From contig CAWJPY010000008.1 of the NCBI GenBank assembly GCA_963844865.1, forward strand, positions 48,959 to 112,958: 64,000 bases of DNA, read 5' to 3'. The stretch is from an uncultured Holophagae bacterium. GTDB lineage: Bacteria > Acidobacteriota > Thermoanaerobaculia > Thermoanaerobaculales > Sulfomarinibacteraceae. The notes beneath the pieces are model-generated. The model saw only the letters and a list, made by a program, of their open reading frames with translations, was not told the DNA's origin and searched no databases. The translations under genes were made by a program, and so were the position numbers. Shown in pieces: positions 1-64,000 of the stretch (position 1 is its first letter; every line of letters begins with the position of its first letter).

Positions 1-211
1 CCCCCACCGCTGTAACGCCTCCACTCCGGCACGCAGGCGCTGGGCGTCCACGGGGCCCGACAGTGCCGCCACCCCGATCGGCTCCCCCGCTTCCAGGGGC
101 GAGAAACTGCTCACCACGGACCCACCTTAGCGCACCCGCGGCGCGCCGGATGTGACGCCGGTGGCCGCCCAACTGGGTCCCGGCCGCTCCGCGAGCGATG
201 GCTGAGGGCGC

Positions 212-1267
212 TCACTTCCAGCGGAAGATGCGCAGGGCGATGACGAAGCAGACCAGGCCCCATCCCCCCATGATGAGGAGCTCGCGCCAGGATGCCAGGA
301 GGGGCGCGCCGTCGTTGACCACGGCGCGCAGCGCATCGTTGAGGGCGGTCAGGGGCAGGGCGCGGATCACCGGCTGCACCGCATCGGGGAAGCGGTGGTA
401 GGAGAAGAAGCTCCCCGACACCACCCACATGGGCAGCATCACCAGGTTCATCCAGCCGGAAACGCCCTCCACGGTCTTGGGTCGCGCCGCCAGCAGGAGA
501 CCGACTCCGGAGAAGGTGGCGCCGCCCAGCAGCACCACCACCGTCAGGGCGACGAAGGAACCGTGCACGCTCACGTCGAAGGCCAACCATCCGAAGCCCA
601 CCAGGGCGGCCACCTCGAGGACCAGGAAGACGAGCCGCGACAGGGCGTAGGAGAGCAGGAACTGGGACCGCCGCATGGGCGTCACCGCGAAGCGCTTGAG
701 CAGGTTCCGGGTCCGCGTCAGGACCAGGGAGAAGCCCACTCCCCACAGACCGCTGCCCATGAGGTTGAGGCCGATCAACCCCGGGATGAGGAAGTCGATG
801 TAGCGGTCGCCCGGCTGGGTGACCGGCTCGTCCCGGGCCGCGAGCTGATCGGTGCGCCCGAAGGCCCGCTGCAGGACATCGTCCACCAATGCCCGGGCCG
901 TCCTGGAGTCCGATCGCTGGGGATCGTAGCGGTAGATCACCCGTGGAGAGGACGCGGGACCCGCCGCCTTCACCTCCACATCCACCTTGCCGGTACGCAG
1001 CGCCTGATCCGCGGCGCCCTGGCCCAGCTCCATCACCTCCACTCGCCCGCTCCTCTGAAGCGCCTCCGCCACCCAGCTCGACGCCTCGTCACCTGCAACG
1101 ACCGCCGCCCGCGGCATCTCCGCAGGTCGGCTGCGAAAGGCGATCCCGAGCCCCGCCGCCAGCAGTACCGGGAACACGAAGACCCAGAAGATGGCCTCCG
1201 GCTCGCGGATGAACTCCAGGACCCGGGTCCGGGACAGCTCCACCAGCGGAAGGGGGCGATCAGCCAT
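212..1267 (-). CDS. ABC-2 type transporter permease
   Basis: 351 aa; N-terminal TM helix, extracytoplasmic loop, RYIDFLIPGLIG then five more TM helices; overlaps the stop of the upstream ATPase. Confidence 0.9.
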   Translation of the reverse strand: MADRPLPLVELSRTRVLEFIREPEAIFWVFVFPVLLAAGLGIAFRSRPAEMPRAAVVAGDEASSWVAEALQRSGRVEVMELGQGAADQALRTGKVDVEVKAAGPASSPRVIYRYDPQRSDSRTARALVDDVLQRAFGRTDQLAARDEPVTQPGDRYIDFLIPGLIGLNLMGSGLWGVGFSLVLTRTRNLLKRFAVTPMRRSQFLLSYALSRLVFLVLEVAALVGFGWLAFDVSVHGSFVALTVVVLLGGATFSGVGLLLAARPKTVEGVSGWMNLVMLPMWVVSGSFFSYHRFPDAVQPVIRALPLTALNDALRAVVNDGAPLLASWRELLIMGGWGLVCFVIALRIFRWK

Positions 1268-2246
1268 CGCGGAGCTCCCGGCCGGTGAGGTGGACGAACA
1301 CGTCGTCGAGGGTCGCCTCGTGGGTCGTCAGGCGCTCCAACGGGACCCGGCGCCGCTCCAGCTCGGCCAGGAGCGCCCGCAGCGTCGCCCCCACCTCCCG
1401 CACGCGCAGCAGGAGGTCGCCGTCCCGGGAGGTCACCCCGTCGACGCCGGGCAGGGCGCGCAGCTCCTCGGCGGCGATCTCCCCCGCCAGGCGCACCTCG
1501 ATGACCTGCTCGGCGCCCAGGGACGCCACCAGGCGGGCCGGTGTGTCCAGCGCGATGATCCGGCCGTGGTCCATGATCGCCACGCGCCGGCAGAGCCGTT
1601 GCGCCTCCTCCATGTAGTGGGTGGTCAGGAGCACCGTGCCACCGCGCTCGAGGAACTGCTCCACCACCTCCCACACCTTCAGTCTTCCCTGGGGATCGAG
1701 GCCGGTGGTGGGCTCGTCGAGGAACAGGAGCTCGGGATCGGCCACCAGGGCGCAAGCCAGGGAGAGCCGCTGCACCTGCCCCCCGGAGAGGTTCGCGACC
1801 CTGGCCTTCGCCTTCTCCTGGAGCCCCACCATGGCGATGGTCTCCTCCACCGCCAGGCCCCGGCGGTAGAAGCTGCGGAAGAGCCGCACGGTCTCCCGGA
1901 CCGTCAGCTTGCCGCTGAGGATGGTCTGCTGGAGCTGGACGCCGAAGCGCTCCCTCAGCACCCGGTCGTTCCCCTCACCCCAGCGTTGCCCGAGCACCTC
2001 GACCGTGCCGTCGTCGGCCCTGGTCAACCCTTCCAGGATCTCCACCGTCGTGGTCTTGCCGGCGCCGTTGGGCCCGAGCAGCCCGAAGCACTCCCCTGCG
2101 AACACCTCGAGGTCGAGACCGCGCACGGCCTCGACGCCCGGGTACCGCTTGACGAGCCCCTCACACCGCAGTGCGGCCTGTCGCGCCTGGCCGGGGCTCG
2201 CTGCGTGGGTCATCACATCCACCTCGGACACCGCACCCCCCTTCAA
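1260..2246 (-). CDS. ABC exporter ATP-binding subunit (DrrA/NodI-like)
   Basis: Walker A GPNGAGKTT, signature LSGGQ, Walker B LLFLDEPT, H-loop TTHY. Confidence 0.95.
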   Translation of the reverse strand: MKGGAVSEVDVMTHAASPGQARQAALRCEGLVKRYPGVEAVRGLDLEVFAGECFGLLGPNGAGKTTTVEILEGLTRADDGTVEVLGQRWGEGNDRVLRERFGVQLQQTILSGKLTVRETVRLFRSFYRRGLAVEETIAMVGLQEKAKARVANLSGGQVQRLSLACALVADPELLFLDEPTTGLDPQGRLKVWEVVEQFLERGGTVLLTTHYMEEAQRLCRRVAIMDHGRIIALDTPARLVASLGAEQVIEVRLAGEIAAEELRALPGVDGVTSRDGDLLLRVREVGATLRALLAELERRRVPLERLTTHEATLDDVFVHLTGRELRDG

Positions 2247-2363
2247 CGCGCCTTCTCCGGGGGCGCCGAGCAGGTCCGCCGACGGCGTCCAGGTGCTGCC
2301 GCCGCGGATGAGGATGCCGGCGTCGCAACGGCGCTCAGCACCGCGGCGACGTGGATCCGGAGA

Positions 2364-2642
2364 CTACCAGCTGTCGCGCGGCCGCCGGTCGTTCCGACGG
2401 TCCTGGGCCACGCTCACGCGAATGGGGCGGCCATCCAGCTCGGTGCCGTCCAGGCCCGACATCGCGTCCTCGCCGGCGTCCTCGTCGGCGAAGGTCACGA
2501 AACCGAACCCTCGCGACCGTCCGCTGTCCCGATCGGTGATGACCTTCGCCTCGGTGACCTCGCCGAACTGGGCGAAGGCATCGAACAGGCCCTGGTCATC
2601 AGTGTTCCAGCTCAGGTTTCCCACGAATAGCTTTTTCGCCAT
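2364..2642 (-). CDS. Single-RRM RNA-binding protein
   Basis: MAKKLFVGNLS (RNP2) and RGFGFV (RNP1); 92 aa; start placed at ATG 2642. Confidence 0.95.
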   Translation of the reverse strand: MAKKLFVGNLSWNTDDQGLFDAFAQFGEVTEAKVITDRDSGRSRGFGFVTFADEDAGEDAMSGLDGTELDGRPIRVSVAQDRRNDRRPRDSW

Positions 2643-2752
2643 GCTCTCCATCTCTCTGGGAGCGTCCCCATCCCACGGGCAGCTCCACCTCTTGTGACGG
2701 GGACATCCGGCCCCCGGGCGGTGAACACCCCGGCGGTGATCATTGGACCGCG

Positions 2753-2781
2753 AACGTAATGCCGCCCTCGAGAAATTGCAA
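2753..2781 (-). promoter_or_regulatory. Sigma70-type promoter for the RRM gene
   Basis: Minus strand TTGCAA-N17-TACGTT, about 110 nt upstream of the start. Confidence 0.5.
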
Positions 2782-2818
2782 GTGCGCCACGACACCGGGA
2801 AGGGAATCGAGACGCCCC

Positions 2819-3829
2819 TCACGCCTCGGCCTCGTCGGCGTCCCCCTCGTGGACCGCCCCGGCGCCTTCGCAGGCGGCCAGCGCCTCGACGGCGGCCTCC
2901 GCCACGTCCGACACGGGATCCCGGGTGAGCAGCTCGAGGTCGGCCCGGGCCACGGGGGCGCCGATGCGGCCCAGAAGATCGACGGTGTCCCCGCGGAGAG
3001 CCACGTCCACGGCTTGCAGAGCGGGCAGCAGGTCGGCGGCCAGGGCATCCAGGCAGCGGGCATCCCGCTCCAGGGCCTCCTCCGCCGTGAGGAGCAGACC
3101 GATCCTCGTCTCCATCGTGCTCCTCCGCCACAGCTCGGCGAACACCAGACGCGCCGCGGGCTCACCCAGCAGGTGCGAGGCTGCGTCGAAGCGCCCCGCT
3201 CCCAGCAGCGACGTGAGCACCACCCGGATCCCATCGGTCCCCTGCGCCGCTACGATCCGCTCCCCCAGCTCGTCGGCGCTCACCACGCCCACCACCGTCA
3301 GCCCGCCGTCCACGATGGTTGCCGGCACCGACTGCACGTGCATCGCCCGTGCGCGGGCGGGAACGGCGTCCACGTCCACGACTGTCACGGTCAGCAGTGC
3401 ATCCGCCGCCGCCAACGTCGTCGCCGCACGCACCGCATGGGGGCAGTTCGGACAGCCTGGAGCGATGAAGACCTCGACGGCCGTCGGACGCGCCACGACG
3501 CTCCCCGACCGGGGTTCGCTCTGGACCATGGCCAGCAGCGCTTCCACGAAGGGTCCGGCCTCGGGGCCCTCCGGCAGCGCCCGGTAGTGGACCGCTCCAC
3601 GGCCGCCCACCTCGACCGTGAGCACCGACTCGGAGAGCGCACCGTGCTCGGTTCTGAGAGCGACGGCACCGCCCGTTCCCTCGGAGACCTCCCGCGCGGC
3701 GGCAGCCAGTCGGGCAGCAAAGCCGGACGGCGAGGCCGGCACGTGCAGCCGGAGCAGCGGCCGCTGCGGGGCGCTGCGCACTGCGGAGGCCAGCCGCTGC
3801 AGCGCGCCGGGATCGAACACCCTCTCCAT
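2819..3829 (-). CDS. Thioredoxin-fold protein (AhpF-NTD/PDO-like) with C-terminal HEAT-like repeats
   Basis: VEVFIAPGCPNCP, SVPATIVDG cis-Pro loop; C-terminal LRGDTVDLLGRIG and DVAEAAVEAL helical repeats. Confidence 0.7.
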   Translation of the reverse strand: MERVFDPGALQRLASAVRSAPQRPLLRLHVPASPSGFAARLAAAAREVSEGTGGAVALRTEHGALSESVLTVEVGGRGAVHYRALPEGPEAGPFVEALLAMVQSEPRSGSVVARPTAVEVFIAPGCPNCPHAVRAATTLAAADALLTVTVVDVDAVPARARAMHVQSVPATIVDGGLTVVGVVSADELGERIVAAQGTDGIRVVLTSLLGAGRFDAASHLLGEPAARLVFAELWRRSTMETRIGLLLTAEEALERDARCLDALAADLLPALQAVDVALRGDTVDLLGRIGAPVARADLELLTRDPVSDVAEAAVEALAACEGAGAVHEGDADEAEA

Positions 3830-3989
3830 CGCAGGGCGATCCTAGCGCACCCGCGCCCGCTCGATCCGTCGGCCGGACCGCGCCGACGCCGGTCGCTGCC
3901 TCTGGTCACCGCCGTCGACGGTGTCATCACCCCCACGGGCGGGCACCCTCCGACCAGGCTCGCGCGCCCACGGCAGCACGTACGAGCAG

Positions 3990-5067
3990 CTACACGTTGA
4001 ACCGGAAGTGGACCACGTCGCCGTCCTGGACCAGGTAGCTCTTGCCCTCCAGGCGCAGACTCCCCCGCTCCCGGCAGGCGGTCAGGGAGCCGGCCGCCAA
4101 GAGGTCGTCGTACGGCACCACCTCGGCGCGGATGAAGCCCCGGGAGATGTCGGAGTGGATGGCCGCTGCCGCCTCCACCGCGGGCGTGTCCCGCCGCACC
4201 GACCAGGCCCGGCACTCGTCCTCTCCCACCGTGAAGAAGCTGATCAGGCCGAGCAGACGGTAGGACTCCCGGGCGATCCTCCCCAGGGCGCTCTCGGAGA
4301 TGCCCAGCTCCGCGGCAAAGACCTCGGCATCGCCGGGCTCCAGCTCGGAGATCTCCTGCTCCAGCTTGGCGCACACCGCGGTCGCGGACGCTGCCCCCCG
4401 CGGCCCACTCCCGCCACGCCGGCTCCGCGGACGGGTCCCGGTGCAGGCCCTCCTCGCCCACGTTCACGACGGCCAGGACCGGCTTCAGCGACAGGAAGGC
4501 GAAGCCCCGCAGCCGCTCCTGGGCGCCCCCCTCGAACACTTCCCCCCGCAGGGGACGTCCCTCCTCGAGCACGGCCAGGCAGCGCTCGAGCACCTTCCGT
4601 TCCTCCTCGAGCTCGGGATCGCGGCGCCGGGCAGTCTCACGCTCCAGCCGCGCCAGCCGGCTCTCGACCACCAGCTGGTCCGCCAGCAGGAGCTCGTCCT
4701 CGATCCTCGACAGGTCGCGCAGCGGATCCACGGAGCCCAGGGGGTGGGGCACCGAGGAGTCCGAGAAGGCCCGCAGCACGATCATCAGGGTGTCCATGGT
4801 GCGCAGCTCGGGGATGTTGAGGGAGCTCTCCTGGCGGCGCTCGGACGCCACACCCGGCACGTCCACGTAACGCACCACCGCCGGCGTCGTCTTGCGGGGC
4901 CGGAAGAGCTCGCTGAGAGCCTCCAGGCGGGGGTCCGGGACCTTGCCGATCCCCACCGCCGACTGGTCCCGGCGGCCGGCGGCCGCCAGAGCCTGCGCGT
5001 TGGCGGTGAGCAGGCTGAACAGTGTTGTCTTGCCACTCCCGGCGAGGCCGAGGATCCCGACGTCCAT
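3990..5067 (-). CDS. ychF: YchF/OLA1-family P-loop NTPase (one frameshift near 4380)
   Basis: GLAGSGKTT, KVPDPRL, YVDVPG, then in the second frame LISFFTVGEDECRAW, IHSDISRGFIRAEV and YLVQDGDVVHFRFNV (TGS domain). Confidence 0.9.
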
Positions 5068-5177
5068 GCTGTCTCCCGTGGAGCCGCGGCCGGCGCCGGT
5101 TCCCTCCCGGAAGGGACGGGCGGCCGCGGCGGCGGGCAACCCTAGCACAGCGGGCGGGTCAGATCCAGCCGGGCGCC

Positions 5178-5936
5178 TCAGGTGCGCAGATAGGACGCGC
5201 CGTTGACGTCCAGGATGGCGCCGGTGGTGAACTCGGAGCCCTCCGCGGCCAGGAAGAGCACCGCCTGCGCCACCTCCTCGGGCCGGGCCACTCGGCCGAG
5301 GGGGCTCTGGGCCCGGATGGCGTCGCCCTGAGGTCCCGCCAGCTCCACCGCGGCCATGTCCGTCTCCACCCACCCCGGGGCCACCACCGCCACGTAGATG
5401 CCGTGGGGGGCCAACCGCAGGGCGAGGGACTGGCTCAGGGCGTTGAGCCCCGCCTTGCTGGCGGCGTAGGCCGGAGACTCCGGCTCACCGCGGAACGCGC
5501 CCCGGGACGACACGTTGACGATCCGGCCGCCACCGTGCTCCATCATGAAGCGGGCGGCGCAGTAGCAGACGTTGGCGGCTCCCACGAGGTTGACGTCTGT
5601 GATGCGCCGCCACGCATCCCGCCACTCCGGGTACGCGACCTCGTCGGGAGCGTGCACGAACCAGATGCCCGCACTGTTCACCACGATGTCGAGGGCGCCG
5701 AAGGCGTCGCTGACCTCGGCCACCATGCGCTCCACGGCGCCGGGGTCGGTCACGTCCGCCTGTACGACACGATGAGGCCCACCGGCGAGCCCCGCCAGAG
5801 TCTCCTCGGCGGCCCGCCCATCGGCCACGTAGTTGACGGCCACCCGAGCGCCCCGCGCGGCGAACCCCCGCGCCACCTCGCGGCCGATCCCCCGGGACCC
5901 GCCCGTCACCAGCACGTGCTTGCCGGTAAAATCCAT
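5178..5936 (-). CDS. Short-chain dehydrogenase/reductase (FabG-like)
   Basis: TGGSRGIG, NSAG, catalytic YAASK. Confidence 0.95.
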   Translation of the reverse strand: MDFTGKHVLVTGGSRGIGREVARGFAARGARVAVNYVADGRAAEETLAGLAGGPHRVVQADVTDPGAVERMVAEVSDAFGALDIVVNSAGIWFVHAPDEVAYPEWRDAWRRITDVNLVGAANVCYCAARFMMEHGGGRIVNVSSRGAFRGEPESPAYAASKAGLNALSQSLALRLAPHGIYVAVVAPGWVETDMAAVELAGPQGDAIRAQSPLGRVARPEEVAQAVLFLAAEGSEFTTGAILDVNGASYLRT

Positions 5937-6038
5937 GGCCCGCTCCTCTTCGGCGCATCACCATAGCACCCTCGTCCCTGCCGGCCGGCGGAACCCGAGC
6001 TCGGCGTCTGCTACTGTGGAGGGAAGGAGGAGGCGCTC

Positions 6039-6179
6039 TTGGCACGCAAAGGCGGATCCTACAAGTTCGAGAAGCGGCAACGGGAGATCAACAAGCAGAA
6101 GAAGAAGCGCGAGAAGCAGGAACGCCGGCAGCAGAAGCGGACCGGCGCCGACGAGACGGGAACCTCGGATCCGCCCTGA
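6039..6179 (+). CDS. Small basic protein, 46 aa (not in the ORF track)
   Basis: Strong RBS GGAAGGAGGAGG, TTG start; MARKGGSYKFEKRQREINKQKKKREKQERRQQKRTGADETGTSDPP; fills the gap between flanking genes. Confidence 0.65.
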   Translation: MARKGGSYKFEKRQREINKQKKKREKQERRQQKRTGADETGTSDPP

Positions 6180-6257
6180 GCCCCAGGCCTTGATCGGTGT
6201 AAGAGTCGCCGCCGCGGCCACCCGGTCCGTGGCCCGATTCCGAGACAAACCACCCTG

Positions 6258-7622
6258 CTACAGCGTCACGATCTTGTTGCGGAGCATGGTGACCTCCAGC
6301 GCGAGGCCGGTCTTCGCGGCCAGACGGCGCAGCGCGGCCACGGGGAGGGCCTCGAGATCGCCCTCCAGATTGTCCCCGTAGAGGTACGCGATCACCCGGG
6401 ACCGCACCTGGATCGGCAGCACGAGGCACGCCGCCGCCTCCCGCCCGCCGAGACCGAGCAGCAGGTCCTGATGACCGGACATCCGCGGCAGCGGACCGAG
6501 CCACAGCTCTCCCCCTTGGGCGAGCTGCTTGAACACGGTCGACTCCTCCACGGGGATCGAGATGGACCGCACCCAGAGGGGGTCGATGCCCTCCCCCTCG
6601 CCCCGCCACCCCATGATGATGCCCTCGCGCACCGCGAGCAGGAGGCACCGCCTCAGGTACGGGGTGCAGAAGGCGAACACGGCGTCCGCGATCTCTTCCC
6701 GCATCTCCGCCCCGAGGAGGGTCCGAGCCGCCAGCTCGAGCCGCTCCTCGGCGGAATCCCCCGGTACCGGTTGGGTGCTCACCTCCGGCGTCGACGCGTC
6801 AGCGGTGTCCGCCGACACCTCCGCCGGGCTCTCGCCAGCCTCGGCCCCACCCGCGGCGGTGGCGCCCGCCACCGGCGCGGCGGCGCCCGCCCCTGCGCCG
6901 CCACCCACGCCCACGTCCGTGTCCTCGAGGCTCTTGCGCAGGGAGGGGAAGTCCGCCAGCTCGTCGTCGCTCAGCACCACCACCGCCGTGTCGTCGGGCG
7001 CACGGGAGGGCAAAGCTCCCGGGCGGCGGTCCGAGCCACCCCCGCTCCGGCTCGACCCCGGGCCTTCCGAGCCTCCTCCGGGCGGCCGCGACGTCACCGG
7101 TGACGGTCCGTCCTCCGCCGTCTCCGTCGCACGCTCCCCCTGCTCGTCGGAGCCGAGTCGCTTGAGGAGCGACACCATCTGCACTGGGAGCTCCCGGCCG
7201 TGGTAGCGGGCAAGGGCTTCCTCGATCCGGACCTCCAGCGCCACGAAGCTCGCGATCATGCAGCCGGTCATCAGGGAGAGCTCGTCCTCCATGAGGAGGT
7301 CCTTCGGATCGATGACGGCGACGCTCAGGGTCTTGCCGGAGAGGCGGAACGGAATCACCTGGTGGCGGAGAGCGAACTTCGCCGGCACCATGTCCACCAC
7401 CGGCCGCGGCGCCGCCGTCAGCTCGTGGCCCGACACGGTGCGCGCCGAGCTGTACCTGCCGAGGGCGCGCAGGAGAACCCTTTCCGGCACCAGGCCGAGA
7501 TCCAGCACCACGGTGCCGAAACGGCACTCCAGGCTCTTCTGGGCCTCGAGCGCACGCCGCAGGCCCTCACGGTTGAGGACCCCTTCTCGGAGGAGGAACT
7601 CGCCGAACTTCAACGCCGTCAT
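6258..7622 (-). CDS. MshEN/T2SSE_N domain protein with disordered linker and C-terminal GAF-like domain
   Basis: KFGEFLLREGVL...LRRALEAQ and RFGTVVLDLGLV (MshEN-like), ALRHQVIPF...LSVAVIDP (T2SSE_N); no ATPase motifs. Confidence 0.75.
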   Translation of the reverse strand: MTALKFGEFLLREGVLNREGLRRALEAQKSLECRFGTVVLDLGLVPERVLLRALGRYSSARTVSGHELTAAPRPVVDMVPAKFALRHQVIPFRLSGKTLSVAVIDPKDLLMEDELSLMTGCMIASFVALEVRIEEALARYHGRELPVQMVSLLKRLGSDEQGERATETAEDGPSPVTSRPPGGGSEGPGSSRSGGGSDRRPGALPSRAPDDTAVVVLSDDELADFPSLRKSLEDTDVGVGGGAGAGAAAPVAGATAAGGAEAGESPAEVSADTADASTPEVSTQPVPGDSAEERLELAARTLLGAEMREEIADAVFAFCTPYLRRCLLLAVREGIIMGWRGEGEGIDPLWVRSISIPVEESTVFKQLAQGGELWLGPLPRMSGHQDLLLGLGGREAAACLVLPIQVRSRVIAYLYGDNLEGDLEALPVAALRRLAAKTGLALEVTMLRNKIVTL

Positions 7623-7694
7623 ACCAGCGTTTGTACCATGGCTGCGCCCTCCGAATACCCGCGGCCCCCCTGGAGACGGGCCCTCCCGGTGCGC

Positions 7695-8913
7695 CTACTC
7701 GTAGCGCAGGGCATCGATGGGGTTCAGCCCGGCGGCCTTGCGGGCCGGATAGAAGCCGAAGAAGATCCCGACGCTGGCCGAGAAGGCCAGGGCCAGGACC
7801 ACGGTGGCGGGCGACACCGCCGTCCCCCATCCGGTGAAGTGACCCAGCAGCCGCGAGCCCGTGAACCCCACCGCGATGCCGATGGCCCCGCCGAGCAGGC
7901 TCATCACCATGCTCTCCACCAGGAACTGGGTCATCACGTCCGAGCCGCGGGCGCCGATGGCCAGCCGGATCCCGATCTCGCGGGTGCGCTCGGTGACCGA
8001 CACGAGCATGATGTTCATGATCCCGATGCCGCCGACCAGCAGCGAGATGGACGCGATGGCCGCCAGCAGCAGGGTCATCACCTCGGTGGTGCTCTGCTCC
8101 ATCTCGGCGAGCTCGGTCTGGTTGCGGACGGTGAAGTCGTCCGGGTCGGAGTCGCCCAGGCGGTGGATCTCGCGCATGATGGCCGTGATCTCCTCCTGGG
8201 CCGCGGGGATGTCGTCCGGGGACGACGTCGAGGCCAGGATCTGGGGGATGAACTGGTGCCCGCTGAGCCGGTTCTGGACCGTGGTGTAGGGCGCCAGGAT
8301 CACGTCGTCCTGGTCGTTGCCGCCCGGCGTCTGCCCCTTGCTGCGCCAGCACGCCGATGATCCTGAAGGGCACGTTGCGGAGCCGGATCTCCTGGCCGAC
8401 GGGATCGGAGTCGGGGAACAGGTTGTCGGCCACGGTGTGGCCGAGGACGGCGACCTTGCGCATGGCGCGCTCGTCGTTCGCCGAGAAGAAGGAGCCCGAC
8501 TCCACGTTCCAGTCGCGGATGAGCTGGTAGTCGGTGGAGACGCCGTTGATGAGGGTCCGCCAGTTCCCCTGGCCCCCGATGGCCTGGGTGAAGGTGATGA
8601 TCACCGGTGAGATCGCGGACAGGAAGGTGCTCTCGCGGCGCAGCGTGTCCACGTCGGCGATGGTCAGCCGGTTGAAGCTCCCCGCCCCCCGGGTGACGCC
8701 GCCCTGGTTGGAGGTCCCGGGTGTGATCACCAGCATGTTGGTGCCCAGGTTCTGGATCTGCTCCTGGATACGGTTCTGGGCGCCCTGCCCCACGGCCACC
8801 ATGACGATGACCGCGCCCACGCCGATGATGATGCCGAGCATGGTGAGCAGGGTCCGCATGGAGTTCTTGAGGATGCTCGTCCACGCGACCTTGATCAGGG
8901 TGGAGGCGCGCAT
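7695..8913 (-). CDS. MacB-type ABC permease (frameshift near 8335)
   Basis: RTLLTMLGIIIGVGAVI, GGIGIMNIMLVSVTERTREIGIR, PIDALRYE. Confidence 0.92.
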
Positions 8914-8914
8914 G

Positions 8915-9666
8915 TCAGACCGCCTCCTCGAGCTCGGCCATGGACGCCAGGTCGGTGGCGGCCTGCCGTCGCCCGTCCACGGGCTCGTCCCGCACCACCC
9001 GCCCGTCGCGGAGCTCCACGACGCGCCTGGCATAGCCGGCGATGTCGTGCTCGTGGGTGACCAGGACGATGGTGATGCCCTGCTCGTTCAGCTCCTGGAA
9101 GAGGGCCAGGACCTCCACCGAGGTGCGCGTGTCCAGGTTGCCGGTGGGCTCGTCCGCCAGCAGGAGGGCCGGCCGCGTGACCAGCGCGCGGGCGATGGCC
9201 ACCCGTTGCTGCTGGCCGCCGGAGAGCTCGTTGGGCAGGTGGTGGATCCGGTCGCCCAGGCCGACGCGCTCCAGCGCCTCCCTCGCCAGCTTCCGGCTCG
9301 GCACGTGCTGCCCCGCCGGTCGTACAGCAGGGGCAGCTCGACGTTGTCCAGCGCCGTGGTGCGAGCCAGCAGGTTGAAGCCCTGGAAGACGAAGCCGATC
9401 TTCGAGTTGCGGATGTCCGCGAGCTGGTTCTTGGAGAGCCCATTGATTCCCACCCCGTCCAGCTCGTAGGTGCCGGCGGTGGGCACGTCCAGGCACCCCA
9501 GGATGTTCATCAGGGTGGACTTGCCGCAGCCCGAGGCGCCCATGACGGCGAGGAGCTCGCCGGTCGACACCTCCAAATCGACGCCCTGCAGGGCGTGGAC
9601 CTCGGTGGCGCCGGCCGTGTACACCTTGGTCAGGCCGGCGGTACGGATGACGGTGGTTGCTGCCAT
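8915..9666 (-). CDS. MacB/LolD-type ABC ATP-binding protein (frameshift near 9310)
   Basis: [35 protein letters not shown], split across two frames. Confidence 0.92.
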
Positions 9667-9675
9667 CGAGTCCAC

Positions 9676-10955
9676 CTAGAAGCCGAAGCGCCGGTGACCC
9701 CCCGACGGGCCACCGCCCTGGAAGGGGCTGCTCGAGGCCCCCACGCCGGCCTGGGTGATGCCGGCGATCACCTGCATGCCGTCGGTGAGCTTCGGCCCGG
9801 TCACCTCGGTGTACTGGCCGTCGGTGATGCCCGTCCTCACCGGCGCCACGGCAAGCTCACCCGCGGGGCCCACAGTACCACAGCAGCAGCGGCATCCCGG
9901 GGGCGGTCGGCGCGTCCTTCCATCCCGGGACCGCCGTGTCCCCAGGGCCTCGCGCCGGCCGGGGACGCCCCCGCCGGCGCGCCATCACCGCCGTCGGCGG
10001 GCGACCCCTGCTGCCGCCGCGCGCGCAGCTCCTGGATCATCTCCTCGCTGGGTCGGAAGCGCAGGGCCGCGTTGGGACCTTGAGCACGTCCTCGGCCTTG
10101 GCCACCAGGAACTCCACCGTCGCCGTCATGCCCGGCAGCAGCTTGCCGTCGGGGTTGTCGACGTCGATGACCACCGTGTAGTTGACCACGTTCTCCTCGG
10201 TCGTGGACTGCAGGCGCACCTGCCGCACCGTGCCCTGGAAGGTTTCGTCCGGGTAGGCCTTCACGGTGAAGCGCGCCGTCTGGCCCTCCTGGATCTGGCC
10301 GATGTCGCTCTCGTCCACCGAGGCCAGGATCTGCATCTCGGTCAGGTCGTTGGCGATCCGGAAGAGCCGCGGTGACGAGAAGCTGGCGGCCACCGTCTGC
10401 CCGACGTCCACGTCCCGTTCGATGACGGTGCCCGACACCGGAGCGGTGATGGTGGCGTACCCCAGGTTGCGGCGCGCCCGGGCGAGGCTGGCATGGGCCG
10501 ACTTCACGTTGGCCCGCGCCACGTCCAGGGCGTACTGGGCCTTGTTGAAGTCGGCGTCGGCGGCGATGCCGTCCGCATGCAGCGACTTGAAGCGCTCGAA
10601 GTCCCGCTCCGCTCTGGTGGAGATCGGCCTCGTTGCGCTCCAGGGACGCCTCCGCATCCTCCACGGCCGACTCGAGCAGGGTGGTGTCGAGCTGGGCGAT
10701 CACCTCACCCTTGGTCACCTTGTCGTTGAAGTCCACGGAGAGCTTGGAGATCATGCCCGACACCTGGGTCCCGACCTCCACCATCGTGACGGCATCGAGG
10801 GTCCCCGTCGCCGACACCACCGACTCCAGGTTCCCCTTCTCCACCCCCACGAAACGGTACTGCTTCTCGTTGCCCGATCCACGCCGTGCGAACCCGGCCC
10901 ACGCCACGGCGACCACAGCCACCACGGCCAGCAGCACGATGATCATCTTCCTCAC
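9676..10955 (-). CDS. MacA/HlyD-type periplasmic adaptor (several frameshifts)
   Basis: [57 protein letters not shown]; GTG start with RBS GGAGGG. Confidence 0.88.
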
Positions 10956-11179
10956 GATGCCCTCCAGAAGAACGGCGCATGGTCGCCTGTGAGCAGCGGC
11001 CACTACCGTCCCTACTATAGAACTCCCGCCGCCCGTCAAGTCGTGGTGGGGGCGCGCTAAGAAGCGCAAGGACAGGGCAAACAATCGTGAAGACCTGGGG
11101 CGCCGCCGGGCCGACGGCAACCCGGTCTCCGGAATGGCCCCGGCTCGCATCTGGATTCTCCATTCATCAGGAGGTCGTG

Positions 11180-12160
11180 ATGCGGTCGATCTTCATCGCG
11201 GTGATGATGCTCCTTTCCACGGCGGCCGGCGCCCAGCAGATCGGCTTGCTCGCCGGCGGCATGGACGTGGTTGGCACCTCGGACAGCTCCTACGCCTGGT
11301 CCCTCGAGTATCGGCAGCACCTCGCCCCGCACCTGGACTGGAGCTTCGCCTGGCTCAACGAGGGTCACCCGGCTGGCCACCACCGGGACGGCTTCGCTCC
11401 CCAGCTCTGGCTGACCGACACCGTGCTCAGCCCCCGCTTCTCCCTGGGCATCGGCGCCGGGCCCTACCGCTTCTTCGACACCGTCCGGGGGCCCCACGGG
11501 GACGCCGTGGATCTCAACGACTGGGGCTGGGTGGTCTCGGTCGCCGCCGGCTGGGAGCTTTCGCACCGGGCCACGCTGCGCCTGGAAACGGTCCGCACCT
11601 ACACCCACAGCGACATCGAGACCCGCCTCTACCTGGTCGGCCTCGGCTGGCGGCTCCGGCAGTCGGACGCGCCCCTGGTCGCGGCCCCCGGCGAGCCGGG
11701 AGGAGTGGCCCGGCGCACGGTGGAGCGGGAGGCCATCGGGTTCGCCGGCGTCTCCGTCCTCAACAACTTCCACAGCCCTCGCGCCACCGCCTGGGGGCTG
11801 CAGTACCGGCACGGCATGGGCACCCACACCGACTGGAGCCTGTCCTGGCTCAACGAGGGAAGGACCCGGCTCACCGACCGCGATGGTCTGGCCGCGCAGG
11901 TCTGGGCCGAGAACGGCTACTCCCGGGAACGCCTGCTCCTCGGCGTCGGGGCCGGGCCGTACCTCTACGTGGACCAGGGAGGCCCGGACAACGGCGACCG
12001 CACCCGCCGCGGGGTGGCGGCCATGGTCAGCCTGAGCGCGGCCTGGCGCTTCGGCGACCGCTTCATCACCCGCCTCATCTGGAACCGGGTCGCCTCGTTC
12101 TACAACCAGGACGCCGACGTGATCGTCCTCGGCGTCGGCATCTCGACGCCGGCAGGCTGA
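11180..12160 (+). CDS. Putative outer-membrane protein with two tandem beta-barrel-like domains
   Basis: Signal peptide; two homologous halves sharing W-S-x-x-WLNEG...RDG...Q.W and GxGAGPY; amphipathic strands. Confidence 0.6.
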   Translation: MRSIFIAVMMLLSTAAGAQQIGLLAGGMDVVGTSDSSYAWSLEYRQHLAPHLDWSFAWLNEGHPAGHHRDGFAPQLWLTDTVLSPRFSLGIGAGPYRFFDTVRGPHGDAVDLNDWGWVVSVAAGWELSHRATLRLETVRTYTHSDIETRLYLVGLGWRLRQSDAPLVAAPGEPGGVARRTVEREAIGFAGVSVLNNFHSPRATAWGLQYRHGMGTHTDWSLSWLNEGRTRLTDRDGLAAQVWAENGYSRERLLLGVGAGPYLYVDQGGPDNGDRTRRGVAAMVSLSAAWRFGDRFITRLIWNRVASFYNQDADVIVLGVGISTPAG

Positions 12161-12188
12161 CCCCGGTGCGGGCGGAGCGCGGGGCGGC

Positions 12189-12689
12189 TCACGTGCCCCG
12201 ACGGACCAGGAACACGGCCACGGACAGCGCGAGCACCGTGAACGCCAGGAGACCGAGCTCGACCATGGCCTGATTGAAGGTCACCGTGGCCCCGAGGCTG
12301 CCCCCGGCAGTGCCCCCCACCACGGCGGTGAGGACCAGGATCCGCCTCACGACGGCGATGATGCCCACCACCAGCACCGGCTCCACCTGGAGCACCCCGG
12401 AGCGCAGGTACCCCAGGGTCGTGTACACGATCTGGGCCAACATGAGGGTCAGTAGCGACCGATCGAAGAGCCGAATGGTGCCGCCCGCGATGTCCTTGCC
12501 CAGATACGAGCCCACCGCCTCGAAGACCGTGAAGCCGAGGAAGATGGTCGCCCCGAGCACGAGCACCGCACCCACCGTCCAGTAGACGCCGCGCTCCGCC
12601 TTCTCGGCGAGGGCCAGGGATGCGGGGGTCTGCGGCGGGTTACCCGCCGTCCGTCCGACCGGGTCCGAGGTGCCGCCTTGTTGACTCAT
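12189..12689 (-). CDS. PsiE-like (phosphate-starvation-inducible E) membrane protein
   Basis: Four TM helices; LLTLMLAQIVYT and EPVLVVGIIAVVRRIL. Confidence 0.8.
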   Translation of the reverse strand: MSQQGGTSDPVGRTAGNPPQTPASLALAEKAERGVYWTVGAVLVLGATIFLGFTVFEAVGSYLGKDIAGGTIRLFDRSLLTLMLAQIVYTTLGYLRSGVLQVEPVLVVGIIAVVRRILVLTAVVGGTAGGSLGATVTFNQAMVELGLLAFTVLALSVAVFLVRRGT

Positions 12690-12698
12690 GGGACGATT

Positions 12699-14015
12699 CT
12701 ACGCTCCCCCGCCCTTCACCGCCTCCTCAACCCGCCGCAGGATGTCGGCGAGATCGTCCTTGTGGGCGGTGAAGGTGAGCATCTTCAGCCGCACGTAGTC
12801 GCCGCGGTAGAAGTAATAGCCCTTCCACTCTCCGTGCCGCGACGACCGGTTCGAGTCCTTGATCAGGAACCAGTCGTGCCCGTCGAGCCGCTCATGACCG
12901 ACCAGGTGGATGCCGTGGTCGTCGGTGGTGGCGCCCTCCGCGACGCGCAGCTCGCGGGCGCTCTGGTCGATGTACTCCCCGGGGATGTCGAAGGTCGGCA
13001 CCACCGCCACGTCCTCGAAGCCGTTCATCCCCGGCTCCGAGGTGTCGCCGCCGATCACCAGGCTGTGCCCGGAGTCGATGATGCGCACGATGGTGTCGTA
13101 CCAGACGTCGAGGGGGACGTTGACGTAGCCCGCGTCATGCCACCAGTTGTCGGGCACCCGGTACTCCGCGCGGGTCCAGAACGGCGCCTGGAGCGTCGAC
13201 ATGACGCTCACGTAGTCATCGGGGTCGAACTGGCAGACGTTGGCGAGGAACGCGTGCGGCGTCATCTCCTCGCCCTGCCACACCACCTTCTCCGGCGGCC
13301 GGCCCATGGTCTCGTCGAGGAGCAGGCGCACCATGGGGATCACGACGTCCTCATTCCAGTAGTTGTGCTCCTTGCACCAGGAGAGCAGCGCTCTCATGTT
13401 GTCCATCATGAGGTCGTGGTCGAAGCGCTTGTCCTCGCCCACCACGCCCTCGTAGTCCGCTCGCGGCACCACGCCGTGCTCGCGGTAGACGCGCAGCAGG
13501 GCGGCACTCTCCGAGCCATGGTCGAACAGGCTCTCGCCCCGCGAGGCGACGAAACCTCTCGCCTTGTTGACGAACTCCCAGTACGCCGTCCACATCTCCG
13601 ACAGCTTGATCTCCTTGCCGTTGAGGCGCTTGATCTCCGACTCGGCGAAGGACGTGGTGGAGAAGCTCCAGCAGGTCCCGGTGAGGTACTGGGGCGTGGG
13701 CGGGAAGTGCCAGGCCTGGTGGGTGAACGCCGCGGGCCCGTCCGGCCGCACCACCCCGGAGAGGTCGAAGCGGAGCTGCTGCTTCGGCTCGGTGCGCTCC
13801 TTCTCGGCCTCCTGGTAGGCCTTGATGAGCTCCTCCGTCTTCGCCCGCGCCGCCTCCACGAGCGCCTCGTCCGCGTCCTTCATCTCCTTGATCACGGGAT
13901 CCTCGTAGCGGTCCGTGTAGTACGCCTGGTCGCGCTTCGGCTCCTCAGCGCCCGCCACGAGCGCCAGTCCCGTCCCGAGAACCACCACCATGCCCGCCGC
14001 CATCAGGTGTCGCAT
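12699..14015 (-). CDS. Secreted papain-family (C1) peptidase, aminopeptidase C-like
   Basis: Signal peptide; QYLTGTCWSFS (catalytic Cys), TDDHGIHLVG (His), LIKDS. Confidence 0.88.
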   Translation of the reverse strand: MRHLMAAGMVVVLGTGLALVAGAEEPKRDQAYYTDRYEDPVIKEMKDADEALVEAARAKTEELIKAYQEAEKERTEPKQQLRFDLSGVVRPDGPAAFTHQAWHFPPTPQYLTGTCWSFSTTSFAESEIKRLNGKEIKLSEMWTAYWEFVNKARGFVASRGESLFDHGSESAALLRVYREHGVVPRADYEGVVGEDKRFDHDLMMDNMRALLSWCKEHNYWNEDVVIPMVRLLLDETMGRPPEKVVWQGEEMTPHAFLANVCQFDPDDYVSVMSTLQAPFWTRAEYRVPDNWWHDAGYVNVPLDVWYDTIVRIIDSGHSLVIGGDTSEPGMNGFEDVAVVPTFDIPGEYIDQSARELRVAEGATTDDHGIHLVGHERLDGHDWFLIKDSNRSSRHGEWKGYYFYRGDYVRLKMLTFTAHKDDLADILRRVEEAVKGGGA

Positions 14016-14224
14016 GTACGCTCTCCTTCCAGCGACAGATCATACGCGATCCCCGTTCCCCCCACCGGTGTCCGCGTCCGCGGACGGCGGCAGCCACCCG
14101 ATCACGCGGGCCAGCGACTCACGGCAGAACGGCACGTCCATCGGGCGTGCCACTGGTGACCGGGCTTCGCTTGCAGCTTCGCCGTGGTCAGCGCTGGCAA
14201 CCACGGGGAACGCGTCGACAGAAT

Positions 14225-14365
14225 CGGCGCGTCGCGGCAGCTCTCGCTTGGGGTAGGCCAAAGCGGGAGCCAGGCACGCTTTCGAATGAAGCGATGCGCG
14301 TCCTATCGCCGCAAAACGGCGTGTCTGGCACCCTCTCTGGTGCTCCCGAAGCGAGACGCCCCGGA
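14225..14365. repeat. Dispersed hairpin element, copy 1
   Basis: Ungapped homology to 33865-34005; inner stem 14269-14279/14319-14329. Confidence 0.75.
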
Positions 14366-14560
14366 TCGCCGAGGCCCGCCGCTGTCCACCGTCCGCTGGC
14401 GCTGGTCACCGCTCCTGTCACCGATCACTGTCGCGGATCGCCGTCGCTGGTCGTTGAGCCCGACACTGTCCAGGCACCACTCGACCGATCGCTTCCCCGG
14501 GCACGCGGGCTGGAGGTTGCGTAGACTGGGCGGGCGCCGGCAGGCGCCGGAGGACAGACC

Positions 14561-16165
14561 ATGCGCCCCATCGAGTTCCGCATCACCCAGGACGGCACCG
14601 TGCTCAGCGACGACCCCGGCCTCCAGGAGGTCCTTCCCGAGGCCCTCGGCCAGGTCCTCAAGGTCGGGCGCCTCCCCGCCGACCTGCCCCTCGTGGGTCA
14701 CTGCCGGGTGGGCGACCGCTGGTGCGTCTTCACCCGGGACCCCGGGGAGCGCGTCATTCGCGGCGTCGCCCTGGAGGCCGCGGCCTACGCCGAGCTGGAC
14801 TACGACCCGTTCCGCACCGCCGCCGCGCATCTCGGCGGCCACGCCGTCACCGAGGCCGTCGCCGCGGGCCCGGTGGAGCCCCCCGCCTCGGGCCGCGCCA
14901 GCGACGCCGAGCAACCGCTGCGGGCCGCCTACGGGGGCTTCCTGGCGGGAGAGCCCCCGCTGCGCCGGGCGCCCTATCTCTCGGTCCTGCCCGCCGGGGT
15001 GGCGTCCGAGGTCTCCCCCCTCAGCCGCCTGACCGCCGAGCCGCCCGCCGCGCCCCAGCCGGGCCACGGGGCGGCGCGGTCGTGGGCCTCGCTACCCCTC
15101 GATCGGGGCGGAGACGTGACGGCCGCGATGCCCCCCACAGCCGCGATGCCCACCGGCGCGGACGACCGCCTCGAGGAGCGCGTGCTCGCCCTCGAGCAGC
15201 GTCTTGCCGGCACCCGCCGGACCCTCGCGATCGTCCTGCCCCTGGTGCTTCTCCTCGGTCTCGCGGGCGGCATCCTCCTCAATGAGAGGATCGACGGCGT
15301 GGCCGCGTCGTCGGCCAAGATCACCACTCTGGCCGAGGGCCTGGGCGTCGAGGCGCCACCGTCCGAGATGGAGCAGGCCATCGCGGCACACCTCCACGAC
15401 CTTTCCACGGCCGCCGTACAGAGCGGCGCGTGGCAGGCCGTCCTGGCGCGGCGCGGGGTCGAGCCGGGCCCCTTCCTGAACGACCTCATGGACCTCGGCG
15501 AGCGCAAGCAGCAGCTCCTCGCCCTGTCCTCCCAGGAGGGCGCCCTGAAGAGCCTGGCCGGCAAGGCCGCGACTCTCATCAGCCTCGCGCCGGCCGCCGA
15601 CGACCTCACGGCCCTTGCCGGTCAGCGCGAGCCCATCCTCCAGCTCGCGCAGCAAGAGCCTCCGCTGACCGCCCTGGCCGCGGCCGCGCCCCAGCTCGGC
15701 ACCCTCGCCAAGGACACGACCCAGCTCCACGGCCTCGCGGCGAGCGCCGGCGACCTCGAGCGCCTGGCCGGTGACCGCGCCGCCCTCACCGCACTCGCCG
15801 CCAGGAGATCCGCCCTCGAGGCCCTGGCCGGCCAGGCGACACCCATTCAGACGATGGTGGAGCACGGCGCCGATCTCATGATCTTCTGGGAGCGCTACGG
15901 GACCGCCATGGAGTCCCTGGCCAAGGAGCAGGTGAGCCTCGCCATGCTGGCCGAGCGCTACCGGACCATCGAGCGCTTGGTGCAGGACAGTCAGATACTC
16001 ACCACCATGGCGGAGAGCAAGCCCCTGCAGAGCCTCGTCAAACGGGACGACGACCTGCAGGCGCTGGACCGCAGCCTGGACAGCGTCCTGAGGCTCGCCG
16101 ACAACGCCGACGCCCTCCTGGGGAACCTGAGCATGCCGCGGCGCGCGGTCCCCAACGGAGGGTAG
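14561..16165 (+). CDS. Hypothetical single-pass membrane protein with 10-residue repeat stalk
   Basis: 534 aa; TM LAIVLPLVLLLGLAGGILL; L-x-x-L-A-x5 repeats. Confidence 0.8.
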   Translation: MRPIEFRITQDGTVLSDDPGLQEVLPEALGQVLKVGRLPADLPLVGHCRVGDRWCVFTRDPGERVIRGVALEAAAYAELDYDPFRTAAAHLGGHAVTEAVAAGPVEPPASGRASDAEQPLRAAYGGFLAGEPPLRRAPYLSVLPAGVASEVSPLSRLTAEPPAAPQPGHGAARSWASLPLDRGGDVTAAMPPTAAMPTGADDRLEERVLALEQRLAGTRRTLAIVLPLVLLLGLAGGILLNERIDGVAASSAKITTLAEGLGVEAPPSEMEQAIAAHLHDLSTAAVQSGAWQAVLARRGVEPGPFLNDLMDLGERKQQLLALSSQEGALKSLAGKAATLISLAPAADDLTALAGQREPILQLAQQEPPLTALAAAAPQLGTLAKDTTQLHGLAASAGDLERLAGDRAALTALAARRSALEALAGQATPIQTMVEHGADLMIFWERYGTAMESLAKEQVSLAMLAERYRTIERLVQDSQILTTMAESKPLQSLVKRDDDLQALDRSLDSVLRLADNADALLGNLSMPRRAVPNGG

Positions 16166-16204
16166 GGAGCCCTCTTTTCCCGCGCCTCCGTCCGTGTCCG
16201 AATC

Positions 16205-16276
16205 GGCGGCAGTGAGCGGCGGCAGTGAGCGGCGGCAGTGAGCGGCGGCAGTGAGCGGCGGCAGTGAGCGGCGGCA
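16205..16276 (+). repeat. Perfect tandem repeat, 13-mer GGCGGCAGTGAGC x5.5
   Basis: Units at 16205, 16218, 16231, 16244, 16257 and a partial unit at 16270. Confidence 0.95.
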
Positions 16277-16325
16277 TGGTCACTCCGGGTCGTTCGTCTG
16301 AGAACGTAGCCGGTGGCCGGCCCAT

Positions 16326-16371
16326 GTCAAGGGCAAGCCGGGCTCGGAGCCCGGTGCTTCGCACCCTTGAC
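16326..16371. repeat. Imperfect palindrome GTCAAGGG...CCCTTGAC
   Basis: Outer GTCAAGGG/CCCTTGAC and inner AAGC-CGGGCT/AGCCCG-GCTT arms. Confidence 0.75.
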
Positions 16372-16402
16372 CTGGGCCGCCCCCGGCTTGTGAACGGGGG
16401 GC

Positions 16403-16777
16403 ATGAACGACCCGGAGGTGACCATGCCCAACGCGATCCCCAGCACTGGTCTCACTGCTCATCACTTGGCGCTCGAAGCGGCCGGCGCTGCGATCAAGCT
16501 CGTCATGAGTTTGCCGGCTCCGTTGAAGCCGATCGGCGATCAGGTGATTCGTTCCGCGAGCTCGGTCCCGGCCAATCTCGCTGAAGGCCACGGACGGTCC
16601 GGCCGAGACCGGGTGCACCACTGGCGCATCGCCTATGCCTCGGCCAAAGAGGTGGACTCACACGTGCGGCTCCTCGCCGCGACCGGAGCCGTCCGTCGGT
16701 CAGCAGCGCAGCTCGTCATCGACGGCTTCGATAAGGTACGCGCCATGACGTGGCGGCTCCTCAACCCGAGGATCTGA
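16403..16777 (+). CDS. Four-helix-bundle protein (23S rRNA-IVP/bAvd-like family)
   Basis: DQVIRSASSVPANLAEGHGR and WRIAYASAKEV match the family core (DQ..RA..S...N.AEG); the start may be ATG 16424. Confidence 0.9.
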   Translation: MNDPEVTMPNAIPSTGLTAHHLALEAAGAAIKLVMSLPAPLKPIGDQVIRSASSVPANLAEGHGRSGRDRVHHWRIAYASAKEVDSHVRLLAATGAVRRSAAQLVIDGFDKVRAMTWRLLNPRI

Positions 16778-16805
16778 CCGTCGGGGCGCCATTCGCTCAA
16801 ACGGC

Positions 16806-18077
<1,272 letters not shown>

Positions 18078-18180
18078 CCTCCGGCCCGGTCCGGGAATCC
18101 TCCCGCGCTGCCGCCGGTTGTCACCACGACCGAGAACCAATCTCGGTCCTTCCGATGCGGAGGCCCTTCCGAGGCGGCGG

Positions 18181-18540
18181 ATGAAGAATGCTGACACGCC
18201 CGCGATCCTGCTCGACGACCTCGTACGTGCAGCGGATGACGTGCCCGGGGTGCGCCGGGACGACCTCTCTGTCGGCGACCGGCTGCTCGTGGCCACCAGG
18301 AACTCCATCTACTCCCTCACCCTCCGCGAGACCGGGTCGTTCCTCGTCACCGGCGGCGTCTTCGAGCGGACGGGCCGGGGAGCCGTCACCGTCGACGTCG
18401 TCGGCTGCTCCGTCGGCGGGCACGCCGTGCTCACCCGCTGCGTGGCGGCGCCGGGTCTATTCCTGGAGCTCGGGGACGGGACCCGGACCACGCGTATCCG
18501 GCAGGTGCGGGTGGTGAGCTCCGCCCACGGTGGGGTGTGA
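18181..18540 (+). CDS. Hypothetical beta-rich protein, 119 aa
   Basis: Open frame with typical GC3 codon usage; GDRLLVATRNSIY and GCSVGG...APGLFLELG. Confidence 0.7.
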   Translation: MKNADTPAILLDDLVRAADDVPGVRRDDLSVGDRLLVATRNSIYSLTLRETGSFLVTGGVFERTGRGAVTVDVVGCSVGGHAVLTRCVAAPGLFLELGDGTRTTRIRQVRVVSSAHGGV

Positions 18541-18739
18541 CGGGCGCCCGCTCCCTCACCTGGAGAGCCGGACCGACGACCCCACAACCACCATCACCAC
18601 GAACCGTCACGCCTCCCTGGAGGAGGGGTCTCTCGGTCACCTGGGGGACGACGGCTCCCGCCATCCACGAACCCCGCGGTGACAGCAGTCACCCCCGGCC
18701 CGCGCCGAGCGCGCTAGCGTGGGAGCGGAACGATCGAGA

Positions 18740-20215
18740 ATGGAACGGCGCGTGAGGTACTGCCTGCTGTCGGCAGCCGCGGCGATGGTCGCGGCAGCGC
18801 TTCCCGCGCACGCCGCCGACTACGAGGTGGGACCGCAACCGGGCATGCTGGGCGCCGTCGGCGACGTCCCGTGGGAGAGCCTGATGCCCGGCGACCGGGT
18901 GCTCATCCACTGGCGGGAGACCCCGTACCACGAGAAGTGGGTGCTGTGCCGGCGCGGCACCGCGGAGGCGCCGATCGTGGTCTCCGGAGTGCCGGGACCC
19001 GGTGGGGCGCTCCCCGTCATCGACGGGCGAGACGCGACGACACGCACCTCCCTCGACTACTGGAACGAGGTCCGAGGCGTGATCAAGATCGGCGGCGCCA
19101 GCATCCCCCCCGACACCCTCCCCGCCCACATCCTGGTCGAGAACCTGGACGTCCGTTCGGGGCGGCCTCCGTTCACCTTCACGACACACTCCGGCGGAGC
19201 GGCAACCTACGCGACGAACGCCGCCGCCATCTACGTGGAGAAGGCCGAGCACCTCACCATCCGCAACTGCATCCTCCGCGACTCCGGCAACGGCCTCTTC
19301 ATCGGCGCCGCAGACGGCGCCACCTCCGACATCCTCATCCACGGCAACTGGATCCACGACAACGGCATCGAGGGCAGCTACTACGAGCACAACAGCTACA
19401 CCGCCGCCATCCACATCACCTTCCAGTTCAACCGCTACGGACGTCTGCGGCCGGACTGCGGGGGGAACAACCTGAAGGACCGCTCGGCGGGGTTGGTGGT
19501 CCGCTACAACTGGATCGAAGGGGGCAACCGCCAGCTCGATCTCGTGGACGCCGAGGACAGCCAGGTGCTCGTGGACCACCCCGACTACCGGACGACGCTG
19601 GTCTACGGCAACGTGCTCATCGAGCCCGACGGCGAGGGCAACAGCCAGATCGTGCACTACGGCGGCGACAGCGGCGCCACCGCCGACTACCGCAAGGGCA
19701 CCCTGCACTTCTACCACAACACGGTGGTCTCGACCCGCACCGGCAACACGACCCTGCTGCGCCTCTCCACCAACGACGAGCACGCCGACGTCCGCGACAA
19801 CATCGTCTACCCCACTGCGGGCGGCTCCCGGCTCGCCATGCTGGACGGCGCCGGCATGCTGGACCTGCGCGACAACTGGCTGCCCCTGGGCTGGGTCGCG
19901 ACCCACGGCACGCTCACCGGAGTGCTCACCGGCTACGACGCCAACCTGGAGGGGATCGACCCCTCGTTCGCCGACCTCGCCCACCAGGACTTCACCCTGG
20001 CCCCCGGCGCCAGCGTGTGCGAGGACGCGGGCGGCCCCCTGGCGGACGCCGTCGTGCCGGAGCACGCCCCCGTCTGGCAGTACGTGCGCCACCGTGGCGC
20101 CGCCCCGCGCCCCGATGACGGCGCCCGTGATCTGGGGGCCTTCGAGTCCGGTCTCATCTTCGCCGACGCCTTCGAGAGCGGCGACGCCTCCCGGTGGTCG
20201 CGCGCAGCGCCGTGA
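18740..20215 (+). CDS. Secreted right-handed beta-helix (pectin lyase-like fold) protein
   Basis: Signal peptide; repeats such as LTIRNCILRDSGNG and ILIHGNWIHDNG; C-terminal LIFADAFESGD tail. Confidence 0.8.
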   Translation: MERRVRYCLLSAAAAMVAAALPAHAADYEVGPQPGMLGAVGDVPWESLMPGDRVLIHWRETPYHEKWVLCRRGTAEAPIVVSGVPGPGGALPVIDGRDATTRTSLDYWNEVRGVIKIGGASIPPDTLPAHILVENLDVRSGRPPFTFTTHSGGAATYATNAAAIYVEKAEHLTIRNCILRDSGNGLFIGAADGATSDILIHGNWIHDNGIEGSYYEHNSYTAAIHITFQFNRYGRLRPDCGGNNLKDRSAGLVVRYNWIEGGNRQLDLVDAEDSQVLVDHPDYRTTLVYGNVLIEPDGEGNSQIVHYGGDSGATADYRKGTLHFYHNTVVSTRTGNTTLLRLSTNDEHADVRDNIVYPTAGGSRLAMLDGAGMLDLRDNWLPLGWVATHGTLTGVLTGYDANLEGIDPSFADLAHQDFTLAPGASVCEDAGGPLADAVVPEHAPVWQYVRHRGAAPRPDDGARDLGAFESGLIFADAFESGDASRWSRAAP

Positions 20216-20474
20216 CAGGGTCCGGTCGCGCTGACGCGTTCAGCTCCCGTGCCCAGGATGTGGGCATCCCGTCGCCGCCCCTGTCCGCTGCCGCCGCCGC
20301 TGGCTGCTGCCCCTGATTCCCGCCGCTGATGGCTGGCGCGGTGCCTGTCGCCGACCTCTTCTCACGGCGTTCCCAACCCACCTTGAACCACGCCATACGA
20401 CCCGCTCAGATCCCCGCGAATGCAAAAGAACTGACAAAGCTCCGCGCCACGGCCGCCTCACGCTACGCCTGGGC

Positions 20475-20503
20475 TTGACCCCGCCGACGTGACTGTCTAG
20501 GTT
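20475..20503 (+). promoter_or_regulatory. Sigma70-type promoter for the FHA gene
   Basis: TTGACC-N17-TAGGTT about 20 nt before the ATG. Confidence 0.55.
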
Positions 20504-20522
20504 GAGAACAGAGGGACGAGCC

Positions 20523-20876
20523 ATGCCGAGACTTGACGTCTATGTAGACTACAAGCGCTTCCTGTCGTTCAAGCTCGGCCGTGAGTCGCTGCGGGTCGGC
20601 AGGTCCCCCGACTGCGACCTCCAGCTTCCCTCGGAGCAGGTCTCCAGGCACCACTCGACCATCGCCCCCACCAAGGACGGCGGCTTCGCCATCGAGGACG
20701 TGAGCACCAACGGGACCCGCGTCAACGCCACGATGATCCACGGCCGCAAGGCGCTCGTCCCGGGCGACCGCATCTACATCGCCACCTACGTGCTGGTCTA
20801 CCAGGAAGACGACACCCCGCCGGAGACCCTCGACAGCGAGCAGACCCTGGTCATGGACGACACACGGCTGATGTAG
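20523..20876 (+). CDS. Stand-alone FHA domain protein
   Basis: VGRSPDCDL, VSRHH, DVSTNGT: all conserved pThr-binding positions present. Confidence 0.9.
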   Translation: MPRLDVYVDYKRFLSFKLGRESLRVGRSPDCDLQLPSEQVSRHHSTIAPTKDGGFAIEDVSTNGTRVNATMIHGRKALVPGDRIYIATYVLVYQEDDTPPETLDSEQTLVMDDTRLM

Positions 20877-21176
20877 GCCGGAGCCACGCCCCGTCCGCAT
20901 CCGCGTCCGCGTCTGCTTCCGAGCTCCCGCTCACGTCCGCGCCCGACAAACGCGTCGCGAACCACAAACAGCGACTGCGATCGGCAGCAGCGTCCGGCGG
21001 CAGCGCGCAGCGTCCGTGACCGACGGCAGCGTCCGGCGGCACCCTTTCCCGCGCTCCCGAAGCCTTCTTCGACGACACACCCACCTTCTGTCGTGGTGAG
21101 CATCGCCAAGCCCTCGAGGCGGTGTTACGTGGAATGACACGGGGCCGCGCGGAGACGGTGGAACGTCCAAGTTGCC

Positions 21177-21228
21177 TGTCATTCTGAGCGAGGGTCGGTC
21201 CGCCGGAGCGAGGCGAAGGATTCCCCGA
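21177..21228 (+). repeat. Partial palindromic element beginning TGTCATTCTGAGCG
   Basis: Left end complements the GCTCGAGATGACA/GCTCGGGATGACA ends at 52838-52915. Confidence 0.5.
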
Positions 21229-21404
21229 GAGCTCCAGAGTCGTGACGGGGAGGCGTCTTATGGGACGCGGACGGGGGCGCGGACGCGGGTGGCGCCGCTG
21301 CGGGATACTGGCGCTGATCGCCGCCCCTGACAGCCGTTGCGGATGGCTGCACCTGACGCTGGTCGCCGGCCCGTCGATGATGGCGGCACCCGCGCGCGTC
21401 GCCG

Positions 21405-23574
21405 TCAGGCCTTCTCCGCCTCCGCCATCCCCTTCCGCACGCGCTCCGCGTCGAGGGGGAGGCGGCGCACCCTGGCCCCCGTCGCGTCGAACACGGCGTT
21501 GGCCACGGCGGCGCCCACCACGACGATGGCCGGCTCCCCGCCCCCCTGGGGCGGATCGTTGCGGGCGTCGACGATCACCGTCTCGATCTCAGGCAGCCAC
21601 GAGAAACGAGGGATCTCGTAGGTGTCGAAGTTGTCGTCCAGGACGCGGCCGCCCTCGAATCGCACGTCCTCGGCCAGGGCGTATCCCAGCCCCATGGTCA
21701 GGCAGCCCTCCATCTGGATGGTGGCGCCCTCCGGGTTGATGGCCAGACCCATGTCCTGGGCGCACACCATCCGCTTCACCCGCACCCGTCCGGAGGCCTC
21801 GTCGACGGCCACCTCCACGGCCAAGGCCACCGAGGTGCCGGCGTCGATGCCGCAGGCCACCCCGACTCCCCGACCGCTGGGCGCCGGCGCCGGCTTCCAG
21901 CCGAACCTCTTGGCCGCGGTCTCGAGCACCCGTCGCATCTTCTTCTCGGCGAGGTGGGCGAGGCGGAACTCCACGGGGTCCATCCCGGCGGCGGCAGCCA
22001 GCGCGTCCACATGGGACTCCCTGGCGAAGGTGTTGGTGTTGTTGCCGGGCGCCCGCCACGCGCCGGTGGCGAACGGGTGCGCCCCCGGGACCCCTCTCCA
22101 GCCCGAGGGCGACGCCACCGTCCGGTGGTTGGGGATGGCGTAGAACTGCGCCGCGCCGCGCTCGCCGGCGAAATAGGTGATGTAGTCCCAGTACGCGATG
22201 CGCCCGTCCTCGCCCAGCCCGGCATCGATCTTCACCACCGCCGCCGGTCGGAAGGTGTCGAGGAAGAACTCCTCCGCCCGGCTCCAGCAGACCTGGACCG
22301 GTCGGCCCGTGGCCTTGGCCAGCCATGCCGCCTCCAGGGCCTGCTGGTTGAAGCTCTTCCCGCCGAACCCACCGCCCACGAACGGCGGCTTCACATGCAC
22401 CTGCTCTTCCCTCAGACCAAGCTCCTGGGCCGCCTGCGCACGCAGGGGAAACGGCGTCTGGGTGGAGGCCCAGATGGTGAGGCGACCGTCGGCAAGGTGG
22501 GCTACAGCCGTGTGGGTCTCGATGGCCGCGTGGGCCTTGTAGCCGTCCTCGTACGTGGCGGCGATCCTGGTCGCGGCGGCGGCGCGACCCGCCTTCAGGT
22601 CGCCTCCGGCGGCCACCTCCTCACCCGCGGGGGCCACCTCGAGGAGATGGTCGAAGATCGTGTCCGGGTCGAGGGAGGAGGTGGGCACGTCCCACCTCGC
22701 CTTCACCTGCTCGAGAGCCCGCTCGGCGCCGTCCGGAGTGGAGTGCAGCACCGCCACCCGGTCACCGTCCCGCACAACCTTCGCGCCCTCCACGTCGGCA
22801 ACTCCCGCGAGGTCTACCCCGAGCAGCTTGGCGCCATGGGCCGGGGGACGCAGCAGGCACGCGTACAGCATCTCCGGCAGCCGGATGTCGCCGGAGTATT
22901 GGGCTTGACCGGTGACCTTGATTTCGGCGTCTCGGCGGGCGACGGGCTTCCCGACCACCGTGAAGCTCGACACCGACTCCAGCACCGCCTTGCGGTCGAG
23001 GTGGCGCGTGATGCGCTGCCCCTTGGCGAGCTCGGCATAGGTCACGCGGCGGGTCGGATCCCTCCGGTCGAAGACCTTGCCGTCCTCCACCTCGAGACGC
23101 TCCGTCGGCACCTCGAGACGCTCGGCCGCGAGCTCCATCAGCACCTCCCGCGCCTCCGCCGCCGCCGCCCGCAGCGGCGGTCCGAAGAAGCGGGTGGTCA
23201 TGCGAGCCGAAGGTGCCCATGTCCCAGGGGCAGAGGTCGGTGTCGCCCATGACCATGTCCACCGACTTCCAGCGGCACCTCGAGCTCGTCGGCGAGCTCC
23301 TGGGCGAGCGAGGTGATCACGCCCCTGCCCCATCTCGATCTTGCCGGTGAAGCAGGTCGACCCGCCCGTCCTCGCCGATCCGCAGGAAGGCGTTGAAGTC
23401 AGTCGGCAGCTCGCGTCCGAGGCGAGGCCGGACGGGCTCCTCCTGGGCCAGCAGATCCCCGGCCGAGATGGTGATGATGATGCCGCCGCCGAGCACCTTC
23501 AGAAAGTCGCGGCGACTCACCGGCGGCGGCGGATCGAGGTCGAGGTGGTGCAGGATGTCGTCGTAGCTGCTCAT
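21405..23574 (-). CDS. Xanthine dehydrogenase family molybdopterin-binding subunit (IorB-like; frameshifts 23200-23370)
   Basis: Tat-like SRRDFLK; KIEMGRG, GTFGS, GGGFGGK, WRAPG, QMEG, GGGEP. Confidence 0.9.
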
Positions 23575-24054
23575 GACCGTCCCCCTTCGCGCATCTTGAG
23601 CGCTGCGCTCTCGATGGCGCGTGACGATCCTGGTGTGGGCCCCGCAGCGGCAGAGGTTGCCCTCCATGCCGTCCACGATCTCCTGCCGCGACGGCTGCGG
23701 ATTGGACCGCAGGAGGCTGTAGGCGTTGAGGATCATGCCGGGCGTACAGAAGCCGCACTGCAGGGCGTCGTGCTCGGCGAAGGCGGCCTGCAAGGGATGC
23801 AGCACCCCGTCGGTGGCCAGCCCTTCGATGGTCGTCACCTTCTTCCCCGCCACCTTGGCCACGGGAAGCTGGCACGAACGCACCGCCTCCCCGTCCACGA
23901 TGACGGTGCACGCTCCACACAGCCCTTCTCCGCAGCCGTACTTGGTGCCCGTGAGCCCGAGCTCGGTGCGCAGCACCCACAGCAACATCCGTTGGTCGTC
24001 CACCTCCACGTGGACTCCCTCGCCGTTCAGCGTGAATCCGATCCTTCGCTTCAT
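23571..24054 (-). CDS. 2[2Fe-2S] subunit (IorA/CoxS-like; frameshift near the 3' end)
   Basis: GTKYGCGEGLCGACTV and QCGFCTPG...NLCRCG; ATGA overlap with the large subunit. Confidence 0.95.
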
Positions 24055-24285
24055 CCCGCCTCCTCCCGCGTCCCCGGGGCCGCCTCGAAGACGTTCCACC
24101 CCGTTCCGACACGCCCCGGTGAGCGATCCTACCACCCACCATCCACCGGGTTGGACGGACGGCATGCGCACTGCGAGCGCCCACGGCACACCCCCCGAAA
24201 AGGCCTGGGACCCCAGGCCGCGGCGGCGAACGATGCCGCCGCGGACCCGGGGTCCCATGAGGTTGTCGATTGACTCGTCGAGAGG

Positions 24286-27072
24286 TCAGTACCGCCGGCG
24301 GCCGCCCGGTCGACGATAGCTGTGTCCCTCGTCTTCGCTTCCGATGCGGATGGCGCCCGAGCTCTCGCACTGGGCGCCGCCCGCGGTGGCGCTCATGGTC
24401 CAGTCGAAGATGCCACGGTCGGAGTAAGAGTGGCTCACCTCGTTCCCCTGGGCCGCGCTGCTGCCGTCACCGAAGTCCCAGGAGAGCACGGGGGTGGGGC
24501 ATCCCTCCCCCTGCGCCTCGCCGTGGAAGGTCACGGGTCGGCCCCGCCGGCCCCATCGCGGCACCTCTGCGGTGCAGGTCAGGGTGCAGGACGGCGCCGC
24601 CTGGATCTCGATGACGCCGGAGCGCGTGCAGGTGTCACCGTCCGCGGTCACCGTCAGGGTCCAGGTGTAGCTCCCGGCCGACGCATAGGTGTGCGTGGGG
24701 TTCTGCGAGCTCCCGTTCGGGCTGCCGTCGCCGAAGTCCCAGGTGTAGCTCACCTGGCCACCGCAGCTCGAGCTCCCCGTCGCCGAGAAGCTCACCGCCT
24801 CGCCGGCGGTCCCCGTCCCGGCACGGTCGCGCCGCACTCGACCGTGCAGGCGGGCGCCGCCTGGACCTCGATGACGCCGGAGCGCGTGCAGGTGCCGCCG
24901 TCCGCGGTTACCGTGAGGGTCCAGGTGTAGCTCCCGGCCGACGCGTAGGTGTGTGTGGGGTTCTGCGAGCTCCCGTTCGGGCTGCCGTCGCCGAAGTCCC
25001 AGGTGTAGCTCACCTGGCCGCCGCAGCTCGAGCTCCCCGTCGCCGAGAAGGTCACCGCCTCGCCGGCGGTCCCCGTCCCGGGCACGGTCGCGCCGCACTC
25101 AACCGTGCAGCCTGCGCCGCCTCCCACGTTCACGGTGACCGTCGCCAGGTTGGAGTCGGTGGAGCCGTCCCAGGCGGCGTAGGTGAAGGTCTCGGTGCCG
25201 GCTGAAGCCGGCCGGTGGGAAGTAGGTCGCCTGGCGTCCCATCAGGCCCACCGTGCCGTTGTGCGGGCTGGGAGACGATCCGGAGCTGGAGCGTGTCGCC
25301 GTCCGGATCCGACGCCTGGAGCGCGACGCCCACCGGCGTGACCCTGCGCGGTCGTCGCCGCGAGGTCGCTGACCACGGCCGGCTGGTTGCGGTTCCGGCT
25401 CTCCGAGCTCGGGCCGTTGTGGCAGGTGTAGCAGCCGATCTGGAAGCCGCGCCAGAAGGTCTTGTCGCCGAACTCGGTCCGCACTGCCCGATCGCCCTGG
25501 GCGCGCGAGAGCACGGTCCCGCGGTAGTCGGTGCCGTGGCACGCCTGGCACTGCTGCCGGTTGTGCTCGGCGGCCGACGTCGTGGCGGCTCACCCAGTCC
25601 TGCCCGACCGGGTGCATGCCGTGGGGACCGCCCGAGGTCGTCTGCGGCGTGGTCTGGTGGCAGGTGGTGCAGTCCACGAGGGTCCCCACGTGGCCCTGGA
25701 GCTGCAGGCTCTGCAGGTTGTCGTTGAGGTGGCTGGTGGGGAAGATCGCGTGGGTGGAGCCGTGGCAGGCCTCACACTGCAGCCCGCCGTGCCCCGTGGA
25801 GAAGCGGAACAGGGAGGTGCCGGCCATGGGCGTGTTGGGGTTGGTGGCGAAGGTTGAGTCCACCGCCTGCCGGTGCTGCCCGTTGCTGTCGAACGTGCTC
25901 GTGTACCGGATCTGCCCGTTGTTGTTGGTGGCGGTGCCGGTGTGGCACTGCTGGCAGGTGGGCTCGTCGAACCAGCCCGCCCTCCCGGTGGCGCCCACGT
26001 CGCTCATCACGCCGTGACAGCTCTGGCACTGCATGGCCAGGCTGCCGTCGCTGGCCACCGCGTTGCCCATGGCGCCCCGCAGGCAGCGGGTCTCCGAGCC
26101 CGGGTGGCAGGTGTAGCAGGCGGTGCGGTTGTCCGAGGCGTTCAGCACCATCCCGTTGGCGGGGTTCACCACCCCGGCGTGGGATGCGTGCAGGGCCTCG
26201 GTGAGGGGCTTCACGCCCGCCTGGCCCGTGCCCGGCAGCGCATTGGAGCCGTGGCAGGCGGCGCACAGCACGGCGGTGCCGTCGCCGGTGGCGGTGGCGT
26301 ACAGGCCCGACGAGTTGTACCCGGCACCGTTCAGCGCGGCCGCGAAGGCCGGGTTCCCGGCCTGCCTGTCATCGTGCAGGAGCAGGATGTTGAGCCGGAA
26401 GTCGCGCTCCGGATCCGGGTCGCTCACCCATCCCCCGTCGGGGCGGGCGGCACTTTCGGTTCCCGATCCGTGGCAGGCGATGCAGGTCATCTCGTCCGAC
26501 ACCGGCAACACGATGTCGGTCGTGGCCAGCACGTCGCCGCTGGCGTCGCGCGCCACCAGGTGCATGACCGGGTAGTAGTTCTTGTTGTGGCTGTCGTCAT
26601 AGGGCGTCAGCGGGATCCCCTCCGCAGTGAACCACGACAGCTCCGGCTCGAAGTGCATCTCCTGCGGCTGGTTCGTCGCTCCCGGCATATTGAAGCCGGC
26701 CAGGCCCTCGTTGGTCGCCAGGTCGACGCCGAACAGGGCCAGCACATGGTCCCAGAAGTTGGTCTTTCCGGCGGAGGTGGTGTTGATCGACCCGTCCGGG
26801 TCCGCGATCCCCTCATACGTCACCGTGATGCCGGCGGCGGCCGTCACCAGCTCACCGTCCGGTCCCACGAGCTGGGCGTGGATCGTGTTGTAGGGAGGAA
26901 GGATGCTGAACACGCCGAAGTCCGCATCCATGCAGTGCATGCCCAGGTCGTTCCAGCCGATCAAGGTCCACCCGCTCTGGGCGGCCGCCGGCGTCGCGAC
27001 CACCAACAGACCCAACAGGATCACCACACCGGTCGTGAGTCCTGTCCACGTTCGCCTTCGGTCCGTCTTCAT
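24286..27072 (-). CDS. Secreted nine-heme c-type cytochrome with Ig-like and three PKD domains (several frameshifts)
   Basis: Signal peptide; GWNDLGMHC; CIACH, CAACH, CYTCH, CQSCH, CQQCH, CEACH, CTTCH, CQACH, CYTCH; ASDPDGD Ig-like domain; YTWDFGDG x2 and SWDFGDG. Confidence 0.88.
24584..25104 (-). repeat. Near-identical intragenic tandem duplication (two PKD units, 261-nt period)
   Basis: Units start at 24584, 24844 and 25105; the 260-nt unit lacks one base, which explains the frameshift. Confidence 0.9.
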
Positions 27073-27097
27073 GAAACCCTCCTTTCGCTATATGCGA

Positions 27098-27127
27098 AAT
27101 TGGTGATACCACCATCACGTAATTGGT
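27098..27127. promoter_or_regulatory. AT-rich putative operator upstream of the multiheme gene
   Basis: AATTGGT direct repeat 23 nt apart enclosing the palindrome GTGAT-N6-ATCAC. Confidence 0.35.
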
Positions 27128-27376
27128 AATGGTTAGCAATAGCCGTCCGTGACCACGGTCACCAGCGACGCATGTGCGCCCCTGACCACGTTTCCGTACT
27201 GTGACCCCGGTCCCCATTTCGGGCCGCGACACCCCCGGCCGAGACCGTGAGACCACCGAGAGCCGGCACCGATCCCTGGCCCGGGGAGCAGCCTGGTCAC
27301 GGGGCGGCGGGATCTGTCACACTTCCGCCTACAGAGCGGCAGCCTGGTCCAGAGGACGGACGGCGAGGAGCTCAAC

Positions 27377-28979
27377 ATGGACAGACGACGGGCGCTCGAG
27401 GTGCTCGACGCCTTTCACGATCACTGGGACGTGCTCGTCATCGGCGGCGGGGCCACCGGCCTCGGCACGGCGGTGGACGCCGCCGCCCGTGGGTACCGCA
27501 CCCTGCTCCTGGAGCAGAGCGACTTCGCGAAGGGCACCTCCAGCCGCAGCACGAAGCTGGTCCACGGGGGGGTGCGCTACCTCCGCCAGGGCAACGTGTC
27601 CCTGGTGCTGGAGGCGCTGCACGAGCGCGGGATCATGGCGCGCAACGCCCCCCACCTGGTCCGCAACCAGGCCTTCATCGTCCCCGTGTACGACTGGTGG
27701 GAGGGCCCCTTCTACGGCATCGGCCTGCAGGGTGTACGACATGCTCGCCGGCGATCTCGGCATCGCGCCGTCCAGGAACCTGTCCCGCGACGAGACCCTG
27801 GACCGCATCCCGAACCTGGAGGCCGAGGGCCTGCGGGGAGGCGTCATCTACTACGACGGCCAGTTCGACGATGCGCGCCTCGCCGTCAATCTCGCCCAGA
27901 CCGCCACCGAGCGCGGGGCGACCGTCCTCAACTACATGCCGGTCATCGGCCTGCTGAAGGCGGGCGGCATGGTGGCCGGCGTGCGGGCGCGAGACGCCGA
28001 GTCCGACGCCACCTACGCGATCCACGCCCGGGTCGTGGTGAACGCCACCGGCGTGTTCACCGACCAGGTGCTGCGCATGGACGACGCCGACGCCCGATCC
28101 ATCGTGTCACCGAGCCAGGGCACGCACCTCGTGCTGGGCAGGGAGTTTTTGCCCGGAGACACCGCGATCATGGTGCCCCACACCACGGACGGCCGCGTCC
28201 TGTTCGCCGTGCCCTGGCACGACCGCGTCGTGCTCGGCACCACCGACGTGCCCATGACGGAGACGACCCTGGAGCCTCGCCCACTCCCCGAGGAGGTCGC
28301 CTTCATCCTCGACAACGCCGCCCGGTACATGACCAAGGACCCGACCCCGGGCGACGTCCTGAGCGCCTTCGCCGGCCTCCGGCCCCTCATCTCGTTGGGC
28401 GACGACGAGGATACCGCCAAGCTCTCCCGCGACCACTCGGTGCTGGTCTCTGCCTCCGGCCTGGTCACCATCACCGGCGGCAAGTGGACCACCTACCGCA
28501 GGATGGCCCAGGACGCCGTGGACCGCGCCGCCATGGTTGGAGGGCTCCTCCCCCATCCCTGCACCACCGAGACCCTCAGGATCCACGGCTGGCTGGAGGA
28601 TCCGGTCCCGGAGGACCCGCTGCGCCTCTACGGGGCCGACTCGCCGCAGCTGCGGGACCTCATGGACCGGGACTCCAGCCTCCGCAAGCGGGTCCACGAC
28701 CGCCTGCCGCTCACCGGCGCCCAGGTGGTGTGGGCCGTGCGGCAGGAGATGGCCCGGACGGTGGAGGACGTGCTCGCCCGTCGGTGCCGGGCCTTACTGC
28801 TGGACGCCGCGGCGGCCGTCGAGGCCGCGCCGGCGGTGGCCGCCCTCATGGCGCGCGAGCTGCGGCACGGTCGGCGCTGGCAGCGCGACCAGGTCGCGGC
28901 GTTCGCCGCCCTCGCGCAGGGCTACCGCGTCGAGCCTCCTGCGGTCGGATCTCCAGCTTCTTCCGAAGTGCCTGCCTGA
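27377..28979 (+). CDS. glpD: FAD-dependent glycerol-3-phosphate dehydrogenase (frameshift near 27730)
   Basis: IGGGATG, GTSSRSTKLVHGGVRYL, YYDGQFDDARL, AGLRPL, GGKWTTYR. Confidence 0.93.
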
Positions 28980-29081
28980 TCTCCGTCCCTGCCGCCGGCG
29001 GCACGCCACACCGCAGGGAATATCGCGGACGCGGTCCAGTTCTCTGGTAATGAGAGCCATTCTCTAGAATGGAGGTTGGGT

Positions 29082-29348
29082 ATGCAGTTCATGGTTCAGT
29101 TCACTCTGAGGCCCGCCAGCCGCTCCACGGCGACCCCGCGCCTCACCACGGCCGGGGGGCCGCCCCCCGATGGGATCACCATGATCGGTGGATGGCACAG
29201 CGCGATCATGGGCGAGGGCTTCAACCTGGTGGAGACCGACGACATCGAGGCACTGGCCGGCTGGTGCGCCCAACGGGCGGACCGCAGCTCGTTCAAGATC
29301 GTGCCCGTCCTCAGCGACCGGGAGGCACGGGAGGCGGCGTCCCGCTGA
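29082..29348 (+). CDS. Small ferredoxin-like-fold protein (DUF3303-like)
   Basis: PPDGITMIGGWH...GFNLVETDD...W...FKIVPVL pattern; RBS GGAGG. Confidence 0.65.
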   Translation: MQFMVQFTLRPASRSTATPRLTTAGGPPPDGITMIGGWHSAIMGEGFNLVETDDIEALAGWCAQRADRSSFKIVPVLSDREAREAASR

Positions 29349-29548
29349 GGATGCGGCGCCCACACACAGCACGGACGGTGCGCTGACGCCGGAGCTGAGA
29401 AGGGGAAATTCTTGTAGCCCCTGGCGCGACCGGACCTCACGGCACACGGTCAGCCGCGGCCGCGGTTGATCGCTCGCGCTGGCTGCCGTCGCTGACTGGC
29501 GACGCCGTCGCGGCTCCTGACCGCGGTCCCGGGGCGTTCCCCGTCCGC

Positions 29549-31735
29549 TCAGGCCCCGCAGTGGTCGGGGCACGCCGGCTGCACCCCCATCTCCCGGAGC
29601 AGCCCGTCGGCGTGCTCCAGACGATCCAGCGTCCACAGCAGGTAGCGCACGTCGACGTGGATGGAGCGCGTCACCGCCGGCAGGAAGTCCCAGTCGGAGA
29701 TCATGCTCTCCCAGTTGCCGTCGAAGAGCAGCCCCACCAGCCGTCCCCTGGCATCCAGGGTGGCCGACCCGGAGTTGCCGCCCGTGGTATCCACGTCGGA
29801 CAGGAAGTCCACCGGCAGCGAGCCGACCTCCTTGGACTCGTAGAGGCCGTAGTCGCGGGAGGCGATGGCCGCGAGCAGCGGCGCCGGAGCGTCGAACGGC
29901 GGCGTCCCCGTGGCCTTCTCCGCCACGCCCTCGGCCGTCGTGAAGGGGAGGTAGGCGACGGCGTCCGCGGGGTGATACCCCTGCACGGTGCCGAAGGTCA
30001 CGCGCAGCGTCCCGTTGGCGTCGGGGTACACCTCCGTGCCCTGCGCCTGCTCGTACGCCAGCAACGCCTCCTCGAAGCGGGGCCGCGCCTCCAGCAGCCG
30101 ACCCTCGACCGCGTCGTCCTCGTCCTCGAGACGCAGGTTGGTGTCGTACATGGCGACCGCGAGCTGAACGAAGGGATCCTCGCTGGCCTCCAGGGTCGCC
30201 CGATCGGCGTCGAGGAGGGCCAGCCGGTGGGCCTTGTTCCCCAGGGCGGTGCCGGCGTACGCCGCGTCGAGGCGGGCTTTGATGACCGCCGTCGGGTCGC
30301 TCCCCTGCGCCAGGCCGAGCCAGCGGTCCAGCACCTGCAAATGCTCCCCCGCCGGAAGGGCCGCGTAGTGCTCCAGGGAGCGAGCCAGCAGGGCCTCGTC
30401 GACCCGGGCATCGTGGCTGCGCGCGGCCCGCGCCACCCGTGCCCGGATGCGGGCCATGTCGCGCTCCTGGTACCCGAGCTTGCGCTGGCCGTCCGGCTTC
30501 TCGCGCTCCCGGGCGAGGCGGTGGGCGGTGGTGGCCGCCGACACGAGCTGGTTGTAGCGCAGGGAGCCGAGCGCCAGGTCGCGCTCGCGGTGGGCCCGCC
30601 CCTCCTGGAGGACCCCCTCCAGGTCCTGGACTGCGTCGCCCCACCGGGCGGTGCGCTGCGGATCGGCGGCGATCCACTTCTGGAGGTCGGCCTCCAGGGC
30701 CCGCTTGCGCGCCACAGAGGTGGAGCGTGCGAAGCCGGCGACCATCCCCTGGGCGTTCTTCATGCGGTTGTTGATGCCGGCCACCGTGGCGGCGTACGCG
30801 AGCGCCGCCTGGGGCCGTCCGGCGGTCTCCCGGTCGATGACCTGGAGCTGCTCCTCCGACCGCGCCACCCGCTGGGGGTAGGTCCACTGGATGGCCTCCT
30901 CGACCTCCGACGCGAGCCGATAGCGGTTGGTCCGCCCCGGGAAGCCCGCCACCATCACGAAGTCGCCGCTGCTCACTCCCTCGGTACCGATCCGCAGCCA
31001 GTGCGCGGGGCGGTAGGGCACGTTTCCAGGCGACGGATCGGCGGGCAGGCCGTCGGGCCCGACGTAGGCGCGGTACATGGAGAAGTCGCCGGTGTGGCGG
31101 GGCCACATCCAGTTGTCGACGTCACCCCCGTACTTGCCGATGGAGGACGGCGGCGCGTACACCAGGCGCACGTCCCGGATCGCGAGCTGGTCATAGAGGC
31201 GATACTGCAGGCCGCCGTAGAAGGAGGCCACCTTGCAGCGGTGACCGGGCGCGGCCTCGCACTCCGCGATGAGGTTCTTCTCGGCGTCCTCGAGGGCGGT
31301 GACACGGGCCTTCCCGTGGACGTCGGCCGACGCGGCCTGCATCCGTCCGGTGACATCGGAGACCGCGAGGGTCACGTACACCCGGGAGCCGGGCGCCGCC
31401 GGCAGCTCCTCCCCCCGCTCCCGCGCCAAGAACCCTTCCTGGAGGAGGTTGCGCTCGGGCGTGGAGTTGTACTGGATGGTGCCGTAGGCACAGTGGTGAT
31501 TGGTCACCACCAACCCCTCCGGCGAGATGAACGACGCCGAGCACCCACCCAGGGACACGATGGCGCCCATGGGATCTCCGGTGACGTCGGCAAGCGTCTC
31601 GGGCGCGACCTCGAGTCCCGCCGCCCTCAGACGAGCGCCAATCTTCGGAAGCTGCTCGGGAAGCCACATGCCCTCCACGGCCCAGCCGAGCGGGGCCGCA
31701 GTGACCGCCAGAAGGAAGAGTATCGTTGCCCGCAT
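29549..31735 (-). CDS. S46 family dipeptidyl peptidase (DPP7/DPP11-like)
   Basis: EGMWLP, GGCSASFIS, TNHHC, NWMWPRHTGDF, TTGGNSGS. Confidence 0.95.
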   Translation of the reverse strand: MRATILFLLAVTAAPLGWAVEGMWLPEQLPKIGARLRAAGLEVAPETLADVTGDPMGAIVSLGGCSASFISPEGLVVTNHHCAYGTIQYNSTPERNLLQEGFLARERGEELPAAPGSRVYVTLAVSDVTGRMQAASADVHGKARVTALEDAEKNLIAECEAAPGHRCKVASFYGGLQYRLYDQLAIRDVRLVYAPPSSIGKYGGDVDNWMWPRHTGDFSMYRAYVGPDGLPADPSPGNVPYRPAHWLRIGTEGVSSGDFVMVAGFPGRTNRYRLASEVEEAIQWTYPQRVARSEEQLQVIDRETAGRPQAALAYAATVAGINNRMKNAQGMVAGFARSTSVARKRALEADLQKWIAADPQRTARWGDAVQDLEGVLQEGRAHRERDLALGSLRYNQLVSAATTAHRLAREREKPDGQRKLGYQERDMARIRARVARAARSHDARVDEALLARSLEHYAALPAGEHLQVLDRWLGLAQGSDPTAVIKARLDAAYAGTALGNKAHRLALLDADRATLEASEDPFVQLAVAMYDTNLRLEDEDDAVEGRLLEARPRFEEALLAYEQAQGTEVYPDANGTLRVTFGTVQGYHPADAVAYLPFTTAEGVAEKATGTPPFDAPAPLLAAIASRDYGLYESKEVGSLPVDFLSDVDTTGGNSGSATLDARGRLVGLLFDGNWESMISDWDFLPAVTRSIHVDVRYLLWTLDRLEHADGLLREMGVQPACPDHCGA

Positions 31736-32130
31736 TGAGACGCCCTCCACGATCTCGATATGGCGCCGTTGTCGACACCGCCCGCCACTCTAGCAGAGCG
31801 GTGGAGGGCGAGGCCGGCTCCTACGCTCGACCCTGTGACGGAGGCCACCGTGCGGGACGGCGCCGCGCCTGCTCCCCTGAGGAGCCTCGCGCTCGATCCG
31901 GGTGATGTCTCATGCGCTGCCAGGGAGTCACTCGGAGACGGTGGGCCGATTCGGCCCAGGCGACATGCTGAGCACGGCGCGCGGCAGGCGATGGATCTGT
32001 GCCGCCGTCACACGGCCTCAGCCTCCACGGCACCGAGACGCTCGGTGACGAGGAGCGGTCCGTCCTCGGAACCCCGCGCTGCCCTGCTATGATCCGGGGG
32101 CATGACGCCTGAGCGCGAGGAAGTGAGGCG

Positions 32131-33825
32131 GTGATGAGAAAACTGATCGTGGCCGGCTGTGCCGTCCTGGTTGCTGCGAGCTGCGGAGCCCCGTCCCCTA
32201 CTCCGAGCGGCACCTCTGCCGCGCTGGATCTGCCAGCCGGTTGGAAGACCGCCGCCCAGTCCATCGCTGCCGAGCAGATGCTCCTCGATGTCACCCGGCT
32301 CGCCAGCGACGACTTCGAAGGGCGGCTGCCGGGCACCGAGGGTGATCGCCGCGCCCGCGCCTACCTCACCGACCGCCTGCGGGGGATGGGCTACGGGCCC
32401 GCCTTCGCCGACGGCAGCTACGAGCAGCCGGTCCCCATCGTGGGCCTCACCTCGAAGATGCCGGATGAGTGGACCTTCCACGGCCCCGACGGCGCCGGGG
32501 TGAGCTTCCCCTTCGGGGACTCCTACATGGGCGCGTCCGGCGTGCAGCAGGACCAGGTCGCCATCGACGACGCCCAGGTGGTCTTCGTGGGCTACGGCAT
32601 CCAGGCGCCCGAGGAGGGCTGGGACGACTACAAGGGGGCTGACCTGAAGGGCAAGGTCCTCCTCATGCTCAACGACGACCCGGACTGGGACCCCGACCTC
32701 TTCGCCGGCGAGCGCAAGCTCTACTACGGCCGCTGGGACTACAAGTACGAAAGCGCCGCCCGCCAGGGCGCCGCGGCCGCCGTCATCATCCACACCACGC
32801 CGTCCGCGGGGTACCCCTGGGAGGTCGTCCGCACCGGCTGGAGCGGTGAACAGTTCGAGCTCGCCGCCGGGGACGAGCCGCGTCTCCAGCTCAAGGCGTG
32901 GCTGACCGAGGACGCCGCTCGCCGACTGGTCGCGCTGACCGGCCACGACCTCGATGCCCTCATCGAGGCGGCCCACACCCGTGGCTTCGAGCCCGTCGCG
33001 CTCGGCGCCACCACCTCCATCCACTTCCCCGTGCAGGTGAAGCAGACCGCGAGCGCCAACGTCGGCGGCCTCCTGCGCGGATCAGATCCCGAGGTGGCCG
33101 ACCAGGTGGTGGTCTTCTCGGCCCACCACGACCACTTCGGCATCGGCCGTCCCGATGACACCGGCGACGCGATCTACAACGGGGCCCTGGACAACGGGGT
33201 CGCCATGGCCGAGGGGCTGGCCGTGGCCAACGCCTTCACCAAGCTCCCCGAGCCGCCCCGGCGGAGCATCCTGGTGCTCTTCGTGGCCGCGGAGGAGCAG
33301 GGGCTCCTGGGCTCGAGCTACTTCGTACACAGCGGCGCCTACGAGCCCGCGAAGATGGTCGCGGACGTCAACTTCGAGCTCGGCAACGTGTGGGGCAAGA
33401 CCAAGGACGTCATGGTCTACGGTCTCGGCAAGTCCTCCCTGGACGACCTGGTGACGGCGGCCGCTCGGCGCCAGGACAGGGTGGTCACGGCCGAGCAGGA
33501 CGTCCACGCCGGCTGGTTCTACCGCTCCGACCAGCTCAGCTTCGCCCAGGTCGGCGTGCCCGCCATCTGGTTCAAGTCGGGCGTCGACTTCGTCGGCCGG
33601 CCGGCAGGCTGGGGCGAGGCCCGCTACGCGGAGTGGATCGACAAGCACTACCACCGGCCCAGCGACGAAGTCCGCCCCGACTGGGTTCTGGACGGCCTCG
33701 TGGAGGACGCCCGCCTGGCCTTCGCCGTCGGGGCCTCGGTGGCCACCAGCGACCAGACTCCCACCTGGAACCGGGGGGACGAGTTCGAGGCCGAGCGTCT
33801 GCAGTCTCTAGGAGCGGCAGAGTAG
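32131..33825 (+). CDS. M28 family metallopeptidase with PA domain, probable lipoprotein
   Basis: Lipobox-like VAASC; SAHHDH, GALDNG, AEEQGLLGS, RSDQ, YHRPSD. Confidence 0.92.
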   Translation: MMRKLIVAGCAVLVAASCGAPSPTPSGTSAALDLPAGWKTAAQSIAAEQMLLDVTRLASDDFEGRLPGTEGDRRARAYLTDRLRGMGYGPAFADGSYEQPVPIVGLTSKMPDEWTFHGPDGAGVSFPFGDSYMGASGVQQDQVAIDDAQVVFVGYGIQAPEEGWDDYKGADLKGKVLLMLNDDPDWDPDLFAGERKLYYGRWDYKYESAARQGAAAAVIIHTTPSAGYPWEVVRTGWSGEQFELAAGDEPRLQLKAWLTEDAARRLVALTGHDLDALIEAAHTRGFEPVALGATTSIHFPVQVKQTASANVGGLLRGSDPEVADQVVVFSAHHDHFGIGRPDDTGDAIYNGALDNGVAMAEGLAVANAFTKLPEPPRRSILVLFVAAEEQGLLGSSYFVHSGAYEPAKMVADVNFELGNVWGKTKDVMVYGLGKSSLDDLVTAAARRQDRVVTAEQDVHAGWFYRSDQLSFAQVGVPAIWFKSGVDFVGRPAGWGEARYAEWIDKHYHRPSDEVRPDWVLDGLVEDARLAFAVGASVATSDQTPTWNRGDEFEAERLQSLGAAE

Positions 33826-33864
33826 CTCCCATCCGCGCCCGCAGTCGGAGGCGGTGACGGCGCC

Positions 33865-34005
33865 CGACGCGCCGCGGTATCTCACGCTTCGGGCACGGGA
33901 GAGGGCGAGCCAGGCACCGTGGAAGATGCAGCGCACGGGCTTCTCGGAGCAGTCGCGACGGTGCCTGGCACGCTCTCTGGTGCTCCCGAGTCCTCACGCC
34001 CCTGA
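33865..34005. repeat. Dispersed hairpin element, copy 2
   Basis: Perfect 12-bp stem GCCAGGCACCGT/ACGGTGCCTGGC (33909-33969); homologous to 14225-14365. Confidence 0.75.
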
Positions 34006-34045
34006 GCGTGCTGCCCCGCTTGGTGCTCGCCGTCCCTGCGATCCG

Positions 34046-34216
34046 TCAGTCGCCGGCGCCACCCTCGTCGGAACGGTACTCGAGGAGGTCTCCCGGCGTG
34101 CACTCGAGCACCCGGCAGAGGCTGTCCAGGGTCGAGAAACGGATCGCCCGCGCCTTGCCGGTCTTCAGGACGGAGAGGTTCTGGGGCGAGGTCCCGTCCC
34201 GGTGGGCGAGCTGCAG
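34046..34216 (-). pseudogene. 5'-truncated Cro/C1-type HTH regulator (YozG-like)
   Basis: PQNLSVLKTGKARAIRFSTLDSLCRVLECTPGDLLEY; N-terminal helices and a start codon are missing. Confidence 0.75.
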
Positions 34217-34226
34217 CGGCAGTCCG

Positions 34227-35486
34227 TCAGCCCAGGAAGGCCAGCGCCGTCGCCCCCGCCGCCCACAGGCCACGCAGACCCAGCGCCACACACACCGCCA
34301 CCACCCCACCCATCACCACGTTCTGGGCCGTCGTGTTCACGCCGTCGTCCCCGAGGAGCGCACGGTCGTTCATGGTCAGCCACAGGAAGACCGCGATGAG
34401 GGGGAGGATCAGGCCGTTGAACGCCTGGGCCACGATGATCACCGGGATGGGTCGCACGCCCGTCACGCCGAAGAGCACGCCCGCCGCCAGCACCCCCACC
34501 CACACCGCCCGGTAGCGGGCCGAGCCCTCCGACCAGTCCCCACGTCCCCCACCCCCCAGCAGCGCGCGGGATGCCAGGGCCGCCGCCAGGGGCGCGGTGA
34601 TCGCCGAGGTGAAGCCGGCGGCGAACAGGCCCACGGCCAGCGACGCCTCGGCGCCGCTCCCCAGCCGCGTCGCCAGCACCGCGCCCAGGCGCTCGTACTC
34701 GAGCCCGCCGCCGAGGGCGGTGCCCACCACCAGGACGCCGAGGGAGATGAGCCCTCCGCCCACCACCGCCACGGCCAGCCCCCAGCGCATCTCCCCGAGG
34801 TCGTGGTCCCGGGCCAGGGCCGAGCCCAGGAACAGGTTGTAGGGCACCACCGTGGTCCCCACCAGGCCGAGCACGAGCAGGGTCGAGCCGTCCGGAATGC
34901 GCGGGACCAGCAGCCCGGACAGGAGCTCGCCCGCCGACGGTCCGAGGCGCATCGCGGTGAGGAGGAAGGCGACGCCCATCACCGCCACCAGGGCGCCCAG
35001 GCTGCGGGCGATCCAGCGCGTGCTCCCAGTAGCCAGCAGGGCTGCCGCCCCCGCTCCGCAGAGGAGCGTCAGCAGCGCCGGAGAGGCTGGCAGCAGCAGA
35101 CGCATGCCCGCCACCCCGCCGAGCAGGTTGCCCGCCTCGTAGGCCGCGCAGCCCAGGACCACGCCGGTGGCGACCAGGGCCGGCACCCACCCGGCCCTTC
35201 CGGCGCCGCGGAAGCGCTCCCTGATGGCCTGGCCCAGCTCCTGGCCCGTGAGCACCGTGACGCGGCCCGACGCCTCCTGCAGCACCAGGCACGCGATGGT
35301 GGAGAAGAGCAGCGCCCACGCCAGCGCCAGGCCGAAATCGCTGCCCGCGCGAGCCGCCGTGGTCACCGTGCCGGGGCCGATGAAGGCCGCGGCGATCACC
35401 GACCAGAAGAGCAGGTTGAGGAGGCGCGCGGAGACGCCGCCGCCGCGGGCTCCCCGCCCCGCCGCGGGCGACGGCCTCGAGCTCAC
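34227..35486 (-). CDS. NRAMP-superfamily transporter
   Basis: AAFIGPGTVTT, LQEASGRV, CAAYEAGN, GTTVVPYNLF; about 11 TM helices. Confidence 0.88.
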   Translation of the reverse strand: MSSRPSPAAGRGARGGGVSARLLNLLFWSVIAAAFIGPGTVTTAARAGSDFGLALAWALLFSTIACLVLQEASGRVTVLTGQELGQAIRERFRGAGRAGWVPALVATGVVLGCAAYEAGNLLGGVAGMRLLLPASPALLTLLCGAGAAALLATGSTRWIARSLGALVAVMGVAFLLTAMRLGPSAGELLSGLLVPRIPDGSTLLVLGLVGTTVVPYNLFLGSALARDHDLGEMRWGLAVAVVGGGLISLGVLVVGTALGGGLEYERLGAVLATRLGSGAEASLAVGLFAAGFTSAITAPLAAALASRALLGGGGRGDWSEGSARYRAVWVGVLAAGVLFGVTGVRPIPVIIVAQAFNGLILPLIAVFLWLTMNDRALLGDDGVNTTAQNVVMGGVVAVCVALGLRGLWAAGATALAFLG

Positions 35487-36574
35487 CGTCCCTTGCCGGT
35501 CACCAGGTAGGTGGCGAAGCTGCCCAGCCAGTGGCCGCCCTCGTAGTGCTCACCGGTGACCCCGGCGAGACCGGCCGCGCGGTGGATGTCGGCGGCGGCG
35601 AGGAGGGCCGGCCGGTGCGGGTCCTTCTCCGGCAGCCCGCCCGCGATCCCCTCCAGCATCCAGGCCCGGCTCAGGTTGAGGCCGTCGAGGTGGGCGAGCT
35701 TGCCGTCGGACCGGTCGGTGACCACCCCGATGGGCAGCCAGTCCGCCCCCCCGAGGTGGGGATCTGGGGCAGGAAGCGGGTCAACCAGTCTGCGTACTGC
35801 TCGGGCGGCAGGACGCGCCGCATGAGGTCGGCCTCGGCGATGCACGGCGACAGGAAGTCCTCCCCCGAGGGCTCGTAGCTCAGCGGACAGCCCACGTCCT
35901 CGAGGTAGAAGCGCCGCGCCGCGCCCGACACCAGGTCCCTCATGTCCTGATCGCCCACCGTCGCCGCCCAGTCGAGCACCAGGCCGAAGGCGAAGGCGGT
36001 CTGGTTGTGCTCGCCGGTGCGGATCGGGTAGTGGAGCTTGGGCAGCCAGGTGCGCAGGTGGTTGGCCGCCTCCTGCTCCAGGGGCGCGAGGGTGGCGGAC
36101 CACTGCCGGGCCTGCTCGTCGTCCCAGGAGTGGAGCTCGTCGGCCAGGCAGAGCAGCCAGGCGAGGCCGTAGGGCCGCTCGAAGGACGCCCGTCCCTCCC
36201 CCTGCATGTAGCGCACCTCGGCGGCGATGTTGTCCGGTGTGAAGCTCTTGGCCAGCTCGGCGCGCGCTTCGGGCACGAAGGCCGCATCGGGATAGAGCTT
36301 GGCCAGACGCACCAGCAGCCAGTGGCCGTGCACCGAGCTGTGCCAGTCGAAGCAGCCGTAGAAGGCGGGGGTGAGCTGCCGCGGCGTGCCCAGGTCGGCA
36401 TCCGAGGACATGACGTGGCCGATCTTGTTGGGGTACTCCTGGTGCAGGCACTTCAGGGCCAGGCCGGCGAAGCGCTCCACCGCCGCCGCATCCAGGGTGT
36501 CGCCGCCCCCCGCCAGGGCGACCATGGGGAAGGCCAGCAGTGCGGTGATCATCAGCAGGGCCTTCACTTCGCAC
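35483..36574 (-). CDS. DUF2891-family secreted protein (frameshift near 35770)
   Basis: QEYPNK, PAFYGCFDWHSSVHGHW, FERPYGLAW, HLDGLNLSRAW, HYEGGHWL. Confidence 0.85.
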   Translation of the reverse strand: MRSEGPADDHRTAGLPHGRPGGGRRHPGCGGGGALRRPGPEVPAPGVPQQDRPRHVLGCRPGHAAAAHPRLLRLLRLAQLGARPLAAGASGQALSRCGLRARSARRAGQELHTGQHRRRGALHAGGGTGVLRAALRPRLAALPGRRAPLLGRRAGPAVVRHPRAPGAGGGQPPAHLAAQAPLPDPHRRAQPDRLRLRPGARLGGDGGRSGHEGPGVGRGAALLPRGRGLSAELRALGGGLPVAVHRRGRPHAARPAARAVRRLVDPLPAPDPHLGGADWLPIGVVTDRSDGKLAHLDGLNLSRAWMLEGIAGGLPEKDPHRPALLAAADIHRAAGLAGVTGEHYEGGHWLGSFATYLVTGKGR

Positions 36575-37214
36575 CCCCGCACAGCTCGGCGACGGACTTC
36601 ACCTTGGCGTAGGCGTACTCCATGGCGGCCAGCGCCGCGGCGTGGACCTGGGCCGCGGGCACCTTCACCCCGTTGAACTCCAGGTCCCGGGTGGCACAGG
36701 CATCGTGGACCACGGTGACCTCGTAGCCCAGGTCGGCGGCCGCGCGCACCGCCGCCTCCACGCACATGTGGGTCTGCATACCGCAGATCACCAGCTTCTT
36801 GACGCCCATCCGCTGCAGCACGGCTTGCAGGTCGGTGTCCCGGAAGGAGTTGGCGTAGTGCTTGCCGATGACCACCTCGCCCTGGGCAGGCAGCAGGTTG
36901 GGGCGCATGCGGTACGGCTCCGCGATCCCGGTGGGATCGGGCGTGTCCACGTCCTTGGGCAGGTGCTGCACCCAGATCACGGGCCGTCCCGCCGCCCGGA
37001 AGCAGCTCACCAGCTCGGCGGCCTTCGTCGCCGCCTCCTCTGGACCTACCAGGGGCATCTGGCCGCCCGGGAAGTAGAAGTTCTGGATGTCGATCACCAG
37101 CAGGGCCGCGCCGTCGAGGTCAGTGGCTGCCGCCTCTGCAGGGGTCGTGGCACCCGCGAGCACCACGCCCAGGGTCATCAGGATCATCACTACGGCACGT
37201 GCACGATGTCGCAT
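36564..37214 (-). CDS. Isochorismatase-family cysteine hydrolase with signal peptide
   Basis: LLVIDIQ (Asp), IGKHYANSF (Lys), GMQTHMCV (Cys); N-terminal Sec-type signal. Confidence 0.9.
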   Translation of the reverse strand: MRHRARAVVMILMTLGVVLAGATTPAEAAATDLDGAALLVIDIQNFYFPGGQMPLVGPEEAATKAAELVSCFRAAGRPVIWVQHLPKDVDTPDPTGIAEPYRMRPNLLPAQGEVVIGKHYANSFRDTDLQAVLQRMGVKKLVICGMQTHMCVEAAVRAAADLGYEVTVVHDACATRDLEFNGVKVPAAQVHAAALAAMEYAYAKVKSVAELCGGAK

Positions 37215-37288
37215 CGCTTCACCCTCCGGCTGCCGAGCAGTGTACCCCGGCCGCGAGCACACCCTCGCGCGCCTCCGCAGGGCGGCCC

Positions 37289-37317
37289 TTGCATCGACTC
37301 CCCTGAACCGCTAGCGT
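37289..37317 (+). promoter_or_regulatory. Sigma70-type promoter
   Basis: TTGCAT-N17-TAGCGT ending 11 nt before ATG 37328. Confidence 0.4.
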
Positions 37318-37327
37318 ACTGCCCGCC

Positions 37328-37768
37328 ATGCGCGACCGGGACGACGACCTCGAGCTCGAGCAGGAGCTGGCCGAGCTCCTCACGGCCTACGACCCTTCCA
37401 GGGCGCCTGACCCTGAGGAGTGGCTCGCTCTCGACGAGATGCAGCAGATGGCCGTCATCAGCGCCTACCATCGCCACGAGCAGGCCGGTGACGAGCCGGA
37501 GAGGGTGCGACTGCACGCCACCTTCCACGCCATCGTGGAGCGCCAGATCGCCGCGGGCGAGCCCCAAGAGACCGCCCAGACGGTGCAGCGCCTCATGAAC
37601 GAGGGCCTGACCCGCCACGACGCGATCCACGCCGTCGGCTCGGTTGTCGCCGGCATGGTGTGGGAGACGCTCCACGAGCACAAGGAAGTGAACACCGCCG
37701 AGATGATCCGTCGCATCGGCCGCCTCACCGCCGAGGAGTGGCTGGATTCGGCCGAGGACCCCAACTGA
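37328..37768 (+). CDS. Hypothetical helical protein (DUF1841-like)
   Basis: YDPSRAPDPEEWL, HATFHAIVERQI, RHDAIHAVG. Confidence 0.7.
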   Translation: MRDRDDDLELEQELAELLTAYDPSRAPDPEEWLALDEMQQMAVISAYHRHEQAGDEPERVRLHATFHAIVERQIAAGEPQETAQTVQRLMNEGLTRHDAIHAVGSVVAGMVWETLHEHKEVNTAEMIRRIGRLTAEEWLDSAEDPN

Positions 37769-37805
37769 CGCGTGGAGCCGGTGCGGGCAGAGTCGCGGTG
37801 CGCGG

Positions 37806-38675
37806 TCAGTCGCCGGGCAGGGTGCGGTCGAGGATGCTCATCAGCACCTCGAGCAGGCGCTGGCCGTCCACCGGCTGGTCCTGTCCCAGCAGCTCGTCCA
37901 GCTCGGCGTCGCGACCGGCCAGCGATCGCAGGTGCTGGAGGACCTCGGCGCTCGCGCCGTCGCGCCCCACCACGCCCATGGCCCAGGTGAGGAGCTTGAA
38001 GTCGAAGGTCACGAGCTCCCGCCGGTCGCTGATCCGGCGCAGGTGCGCGGCGAAGGTCACCATGGCCAGTAGGATCTGGGAGGCCGTCTCGGTGCCGCGG
38101 CCGTCTCCTCGCCAGGCCGCCACTCGCTCCCTGAGGTCGAAGAAGCGGACCTGCTCGTCCAGCCGGGCGGCGGAGAAGTGGGGCGCCGTCATGATGGCGT
38201 CGATCATCCGTGCCGCGCTCTCCACCCGCGCCCGCACCGCGTCGTCGTCGTGGTAGGGCGACGGCCGCAAAGCCTGGCTGAAGGGACCGATGAGCTGCCG
38301 CACCTGAATGGAGGAAAGCAGCCTCGGATCGGCCTCCGGGTCGGGTCGCGCCGCCTCCTTGGACGGTCGGGTGACCCGCCCGCCGGAGGCGGCGGCGGAA
38401 ACGGTTTCCGGGGCGTCAGAGCTTCCCATGAGCACCTCGAGTCCGGCCGTACGTTGGAGGTTTTCGACGATGCGCCCGTGGTGGACACCCAGCCGATCAC
38501 GCAGCGCATCATCCGGGAGGTCTCTGCCCCCCAGTGGCGTTCTCCGGGAGGCGACGACCGCGCCCTGGAGGAACACCGTGGTCCGGATCACCGGCTGCTC
38601 GTGGCCCGTGACCTCGGTCTGGACGTGGAACATGCGTCCAAATGCTTCCACGTTCTCGTTGATTCCGTCGACCAT
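37806..38675 (-). CDS. Hypothetical two-domain protein
   Basis: N-terminal INENV...FHVQTE...IRTTVF domain, low-complexity linker, helical C-terminal domain; start placed at ATG 38675. Confidence 0.7.
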   Translation of the reverse strand: MVDGINENVEAFGRMFHVQTEVTGHEQPVIRTTVFLQGAVVASRRTPLGGRDLPDDALRDRLGVHHGRIVENLQRTAGLEVLMGSSDAPETVSAAASGGRVTRPSKEAARPDPEADPRLLSSIQVRQLIGPFSQALRPSPYHDDDAVRARVESAARMIDAIMTAPHFSAARLDEQVRFFDLRERVAAWRGDGRGTETASQILLAMVTFAAHLRRISDRRELVTFDFKLLTWAMGVVGRDGASAEVLQHLRSLAGRDAELDELLGQDQPVDGQRLLEVLMSILDRTLPGD

Positions 38676-38973
38676 AAGCTGAACACGCCCGCCAACTATG
38701 ATGGTACCAGCACGGGCGCCCCCGCATACACGATGCGCAGCTGCCAACACCCCCGTCCGCGTCCGAGTTCCGATCCATGTCGTCCGACCCCAGGGACGGC
38801 GGCAGCGGCAGGAATCAGGGGCCGCAGCAGCGGTAGCGACCGTGCACGGCGCCAGCGGTCGCGAACAGGAACGCAGAGGCGCTGAGCCGCCCACCCGCCC
38901 CTCTCGCCTGCGGCGGGCGGCGGAACGGTCGCCCTGTGCTAGGCTCTGCCATGAGATCTCGGCTGTGAACCCC

Positions 38974-40566
38974 ATGTCGGACGGCAGCTTCGACGTCGAC
39001 TTCCTCGTTGTGGGCTCCGGCTTCGGCGGTAGCGTCGCCGCCCTGCGCCTGGCCGAGAAGGGGTACCGGGTCGCGGTGCTCGAGGCCGGCCGCCGCTGGC
39101 GGCCCGAGGACTTCCCGACCACCAACTGGGACACCCGCCGGTCCACCTGGGCTCCGTGGGCCGGCCTGTACGGTCTGCAGAGCCTGGAGCTGCTCCGCCA
39201 CGTCCTGGTGGCCCGGGGCGTCGGCGTGGGCGGCGGCAGCCTGATCTACGGCAACACCCTGTTCACGCCCCTCGACCGCTTCTTCGAAACGCCGGTGATC
39301 GCGCACCTGGGCGGCCGCGCCGCGCTGGAGCCCTACTACGACCGTGCCCGCGACATGCTGGGGGTGGTCTCCAATCCCCGCCTCTTCGAGCCGGACCTCC
39401 TCCTGCGCGAGACCGCCGCCGAGTACGGCCGGGCCGACACCTTCACTCCCAGCCCCGTGGGCGTCTTCTTCGGCGAGCCCGAGCGCACTGTCCCGGACCC
39501 TTACTTCGACGGCGCGGGCCCGGCGCGGGCCGGCTGCACCTTCTGCGGCGGCTGTTTCACCGGCTGCCGGGTCGGCGCCAAGAACTCCCTCGACCTCAAC
39601 TACCTGCACCTGGCCGAGGGGCGGGGCGCCCGGATCGTCCCCGAGACCGAGGTGATCACCATCCGCCCCCTGTCCGAGGACGGCGCGGACGGCTACCTCG
39701 CGGTGACCCGCCGGACGACCCGGCGGCGGCGTCGGGAGCGGCACTCGATCACCGCCCGCGGCGTGGTGGTGGCGGGCGGCGTGATGGGCACCCTGCGTCT
39801 CCTCCTCCGCTGCCGCCAGGAGGGCCACCTGCCCCGTCTCTCGCCCCGCGTCGGCGACTTGGTCCGCACCAACTCCGAGACCATCCTGGCGGTGCGCACG
39901 CGGGGCAGCGACATCGACTTCTCCCGCGGCCTGTCGGCCTCCTCCAGCGTGTTCCCGGACGAGCACACCCAGATCCAGGGCGACCGCTACGGGGCCGGGT
40001 CGGACCTGCTGGCCCTGCTGTCCACGTCGCTCGTCGACGGCGGCGGCCGCCTGCCCCGCTCCCTCCGGCTGGCGGGGGCCGTCGCACGCCACCCCCTGCG
40101 CCTCATGAACGCCATCCGTCCCGGCGGCTTCGCGCGCCAGACCATGCTCCTGGTGGTGATGCAGGACCACGACAACAGCCTGCGCATCGTCCGCCGGCGC
40201 TCCTGGTACTGGCCCTTCGCCCGCGGCCTGGCTTCCGAGCAGGGTTCAGGGCCCATGGCCCCGGCGTACATCCCCATCGCCAACGACTTCGCCCGCCGCC
40301 TCGCCGCCCGCACCGGCGGCCAACCCCTCAGCTCGCTGCCCGAGGTGCTCCTGAACACACCGGTGACCGCGCACATCCTGGGCGGCTGCGTCATGGCGGA
40401 GTCGCCGGAGGAGGGCGTCGTGGACCCGGAGAACCGCGTCTTCGGCTACCGCAACCTGTGGATCTGCGACGGCTCCACCATCCCGGCCAACCTGGGCGTC
40501 AATCCGGCCCTTTCCATCCTCGCATTCGCCGAGCGCGCCATGGCCATGGTCCCGCCGCGCACCTGA
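38974..40566 (+). CDS. GMC oxidoreductase (ChoD/cholesterol oxidase-like)
   Basis: VVGSGFGG, GVGGGSLIYG, CTFCGGC, TAHILGG, GVNPALSI. Confidence 0.9.
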   Translation: MSDGSFDVDFLVVGSGFGGSVAALRLAEKGYRVAVLEAGRRWRPEDFPTTNWDTRRSTWAPWAGLYGLQSLELLRHVLVARGVGVGGGSLIYGNTLFTPLDRFFETPVIAHLGGRAALEPYYDRARDMLGVVSNPRLFEPDLLLRETAAEYGRADTFTPSPVGVFFGEPERTVPDPYFDGAGPARAGCTFCGGCFTGCRVGAKNSLDLNYLHLAEGRGARIVPETEVITIRPLSEDGADGYLAVTRRTTRRRRRERHSITARGVVVAGGVMGTLRLLLRCRQEGHLPRLSPRVGDLVRTNSETILAVRTRGSDIDFSRGLSASSSVFPDEHTQIQGDRYGAGSDLLALLSTSLVDGGGRLPRSLRLAGAVARHPLRLMNAIRPGGFARQTMLLVVMQDHDNSLRIVRRRSWYWPFARGLASEQGSGPMAPAYIPIANDFARRLAARTGGQPLSSLPEVLLNTPVTAHILGGCVMAESPEEGVVDPENRVFGYRNLWICDGSTIPANLGVNPALSILAFAERAMAMVPPRT

Positions 40567-40712
40567 CACTCATCCCGGCGGCGAATGCACCCCGACGCAC
40601 GGGCGGTGTCGGATGCCCGGAATCGTGATCCCGGCTAGAATGAGGGCATCCGTAGTCTCCGGTCGCAGCTCGCCGGTCACGTGCATGGGCCGGAACATTG
40701 GAGTGGTGTCAC

Positions 40713-42710
40713 ATGACAGGACACATCTTCCGCGTTGGCTCGATTGTCGTGGCGCTCTGGGCGGTCCTCGCGATTCCGGCGACGGCCGAAGAGGATCCGG
40801 ACACGATGGAACGGCTGCGGCTGTTGGAGATCATGAGGACTGCGAGGCCTGCGCCAAACCCGCCTTCCGTCGAGGGCTTCTCCCCGCTGGAGACCGACTC
40901 ACCCGAGCAGCGGGCCACCATCCAGTACGATCCCGCCTCGGGGACCGAGACGGTGCTGCCCGCCTCCGCGACGGATGCGGGAGAGCAACCTCTGTGGGAC
41001 GGTCCCGGGGCGGGGGCGGGTGTGGGATTCGAAGACCCGGAGGGCTGGGACCTCACCGTCGAGGGCACGACGCCCACGCCGCCCACTGCACATCCGGACA
41101 ACACCGCCTCCCCGTGGAACACCATCCACAAGCTGCTGATGCGGTTCAACGTCGGCGGTACGGACTACTACTACGTGTGCAGCGGCTGGGCGGCGGGCTC
41201 GTTCCACGTGGTCACGGCCGGTCACTGCGTCTACAGCTGGGACCCCAACGGCGACGGCAACACCAGCGACAGGACCTGGGCGAGCGAGATCTGGGTCTGG
41301 GCCGGTCAGGGCGACGTGGTGGAGCCGGTGGGGGACCCCAGCATCGCTCCGGACCGGCCCTTCGGAGAGGCGAAGGGGGTCCTCTTCCGGAGCTACACGG
41401 GCTGGACGGACTCCCACAACTTCTCCCATGACTGGGGCGTGATCACCCTGAACCGCCGCGACGGCGACCACACCGGCTGGATGGGCCGCGAGTCGGACTG
41501 CGCGAACTCCCTGAACTTCAGCGGCTATCCCACCGAGACCCCGTACGTCCCGTCGGGGTCGGTGGTGCAGTACTACGGATACGACCCGGACAACGTGGCG
41601 ATCTGTTGGCCCTACACCATCGACCTGGACGCGTACATCTACGGTGGGCACAGCGGTGGCCCCTCGTGGCGCTACGAAGGATCGACCGGGAACAGGTACG
41701 TGGAGGGCATCCACTCCACCTCGAACCGCGTGGGGTCGGCCACCGACACCCGACTGACGAGCGCCAAGCGCTCGAGTCTCGACGGCTGGATGGCCGACGA
41801 CGAAAGCGAACGCCCACCTGTGTCGAGGCCCGACCTCATCGAGTACGACTTCGACGGCAACAACCGCAAGGATCTGCTGACCAATGCGGCGGCCCAGGGC
41901 GAAACGGTCCAGGTCGAGTACAACCTGTTGAACTCCGGCTTCGCCGCCACGGGGACGTTCACCGTCAGCTTCTACCTGTCGACGAACAGAATCATCAGTA
42001 CGTCCGACTCCCTGATCGGAACCAGGAGTCACAGCCTGTCCGCCTGGTCGTTCCTCAACCCCACCACCTCCCTCACCGTGCCGGTGTCGGTCCCGACGGG
42101 CAGCTACTACCTGGGTTGGATCGCCAGCGGTGGCGCCTCCGAGTACACGACCTCCAACAATGCGGTGGTCATCGGCGACGAGACCCTGACGGTCACCCCC
42201 CAGCGGCTCCTGACGGTGACCACGCCCAACGGCGGGGAGAGCTGGCGGATCGGCGACGTGGAGCCCATCACGTGGACGTCCACCAACGTCGGCTCCACCG
42301 TGACGATCGAGCTCAGCCGGAACCTCGGCGGGAGCTGGTCGACGCTCGCGGCGAGCACGCCGAACGACGGCCTGTTCCAGTGGACCGTGACCCCCGACGC
42401 GTCGGCGTCGTGCCTGGTGCGCATCGGCTCGACCGCCTACCCGGCGGTGGCCGACACCAGCAACGGCAGCTTCGCCATCTCCACCTCCTGCGGCTACCCG
42501 GAGGATGTGGTGTTGAGCCACCAGACGGTCAACGGGCCGCTGGCGGTCACGGCCTGCAGCTCGATCACCGCCGGCGACGGATACGTGCTCTCCGGGGGCG
42601 CTGATGTCAGCCTGACGGCGGGGCACGTGGTCGTGCTCGCGAACGGTCTCGCGGTGGAGGCCGGAGCCGCCCTGGTGGCGGCGATCAACGACACGCTCGC
42701 CGGACCGTGA
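40713..42710 (+). CDS. Secreted V8-like (S1) serine protease with CARDB-like, Ig-like and C-terminal beta-stack domains
   Basis: Signal peptide; VVTAGHC, HDWGVI, GGHSGGP triad; TVTTPNGGESW domain. Confidence 0.88.
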   Translation: MTGHIFRVGSIVVALWAVLAIPATAEEDPDTMERLRLLEIMRTARPAPNPPSVEGFSPLETDSPEQRATIQYDPASGTETVLPASATDAGEQPLWDGPGAGAGVGFEDPEGWDLTVEGTTPTPPTAHPDNTASPWNTIHKLLMRFNVGGTDYYYVCSGWAAGSFHVVTAGHCVYSWDPNGDGNTSDRTWASEIWVWAGQGDVVEPVGDPSIAPDRPFGEAKGVLFRSYTGWTDSHNFSHDWGVITLNRRDGDHTGWMGRESDCANSLNFSGYPTETPYVPSGSVVQYYGYDPDNVAICWPYTIDLDAYIYGGHSGGPSWRYEGSTGNRYVEGIHSTSNRVGSATDTRLTSAKRSSLDGWMADDESERPPVSRPDLIEYDFDGNNRKDLLTNAAAQGETVQVEYNLLNSGFAATGTFTVSFYLSTNRIISTSDSLIGTRSHSLSAWSFLNPTTSLTVPVSVPTGSYYLGWIASGGASEYTTSNNAVVIGDETLTVTPQRLLTVTTPNGGESWRIGDVEPITWTSTNVGSTVTIELSRNLGGSWSTLAASTPNDGLFQWTVTPDASASCLVRIGSTAYPAVADTSNGSFAISTSCGYPEDVVLSHQTVNGPLAVTACSSITAGDGYVLSGGADVSLTAGHVVVLANGLAVEAGAALVAAINDTLAGP

Positions 42711-42855
42711 ATGCGCCTTTGCGGTCGCTCTCGGGTGGGCGGGCGGCTCCCCGTCTCCGCGACCCCGCGTTCCTGGCCGACGACACTGAACCTGGCCGAC
42801 GACGACCGCCGCGGATCGCTGTCGCTGACACCGCCCTGACGGGACCTGCCCATGC

Positions 42856-43609
42856 TCAGGAGGCGTGCGGCCCCCAGGTCCAGTACAGGCCCAGGTACGC
42901 GATGGTGTGACTCTCGCCGGCGATCGAGTGCCCCCCGCTGAAGAGAAGGCTGAAGCCGGGGGTGAAGTTGAGGTAGCCGCCGACGTTGGCGACGGTGGAG
43001 CCGCGCCCGTCCACCGTGTCGGCGCCCTCCGAGAAGACCTCCCCACCCAGGGTGAGCTTCTCGTTGAGCTCGCGCTGCAGCAGTGCCCCCCCGAAGGCGT
43101 GGTCGCGCTGGCCGGCAGCGTGATTGATGACCCAGCCGGCACCCGCGTCCACGGTCCACGGCCCCCAGCTCTTCTCTGCCCACAACGGGAGGCGGAACCA
43201 GACCCGGCCGTTGCCCAGTCCCCGCCCCGCGTCGCCCGTGGGCAGCTCCACGAATGGGAAGATGCCCACCTGCGGCCGCCGCTTCGTCTCGTTCAGCAGC
43301 CGCAGCTTGACCCCGGTCTCCACGTCCCCGAGGCCCGAGCCGCGTCCTGCCACCCGCCGGCAGGCTCCACGCCCAGGGCACCACCAGGTGGAGCTGGAGC
43401 TCCGGCGCCGCCCCCAGGTTGAACTCGGCGGCCGGGCCCTGGATGTCGGTCCCGCCCGGACCGTGGTCGGAGGTGGAGAAGAGGTAGGCCTCCCAGTGAT
43501 GGAGCGGCACCGGCACGGGGTCGTCGGTGAGGAACGGCGGTCCGGCGACGGCCGCCCCTCCGGGCACGAGCACGGCTGCCAGCAGGAGAATGGGCACGGG
43601 ATGTCTCAT
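42856..43609 (-). CDS. Outer-membrane beta-barrel (phenol_MetA_deg/transporter-like; frameshift near 43370)
   Basis: Signal peptide; GPPFLTDDPVP, GLGDVETGVK, FPFVELPTG. Confidence 0.7.
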
Positions 43610-43755
43610 GATTCGCTGCGGCGGGCTCGAGGAGGGTCGGGTCTCACTTCGATGACAGACAACAAGCGACGCGTCCCCGTCATGCCGATGGACGAAGTTC
43701 GCTCTGCCCTCCACCACCCGCCACCACCAGGGCCTGCGTACCGAAGCAGGCGACG

Positions 43756-46572
43756 TCAGATCGCGGCGGCGCGCCACACCAGGGCCAGGGTCAGGGCACC
43801 GTAGAGGAGGAAGGCGACCGACCACAGCCAGCGCCGGCGTGGCTCCCCGGATGGTGGCTGCTTCCGGGCGTGGCTGAGGGTGAGGAGGGCCAGCGCGCCG
43901 GCCAGGAGCACGGCCAGGGTCTGCAGCAACGGCAGGGCCGCCGTGTCCAGCCCCAGGGGCGCCCCGGGCAGGGGGCGGTCGATGGCGATCCGGGCGTCGG
44001 CCAGCACCCCGACGTTGCCGAGCTGGTCGGCCATCAGCGCACCCCAGCCCAGGATCATGAGCGCGAACATCCGGCGCACCGTCAGGGCCCCTCCCTCGGC
44101 GCCGGACCGCGCCATGAGCAGTCGGTGCAAGGCCAGGCCGAGGCCGCCGGCCGCGGCCACGATGATCGCCAGGGGCAACGGCCGGGCGAGGACGGGGAAG
44201 GCCCGGGGCAGGAGCAGCGCCGGCGCCATCAGAGAGACCGCCAACGCAAAGGCGGCCACTCCGGAGCTCCGCTCGTCCAACCTCGAGACCGCCACCAGGG
44301 GCGGCCGCACCTGGAGGCTCACCGAACCGTGGGGGCAGCTGAGCAGACAGTCCAGGCAGAGCTTGCACTGGTGAGCCTGGCTGGACTCCAGGGGGTGGTG
44401 GAAGACGGTGCAGCCCGGCACCGTCTCCGTGCCGCGGAAGCAGTCATGGGAGCGGCACGATGAGGCGCACACCTGGCGGCGGGCCGTGAGCTGGAGCGGC
44501 GAGGCCGGGGCCAGCGCCACCGCGAGCCGCCCCAGAGGACACAGGTGGCGACACCAGACCTCGCGCGCGTACACCACGCACGCCGCCACCGAGGCCACCA
44601 CCAACGCGATCAGGAGGAACGACGTGGCGCGGGGGTGCGCGCCCATGTGGAAGGCGCGCTCCGACCACACGACGAGCGCGAAACCGACCACCGACAGGGC
44701 GGGCCCGAAGCGCACGATCCACGCCGGCTGGGGGCGCTCGAGCCCGAACCGGCCCTGGACCGCGCGCCCGGCGCCGGACAGGGGGCACACCGTGCACCAG
44801 AGGGGGCCGGCGAAGAGGAAGAGGGCGAACACGAGGGGCTCCCAGGCCCACCACACCAGACCGTTGGCGGCCCTTGCCGGCGCGCTGGCCGGTAGCGCGA
44901 GGCCGAGGGCCACCACGGCCGTGAAGCCGACGCCCGTCACCCAGCGCAGCAGCCGCACCCCCCGCCGCCGCACCAGCCAGTCCACCAGGCCGCTGGACGT
45001 GACGTCGACGCCGGCCGGGACCTCCTCCTCGCCGCGCCCGCTGAAGATGTGCTCGGCGCGGATGACACCGTCGGGCGCGCAGCGCGCCGCCAGGGTGACC
45101 ACGTCGGCGAGCTCGGCCACGTTGCGGTGCCGGTAGTCGAACGCGAGGAGCGCGTGGCGGCCGCTGTCGCTGAGCCGCGGCGGCTCGTCCCCGAGACGCT
45201 CCAGCATGGACTCGGCCAGGGGGATGATGTCGCGGGGGCGCTCGGCCAGGGGCGGGATGTGGATCAGCTCGCTGATGAAGCACTCCATGAGCCGGCGCTG
45301 GATGAGGGGTGCGCCATCGGGACCACGGATGAGGGTGCGGGCGGTGGCCACCACGCGGGTGTCCGGGAACGTCCCCGGCTGCCTGGCTGCTGCTTCTTCC
45401 AGGTAGGCCGCCAGGTCCTCCTGGACCGCCGCCGGCAGGGTGTCCACGTTGCGCAGCACCAGAGTGCCGCCATGGGCCAGGTGGACGCCGCCGTTCCTTC
45501 TCGGCGCCCCCCGGGCGTCATCGTCATGGGAGCCCAGGATGAGCTCACCGGCCCGCTCGGGGCCGAGCCGGGCGCAGTCGACGGCGATCACCGGCCCGGC
45601 GGCACGGGCCGAGACCTCGTGCAACCGCCGCGCGGCCAGGGTCTTGCCGGTACCTGGCTCGCCGACGATGAGCACCGGGCCGCGCAGCCCGGCGCAACGC
45701 GCGATGCGGGCATTCACCGACCGCATCCTGGCCGATGTGGCGAGCAGGTCTCGGGGCTCCTCCTCGCCCTGCACCAGGCGCGCGATCACGTCCGTACCGT
45801 GGAGGAGGTCGAGGGCGTCGGTGGTTGCGTAGTGGAGGTGGCGGGCCACCCCCCCGAGCAGCTTGTCGCGCAGGGAAGGCGACTCGCCGAGCGCGTGGGA
45901 CAGGGCCGACGCCGGGTAGCGCAGCACCCGGCTCTGGGTGACGGCCACCGCGTCCACCGCGGCGCCCTTCGGGGAGAGCACCGACTCGGCGGCAAACATG
46001 GCCCCCGCGCCGAGGGATGCAAGAGGTCGCCGGCGCGCGTCGTCCTCCTGCAGCACGAGCGCCACCTCGCCGTCCAGCACCGCGTAGAAGGAGTCGTGGC
46101 GCTCGCCGCGGCGGATGATCACCTCCCCGGGCGCGAAGGCGATCTCCTCTCCCGCCGTGCGCAAGAAGCCCAGGGTGTCCACTCCGAGGAGCCCGCCCGA
46201 GCTGGAGATGTGCCCGGAGGCTCGTCTCGGCGCCACCGACTCCAGGACGAAGCTCACCTCGCCCAACCGGAGCTCCTGTCCCACCGCCAGCGGCGTCGGC
46301 GTCGTCACGTGGGCGCCGGCGACCGACACCTCGCCCTCCACTGCGTCCACGACGACCCCACTCTCGCCGGCGTGGACGACGGCGTGGAGGGGCCGGATGC
46401 TCGGGTGCTGGATGCGCAGGTCCGCCTCGGGTCCGCTGCCGATGCGGAGGCTCTCGCATCCGAAGGCGACGGGCTCGCGAAGCCCACCGGAGCTGGGCTG
46501 CAGCCGCCACCGCACGTCACGGGCCCTGGTCACCGGCTTGGCGCTCCCTTCTCGGCTGTCCCGTCCTTCCAT
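43756..46572 (-). CDS. FHA-like + cNMP-binding + degenerate sigma54-AAA + membrane polyferredoxin fusion
   Basis: Walker A GEPGTGKT; PPLAERPRDI; WCTVCPLSG, WCRHLCPLG, CASSCRSHDC, CKLCLDCLLSCP; multiple TM helices. Confidence 0.85.
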   Translation of the reverse strand: MEGRDSREGSAKPVTRARDVRWRLQPSSGGLREPVAFGCESLRIGSGPEADLRIQHPSIRPLHAVVHAGESGVVVDAVEGEVSVAGAHVTTPTPLAVGQELRLGEVSFVLESVAPRRASGHISSSGGLLGVDTLGFLRTAGEEIAFAPGEVIIRRGERHDSFYAVLDGEVALVLQEDDARRRPLASLGAGAMFAAESVLSPKGAAVDAVAVTQSRVLRYPASALSHALGESPSLRDKLLGGVARHLHYATTDALDLLHGTDVIARLVQGEEEPRDLLATSARMRSVNARIARCAGLRGPVLIVGEPGTGKTLAARRLHEVSARAAGPVIAVDCARLGPERAGELILGSHDDDARGAPRRNGGVHLAHGGTLVLRNVDTLPAAVQEDLAAYLEEAAARQPGTFPDTRVVATARTLIRGPDGAPLIQRRLMECFISELIHIPPLAERPRDIIPLAESMLERLGDEPPRLSDSGRHALLAFDYRHRNVAELADVVTLAARCAPDGVIRAEHIFSGRGEEEVPAGVDVTSSGLVDWLVRRRGVRLLRWVTGVGFTAVVALGLALPASAPARAANGLVWWAWEPLVFALFLFAGPLWCTVCPLSGAGRAVQGRFGLERPQPAWIVRFGPALSVVGFALVVWSERAFHMGAHPRATSFLLIALVVASVAACVVYAREVWCRHLCPLGRLAVALAPASPLQLTARRQVCASSCRSHDCFRGTETVPGCTVFHHPLESSQAHQCKLCLDCLLSCPHGSVSLQVRPPLVAVSRLDERSSGVAAFALAVSLMAPALLLPRAFPVLARPLPLAIIVAAAGGLGLALHRLLMARSGAEGGALTVRRMFALMILGWGALMADQLGNVGVLADARIAIDRPLPGAPLGLDTAALPLLQTLAVLLAGALALLTLSHARKQPPSGEPRRRWLWSVAFLLYGALTLALVWRAAAI

Positions 46573-46698
46573 TGTTCGACCCCGCTCCTCCTCCGTCAAC
46601 CCCTCTCCCCGAGGACCGGCCGAGCCATGCTTTCACGGTGAAATCTCATCCCTCCGCCAGACGCGGGGACGCGCTAGGATGAGAGAGCTGGAGACAGG

Positions 46699-49599
46699 AT
46701 GGTCGAGTCCGAAATCGGTCAGAAGATCGGCCACATCCGCATCGTGGAGGTCCTCGCGCGCGGAGGCATGGGTGACGTCTACGTGGGCGTGGACGAGACC
46801 CTCGAGAGGCGAGTGGCCGTCAAGGCGGTGCGCTCGGAGTTCCGCCTCGCCCCCGAGGCCAAGCAGCGCTTCCTCGCCGAGGCCCGGACCCTCTCCCAGC
46901 TCGACCACCCCAACATCTGTCAGGTGCACGACTTCCTCGAGGGCGACCACTGCGACTACCTGGTCCTGGAGCTGGTGGAGGGCTGCAGCCTGCGCGGGGC
47001 CATCGCCGACGGCCTCAAACCGGCCGAGGCCCTGGCCATCGCTCGCCAGCTCCTGGACGTCCTGGCGGCGGTGCACGAGCGCGGGGTGGTCCACCGCGAC
47101 CTGAAGCCGGACAACGTCATGGTCACCGCGACCAACCAGGTGAAGGTCCTGGACTTCGGCCTCGCCCGCTCGGCGACCGAGGAGGAGCCCGGAGCCCGCT
47201 CGGTCACGGTCGACGCCCTGGTCGGCACCCCGGCCGAGGGCTCGGTGCTGGTCAAGACGCGCCTGGGGACCGTGGTCGGCACCGCCGGCTACATGAGCCC
47301 CGAGCAGGCCCGGGGGGAGCCCGCAACCGCCGCCAGCGACGTCTACGCGGTAGGGCTCATCCTGCAGGAGCTGCTCACCGGCCGCCCAGCTTTCCCCCGC
47401 GAGCTGCCGCCGGCAGCGCTGGTGGAGATGGCGGCCACGGGGCAGTCACTCAGGGCCACCGGCCTCTCCCCGGATCTCGAGCTCTTCATCGAGCGGCTCA
47501 AGAGCCCGGCGCCGGCCGCCCGCCCGTCGGCCCAGGAGGCCGCGCGGGAGCTCGCCGAGATCCTGGCGCGGCCGCGCCGGCGCCGGCGCCGCGTGCTCGC
47601 CGCCTCCCTTGCAGCGCTCGTGCTGCTCGCCGCCGCCGTGCCGCTGTCCCTGTGGTGGCGGGAGCGCGCAAGGGCCGCGGCCCGCGCCTCCCTCGCCCAG
47701 CGCTTCGCGGCCGAGGCCCGGGACGCCGAGTGGCTGATGCGGGTCGCCCACATGCTCCCCCGCCACGACATCCGCCCAGCCAAGGCCGAGGTCCGCCAGC
47801 GCATCGCCGCCCTCCAGGAGGAGATGGAGCGGATCGGCGCCCTCGCCGCCGGCCCCGGCCACTACGCGGTGGGACGCGGCCTGCTCGCCCTGCGGGACTA
47901 CGCTCAGGCGCGTGCCCAGCTCGAGGTGGCGTGGCACGACGGGTACCAGACCCCCGAGGTGGCGTGTGCGCTCGGCACCGCTCTCGGCGGGCTCTACCGC
48001 CAGGAGCTGGAGCTGGCCGGGCGGATCACCGACCCTGCGCAGCGGGAGGCCCGGCGGACGGAGATCGCCCGCAGCCTGGGCCGGCCCGCCCTGGAGTACC
48101 AGCGCCTCGGGCGCGACGCGCGGCTCCTCCCCTCACAGTACGTGGCCGCTTTGATCGCCTTCCACGAGGAGCGCTTCGACGACGCCATCGCCCTGGCCAA
48201 AAAGGCCGCGGCGGCCGTGCCCTGGTTCTACGAGGCGAACCTGATCGCCGCTCGGGGCGAGCTGGAGCTCGGGGAGCGTCGCTACCGTAGGGGCGAGCTC
48301 GACTCCGCCTTCGAGCACTACCAGCGCGCCCTCGACATCCTCGCCGAGGTGAGGAAGGTCGCCCCCAGCGACGCCAGCGGCCACGCCTTCACCGCCAGCG
48401 TCTGGAACGCCATCGCCTTGGTGCGCCTGTACGGCCGCAAGGGTGATGTCGAGGAGGCCGCCACCCACGCCCTGGAGGCCTGCGACGACGCCGAAGCGGT
48501 GGACGCCGAGTCCCTGGCCGCCATCACCGCCCGCTCCACGGCCCACCTGGCGATTGCGGTGGCGCAGGCTCGCCGGAAGCAGCCAAACGCTGACGAGCTG
48601 CGGCTGGCGGAGACCGCGGCCGAGCGCGCCGTCAAGCTCGGTCCGGACTCGACCGTGGCCAACTTCAACCTCGGCTTCCTCCGCGAGCACACGGGGGATC
48701 TGGAGGGCGCCGCGGCCGACTATCGACGAGCTCTCGAGCTGGATCCCTCCTCCGCCCGGATCCACAACAACCTCGGCAACGTCTACCGTCAGCTCGGCAG
48801 GTTCGACGAGGCGACGGCCGAGCTCGAGAAGGCGATCGCCCTCGAGCCGCACCTCATGGTCGCCTACGAGAACCTGGCCAACGTGCTGCTGTACAACACG
48901 GGCCGCATCCGCGAGGGCATCCAGGTTTGCCGCCGCCAGCTCGCGGTCAACGACGACGCCATGTGGGGCCACCTGAAGCTGGCTCAGGCGCTGATGTTCC
49001 TGGGCGACCTGGAGCAGGCTCAGGGCGAGGCGGAGCGCGCACGGGCGATCACCGGGGACGACCCGGACATGCTGTGGACGCTGGTCAGCATCCTGCGGCT
49101 GAAGGGAGCCTACCGGGAGGCTCTGGAACCGCTCCAGCGGTACCTCAAGGTCACCGGCCATGCCACCTGGGGGTACTACCTGCGTGGAGTGATCTACGAC
49201 GACCTCGGAGATACCGCTACGGCCCGGCGCGACTTCGAGACCTTCCTGCGCAAGCAGCGGGAGAGCCTCGAGACAACCCCATCGAGCGACCTGCCGCGCT
49301 ACGGGGTGGCCCTGGGGCTGGCGCGCCTGGGCCGCATCGACGAGGCTCTCGCCGAGGGCCGCAGGGCCCGCGACGCGTGCTCGCGCGGCGAGGATGTGTG
49401 CAGCTTCGACTACGCGCGGGTCCTCGCCGTCTGCGGCCACGAGGACGAGGCGATCACCGAGCTCCGTCGAGCCTTCGAAGCCGGCTACCGCGACCCCATC
49501 TGGACCCGTGCGAACCAGGACTTCGAGAGCCTTGCCGGCGACGAGCGCTTCAACGCGCTGCTGGCAGAGATGACCGCCGCGCCCGACTCCTCCCGCTGA
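46699..49599 (+). CDS. Hanks-type Ser/Thr kinase with TM helix and TPR repeats
   Basis: VAVK, HRDLKPDN, DFG, GTAGYMSPEQ; TM segment near aa 300; TPR-like repeats (HNNLGNVYRQLGRFDEA). Confidence 0.95.
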   Translation: MVESEIGQKIGHIRIVEVLARGGMGDVYVGVDETLERRVAVKAVRSEFRLAPEAKQRFLAEARTLSQLDHPNICQVHDFLEGDHCDYLVLELVEGCSLRGAIADGLKPAEALAIARQLLDVLAAVHERGVVHRDLKPDNVMVTATNQVKVLDFGLARSATEEEPGARSVTVDALVGTPAEGSVLVKTRLGTVVGTAGYMSPEQARGEPATAASDVYAVGLILQELLTGRPAFPRELPPAALVEMAATGQSLRATGLSPDLELFIERLKSPAPAARPSAQEAARELAEILARPRRRRRRVLAASLAALVLLAAAVPLSLWWRERARAAARASLAQRFAAEARDAEWLMRVAHMLPRHDIRPAKAEVRQRIAALQEEMERIGALAAGPGHYAVGRGLLALRDYAQARAQLEVAWHDGYQTPEVACALGTALGGLYRQELELAGRITDPAQREARRTEIARSLGRPALEYQRLGRDARLLPSQYVAALIAFHEERFDDAIALAKKAAAAVPWFYEANLIAARGELELGERRYRRGELDSAFEHYQRALDILAEVRKVAPSDASGHAFTASVWNAIALVRLYGRKGDVEEAATHALEACDDAEAVDAESLAAITARSTAHLAIAVAQARRKQPNADELRLAETAAERAVKLGPDSTVANFNLGFLREHTGDLEGAAADYRRALELDPSSARIHNNLGNVYRQLGRFDEATAELEKAIALEPHLMVAYENLANVLLYNTGRIREGIQVCRRQLAVNDDAMWGHLKLAQALMFLGDLEQAQGEAERARAITGDDPDMLWTLVSILRLKGAYREALEPLQRYLKVTGHATWGYYLRGVIYDDLGDTATARRDFETFLRKQRESLETTPSSDLPRYGVALGLARLGRIDEALAEGRRARDACSRGEDVCSFDYARVLAVCGHEDEAITELRRAFEAGYRDPIWTRANQDFESLAGDERFNALLAEMTAAPDSSR

Positions 49600-49677
49600 T
49601 CCTGCCATCCTGGTCGCGGTCGGCATCATTCCCGGGCGCCGAGCCGTGGCTCCCCCGAGCCCGAGGACCGGCGATGG

Positions 49678-51744
<2,067 letters not shown>

Positions 51745-52015
51745 CAGCACCTCCGCCCCCGGCCGGCGCCGGGATGGTCATGACTCTCCGGACGCCGTGT
51801 CATCCGCTGGCCGGGGAAGCCGATTGGATCGCAGAGATCCGCATTTCGTGTTACTCCGTCTCATGACAACGCGAATGCGCGCCTGCTGCTTTCGCGATGC
51901 ACGTGGCCCGATGCGGCGCGACCCGCCCGGCGCATCCAGCCCCCTACCGCCGTGCCGGGCTGACGACCTCTCCGGTCGGCTGCGCATGTCGCGGCCTCGC
52001 GCCCCTGACGGCGCA

Positions 52016-52402
52016 CTACCGCCCGATGCGGTAGAAGAGGAAGGGGGCGATGCCGATCCACACCAGGACCACGACCCACACCCGTCCGGCCAGCACGTTG
52101 TAGTCGGCCAGCAGCCGCCGCCAGGAGTGCCCGGCCACCCAATGGCCGAAGGAGAACTCGAAGGCCAGGGTGAGGACCACCCACACCAGCCCGATCACGA
52201 CGGCCTCTTTGGCCGAGCGCAGGGGCCACAGAAGGGAGAGCCACCAGATGTAGAGGCCGAACAGCACCAGGCCGGTCAAGGTCGACACCTGGTGGGCGCG
52301 CAGCTCCGGCAGCCGCTTGCCGTAGGTGGTCTCGCGCAGCACCCCGTTGGCGATGCCGATGACCACCATGGGCAGCCAGGCCAGGAGGTAGCGCCCGGTC
52401 AT
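52016..52402 (-). CDS. Hypothetical membrane protein
   Basis: Four TM helices; NGVLRE, AHQVST, FEFSFGH, LLADYN. Confidence 0.75.
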   Translation of the reverse strand: MTGRYLLAWLPMVVIGIANGVLRETTYGKRLPELRAHQVSTLTGLVLFGLYIWWLSLLWPLRSAKEAVVIGLVWVVLTLAFEFSFGHWVAGHSWRRLLADYNVLAGRVWVVVLVWIGIAPFLFYRIGR

Positions 52403-52481
52403 GCCGCCATCTTACGCGGGCGCGGCGCCAGGCTCCCCTGCAGCTGTGCCGGCTGTGATGGCGCCGTGCGCCGTCCAGGGT

Positions 52482-52510
52482 TTGACAGGCCCCGCAGCGG
52501 ACCGCACATT
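52482..52510 (+). promoter_or_regulatory. Sigma70-type promoter
   Basis: TTGACA-N17-CACATT. Confidence 0.55.
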
Positions 52511-52541
52511 GTCTGTGGGCTGACACCGCGAGGAGACCGGG

Positions 52542-52820
52542 ATGTACAGCGTGGGTCACTGCTCCCCCGATTCGCGCGGCAGGCCGCGCAACGCGGGCGT
52601 CGTGGTGCTCGCCGGCTTCCTGCTCGTCCTGATCGTCCTCGCGCCGCCCGTCCTGGGCCTCCTCACAGCCTTGGCCGCCCTCGTCCTTGCGTGCAGCGTG
52701 TTCGGGACCTTCGTCCGCCTCGTCAACAGGGCGAACGAGCTCGCGCGCACCCGTGACCGTACCGGCGCCGCATCCCACGGGCCATCGGGGGATCTCTCGA
52801 CTCGCCCCGCCCTCGACTAG
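52542..52820 (+). CDS. Small hypothetical membrane protein
   Basis: Hydrophobic hairpin; RBS GAGGAG and a consensus -35 upstream. Confidence 0.5.
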   Translation: MYSVGHCSPDSRGRPRNAGVVVLAGFLLVLIVLAPPVLGLLTALAALVLACSVFGTFVRLVNRANELARTRDRTGAASHGPSGDLSTRPALD

Positions 52821-52915
52821 CGCCGAGTGCGGGGCTCGCTCGAGATGACAGGGAGAGCGGCGCATCGTCGCCGGGCCGGCACTCGGCGGACCGAGCATCC
52901 GGCTCGGGATGACAG
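52820..52915. repeat. Palindromic intergenic element
   Basis: CGCCGAGTGC/GCACTCGGCG inverted pair; GCTCGAGATGACAG and GCTCGGGATGACAG direct pair. Confidence 0.55.
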
Positions 52916-53084
52916 GCGGATCGGGCCGGCGGGCCGGCTCGGGATCCCGTGTCGTTCCCTGTGGCGGCGGCCCGCCGGAACGTGACGCGAACGTGGTGCG
53001 GGCGGCCGCCTCACTGGCGGGCGGGGGCTTTGCGCCTCCGCCCCTCTGCGTTTGTGCGTTCCTTCTTCGTGGGGGGGCGGGGCC

Positions 53085-53582
53085 CTACTCGACGGGCTGC
53101 CCGGCGCCGCGGCTCTTCGAGCGCTCGATGGACTGCAGGGCCAGGTAGCGGTCGCCGAACCTGGCCATGTTGTCGAGCTCGGTGTCGTACTGGTCGTAGT
53201 GGCGCTCCTCGTCGGCCACCAGGTCCTCGAAGAGCTTCTTCGACACCGAGTCGGCGTTGGCGCCGCACTCGTTGGCCCACTGGTTGTAGTCCCGGGCGCT
53301 GCCCTCCTCCATCTCCCGGGCGCGCTTCAGCATCTGCTCCACGTCGTGGATCTTCTGGACCTCGGCGGAGGCGACCATCTCGACCTCGCCCTTGAGGAAC
53401 AGGATGCGCTCGGCCAGGCGCTCGATGTGCAGCATCTCCTCGATCGCCGTCCGCTTGAAGAGGAGGGCGAGGGGGTCGTAGCCCTGGTCATCGCAATGAA
53501 AGTGGAAGTACATGTACTGGTGGACCGCCGACAGCTCGTCGGCGACCGCCCTGTTCAGCAGCACGACGCTCTTCTCATGCAT
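53085..53582 (-). CDS. bfr: Bacterioferritin
   Basis: ADELSAVHQY, IEEMLH (heme Met), EE..ARDY, DEERH ferroxidase ligands. Confidence 0.9.
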   Translation of the reverse strand: MHEKSVVLLNRAVADELSAVHQYMYFHFHCDDQGYDPLALLFKRTAIEEMLHIERLAERILFLKGEVEMVASAEVQKIHDVEQMLKRAREMEEGSARDYNQWANECGANADSVSKKLFEDLVADEERHYDQYDTELDNMARFGDRYLALQSIERSKSRGAGQPVE

Positions 53583-53816
53583 GGAACCTCACCTCCAGTT
53601 CGGCGCAAGCGCACGATGCCAGCTCGGCGGTTGCCCGTCAACCATCTCCGGGAGTGGCGGGGGCCCCGGGGCCGGAACGTCGCAGGAGAAGGGCGGTCGC
53701 GTCCTCCACGAGACGCCCGCGCATCGTCGGCCCGCGCCGCCTCTCGGCCATGCCGGGGGACGTTCCGCCCCGTCAGACCACCGCAAAGTGCCCAGTGCGT
53801 CGGGCGGAGCGATTGC

Positions 53817-53845
53817 ACATGATTGCAATGTGGTGCCAGGCACCG
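53817..53845. repeat. 29-bp direct repeat, copy A
   Basis: ACATGATTGCAATGTGGTGCCAGGCACCG; 26/29 identical to 57286-57314. Confidence 0.85.
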
Positions 53846-53933
53846 GCGGAGGTCTCCTCGTCGAAGGCGAGCTGACCTCGAGCCGTGGTCGCGGCGCCGG
53901 ATACGAAGGACCGCTCTCCCTCGCCGCCGGTGC

Positions 53934-54347
53934 TCAGTGCTTGCCGGGATCCAGGGGCACTCCTCTCCGCTCGTAGGTGGCGTAGGCCTCGAGGGCGATC
54001 ATCCGTTCATCATCCAAGGGCAGGGTCTCCCCCTCGAGAGGGTTCATGATGCACCAGTTGATCATGTCGCGGAACGCCACCACCCGCCCGAGCTGCTGCT
54101 GGAACTTCGGGTAGGTCTCGGGATGGGTGTTGGCGGCGTTGGGGTGGCACTGCCCGCAGGCCACGCCGTTGGTGCTCAGGTCGGGGCTCCCCCAGAGGGC
54201 GCGTCCCTTGCTGACCACGGTCATGTACTCCTCCTGCCAGCGCTGGACGTCCGCTTGCGTGAACTCGTCGGCCCACACGGCGTAGCCGACCGCGATCAAC
54301 GCGATCACCACCAGGCTGCACGCGATCCAAATGCCTGTCTTCGACAT
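53934..54347 (-). CDS. Small exported monoheme cytochrome c, SoxA/TsdA heme-domain-like
   Basis: Signal/TM; CGQCH; YPKF...FRDMINWCIMNPLEG; MIALEAY. Confidence 0.8.
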   Translation of the reverse strand: MSKTGIWIACSLVVIALIAVGYAVWADEFTQADVQRWQEEYMTVVSKGRALWGSPDLSTNGVACGQCHPNAANTHPETYPKFQQQLGRVVAFRDMINWCIMNPLEGETLPLDDERMIALEAYATYERRGVPLDPGKH

Positions 54348-54361
54348 CGTCCATCCTCCTC

Positions 54362-55438
54362 CTAGTAGTGGATCTGGGGCGCGATCCGCGCGTCCGGCCC
54401 CTGGTAGGCGGTGTCCTCGGGCCGACCCGTCTTCGGGTTGTAGGCGACGGTGCGGTTGGTGTTGTTGTACAGGTTGTACTGCATGGCGACGCGACCGCTG
54501 GTGACGTCGATGAACTGCCAGCCGGTGGCATCGCGCTCGAAGAAGGGGTCCGCGCGGTTCATGGGCACCGTGAGCTTGGGCAGGTGGCTTTCGGCCTGCG
54601 CGTAGCTCTGCGGGTACGGCCACGGCCAGGCGGTGGCCATGACCGCGTGGAACGAGATGTTGCCGATCTGGTTGTACTGGATCTGATGGACATGGCCATA
54701 GATCACGGTGACGTCGTCGAAGGGCCCAAGGAGCGCCTGCACCTCCTCCGCGTCGTCGGTCCAGAAGTTCCAGCCCTTGTAGATCTTCTGAATTGGAGAG
54801 TGGGAGAAGACCACCACGGGCGTGGACTTGGCCACCGCCTCCAGGTCCTTGGCCAGCCACGCGCGCTGCTTCTCTCCCACCATGAACGGTGAGCCGTTGG
54901 GGTTGTCGAGGGCGGCCATCTCCAGCATCCGCCGCTCGGCGGTCGGCCAGCGATCGTGGGTCCACTCGTCGTAGGTGAGGATGCTGTTCAGCACCACGAA
55001 GTGCACGCCCTTGTGGTCGAAGCTGTACCACTGGGGGCCGAAGAGCTGCGACCAGTACTCGCCCAGATCCAGGTAGTAGTCGTGCTCGCCCATCACCATG
55101 TGCGTGTCGTAGGCGAGCTTGGACAGCATGGCGGCGCCGTGGTCGAGCTCCGTCTTGGTGCCGAGCTGGGCGAGGTCGCCGCCGAACATCACGAAGTCGG
55201 GGCGTGGCTGCAGCAGGTTGGCCTCGGCCACGGCGCGGATCAGGCCGCGGTCCCAGTTGCGGACGAAACGGTCCCCCGAAATGTGCTGGATGTGGGCGTC
55301 CGAGATGTAGGCGAAGGTGAAGCTCTGCCGCGGATCCGCGAAGGCGAGCTCGACCATGCTCACGGGGAGCACGCTCGCCGCCGCGACCGCCCCGGCGCCT
55401 TTGATGAAACCGCGTCGGGTGGAGCGATTGTCGGTCAT
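54362..55438 (-). CDS. Tat-exported metallophosphoesterase (calcineurin-like fold)
   Basis: TRRGFIK; motifs SDAH, GGDLAQ, GEHD, FSH, GHVH. Confidence 0.88.
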   Translation of the reverse strand: MTDNRSTRRGFIKGAGAVAAASVLPVSMVELAFADPRQSFTFAYISDAHIQHISGDRFVRNWDRGLIRAVAEANLLQPRPDFVMFGGDLAQLGTKTELDHGAAMLSKLAYDTHMVMGEHDYYLDLGEYWSQLFGPQWYSFDHKGVHFVVLNSILTYDEWTHDRWPTAERRMLEMAALDNPNGSPFMVGEKQRAWLAKDLEAVAKSTPVVVFSHSPIQKIYKGWNFWTDDAEEVQALLGPFDDVTVIYGHVHQIQYNQIGNISFHAVMATAWPWPYPQSYAQAESHLPKLTVPMNRADPFFERDATGWQFIDVTSGRVAMQYNLYNNTNRTVAYNPKTGRPEDTAYQGPDARIAPQIHY

Positions 55439-55449
55439 GGCTGCCTCCT

Positions 55450-56601
55450 CTACTTCCCGCCGGCGGTCTTGCTGGCGCGCTCGGCGAACTGCGGGCTGGT
55501 CAAGGCCTCCATGAAGGCCACCAGGTCGTCGATCTGCTGGTCGGTGAGATCGAGGGGGCGGATGCCACCGGACAGGAAGTCGTTCACCGGATCGCCCTCG
55601 TTGGTCACGCCGCCGTTTTTGTAGTGGACGACAGCGTCGCGCAGCGTCTTGACGCTGCCATCGTGCATGTAGGGTGCCGTGGCTGCGACGTTGCGGAGGG
55701 TCGGAGTCTTGAAGCTACCCAGGTCGTCGAAGTCCTTGGAGATGGCGAACCGTCCCAGCTCCGAGGTCCGTTTGTCGGACAGCACCTTCTGGTCCACCTC
55801 GCTGAGGTTCATCTTGGCCTTCATGAACTCGCCCGCCAGCTCCGGAACACCCTGCTGAATATCATTGATGCCGACCCCGATGTTGTGGAAACGGTTGTCG
55901 GTGAACAGGGCCTGAGTCTGCTCGATGATGTGGCACGACTCGCAGCGTCCCTGGTTGACGAACAGGTCGAAGCCGCGCACCTGTTGCTCGCTGAGGGCGT
56001 TCTTCTCGCCGGCGTAGAAGTAGCGGTCGAAGGGCGAGTCTCCGGCCACCTGGGTGCGCTCGAAGGCGGCGATGGCCTGCGTGACCTCCGTCATCGTGAC
56101 CTGGTCGCCGCTCTTGTCGAAGACTGTCTTGAACGCCGCCACGTACTCAGGGTCCGAACGCACGATCTTCAGGATCGGCTCGTGGTCGGGAAGGCCCATC
56201 TCCACCGGGTTGACGAATGGATGCAGCGACTGGTCCTCCAGGCTCGGCGAGCGCCCGTCCCAGAACTGCGACCCGAAGTAGGCGGCGTTGACCACCGTGG
56301 GCGCGTTGCGCGTCCCGGTCAGCTTGTTGATCCCCTCCGAGGTCACCAGCGGGCTGTCCGTGAAAGCCTTGTCAGCGGCGTGGCAGTTCGCACAGGCGAC
56401 CTCACCGGTGGCGCTGAACCGTTTGTCGTTGAAGAGCTTCTCGCCGAGCGCGATCTTGTCGGCAGTCTGCGGGTTGTCCGCCGGGATCGGGACCGGCGGC
56501 AGGCCCAGCGGCGACGACGGCTCCGGCCCGGCGTTCCCCAGAGCCAGGACCCCGCCCAGGGCAGCCGCGGCGAGGACCACGAATAGGACTGACTTCCTCA
56601 T
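55450..56601 (-). CDS. Diheme bCcP/MauG-superfamily enzyme, MauG/BthA-type
   Basis: CANCH, RNAPT, QFWDGR, Q-x3-P-x5-E, CESCH, FKTPTLRN, YMHDG followed by Tyr 14 residues after the His. Confidence 0.9.
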   Translation of the reverse strand: MRKSVLFVVLAAAALGGVLALGNAGPEPSSPLGLPPVPIPADNPQTADKIALGEKLFNDKRFSATGEVACANCHAADKAFTDSPLVTSEGINKLTGTRNAPTVVNAAYFGSQFWDGRSPSLEDQSLHPFVNPVEMGLPDHEPILKIVRSDPEYVAAFKTVFDKSGDQVTMTEVTQAIAAFERTQVAGDSPFDRYFYAGEKNALSEQQVRGFDLFVNQGRCESCHIIEQTQALFTDNRFHNIGVGINDIQQGVPELAGEFMKAKMNLSEVDQKVLSDKRTSELGRFAISKDFDDLGSFKTPTLRNVAATAPYMHDGSVKTLRDAVVHYKNGGVTNEGDPVNDFLSGGIRPLDLTDQQIDDLVAFMEALTSPQFAERASKTAGGK

Positions 56602-57059
56602 GGGGGCACCTCCCTTCGGTGTTGGTCGCGACACCGGCGACAGGTTCCGCGCAGCTCCACCGCGAAGGACTCGACCTCGAAGCCGTAGGCCGAGGTGTCG
56701 GGGAGAGGCAGTGCGTCCAGCCGCTCGTCGGAGATGTCGACGATGGCATCGCAGTGGAGACAGATCAGGTGATCGTGACGCTCGACGCGCCGGTCGTACC
56801 GAGCGGAGTGTCTCGCGCGGCAGGCCTTGGTGACGGCACGAATGCGAACGAGGTTTCCCGGCGCCCTGTAGACGGTGGTCCGGGAAACGGCGGGCAGCCG
56901 GGGCAGCACCGCCTCATGGGCCCCCTCGGCGGTGGAGCGGCCGGCTATCTCGAGCACCGCCTCGAGGGTCACGCACCGTTGCCGGGTGACCCGCAGCCCT
57001 CGCTCGCCGCACAGCCTCCCCACCGTCTCCAGGCGCTGCTGCGTCGTGGCGGCGTGCAT
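56598..57059 (-). CDS. Fur/PerR-family regulator (divergent)
   Basis: GLRVTRQR, SRTTVYR, HDHLICLHC, CRRC; overlaps the diheme start codon. Confidence 0.8.
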   Translation of the reverse strand: MHAATTQQRLETVGRLCGERGLRVTRQRCVTLEAVLEIAGRSTAEGAHEAVLPRLPAVSRTTVYRAPGNLVRIRAVTKACRARHSARYDRRVERHDHLICLHCDAIVDISDERLDALPLPDTSAYGFEVESFAVELRGTCRRCRDQHRREVPP

Positions 57060-57095
57060 GGCTGTGGTTCCCAGTCTCTCTCGCTAGTCGGTGAC

Positions 57096-57124
57096 AATCT
57101 ATTGCATCTAGCGCGATCGGGCAA
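57096..57124 (-). promoter_or_regulatory. Sigma70-type promoter for the Fur-family operon
   Basis: Minus strand TTGCCC-N17-TAGATT. Confidence 0.4.
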
Positions 57125-57285
57125 CCTCTCAGCGCGTCTGCCGGAGATTCCCACCTCACAACCGGCACGGCGACACCGCTCCTTGTGACACGCCAGGCCC
57201 CTAGTGCGCTGGACGCCGCCGCGGCAGCGGCCGTGCTTCGACTTCGGGCAGCCCATGGTCGCGAACGCGGTGGCGCTGCAGGACA

Positions 57286-57314
57286 ACATTATTGCATTGT
57301 GGTGCCGGGCACCG
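57286..57314. repeat. 29-bp direct repeat, copy B
   Basis: ACATTATTGCATTGTGGTGCCGGGCACCG. Confidence 0.85.
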
Positions 57315-57323
57315 AGGCGGGGG

Positions 57324-58298
57324 TCAGGGCAGGAGGAGGGTCGAGCCCGTGGTCTCGCGGCCCTCCAGGGCGCGGTGCGCCTCGGCGGCGTCGGCGAGGG
57401 CGTAGCGGGCCCCGATCACCACCCGCACGGCGCCGCTGCGGATGACGTCGAACAGCTCCCCGGCTCCCTCCACGAGCTCCTCCCGGGTGGCGGTGTAGTC
57501 CATCATGGTGGGCCGGGTCAGGTAGAGGGACCCCCGCTGCGACAGGACGATGGGTGAGAACGGCGGCACCGGTCCGGAGGCGTTGCCGAAGGAGACCATC
57601 AGCCCACGCCGGGCGAGCGAGCCGAGGGAGCCCTCCCAAGTCGACGCCCCCACCGAGTCGTACACCACCGGCACGCCGTCACCATCGGTAAGCTCCCGCA
57701 CCCGCTTCGTGAAGTCCTCCCGCGTGTAGACGATCGGATGGTCGCAGCCGTGCTCGGCGGCCAGCTCCGCCTTGTCATCGCTGCCCACCGTGCCGATCAC
57801 CGTGGCGCCCAGGTGGCGCGCCCACTGGCAGAGCAGCAGCCCGACGCCTCCGGCCGCCGCATGCACCAGCACTGTTTCACCGCGAGCGATCCGGTGCGTC
57901 TTGCGCGCCAGGTACCAGGCGGTGAGGCCCTTGAGCATCACCGCTGCGGCGATCTCTTCCGCGATGTCGTCGGGCAGCCGCACCAGCTTCGCGGCCGGCG
58001 CCAGCCGGACCTCGGCGTACGCGCCCGGGGGGCCGCCGGCGTAGGCGACGCGGTCGCCCACCGCCACCTCGCTCACACCCTCTCCCACCGCCTCCACCGT
58101 CCCGGCGCCCTCCAGGCCCGGCGTGAACGGCAGGTCCATGGGGTAGAGCCCGGTGCGGTGGTAGACGTCGATGAAGTTCAGCCCGACGGCCGACTGCCGC
58201 ACCCGCGCCTCGCCGGGGCCCGGATCGCCGACCTCCACCTCCTCCAGGCGGAGGACCTCCGGCCCACCCGTCTCCTTGATGCGAATCGCCTTTGCCAT
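57324..58298 (-). CDS. qor: NADPH:quinone oxidoreductase (zeta-crystallin family)
   Basis: GLNFIDVYHRTGLY, PGLEGAG, HAAAGGVG, YDSVG. Confidence 0.95.
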   Translation of the reverse strand: MAKAIRIKETGGPEVLRLEEVEVGDPGPGEARVRQSAVGLNFIDVYHRTGLYPMDLPFTPGLEGAGTVEAVGEGVSEVAVGDRVAYAGGPPGAYAEVRLAPAAKLVRLPDDIAEEIAAAVMLKGLTAWYLARKTHRIARGETVLVHAAAGGVGLLLCQWARHLGATVIGTVGSDDKAELAAEHGCDHPIVYTREDFTKRVRELTDGDGVPVVYDSVGASTWEGSLGSLARRGLMVSFGNASGPVPPFSPIVLSQRGSLYLTRPTMMDYTATREELVEGAGELFDVIRSGAVRVVIGARYALADAAEAHRALEGRETTGSTLLLP

Positions 58299-58337
58299 GT
58301 CGACCTCCCCCGGTCCGCGGCCATCAGGGATATCGTT

Positions 58338-59120
58338 CTAGAACCGGTAGGTGATTCCGGCAAGCCCGAAGTACGATGCCTTGCGGTCCACGATGGGGCT
58401 GTCGGCGGCCTCGTCGCCCAGGAGCGATCCGTTGAGCAGGGTGACCAGGGCGATCCGGCGGTTGACCTGATAGGTGGCGAGCAACCCCAGGGAGACGTTC
58501 GTGGTGGAGGTGCCCCGATAGGCGGGGCGCTCCGGCAGCGCCTCCGACTCCCGCACGCCGTAGTAGTAGTCCACGGTGCTCCCGTCCAGCCACTCCAGGC
58601 CGAGGGCCGGCTGCAGGCGCAGCTTGCCCCCCAACGCCGTCCGCCGGATGAAGAGGTCGACCCCGGCCTGCGTCCCGTCGCTGTTCCCCGAGACGTCCCG
58701 CCGCAGGTGGCCCCCCACGCCCCACCGACGCCGGTTCCAGGCCGCCGCCAGACCCACGTCGATGGCCCCCTTCCGGTCCGCCATGCCGCGCAGGAACGGC
58801 GAGTCCGACTCGTCGTACCCGAGGAAGCGCGGCCCGGCGATGACGGCAAGGGAGAACGGACCGGGATCCGTGAACCGGTAACCGAGACGGATGCCCTGCA
58901 CGAAGAACCGCTCATAGGAGAGCTCCAGGAGCGGGATCACCGTGGTCGTGTTCTCCGCTCCCACGTAAGGCCGCGGCGACGAGATCACGCCGACACCCAG
59001 CGACCACTGCACGCCGCCGCCAGCCCCCGGCGGACCCTGGGCCAACGCCGGCGCACCCCACGCGACCCCCGCGAGCACCGCCACGGCGATCACCAACGAC
59101 CTCCGCACCCTACCGACCAC
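58338..59120 (-). CDS. MipA/OmpV family outer-membrane protein
   Basis: Signal peptide; PRPYVG, LRGMADR, YYYGV, terminal YRF; GTG start with RBS (start uncertain). Confidence 0.85.
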   Translation of the reverse strand: MVGRVRRSLVIAVAVLAGVAWGAPALAQGPPGAGGGVQWSLGVGVISSPRPYVGAENTTTVIPLLELSYERFFVQGIRLGYRFTDPGPFSLAVIAGPRFLGYDESDSPFLRGMADRKGAIDVGLAAAWNRRRWGVGGHLRRDVSGNSDGTQAGVDLFIRRTALGGKLRLQPALGLEWLDGSTVDYYYGVRESEALPERPAYRGTSTTNVSLGLLATYQVNRRIALVTLLNGSLLGDEAADSPIVDRKASYFGLAGITYRF

Positions 59121-59227
59121 AGCCGCCCCCCTCCAGCGAGCCGGGCTCGCATCCTTCGGGCGGGAAAGGTCCCGGGACGTCCCCGGCATTCCCTCCGACT
59201 CCGCGGGGCGGCGGGACCGCGACCGCG

Positions 59228-59707
59228 TCAGTGGTGGTGCGAGCCGTCGTGGACGTGCCCATGGGCGAGCTCCTCCTCGGTGGCTTCCCGCACCTCGGTG
59301 ACCTCCACGGCGAAGTTGAGGTCCTTGCCCGCCAGGGGGTGGTTGGCGTCCAGCACCACCGTGTCGTCGCTCACCGCGTTGATGGTGAGGACCACCGGCT
59401 CGCTCGCTCCCTGGGCCATCACCTGGTTGCCGACCTCGAGGTCCACCTCGTCGTCGAAGCGGGAGCGTTCGACCTCGTACAGCAGGTCCGAGCGGTGCTC
59501 CCCGTAGGCCTCGGCCGCGGGCACGTCGAGCTCGACCTTGGCCCCCGTCTCCAGCCCTTCGAGCTGGCGCTCCAGGCCGGGGATGATCTGGTCATGACCG
59601 TGCAGGTAGGTGAGGGGCTCGCGCCCCTGGGACGAATCCAACACCTCACCGGTGTCATCGGTCAGGGTGTAGTTGAAGCTGACAGCCGCATCCTTGGCGA
59701 TCTTCAT
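59228..59707 (-). CDS. slyD: FKBP-type peptidyl-prolyl isomerase SlyD
   Basis: VSFNYTL, YLHGHDQIIPGLE, LDANHPLAG, His-rich tail. Confidence 0.95.
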   Translation of the reverse strand: MKIAKDAAVSFNYTLTDDTGEVLDSSQGREPLTYLHGHDQIIPGLERQLEGLETGAKVELDVPAAEAYGEHRSDLLYEVERSRFDDEVDLEVGNQVMAQGASEPVVLTINAVSDDTVVLDANHPLAGKDLNFAVEVTEVREATEEELAHGHVHDGSHHH

Positions 59708-59817
59708 GTGGGCTCTCCTTTCGCCCGCCCGGGCCGAAAGGAGGCCGCGACCGCCCCCCGGGCCGAACCAGCCGCAGTAGTCTATCCTGGAGGTCAACCC
59801 CCAGTCGGAGGAGCACA

Positions 59818-60441
59818 GTGAAGGATCCCTATCGGCGAATTGCTCGCTTTTACGACGTCTTCGTGGAACCCCCCAACGCCGCCCTGCGGTCCATCGCCCT
59901 GAGCATGGCGCCGCCGACCGCCGGCATGAGGGTGCTGGACGTGGGCTGTGGGACCGGCGGCAACATGGAACGATACCAGCGGAAAGGCTGTCGGGTCTTC
60001 GGCATCGACCCGTCGCCGTCGATGATCGACGTCGCCCGCTCCAAGCTCGGTGGGCACGCCGAGCTCGAGCTGGGGAGCGCCGCCGACATGCCCTACGGAG
60101 ACTCGTCCTTCGACCTCGTGACCGCGTTCCTGACCCTCCACGAGATCCCCCACCACGCGCGCGACGACGTGGTGGCCGAGATGACGCGGGTGGTCTCCCC
60201 CGACGGCCGGCTGGTGCTGGTGGACTACCGGAAGGGGAACATCAGCTTCCCCAGGGGCTGGATGTTCAAGCTGGTCATCCTGGCCCTCGAGCTCGGCGCC
60301 GGCCGTCGTCACTTCGCGAGCTATCGCGACTTCATGGCCCGCGACGGCCTGCCCGGCCTGCTGGCCGAGCACTCCCTGAGGGCGGTGGACGAGAAGGTCG
60401 TCAGCGCCGGGAACATGCACGCCCTGGTGGTGCGCGCCTGA
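59818..60441 (+). CDS. Class I SAM-dependent methyltransferase (UbiE-like)
   Basis: VLDVGCGTG, GIDPS, SFDLV, LHEI. Confidence 0.9.
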   Translation: MKDPYRRIARFYDVFVEPPNAALRSIALSMAPPTAGMRVLDVGCGTGGNMERYQRKGCRVFGIDPSPSMIDVARSKLGGHAELELGSAADMPYGDSSFDLVTAFLTLHEIPHHARDDVVAEMTRVVSPDGRLVLVDYRKGNISFPRGWMFKLVILALELGAGRRHFASYRDFMARDGLPGLLAEHSLRAVDEKVVSAGNMHALVVRA

Positions 60442-60515
60442 GTCGTCCCCCGCGGCGGCGAGGCGATGTGTCGAGAAATGGTAGGATCGCTGTCACCAGA
60501 GAAGAGGAGGAGCCC

Positions 60516-61046
60516 ATGCGAACACCCCTGGCTTTGCGTTGTCTCATCATCGTCGGCCTCGCCGTCTCCATCGCGAGCCCATCCGCGGCCGATGTGCTCT
60601 GGAGCTGGCAGTTCGGGACCGAGCAGGGGACGTTCACCACCGACGGCACCCTGGCGGACACCTCGGCAGCCGGGAGCTTCACCATCTCCAACTTCCAGAT
60701 CACCGCATCGACGTACCCATCGCACGTGGGAGCCGCCTACTACGAGACCCAGGCGCCCCAGGGGTTCCTGTGGGACGGGTCCGTTCCGACCCAATTCTGG
60801 CGCGCCGGCGGCATCTTCACCAACGGCTCCAACTTCTTCCTGGTGATGAACGACTGGATCTACCTGTTCCTCCCCGCATCCGGCATCGTGCGCAATGCGG
60901 ACGAGGATGACGTCTACTCCGCGGCGCTGACCTTGACCCCGCTGCGCGAGCAGCTGACGCCCGCCGTGCCCGCGCTCTCCCCCTGGGGGCTCGGTCTGCT
61001 GTCGCTGATGATGGCAGGCGCCGGCGCCTGGCTGCTGCGCCGCTGA
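60516..61046 (+). CDS. Secreted protein with IPTL-CTERM-like sorting tail
   Basis: Signal peptide; C-terminal AVPALSPWGLGLLSLMMAGAGAWLLRR. Confidence 0.8.
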   Translation: MRTPLALRCLIIVGLAVSIASPSAADVLWSWQFGTEQGTFTTDGTLADTSAAGSFTISNFQITASTYPSHVGAAYYETQAPQGFLWDGSVPTQFWRAGGIFTNGSNFFLVMNDWIYLFLPASGIVRNADEDDVYSAALTLTPLREQLTPAVPALSPWGLGLLSLMMAGAGAWLLRR

Positions 61047-61103
61047 GCCACCCTCGGGTGGTACGGGCCGCCGCCCCGGCCACCGTGGCAACATTGCGTT
61101 GCC

Positions 61104-61926
61104 ATGGTTGACGGCTCGTCCACCCGCCCCACGCCCCGGCCGGTCACTCTCTACGCCAAGGAGGGCCTCGTGGCCGGCCGTGTGCTCCGCCGCTACCAGC
61201 GCTTCCTGTGCGACGTGGAGCTGGCCGGCGGGGACCTCGTCGTCGCCCACTGCGCCAACACCGGCACCATGGCGACCTGCTGGTCTCCCGGCGATCTCGT
61301 CCTGTTGGAGCCCAACCACAACCCGCGCCGCAAGTTGCACTGCGACTGGATCTGCAGCCGCCGCGACGGCCACTGGGTGGGCGTGCACACCGCGATCCCG
61401 AACCGGGTGGTGGAGGAGGCCGCCCGCCGGGACCTGCTGCCGGGCCTGCCCGGCCTCCATGACGTGCGTCGCGAGGTCCCCTACGGGGTCGAGCACAGCC
61501 GCATCGACGTTCTCGCCGCCGACTCGGCCGGACGCCGGGTCTACATCGAGGTCAAGAACACCACCCTGCGCGACACCGACGGCGGCGAGGCGCTGGTGCG
61601 CTTCCCCGACGCCGTCACCGTGCGCGGCGCCAAGCACCTGCGCGAGCTGCGCGCCGTGGCGCTGGAGGGGCACCGCGCCGCGGTCGTGTTCTTCGTGCAC
61701 CGCGACGACGTGACCGCCTTCGACGTGGCCTCCCGCATCGACCCCGAGTACGCCTCCGAGCTCGAGCGGGCCGTGGCCGCCGGCGTCCAGCATCCTGCCG
61801 GTGCAGGCCACGATGGACGTCTCCTCCGACGAGGCGGAGCGCTGGACCGTGGGGTGGTCCCTGGCCGGGCTGCTGCCGTGGCGGCGGGACGTTTCCGGGC
61901 GCCGGAGCCGCGACGACGCGCCCTGA
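61104..61926 (+). CDS. sfsA: DNA/RNA nuclease SfsA (frameshift near 61790)
   Basis: RRYQRFL, AHCANTG, SRIDV, IEVKN, FPDAVTVRGAKHL. Confidence 0.93.
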
Positions 61927-62010
61927 GACGGGTCGTATCTCGCCCGCCGGGTTGTACAATGTCCCCAGCACCTCACGACACCGAAGAACCCGCTTGGTTG
62001 GGAGGACGAC

Positions 62011-63450
62011 GTGGACGCGAGACACAAGGTCCTGATCATGCGTTGCGACGCCTACGACCCCGACCGGATCGGGGGCATCATCAAGGAGGGCATGGAGGAG
62101 CTGGGGGTGAGGCCCACGGGCCGGATCCTGCTCAAGCCCAACGTGGTCCTCGCCCACCCCGAGGTGTTCCCCTACGCCTTCACGCGCAGCGAGTTCCTCG
62201 ACGGCGCCCTCGCCGCCACCAGGGCCTCGGCCGACAACCCCGAGGAGATCGCGGTCGGTGAGCGCTCCGGTATCACCGTGGCGACCCGCTTCACCTTCAA
62301 GATGGCGGGCTACCCCGCAGTCATCAAGAAGCACGGGGCCAAGGCGTACTACTTCGACGAGTGCCGGCAGGTGCCGTACCAGCTCACCAGGGAGTCCAAC
62401 CTGCGCCGGCGGATGTACTTCCCCAAGCCGATCACCGACTGCGACTTCCTCATCAATCTCCCAAAGTTCAAGGCCCACCCGTGGTGCCGCCTCACCCTGA
62501 GCCTCAAGAACTTCATCGGCATCCAGGACGACCGCCACCGCCTGGTGGACCACAACCTCATGCTGGAGCACAAGATCGCCGACCTCCAGGAGGTCGTCCA
62601 GCCGCGCTTCATCGCCATCGACGGCATCACCGCCGGCCAGGGAATGATGCTGACCCCCACCCCCTTCGACATGGGGGCCATCGTCATGGGCACCAACTCC
62701 TGCGCCGTGGACACCGTGGGCTGCCACATGGTCAACGTGGACCCCAGGGACCTCATCCACCTGCAGCTGGCCTCCGAGCGCGGCTTCGGCCCCTCCGACC
62801 TGGCCGACATCGACGTCGGCGGCGACTTCCCCCTCGACGAGATGCAGCACAAGACCCGGGACTTCCAGTTCTGCCTCGAGCGCATCGACCGCTACTTTCC
62901 GGAGACCTGCAACCTCAAGTGCACCGTGGGCGCCTTCCCCGAGGAGCACTCACCGGACTACTGCTGGGGTGGCTGCCCCGGCGCCCTCCAGGAGGCCATG
63001 CACATCTTCAAGGCCTACTACCCCACCGCCTACTCGGACGTCGGCAAGCTCCACTACGTGTGCGGCCAGGTGGCCGGTCCCATCGACTTCGCCCCCGACG
63101 AGCGCATCCTCTTCGTGGGGAGCTGCACCTCCTGGGAGGGCGAGATCGACGGCGAGCACGTGAAGATCGACAGCACCTACAAGCGGGCTCACGAGGTGGA
63201 CGAGAGCAGGACCACGAGCAACGACATGCTGAAGAAGAACCTGGCCCCCGCCCTGGACATGTTCCGCAACCGGAAGAAGCGCTGGCTCCACGTCACCGGC
63301 TGCCCGGTGTCCGTGGGCGAGCACGTCCACTACGTGTCCGGCCTCGGCGGCCTGGGCAACCCCAACTACGACCCCAGGATGCTCATCGGCGCCAACGTGG
63401 GTTACTGGCAGATGCGCTTCGGCCGGTTGAAGAACCGGCTGCTGGGATAG
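62011..63450 (+). CDS. DUF362 domain protein with Cys-rich C-terminal region
   Basis: ILLKPNVV, INLPKFKAH, TLSLKN, AIDGI, AVD; WGGCPG, VGSC, TGCPV. Confidence 0.85.
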   Translation: MDARHKVLIMRCDAYDPDRIGGIIKEGMEELGVRPTGRILLKPNVVLAHPEVFPYAFTRSEFLDGALAATRASADNPEEIAVGERSGITVATRFTFKMAGYPAVIKKHGAKAYYFDECRQVPYQLTRESNLRRRMYFPKPITDCDFLINLPKFKAHPWCRLTLSLKNFIGIQDDRHRLVDHNLMLEHKIADLQEVVQPRFIAIDGITAGQGMMLTPTPFDMGAIVMGTNSCAVDTVGCHMVNVDPRDLIHLQLASERGFGPSDLADIDVGGDFPLDEMQHKTRDFQFCLERIDRYFPETCNLKCTVGAFPEEHSPDYCWGGCPGALQEAMHIFKAYYPTAYSDVGKLHYVCGQVAGPIDFAPDERILFVGSCTSWEGEIDGEHVKIDSTYKRAHEVDESRTTSNDMLKKNLAPALDMFRNRKKRWLHVTGCPVSVGEHVHYVSGLGGLGNPNYDPRMLIGANVGYWQMRFGRLKNRLLG

Positions 63451-63535
63451 CCGCCTCTCCCGTCCGCCCGAGTGTCGCGGCGGGGAGTGGGAACGCGAAG
63501 CCGCGGAGCTCCCACCCACCCAGGAAGAAGAATTG

Positions 63536-63595
63536 AACGCAGAGACGCAGAGACGCCCGACCAAGAAGTCAACGCGAAGACGCGAAGGCGCAAAG
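63536..63595 (+). repeat. 8-mer module AACGCAGAG/ACGCGAAG, locus 3
   Basis: AACGCAGAGACGCAGAGACGC and AACGCGAAGACGCGAAGGCGCAAAG. Confidence 0.7.
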
Positions 63596-63752
63596 ACCCG
63601 ACGCCCCCACCCACCCGACATGATGGCCGATATCCGCTGCAGCGCCCTGCTCCCGGTCGCTGTGCCTCCCGGCGGCCGCGGTCGCTGTCACGGACCGCTG
63701 CCGCGGCCGATGGTACGATCGAGACACGGTGACCCACTGGAGCCGAGGACAC

Positions 63753-64000
63753 GTGCACCTGACGAGTGCAATCCTGGCGATCGCCGCCGCGGTCGTGGCC
63801 ACCGCCCAGGAGGGCTGGCAGGTGGACCCGCGGAGCCCCGTGCTGGCGCCCGTCGGCTCGTCCTGGGATGCGGCGGCTCTCGGCCAACCCTGCGTGCGCC
63901 TGGAGGAAGGCACGTTCCGCATGTGGTACGCCGGCGCCGCCGCCGACCTGCGGGGACGCATCCTCCTCGCCGAGTCGCCCGACGGCGTGCAGTGGACGCG
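63753..64000 (+). CDS. Partial secreted five-bladed beta-propeller glycosidase-like protein (runs off the window)
   Basis: GTG start with RBS; signal peptide; PVL...WD...PCV...FRMWYAG...AESPDGVQW. Confidence 0.7.
   Translation, partial: MHLTSAILAIAAAVVATAQEGWQVDPRSPVLAPVGSSWDAAALGQPCVRLEEGTFRMWYAGAAADLRGRILLAESPDGVQWT

Follow-up and report, generated by a model that had tools for sequence, protein, structure and literature searches.

The two long hairpins lying between predicted genes in the window, i.e., the whole 64,000-nt stretch of DNA analysed here, can be considered to belong to a lineage-specific family of non-autonomous DNA elements of the REP-doublet (REPIN-like) type, referred to below as H, and we put the probability of this reading at about 0.7. 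The family was most likely spread by a single-strand-DNA transposase, and its mobilisation would have occurred in trans. The initial annotation described two copies of a hairpin and proposed either that a REPIN/MITE-like element had been mobilised in trans or that the hairpin was a structured non-coding RNA. Iterated nhmmer searches of the whole host genome, a 4.74-Mb Thermoanaerobaculia/Sulfomarinibacteraceae-like metagenome-assembled genome (assembly 93% complete), gave 541 matches in 286 loci, of which the two hairpins, copies A and B, represent only two. The former proposal is favoured by the mostly intergenic position of these loci, by inverted 13-mer doublets of fixed spacing, by the lack of target-site duplications, and by the presence of the same 13-mer on both sides of Y1 transposase genes in other genomes and metagenome contigs; no support was found for the latter. 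Some covariation was present in the stems, and no coding remnant was recognised in the elements.

The two hairpins and their neighbourhood

Copies A and B (Table 1) lie exactly 19640 nt apart, as first described, and their similarity is beyond chance (blastn, E = 5e-7). Pairwise alignment reproduced the reported match of the right arm, GTG(T/C)CTGGCAC(C/G)CTCTCTGGTGCTCCCGA, at 27 of 29 positions, as well as the lower conservation of the left arm and the poor conservation of the central loop. Copy A is the top match of the family profile (149 bits, E = 2e-43; nhmmer), and copy B scores 78 bits (E = 1e-21). Start-to-start spacing of the 13-mer cores in copy A is 54 nt, the same as in the family; its outer stem is CTCGCTTGGGG/CCCGAAGCGAG and its apex is of the alpha type, the commonest sub-family, the apex of copy B being gamma-like. 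Copy B is flanked by a convergent M28 peptidase gene (stop at 33825) and an HTH_26 ORF (end at 34046), and an identical copy B is present in an independent Logan contig, which breaks inside the right arm.

Table 1. Features in the window and Y1 transposase loci of the host genome
Feature	Position	Strand	Sequence	Basis or remark
X hairpin, companion module directly upstream of copy A	14147..14199	+	stem GCCACTGGTGAC/GTCAGCGCTGGC	alignment of H copies; 26-nt loop
Small linker hairpin	14211..14231	+	CGCGTCGA-CAGAA-TCGGCGCG	between X and H
Copy A of H, core	14243..14355	+		113 nt; sequence, fold, nhmmer
Left 13-mer of copy A	14266-14278		GGAGCCAGGCACG	degenerate
Right 13-mer of copy A	14320-14332		CGTGTCTGGCACC	
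CGCTG-rich tail	14356..14470	+		degenerate ~13-nt repeats; downstream of copy A
Copy B of H, core	33881..33993	+		~113 nt; alignment, fold, nhmmer
Left 13-mer of copy B	33906-33918		CGAGCCAGGCACC	
Right 13-mer of copy B	33960-33972		GGTGCCTGGCACG	
Y1 locus	C1:86783-87216			checked for flanking motif
Y1 locus	C28:18383-19354			checked for flanking motif
Y1 fragments	C13, C5, C12			checked for flanking motif

Each copy forms a long hairpin whose 12-bp inner stem is perfect, and the exchange of CACGC/GCGTG in one copy for CACCG/CGGTG in the other was found again. Only copy A folds better than its shuffled sequences (z = -3.5, against -1.1 for copy B), and the opposite strands of both copies fold almost as well; the hairpin is thus a DNA palindrome and not a strand-specific fold. 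This bears on the proposal that the elements are structured RNA genes or cis-acting RNAs, e.g., 3'-UTR stabilisers, which would work in one orientation. The stability of the long hairpin of copy A and the position of the elements behind gene ends agree with such a role, but a scan of copy A revealed no promoter-like or terminator-like sites. No Rfam match at the gathering score was obtained in the whole window. Permissive searches gave only noise at E < 1; the best sub-threshold scores were 16-20 bits, where the cut-offs are 62-168.

Upstream of many H copies, as of copy A, the X hairpin is conserved. Genome-wide, its half-sites number about 105-135; the loops measure 27 or 53-55 nt, and an H arm lies 50-60 nt downstream of 45% of the half-sites. 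The 3' half of the linker hairpin occurs in about 105 genome copies. The imperfect outer stem of the initial annotation is a weak pairing of this linker 3' half with the sequence just 3' of H. In its type of sequence the CGCTG-rich tail corresponds, in inverted orientation, to the perfect 13-mer arrays found upstream of four-helix-bundle genes.

Anatomy of the H family

The H element is a palindrome of ~110 nt composed of two inverted 20-33-nt arms around an apex, and 253 of the 286 loci were matched on both strands. Each arm carries the 13-mer palindrome GGTGCCWGGCACC, which is present in the genome at 208 exact sites (control, 1). Left and right arms form 132 doublets with a spacer of 40-50 nt in 119 and of exactly 43 nt in 104 of them; pairing and conservation end ~13 nt beyond the 20-nt arms. 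Identity to the consensus amounts to 94% in the 13-mer cores, 71% in other stem columns and 61% in the apex, which falls into sub-families of 53, 22, 17, and 6 members, every one 43 nt long. In 70 of 103 elements the left unit has A, and the right unit T, at the centre of the 13-mer. The unpaired GT[AG]G guide tetranucleotide of canonical REPs is absent from the hairpin foot (consensus arm, CCAGAGAGGGTGCCAGGCACC). Median nearest-neighbour identity of the copies is 84%; the family is therefore fairly diverged and its current activity may be low.

The stem is largely maintained by paired changes. At the top two stem pairs the combinations CG..CG, GC..GC, and CC..GG were found in 54, 29, and 15 elements, respectively, with only 5 of 103 unpaired, and pair 24-92 is GC in 85 elements and CG in 13. 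Altogether 76% of the stem cells are paired, versus 38-43% when the partner column is slid. The global excess of covariation is modest (176 double-change cells versus 147 +/- 12 in column shuffles), and the two flipped pairs coincide with sub-families and may therefore reflect a small number of events. Such compensatory pairs, together with G.T oppositions outnumbering A.C oppositions (320 to 249, in the apex-defined orientation), would fit an RNA; the G.T asymmetry is, however, small and stems from a few columns inherited within sub-families, and the best-conserved part of the element is a perfect duplex-type palindrome, the apex being hypervariable.

Genomic context and dispersal

As many as 89% of the H loci are intergenic, compared with 25% of random sites, and the density of H per kb is about three times higher in gaps between convergent genes. 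With respect to the flanking genes the orientation of H shows no bias (16 versus 24 in tandem gaps, 19 versus 19 in convergent gaps), which also argues against an RNA function; the RNA proposal is considered very improbable.

Copies of H that are 96-97% identical occur at loci with unrelated flanks. A blastn search with the whole element in 40 relatives from the same family and order gave no matches; the element as such is thus lineage-specific. In two relatives, L047 and L048, in which the Nramp/M28 synteny is kept, the gaps syntenic to that of copy B are of similar length and unalignable. Exact-protein look-ups made for strain comparison returned the same strain only, or no match.

The arms resemble terminal inverted repeats, and the small size, abundance and mostly intergenic location of H recall classical MITEs, internally deleted derivatives of DDE-transposase insertion sequences moved by cut-and-paste at such repeats. 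Correia elements of Neisseria are likewise small, abundant, intergenic, hairpin-forming and MITE-like, are bounded by terminal inverted repeats, and possess target-site duplications, as DDE-type MITEs do. At H, in contrast, no 2-8-nt k-mer was repeated at the two ends beyond the level of the shuffles at any of 576 offset pairs of the boundaries. Neither was an IS-sized parent found, as no arm pairs 0.5-3 kb apart enclose a gene; only two of the 132 left-right arm pairs are more than 2 kb apart, and these look like neighbouring elements. Moreover, the spacer is fixed at 43 nt rather than covering a range of deletion products. An origin as a DDE-type MITE is accordingly very unlikely.

Another explanation regards H as a functional site kept by the host, either a pair of 13-mers binding a dimeric protein or a hairpin that ends or stabilises transcripts, its mobility being secondary. 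REP/BIME sequences are bound in their hosts by gyrase and IHF. The far stronger conservation of the 13-mer than of the rest of the element, the fixed 54-nt distance between the two sites and the enrichment between convergent genes are in line with such a function. The same bias of position is nevertheless predicted by selection against insertions into promoters, and no T-run follows the hairpin. The family is absent from the 40 relatives, and of 401 genomes from the phylum only 4 have the motif amplified; both observations speak against a general function in the host, and this explanation is considered improbable.

Relation to Y1 transposases

The exact 13-mer was counted in 400 other Acidobacteriota genomes. 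Counts of 34, 80, and 51 were obtained in three of them, the other 397 contain at most 7 copies, and the reversed-pattern control gave 0-4. In G003, G138, and G174, the three genomes with amplification, the 13-mer stands on both sides of a PF01797 gene, and the bracketed Y1 genes are of two lengths, ~190 aa and ~323 aa. The repeat flanking the gene on contig C4 of G003, GGTGCCAGGCACCGAACTCCG, contains the 13-mer. Among 80 metagenome loci picked solely for a 13-mer doublet, a Y1 ORF abuts the motif in five and is bracketed on both sides in four. A literature search for the 13-mer returned only unrelated eukaryotic matches.

A transposase gene flanked by the same motif, which the initial annotation suggested looking for, is absent from this assembly. 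The Y1 set of the host comprises two PF01797 genes, one intact and TIRYT-like, the other IS200-like, and four decayed copies (Table 1). Allowing up to two mismatches, no core was found within 2.5 kb of any of these genes or fragments in a meaningful position. An inverted repeat of its own, GGTGCCACGTTCACATTTGTTGA, flanks the intact TIRYT-like gene on contig C28; this repeat is different from the H arm, occurs in six genome copies and shares only GGTGCCA with the 13-mer core. Hence, the enzyme may be encoded in the unassembled ~7% of the genome, H may be served by the TIRYT-like gene on C28, or H may be an orphan population in slow decay.

According to the proposed mechanism, the arms of H would fold on single-stranded DNA, and the 13-mer hairpin would be recognised by a RAYT/TIRYT-type Y1 HUH transposase, which would cut the strand and rejoin it, so that the element would move in trans without target-site duplication. 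Copies would then persist mainly behind the 3' ends of genes, where they do the least harm. A broader and more speculative proposal, which we regard as possible though doubtful, is that GGTGCCWGGCACC is a recognition palindrome shared widely, by more than one Y1 (RAYT/TIRYT) branch, including the long, C-terminally extended one, which surveys call not REP-associated, and that the 286-locus population of this genome persists without a bracketed gene, being either served in trans by a TIRYT that shares only the GGTGCCA half-site or decaying after the loss of its enzyme.

Association with four-helix-bundle gene cassettes

Of ~50 four-helix-bundle genes or gene fragments, about 20 overlap H or are followed by it, in the same orientation, within 250 nt. 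In five such cassettes, at five unrelated loci, an identical 205-nt deletion is joined to H, which indicates that the gene-H composite was copied as a unit. Part of the spread of H is by the copying of larger mosaics, and copying of such cassettes by the same Y1 machinery is a further, speculative possibility. These data could also mean that H belongs to the multi-copy four-helix-bundle (23S-rRNA-IVS-protein/Avd-like) cassette as its 3' end module, most copies being remnants left after loss of the gene, as would agree with homology upstream of H that fades gradually, like in truncated copies. However, more than 90% of the H loci bear no trace of the gene, H is missing within 1 kb of at least 13 of the 27 full-length genes, and the gene-H junction exists in at least three forms. 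The 13-mer core is, in addition, amplified and brackets Y1 genes in genomes where no link to the cassette is needed. An origin of H as a cassette module is therefore held to be unlikely. Retrons, DGRs, CRISPR arrays and coding remnants were also considered and dropped, as a reverse transcriptase and spacer logic are both missing and H lies outside ORFs.

Comparison with known systems

REPINs and their RAYTs have been described in Pseudomonas fluorescens SBW25, and REP/BIME with TnpA-REP in E. coli (Bertels and Rainey 2011, PMC3116915, PMC3337134; Quentin et al. 2018, PMC6006769). Like REPINs, H consists of short palindromic units in hundreds of extragenic copies, arranged as inverted doublets of fixed spacing that form one long hairpin, with a stem maintained by paired changes, no target-site duplication, and a unit that brackets a Y1 HUH gene, here in three other genomes and in metagenome contigs. 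Several features set H apart from REPINs: its unit, a perfect 13-mer palindrome, lacks the GT[AG]G guide at the foot, it resides in an acidobacterium, and a motif-bracketed transposase gene is missing from the assembly. As in E. coli BIMEs, H frequently joins other small repeat modules in a constant order, i.e., the X hairpin, the linker hairpin, and short tandem arrays, which fill intergenic gaps; these modules are unrelated in sequence to those of BIMEs, and the link to the four-helix-bundle cassette has no counterpart there. With Correia elements H shares small size, abundance, intergenic location and hairpin formation, and differs from them in lacking target-site duplications.

The layout of the G003:C4 gene and of the C28 gene of this genome is that of TIRtrons, whose TIRYT genes have been reported from Koribacter versatilis (ORF1552) and Stenotrophomonas maltophilia (Di Nocera et al. 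2013, PMC3733652) and probably correspond to subclass 2.1 of Quentin et al. 2018. TIRYTs are Y1 genes of 320-340 aa flanked by inverted repeats, with an acidobacterial group among them, and some of their repeats are self-complementary, moderately amplified and present in dimers (PMC3733652). In contrast to TIRtrons, which share the published terminal motif GGGGWSAS (PMC3733652), H carries GGTGCCWGGCACC; its 286 loci exceed the moderate abundance of the TIR families described there (PMC3733652), and its arm differs from the repeat of the TIRtron in its own genome.

Implications

For annotation of this genome, the ~290 intergenic hairpins are to be treated as repeats and not as RNA genes, terminators, or regulatory sites, and the breaks of contigs can be attributed to them. 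With H, the REPIN-like families gain an acidobacterial member whose 13-mer palindromic core is clean. Judged from the sequences, H and the bracketed Y1 genes found elsewhere would constitute a concrete pair of substrate and enzyme in a branch of the HUH transposases that has been little studied. As no bracketed gene is present here, this genome may represent a natural case of a REPIN population without its RAYT. Such a population would bear on the idea, put forward in a preprint, that REPIN populations need their RAYT for long-term persistence (bioRxiv 10.1101/2021.07.10.451892).

Anatomy of the Hairpin Family

The hairpin occurring twice in the window, designated H, belongs to the REP/REPIN-TIR kind of repeats as a new member specific to this lineage, and GGTGCCWGGCACC, the palindromic 13-mer at the core of its arms, was not found in searchable papers. 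The initial annotation had located two copies, A and B, separated by 19640 nt, and both were confirmed by reading the sequence. Pairwise alignment reproduced the match of the right arms at 27 of 29 positions, the looser left arms, and the poorly conserved apex, i.e., the segment between the inverted arms; the two stem-top pairs differing on both sides between the copies were seen in the folds of both. The inner stem of the long hairpin is a perfect 12 bp in A and B, and their similarity is beyond chance (blastn, E = 5e-7). The family profile scores 149 bits for copy A and 78 bits for copy B (nhmmer), and with shuffle z-scores of -3.5 and -1.1, respectively, copy A alone folds better than its own shuffles.

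Contig C8, which carries the window, is part of an assembly of 4.74 Mb (32 contigs, 69% G+C) that, judged by the relatives of Nramp (top identity 80%), comes from an uncultured member of Thermoanaerobaculia/Sulfomarinibacteraceae, Acidobacteriota. Iterated nhmmer searches of the whole genome gave 541 matches at 286 loci, copies A and B being the only ones in the window, and 253 loci were matched on both strands, as expected of a palindrome. The consensus reads CTCGCTTCGGG-nnnn-CCAGAGAGGGTGCCAGGCACC, 43 nt, GGTGCCTGGCACCCTCTCTGG-nnnn-CCCGAAGCGAG, with the 13-mer, present at 208 exact sites in the genome, inside each arm. A genome-wide search with 20-nt arms and at most 4 mismatches yielded 441 arms and 132 left-right doublets, the spacer being 40-50 nt long in 119 of the latter and exactly 43 nt in 104. 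Outside the arms, pairing and conservation extend for about 13 nt further, bridging an internal loop of 4 nt, beyond which both are at background level, so the element proper is about 110 nt long. Identity to the consensus is 94% in the 13-mers, a figure partly inflated by the arm selection, 71% in the remaining stem, and 61% in the apex. Apex sequences group into sub-families (53, 22, 17, and 6 members, plus singletons), all of them 43 nt long and sharing only a ATGAAGCG-like word.

Features of the window, of the host genome and of related genomes
Feature	Position	Description
Copy A	14225-14365 (core 14243-14355)	divergent gap; C1-like peptidase gene (minus strand) on one side, plus-strand ORF on the other
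Copy B	33865-34005 (core 33881-33993)	convergent gap; M28 peptidase gene on one side, HTH_26 ORF adjoining Nramp on the other
HTH_26 ORF	34046-34309	minus strand
Window cassette	16205-16777	complete four-helix-bundle copy, without H directly behind
Cassette array	16205-16277	5.5 perfect units of GGCGGCAGTGAGC
Cassette leader palindrome	about 16275-16426	start codon inside
Cassette gene	ATG 16403 to TGA 16775-16777	124 aa, PF05635/TIGR02436 family
Deletion cassettes	C12:123869, C12:189513, C19:77580, C13:130841, C5:296449	unrelated loci
IS200-like gene	C1:86783-87216	short Y1_Tnp gene; comM-like gene on one side, nuoA on the other
TIRYT-like gene	C28:18383-19354	intact, 324-aa Y1 protein; HYH and YIHLNP motifs
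Flanks of TIRYT-like gene	C28:18272-19384 (L112:1357-2469)	inverted repeats GGTGCCACGTTCACATTTGTTGA(TTTG)
Distant inverted pair of GGTGCCACGTTCACATTTGTTGA	C6:208690-208826	about 100 nt apart
Decayed Y1 fragments	C13:196290, C5:583605, C12:305164, C12:302114	four
Y1 gene of a same-family genome	G003:C4	323 aa, PF01797; between direct pairs of GGTGCCAGGCACCGAACTCCG in inverted orientation
Y1 genes of two other genomes	G138:C111, G174:C11	about 190 aa, PF01797; between AAAGGTGCCWGGCACCTTT doublets

The palindrome of H is clearly maintained. Across all 37 stem pairs 76% of the cells are paired, a share that drops to 38-43% once the partner column is shifted by 1-3 positions. The stem-top pairs of 103 elements are CG..CG in 54, GC..GC in 29, and CC..GG in 15, with 5 unpaired, and pair 24-92 is GC in 85 elements and CG in 13. 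The stem-top flip, the same as that between A and B, largely tracks the apex sub-family, and the independent compensatory events may be few in number. The excess of covariation over column shuffles is modest: 176 double-change cells versus 147 +/- 12, with 4 of 300 shuffles reaching 176. Oppositions of G.T slightly exceed those of A.C (320 versus 249), mostly in four columns.

Genomic Context and Dispersal

Genes were called crudely from GC3 (2937 genes covering 74% of the genome); on this basis, 89% of the H loci are intergenic, compared with 25% of random sites. Convergent gaps (468) harbour 107 of them, tandem gaps (1510) 115, and divergent gaps (422) 30, the density being about three times higher in the convergent ones. 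The orientation defined by the apex bears no relation to gene direction (tandem 16 versus 24, convergent 19 versus 19, divergent 7 versus 6). This lack of orientation bias argues against an RNA gene, as do the hypervariable apex, the symmetry of the fold between strands (the reverse strands of A and B fold nearly as well as the forward ones), the absence of promoter and terminator signals at copy A, and the lack of any Rfam match in the window. Such a gene is unlikely, and of the two options initially proposed, the structured noncoding RNA found no support; the REPIN/MITE-like element held in its REPIN-like form, with 286 loci and Y1 transposase brackets in other genomes.

A MITE of the DDE type is likewise improbable, since both the flanking duplication and the parent element are missing: no direct duplication of 2-8 nt was found at the 576 boundary offsets examined around H, and the genome-wide arm search revealed no IS-sized segment enclosed by an arm pair. 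Copies of H that are 96-97% identical stand at loci with unrelated flanks. The median nearest-neighbour identity is 84%, hence the family is not the product of a fresh burst.

In the HTH_26 ORF beside copy B, the match to the Pfam domain begins only at residue 33, and the 30 N-terminal residues are Trp/Arg/Cys-rich and non-coding in appearance; this gene may be damaged, or translation may in fact start further inside. At the position of copy B in the Nramp-M28 peptidase gap of a Thermoanaerobaculales MAG (L047:4192-4577) a CGCCAAG-like unit forms short tandem repeats, so other kinds of repeats fill the same convergent gap in relatives.

Mosaics with Four-Helix-Bundle Cassettes

Upstream of about 100 H copies, including copy A, stand a second hairpin, GCCACTGGTGAC ... 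GTCAGCGGTGGC, whose loop measures 27 or 53-55 nt, and a small linker hairpin; downstream of these H copies come CGCTG-rich degenerate repeats of about 13 nt. Another frequent companion is a gene for a four-helix-bundle protein (124 aa; PF05635, TIGR02436), of which the genome contains about 50 copies and fragments, 27 being full length. Ahead of each gene come a perfect tandem array of 13-nt units and then a leader palindrome, about 150 nt long, with the start codon inside it. H is located just downstream of, or overlaps, about 20 of these genes. In five cassettes an identical internal deletion of 205 nt joins the codons for ANLAEG to H, the 3' half of the gene being gone; as these cassettes lie at unrelated loci, the composite of about 790 nt (array, leader palindrome, truncated gene, and H) was copied whole. 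Most H loci bear no trace of the gene, and we read the cassette as a frequent neighbourhood of H rather than as the family's origin.

The cassette arrays are uniform within a locus and differ at 3-4 positions between loci (variants GTGAGC, GCGATC, GCGCTC, GTGGAC, GTGATC, and TGCGATC), a pattern suggestive of local expansion or homogenisation. Behind many of the four-helix-bundle genes and many H copies there are degenerate arrays in complementary orientation. It can also be mentioned that (CCG)n words of 13-24 nt occur about 1800-2000 times in a genome-wide k-mer count, so the assembly must contain at least one very long CCG/GGC microsatellite.

Y1 Transposases and the 13-mer

No copy of the whole H element was found by blastn in 40 relatives belonging to the same family and order. 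A search of 401 Acidobacteriota genomes for the bare 13-mer had the reversed pattern as its control (0-4 occurrences). Against the 208 sites of the host genome there are 34 in G003, of the same family, and 80 and 51 in G138 and G174 (another family); the remaining genomes contain it at most 7 times. A site kept by the host for protein binding or transcript ends may be a secondary role of H, this patchy distribution speaking against it as the reason for the family.

G003, G138, and G174 each have a PF01797 (Y1_Tnp) gene with the 13-mer on either side, a bracket that Y1 genes lack in three genomes where cores are few. An unbiased check used 80 metagenome loci (418 kb) chosen solely for a 13-mer doublet; a Y1-like ORF abuts the motif in five and is bracketed on both sides in four, the chance expectation, roughly estimated from typical gene frequencies and not computed, being well under one. 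The arrangement is that of the REPtrons and TIRtrons of RAYT and TIRYT genes (PMC3116915, PMC3733652, PMC6006769).

In the host genome itself, no RAYT/Y1 gene flanked by the same motif was found among two PF01797 genes and four decayed fragments. The IS200-like protein seems to lack the catalytic tyrosine: by eye, it has AIHGLRGQ where IS200 has Y-I-x-N-Q, with Ala at the usual place of the tyrosine motif. The 13-mer core nearest to its gene is 1.7 kb away, past another gene. The TIRYT-like protein encoded on contig C28 is 34% identical to the bracketed protein of G003, and its gene lies between perfect inverted repeats (two copies upstream, one downstream) that have only GGTGCCA in common with the 13-mer core. 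Of just six GGTGCCACGTTCACATTTGTTGA copies in the genome, three lie away from this gene. C28 probably belongs to the same organism, because it also carries a four-helix-bundle gene of this genome's family. No 13-mer cores lie near the four decayed fragments, of which the one on C5 is about 50% identical to the G003 protein.

The assembly is 93% complete and its contigs break at repeats. Given that no bracketed Y1 gene is present in it, the cognate enzyme may be unassembled or lost, or the C28 protein may act on a related site. On the evidence of the gene-repeat brackets in other genomes, H would be mobilised by a Y1 enzyme.

What the first reader, a model, noticed from the sequence alone, without database searches (positions are those of the whole stretch)
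43756..46572. Pseudo-enhancer-binding AAA+ fused to FHA, cNMP and a membrane polyferredoxin
Seen: Walker A is intact, but Walker B reads TLVLRN instead of hhhhDE, the GAFTGA loop is absent and there is no C-terminal HTH. Instead the protein ends in a NapH/NosR-like membrane region with two CxxxCP motifs and a ferredoxin-type Cys cluster. The FHA lacks the canonical GR and SxxH residues. Known: GAFTGA and the Walker B acidic pair are required for sigma54 activation. Inference: a repurposed nucleotide-binding scaffold that links cyclic-nucleotide and membrane redox signals by an unknown output.
Basis: partly seen in the sequence, partly recalled or inferred. Interest (0 to 1): 0.65.

Follow-up and report, generated by a model that had tools for sequence, protein, structure and literature searches.

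The report
Dead sigma54-type ATPase on membrane polyferredoxin
This gene encodes an intact, widely conserved but almost unstudied membrane iron-sulfur protein; its 'sigma-54 transcription activator' part has lost every residue needed to burn ATP or touch sigma-54, so it most likely works as a signal-controlled membrane redox protein and not as the transcription factor databases call it.

Summary
ORF 43756-46599 (-) encodes FHA, a cNMP-type domain, a sigma54-type AAA+ domain with lid, and a nine-helix NapH-like membrane module with two [4Fe-4S] motifs. Walker A is intact. Walker B reads LVLRN, GAFTGA, the arginine fingers and the sensor II arginine are missing, and there is no HTH.

Two corrections apply. 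The first membrane motif is CxxCP, not CxxxCP. The cNMP domain has also lost its phosphate-binding Glu, Arg and Thr.

Neither refuting condition is met. All 150-plus homologues inspected lack DE and GAFTGA. The architecture recurs in 326 genome loci across more than ten phyla, including closed genomes. dN/dS against an 86%-identical relative is 0.26.

Family members occur in a closed Armatimonadota chromosome without rpoN and throughout cyanobacteria, so the function is sigma54-independent. N-terminal inputs are swapped between members, while the AAA+ and polyferredoxin core stays constant.

Best reading: a FesM-like, signal-gated quinone-linked membrane redox module that uses a dead enhancer-binding-protein AAA+ domain as an assembly switch. 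The mechanism is inferred. This copy is an FHA-bearing variant that shares a conserved divergent gene pair with a Ser/Thr kinase.

The parts
43756..46599 (-). Whole ORF, 947 aa from TTG. Likely real start is ATG 46572 (M10) or GTG 46533 (V23).
   Evidence: The AlphaFold2 model has mean pLDDT 87.9.
46237..46509 (-). FHA-fold domain (residues 31-121) with a degenerate phosphothreonine pocket: IGS for GR, Arg for the SxxH Ser, NG loop deleted.
   Evidence: Pfam 21.3 bits. pLDDT is about 90-97. It is the fastest-evolving domain, with dN/dS 0.39.
45880..46182 (-). cNMP-binding-type (CRP-like) beta-barrel domain (residues 140-240). Its phosphate-binding cassette reads FAAES..GAAVDA.
   Evidence: Pfam 55.9 bits. 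Alignment to M. tuberculosis CRP is. Clade comparison is. dN/dS is 0.15.
45745..45879 (-). Long linker helix (residues 241-285) joining the sensor domain to the AAA+ domain.
   Evidence: DSSP helix 241-276 in the model. The top Foldseek hit is the NtrC1 inactive-state dimer 1ny5 over 296 columns, more than the roughly 250 columns of the AAA+-only hits.
45025..45744 (-). Sigma54-activator-type AAA+ domain plus lid (residues 286-525). Walker A is intact. Walker B, the L1 GAFTGA loop, the R-fingers and the sensor II Arg are all replaced.
45640..45663 (-). Walker A, GEPGTGKT.
   Evidence: In 107 relatives G313 and G316 are invariant, G318 is 106 of 107, and K319 is 96 K plus 11 R.
45442..45465 (-). 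Walker B-equivalent, TLVLRNVD, with Arg in place of Asp.
   Evidence: R383 is present in 98 of 107 relatives.
44530..44952 (-). TM1-TM4 of the NapH-like module (residues 550-690). CxxCP follows TM2 and CxxxCP follows TM4, both at the cytoplasmic face. W583, P588 and E647 at the outer face are invariant.
44275..44529 (-). Cytoplasmic ferredoxin-like domain (residues 691-775) with eight invariant Cys, which fits two [4Fe-4S] clusters.
   Evidence: It has the lowest dN/dS of all domains, 0.12.
43759..44274 (-). TM5-TM9 extension (residues 776-947), which E. coli NapH lacks.
   Evidence: The C-terminal module model has pLDDT 91 and pTM 0.90, and no fold match in the PDB.
46699..49599 (+). Divergently transcribed Ser/Thr protein kinase with TPR repeats, 100 bp upstream. 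It is a probable signalling partner.
   Evidence: Pfam. An orthologous kinase (61% identity over full length) sits in the same divergent arrangement next to the 59%-identical homologue P0004.

Best explanation
The gene encodes a functional member of a large, sigma54-independent family of membrane iron-sulfur proteins, probably the family of cyanobacterial FesM.

Shown:
- The C-terminal nine-helix module is a NapH-type polyferredoxin. It has two membrane-interface Cys pairs and two cytoplasmic four-Cys sets.
- It is the most conserved part of the protein.
- The central domain descends from an enhancer-binding-protein AAA+ ATPase. It keeps only the P-loop and has lost Walker B, the R-fingers, the sensor II Arg, the sigma54-contact loop and the DNA-binding domain.
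- N-terminal modules are interchangeable input domains: cNMP-type alone, FHA plus cNMP-type, FHA plus GAF, or receiver.

Inferred:
- The membrane module exchanges electrons with the quinone pool, as NapH does, and passes them to or from a cytoplasmic partner.
- The dead AAA+ domain binds nucleotide but does not hydrolyse it. With its long linker helix it acts as a dimer-to-ring assembly switch, as in NtrC1, and this switch sets the activity or arrangement of the membrane modules.
- In this copy the cNMP pocket and the FHA phosphothreonine pocket are both degenerate. Control is therefore more likely to come through protein contacts, for example with the adjacent Ser/Thr kinase, and through nucleotide occupancy, than through cAMP.
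For: Real and conserved.
- 144 close homologues share the architecture, and 326 genome loci in more than ten phyla carry it.
- 1,212 clusters at 50% identity match the membrane module, and nearly all of the best 150 carry it at the C-terminus of an 800-1000 aa protein.
- dN/dS is 0.26 overall and 0.12 for the Fe-S domain.
- The structure models are confident: pLDDT 87.9 for the whole protein and 91 for the membrane module.

Dead ATPase across the family. R383 occurs in 98 of 107 relatives and A495 in 101 of 107. No inspected member has GAFTGA or DE.

Sigma54-independent. A closed 4.66-Mb Armatimonadota chromosome carries a member but has neither the Sigma54_DBD nor the Sigma54_CBD domain. Cyanobacteria carry highly conserved members. 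Synechococcus elongatus, a control genome, gave no Sigma54_DBD hit.

NapH relationship. 44 of 46 members hit the NapH/MauN model. hhalign against E. coli NapH gives probability 97.8% and E 1.3e-12 over both Cys-Pro motifs and both Fe-S motifs.

The module behaves as an effector.
- Inputs vary around a constant core.
- In this genome the same module is fused to a CuA-type cupredoxin and sits beside a COX2-like and cytochrome c gene.

Assembly-switch idea. The model has a 36-residue helix between the sensor domain and the AAA+ domain, and the best fold match is the NtrC1 inactive dimer 1ny5 over 296 columns.

Signalling context. A conserved divergent Ser/Thr kinase pair is present. Elsewhere, members sit next to CHASE2 cyclases, a PP2C phosphatase and histidine kinases.
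Against: - No biochemical or genetic datum exists for this protein or its clade.
- The FesM sequence could not be obtained, so that link rests on architecture, on an earlier AI note and on my memory of the paper.
- No conserved redox partner gene lies next to family members. Dedicated respiratory modules such as NapGH or NosR usually have one.
- The family is patchy in its own class: 16 of 121 genomes.
- Kinases lie within 10 kb in 14 of about 75 loci. That is no more than kinase density predicts (about 28 kinases in 4.7 Mb).
- The periplasmic loops are short, so no outer-face redox partner site is evident beyond three invariant residues.
- Some clades have also lost Walker A (GTEK). Nucleotide binding therefore cannot be essential to the whole family.
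- The direction of information flow, Fe-S as effector or Fe-S as sensor, is not resolved by any result here.
Confidence: 0.45

Rival explanations
1. Redox sensor. The NapH-like Fe-S module is the input and reports the redox state of the quinone pool, or oxygen or NO. The dead AAA+, FHA and cNMP-type scaffold is the output. It would recruit or release protein partners such as the neighbouring Ser/Thr kinase or its substrates.
For: No conserved redox partner gene lies nearby, whereas signalling genes recur as neighbours: kinase, cyclase, PP2C phosphatase and histidine kinase. The divergent kinase pair is conserved at about 60% identity. All three cytoplasmic domains are under purifying selection despite having lost their canonical pockets, as expected for interaction surfaces.
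Against: The L1 loop region is variable and is not conserved in this copy. N-terminal modules are swapped like inputs. A protein built entirely of inputs with no recognisable output is unusual. The same membrane module sits in a plainly respiratory context in this genome. The target's FHA has lost its phosphothreonine-contact residues.
Confidence: 0.25
2. Membrane-tethered poison subunit. The ATPase-dead AAA+ domain forms mixed rings with genuine enhancer-binding proteins (about 25 in this genome) and sequesters or inactivates them at the membrane in response to redox state.
For: The AAA+ fold and lid stay close to those of enhancer-binding proteins. The genome has rpoN and many such activators. 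That mixed rings of these activators can be inactivated by defective subunits is established knowledge, not tested here.
Against: Family members exist in genomes without sigma54: a closed Armatimonadota chromosome and cyanobacteria. The family-wide function therefore cannot depend on the sigma54 system.
Confidence: 0.04
3. A genuine, if unusual, sigma54-dependent transcription activator anchored in the membrane, as the source annotations say.
For: It matches Pfam Sigma54_activat and NCBIfam NtrX, PspF and NifA models at E 1e-19 to 1e-24. NCBI and JGI both give it names of this kind.
Against: All scores lie far below the family cut-offs: 85 bits against 440-600. It has no GAFTGA, no Walker B acidic pair, no R-fingers, no sensor II Arg and no HTH. 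Homologues occur in genomes that lack sigma54.
Confidence: 0.02
4. A decaying pseudogene or an assembly chimera.
For: The FHA, cNMP and AAA+ domains all lack canonical residues. The FHA is more degenerate here than in most relatives. The genome is a 32-contig metagenome-assembled genome.
Against: The frame is uninterrupted for 947 codons with GC3 0.92. dN/dS is below 0.4 in every domain. The same substitutions are shared by more than 100 relatives. The architecture occurs in closed genomes.
Confidence: 0.01

Closest known systems
FesM of Synechococcus sp. PCC 7002 (Xu, Liu and Zhao 2005, Plant Physiol 138:1586; PMID 15980195)
   Same: [quoted passage not shown] Cyanobacterial proteins with this target's architecture are collinear with it: 25% identity over residues 197-767, E 5e-51.
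   Different: The FesM sequence itself was not available, so identity with this family was not tested. The target has an extra FHA domain, a degenerate cNMP pocket, no downstream cysK and a non-phototrophic host. To my knowledge the dead AAA+ domain was not described in that paper.
Bacterial enhancer-binding proteins (PspF, NtrC1, FleQ, NifA; Pfam PF00158 plus PF25601)
   Same: The AAA+ fold and lid match (Foldseek TM-score normalised to target 0.72-0.81). The P-loop is kept. The layout of N-terminal input, linker helix and AAA+ domain resembles the NtrC1 inactive dimer 1ny5.
   Different: It has no Walker B DE, GAFTGA, R-fingers, sensor II Arg or HTH. It carries a C-terminal membrane module. 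Family members occur in genomes without sigma54.
Sigma54-independent atypical enhancer-binding-protein relatives (VpsR, TyrR, Caulobacter NtrC, NtrX)
   Same: They share the AAA+ chassis without a working GAFTGA contact (for VpsR and Caulobacter NtrC). VpsR and NtrX appear among the fold matches.
   Different: All of those keep a DNA-binding HTH and act on transcription. This protein has no DNA-binding domain and is an integral membrane Fe-S protein.
NapH / MauN quinol dehydrogenase ferredoxin subunit (TIGR02163, PRK09477) and NosR
   Same: It has a TM-helix core with two Cys-Pro motifs at the cytoplasmic face, followed by two cytoplasmic [4Fe-4S] motifs. hhalign against E. coli NapH gives 97.8% probability, and 44 of 46 members hit the NapH model.
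   Different: Scores lie far below the family cut-offs (18-19 bits for this protein against 213-234). The first motif is CxxCP. There are five extra helices. No NapG-like gene was seen among its neighbours. It lacks the periplasmic FMN-binding domain of NosR. It carries a roughly 540-residue cytoplasmic regulatory part.

Membership tests
Bacterial enhancer-binding proteins (sigma54 activators) | AAA+ domain of the PF00158 type with its lid | tested here: met
   PF00158 at 70.7 bits, though only profile positions 2-127 of 168 are matched. Foldseek against PspF, NtrC1 and FleQ gives E about 1e-11.
Bacterial enhancer-binding proteins (sigma54 activators) | Walker B hhhhDE, arginine fingers and the sensor II arginine, all needed for ATP hydrolysis | tested here: not met
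   PspF D107/E108 align to R383/N384, R162/R168 to Q434/C440, and R227 to A495. The substitutions are family-wide.
Bacterial enhancer-binding proteins (sigma54 activators) | GAFTGA L1 loop that contacts sigma54 | tested here: not met
   The position aligns to DDDARGA. No member among 107 close and 49 distant ones has the motif.
Bacterial enhancer-binding proteins (sigma54 activators) | C-terminal HTH DNA-binding domain | tested here: not met
   Pfam finds no HTH. The lid ends near residue 525 and TM1 begins near residue 553.
Bacterial enhancer-binding proteins (sigma54 activators) | Occurs only alongside sigma54 (rpoN) | tested here: not met
   Three of 25 family-bearing genomes lack Sigma54_DBD. 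One of them is a closed 4.66-Mb chromosome that also lacks Sigma54_CBD. Cyanobacterial members exist.
NapH/MauN polyferredoxin family | Membrane core with two Cys-x3-Cys-Pro motifs and two [4Fe-4S] motifs on the cytoplasmic side | tested here: inconclusive
   The homology is clear (hhalign 97.8%; 44 of 46 members hit the model). However, the first motif is CxxCP, and scores of 18-19 bits lie far below the 213-234 cut-offs. It is a relative at superfamily level, not a NapH.
NapH/MauN polyferredoxin family | Works with a periplasmic NapG-type ferredoxin and the Nap operon | tested here: not met
   No nap genes or NapG-like gene appear in the window or in about 75 related loci.
NosR | N-terminal periplasmic FMN-binding domain ahead of the polyferredoxin part | tested here: not met
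   The N-terminal 540 residues are the cytoplasmic FHA, cNMP-type and AAA+ domains. The NosR match covers only the C-terminal Fe-S part, at E 1.8e-4.
Cyclic-nucleotide-binding (CNB) domains | Beta-barrel fold matching PF00027 | tested here: met
   55.9 bits against a 27.5 cut-off. It aligns to CRP and PKA-R structures.
Cyclic-nucleotide-binding (CNB) domains | Phosphate-binding cassette FGE...P-R-[ST]-A that binds the cyclic phosphate | tested here: not met
   The target reads FAAES..GAAV. Glu, Arg and Thr are all replaced in the FHA-bearing clade. Distant members keep FGE..PRSA.
FHA domains | FHA beta-sandwich fold | tested here: met
   PF00498 at 21.3 bits against a 20.7 cut-off. The model is confident at pLDDT 88-97.
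FHA domains | Phosphothreonine-contact residues: Arg of GR, Ser of SxxH and Asn of NG | tested here: not met
   The target has IGS, Arg at the Ser position, and the NG loop deleted. Most relatives keep SRxH and NG but also read GS. The roughly 1300-aa relatives in the same class keep all three.
FesM-like membrane Fe-S proteins | cNMP-type domain, multi-helix membrane part and two [4Fe-4S] motifs in one chain, homologous to the cyanobacterial proteins | tested here: met
   Collinear BLASTP match to the Pseudanabaena protein at E 5e-51. Cyanobacterial homologues carry the same Pfam set.
FesM-like membrane Fe-S proteins | Sequence relationship to FesM of Synechococcus sp. PCC 7002 itself | not testable with these tools
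   The paper is not held, and no FesM-labelled sequence was recovered.

The most novel reading that the evidence does not exclude
The family is an unrecognised class of signal-gated membrane 'redox valves'. The enhancer-binding-protein chassis (input domain, linker helix, AAA+ ring) has been stripped of catalysis, sigma54 contact and DNA binding. It has been re-used as a nucleotide-occupied assembly switch that opens or closes electron flow between the quinone pool and cytoplasmic acceptors. In this FHA-bearing branch the switch would be set by a dedicated Ser/Thr kinase rather than by cyclic nucleotides. Eukaryote-like phosphosignalling would then act directly on respiratory electron flow.
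Probability: 0.2. Interest if true: 0.8.

Novelty: new variant of a known kind. Interest (0 to 1): 0.55.

Why it matters
Annotation. Many members of this family are named 'sigma 54-interacting transcriptional regulator' or 'nitrogen assimilation regulatory protein' in public databases. The evidence here says they are membrane iron-sulfur proteins that cannot activate sigma54. Counts of enhancer-binding proteins and sigma54 regulon reconstructions that include them would be inflated.

Biology. The family shows a complete AAA+ transcription motor re-used as a non-catalytic module on a NapH-type electron-transfer protein, in phyla that include Acidobacteriota, Desulfobacterota, Nitrospirota, anammox Planctomycetota, Firmicutes and Cyanobacteria. 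If the FesM link holds, the only phenotype known for the family is loss of cyclic electron flow. The non-phototroph members would then point to a general, regulated route between the quinone pool and the cytoplasm.

This copy. It adds an FHA domain and a conserved kinase neighbour, which gives a concrete and testable pairing.

Tried and rejected
- Conserved operon. Clustering about 970 neighbour proteins from 80 loci found no partner shared across the family. The co-directional hisD, gidB, leuB and prs-like genes in Desulfobulbales and the citrate synthase in Thermoanaerobaculia look like lineage synteny.
- Kinase enrichment. Kinases lie within 10 kb in 14 of about 75 loci. That is no more than chance, given about 28 kinases in this 4.7-Mb genome. 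Only the orthologous divergent pair in the target's subclade counts as evidence.
- Fold of the membrane module. The confident model (pTM 0.90) has no PDB match (best E 0.065, TM-score below 0.2). A phmmer search of the PDB with the same part also found nothing.
- Split-gene versions. The 430-540 aa hits in Holophagae genomes are overlapping frames, most simply frameshifts, and not separate soluble and membrane genes.
- Shared regulatory motif. The kinase-target intergenic regions of the window and L089 show nothing conserved beyond the kinase start.
- Literature. Nine full-text searches found no paper on this architecture. Kannan et al. 2007 list a CNB 'AAA_Atpase' subgroup with a variable cassette arginine, which may or may not be this family. 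The FesM paper could not be read.
- Host taxonomy. It was not determined. Relatives are labelled Thermoanaerobaculia or Acidobacteriota, plus one Chondromyces MAG.
Full report
**Observation.**
The window has 70% G+C. Of the many overlapping reading frames around the finding, only one has coding-type third-position G+C (0.92). It runs 43756-46632 between stop codons on the minus strand, and its first start codon gives the ORF 43756-46599. It encodes 947 residues from a TTG.

Pfam finds a marginal FHA domain, a clear cNMP-binding-type domain, a truncated match to the sigma-54 interaction domain with its lid, and a weak Fer4_5 match. It finds no HTH. NCBIfam matches sigma54 activators (NtrX, PspF, NifA and others) only at about 85 bits, against cut-offs of 440-600.

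Alignment to PspF fixes the catalytic positions, and I verified the coordinates by translation.
- Walker A is GEPGTGKT.
- The Walker B acidic pair is R383-N384.
- GAFTGA corresponds to DDDARGA.
- The two arginine-finger positions are Q434 and C440.
- The sensor II arginine is A495.

After the lid come nine hydrophobic helices. WCTVCP follows TM2 and WCRHLCPLG follows TM4, both at the cytoplasmic face. A cytoplasmic 85-residue domain with two four-cysteine sets lies between TM4 and TM5.

The first membrane motif is CxxCP, not CxxxCP.

**Not decay and not a chimera.**
A search of 5.8 billion proteins returned 144 homologues. More than 100 are full-length, share the architecture, and are 45-86% identical.

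A scan of species-representative genomes returned 326 encoding loci. They include Acidobacteriota (Thermoanaerobaculia, Holophagae), Thermodesulfobacteriota (Desulfobulbales, Desulfomonile), Nitrospirota, anammox and other Planctomycetota, Armatimonadota, Elusimicrobia, Firmicutes and Dehalococcoidia. Some are closed genomes. The membrane part alone matches 1,212 clusters at 50% identity, and nearly all of the best 150 carry it at the C-terminus of an 800-1000 aa protein.

In 107 aligned relatives, Arg at the Walker B aspartate position occurs 98 times and Ala at the sensor II position 101 times. Walker A is conserved (G313 and G316 invariant, G318 in 106 of 107, K319 as 96 K plus 11 R), and no sequence has GAFTGA. 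In 49 more distant members from other phyla the same positions read R, K, H, E, S, A or Q followed by N, H or G. None has DE or GAFTGA, and a few clades have even lost the Walker A glycine (GTEK).

Against an 86%-identical relative, dN/dS is 0.26 overall:
- Fe-S domain 0.12
- cNMP-type domain 0.15
- AAA+ domain 0.20
- FHA domain 0.39

AlphaFold2 gives a confident model with mean pLDDT 87.9.

**The sensor domains.**
The phosphate-binding cassette of cNMP-binding domains is FGE...P-R-[ST]-A. Aligned to Mycobacterium tuberculosis CRP, the target reads FAAES..GAAV, so the Glu, Arg and Thr are all replaced. Three states are seen across the family:
- The whole FHA-bearing clade reads FGAES..GAA.D.
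- An FHA-less clade (Acidobacteriota, Planctomycetota, Thermodesulfobacteriota and Armatimonadota members) keeps FGE and Ser but has Val or Thr for Arg.
- Distant Desulfobulbales, Nitrospirota and Dehalococcoidia members keep a canonical FGE..PRSA.

The domain is nonetheless among the best conserved, so it is used for something other than canonical cAMP binding.

The FHA domain shows a graded loss.
- Relatives of about 1300 aa in the same class have canonical IGR, SRSHA and GSxNG.
- The roughly 925-aa Thermoanaerobaculia-type proteins read GS for GR but keep SRxH and NG.
- The target and its two closest relatives have also replaced the serine and deleted the NG loop.

**Independence from sigma54.**
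Of 25 family-bearing genomes, 22 have rpoN. One of the three that lack it is a closed 4.66-Mb Armatimonadota chromosome, which has neither the DNA-binding nor the core-binding domain of sigma54.

A tblastn search of plasmids found members in Pseudanabaena and Aulosira. The Pseudanabaena protein retrieves 1,844 hits; the 120 best listed are 67-99% identical, almost all of the named ones are cyanobacterial, and nearly all carry the same Pfam domains. It is collinear with the target over residues 197-767 (E 5e-51) and has the same dead motifs, LLLNN and GNLAEL. Cyanobacteria are generally held to lack sigma54. Consistent with that, the Synechococcus elongatus control gave no Sigma54_DBD hit.

**The membrane module.**
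Forty-four of 46 diverse members hit the NapH/MauN model and 27 hit NosR, all far below the trusted cut-offs. A profile comparison with E. coli NapH gives 97.8% probability over both Cys-Pro motifs and both Fe-S motifs.

Twenty positions are invariant across phyla. Twelve are cysteines. Three others (W583, P588, E647) lie at the outer face of TM2 and TM3. A separate model of the module is very confident (pLDDT 91, pTM 0.90) but has no structural relative in the PDB.

The host genome holds two further copies of the module.
- One is an FHA-less paralogue, 40% identical to the target.
- The other is a 649-aa protein in which the same nine-helix module (CMVCP, CRYLCP, CGLCMECIKACP) is fused to an N-terminal cupredoxin. 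That cupredoxin carries a CuA-type C-x3-C-x3-H-x2-M motif. The gene is followed by a COX2-like and cytochrome c gene, which is a plainly respiratory setting.

**Architecture logic.**
Around the constant AAA+ and polyferredoxin core, the N-terminal modules vary: cNMP-type alone, FHA plus cNMP-type, FHA plus GAF, or a receiver domain. This is how enhancer-binding proteins swap their inputs, and it places the membrane module in the position of the output domain. The model has a 36-residue helix between the sensor and the AAA+ domain, and its best fold match is the inactive-state NtrC1 dimer over 296 columns. That suggests, but does not show, a dimer-to-ring switch.

**Genomic context.**
No operon partner is conserved across the family. 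Signalling genes recur as neighbours:
- CHASE2 adenylate/guanylate cyclases sit immediately upstream in anammox bacteria.
- A PP2C phosphatase sits downstream in Desulfotruncus.
- Histidine kinases and Ser/Thr kinases appear in other loci.

The overall kinase frequency (14 of about 75 loci) is no more than chance, given about 28 kinases in this genome. In the target's subclade, however, the divergent kinase-TPR gene is orthologous (61% identity over its full length) next to the 59%-identical homologue, while the other neighbours differ. In the 86%-identical relative, a different kinase-TPR gene lies one gene away. Within its class the family is patchy: 16 of 121 high-quality genomes and 14 of 61 genera.

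**Comparison with what is known.**
Nine full-text searches found no description of this architecture. After I had formed my own reading, earlier notes of this scan turned up. They report the same family in at least 16 other genomes and propose FesM of Synechococcus sp. PCC 7002 as the one studied member.

The FesM paper is not held. [quoted passage not shown] From memory, the paper also describes a cAMP-binding domain and about nine helices. I confirmed that cyanobacteria carry the family, but I could not obtain the FesM sequence, so this membership is untested.

Known sigma54-independent relatives of enhancer-binding proteins (VpsR, Caulobacter NtrC, TyrR, NtrX) all keep a DNA-binding domain. 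This family does not.

**Verdict.**
It is shown with high confidence (about 0.9) that this is a real, selected member of a large family of membrane Fe-S proteins with a catalytically dead, sigma54-independent AAA+ domain, and that the family is mislabelled as transcription regulators.

The mechanism is inferred with moderate confidence (about 0.45). It is a NapH-type, quinone-linked electron-transfer module whose activity or arrangement is set by a non-hydrolysing AAA+ assembly switch under control of the N-terminal domains. The main rival (about 0.25) reverses the flow, with the Fe-S module as sensor and the scaffold as output.

This copy is a variant with an added, degenerate FHA domain, a degenerate cNMP pocket and a conserved kinase neighbour.

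Noticed in passing
L092:2423-4372 (-), = G000 contig C19, outside the window: A 649-aa protein in the same genome fuses a signal or TM segment and a cupredoxin with a CuA-type motif (HYRCSVTCGTLHPFM) to the same nine-helix polyferredoxin module (CMVCP, CRYLCP, CGLCMECIKACP). It is followed by a COX2-like and cytochrome c gene at L092:1471-2418. This looks like an undescribed CuA-polyferredoxin respiratory pair.
   Followed up: partly
L085:8046-10526 (+), = G000 contig C13: A second paralogue of 826 aa, 40% identical and without FHA. A kinase-TPR gene lies about 5 kb upstream. VWA, cation-efflux (CDF) and ZIP transporter genes follow it on the opposite strand.
   Followed up: partly
L090:2495-6132 and L091:2477-6168: Plasmid-borne cyanobacterial members (Pseudanabaena galeata pPg_03 and Aulosira laxa plasmid2) are each followed directly by a cysteine synthase gene. 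One is annotated 'nitrogen assimilation regulatory protein'.
   Followed up: partly
L093:3889-7863 (-) and L094:4316-8239 (-): Relatives in the same class have open frames of about 1300 aa. A stretch of roughly 350 residues with no Pfam hit precedes a fully canonical FHA domain (IGR, SRSHA, GSxNG). Part of that extension may be over-called in high-GC DNA.
   Followed up: no
L033, L036, L042, L047, L050, L055, L062 (Walker A column): In Desulfobulbales and Nitrospirota members the last Walker A glycine is replaced by Glu (GTEK, GTEG, GTEL). These copies have probably lost nucleotide binding as well as hydrolysis, yet they keep a canonical cNMP cassette.
   Followed up: no
L035, L052, L054 (anammox Planctomycetota): A CHASE2 adenylate/guanylate cyclase gene of about 750-800 aa lies immediately upstream and co-directional with the family member. 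In these loci the cNMP cassette reads FGE...PCCAT.
   Followed up: partly
window 42710-43756: Downstream of the target there is about 1 kb without a strong coding frame. A 165-aa minus-strand ORF (42856-43353) gives a weak match to the MetA-pathway outer-membrane barrel family (PF13557, 24.6 bits). It may be a longer gene with an unrecognised start, or a remnant.
   Followed up: no
L025:9662-12467 and L028: The Holophagae copies appear as two overlapping frames (502 aa and 530 aa), which is most simply a frameshift. The MFD isolate names suggest long-read assemblies, but that was not checked.
   Followed up: partly
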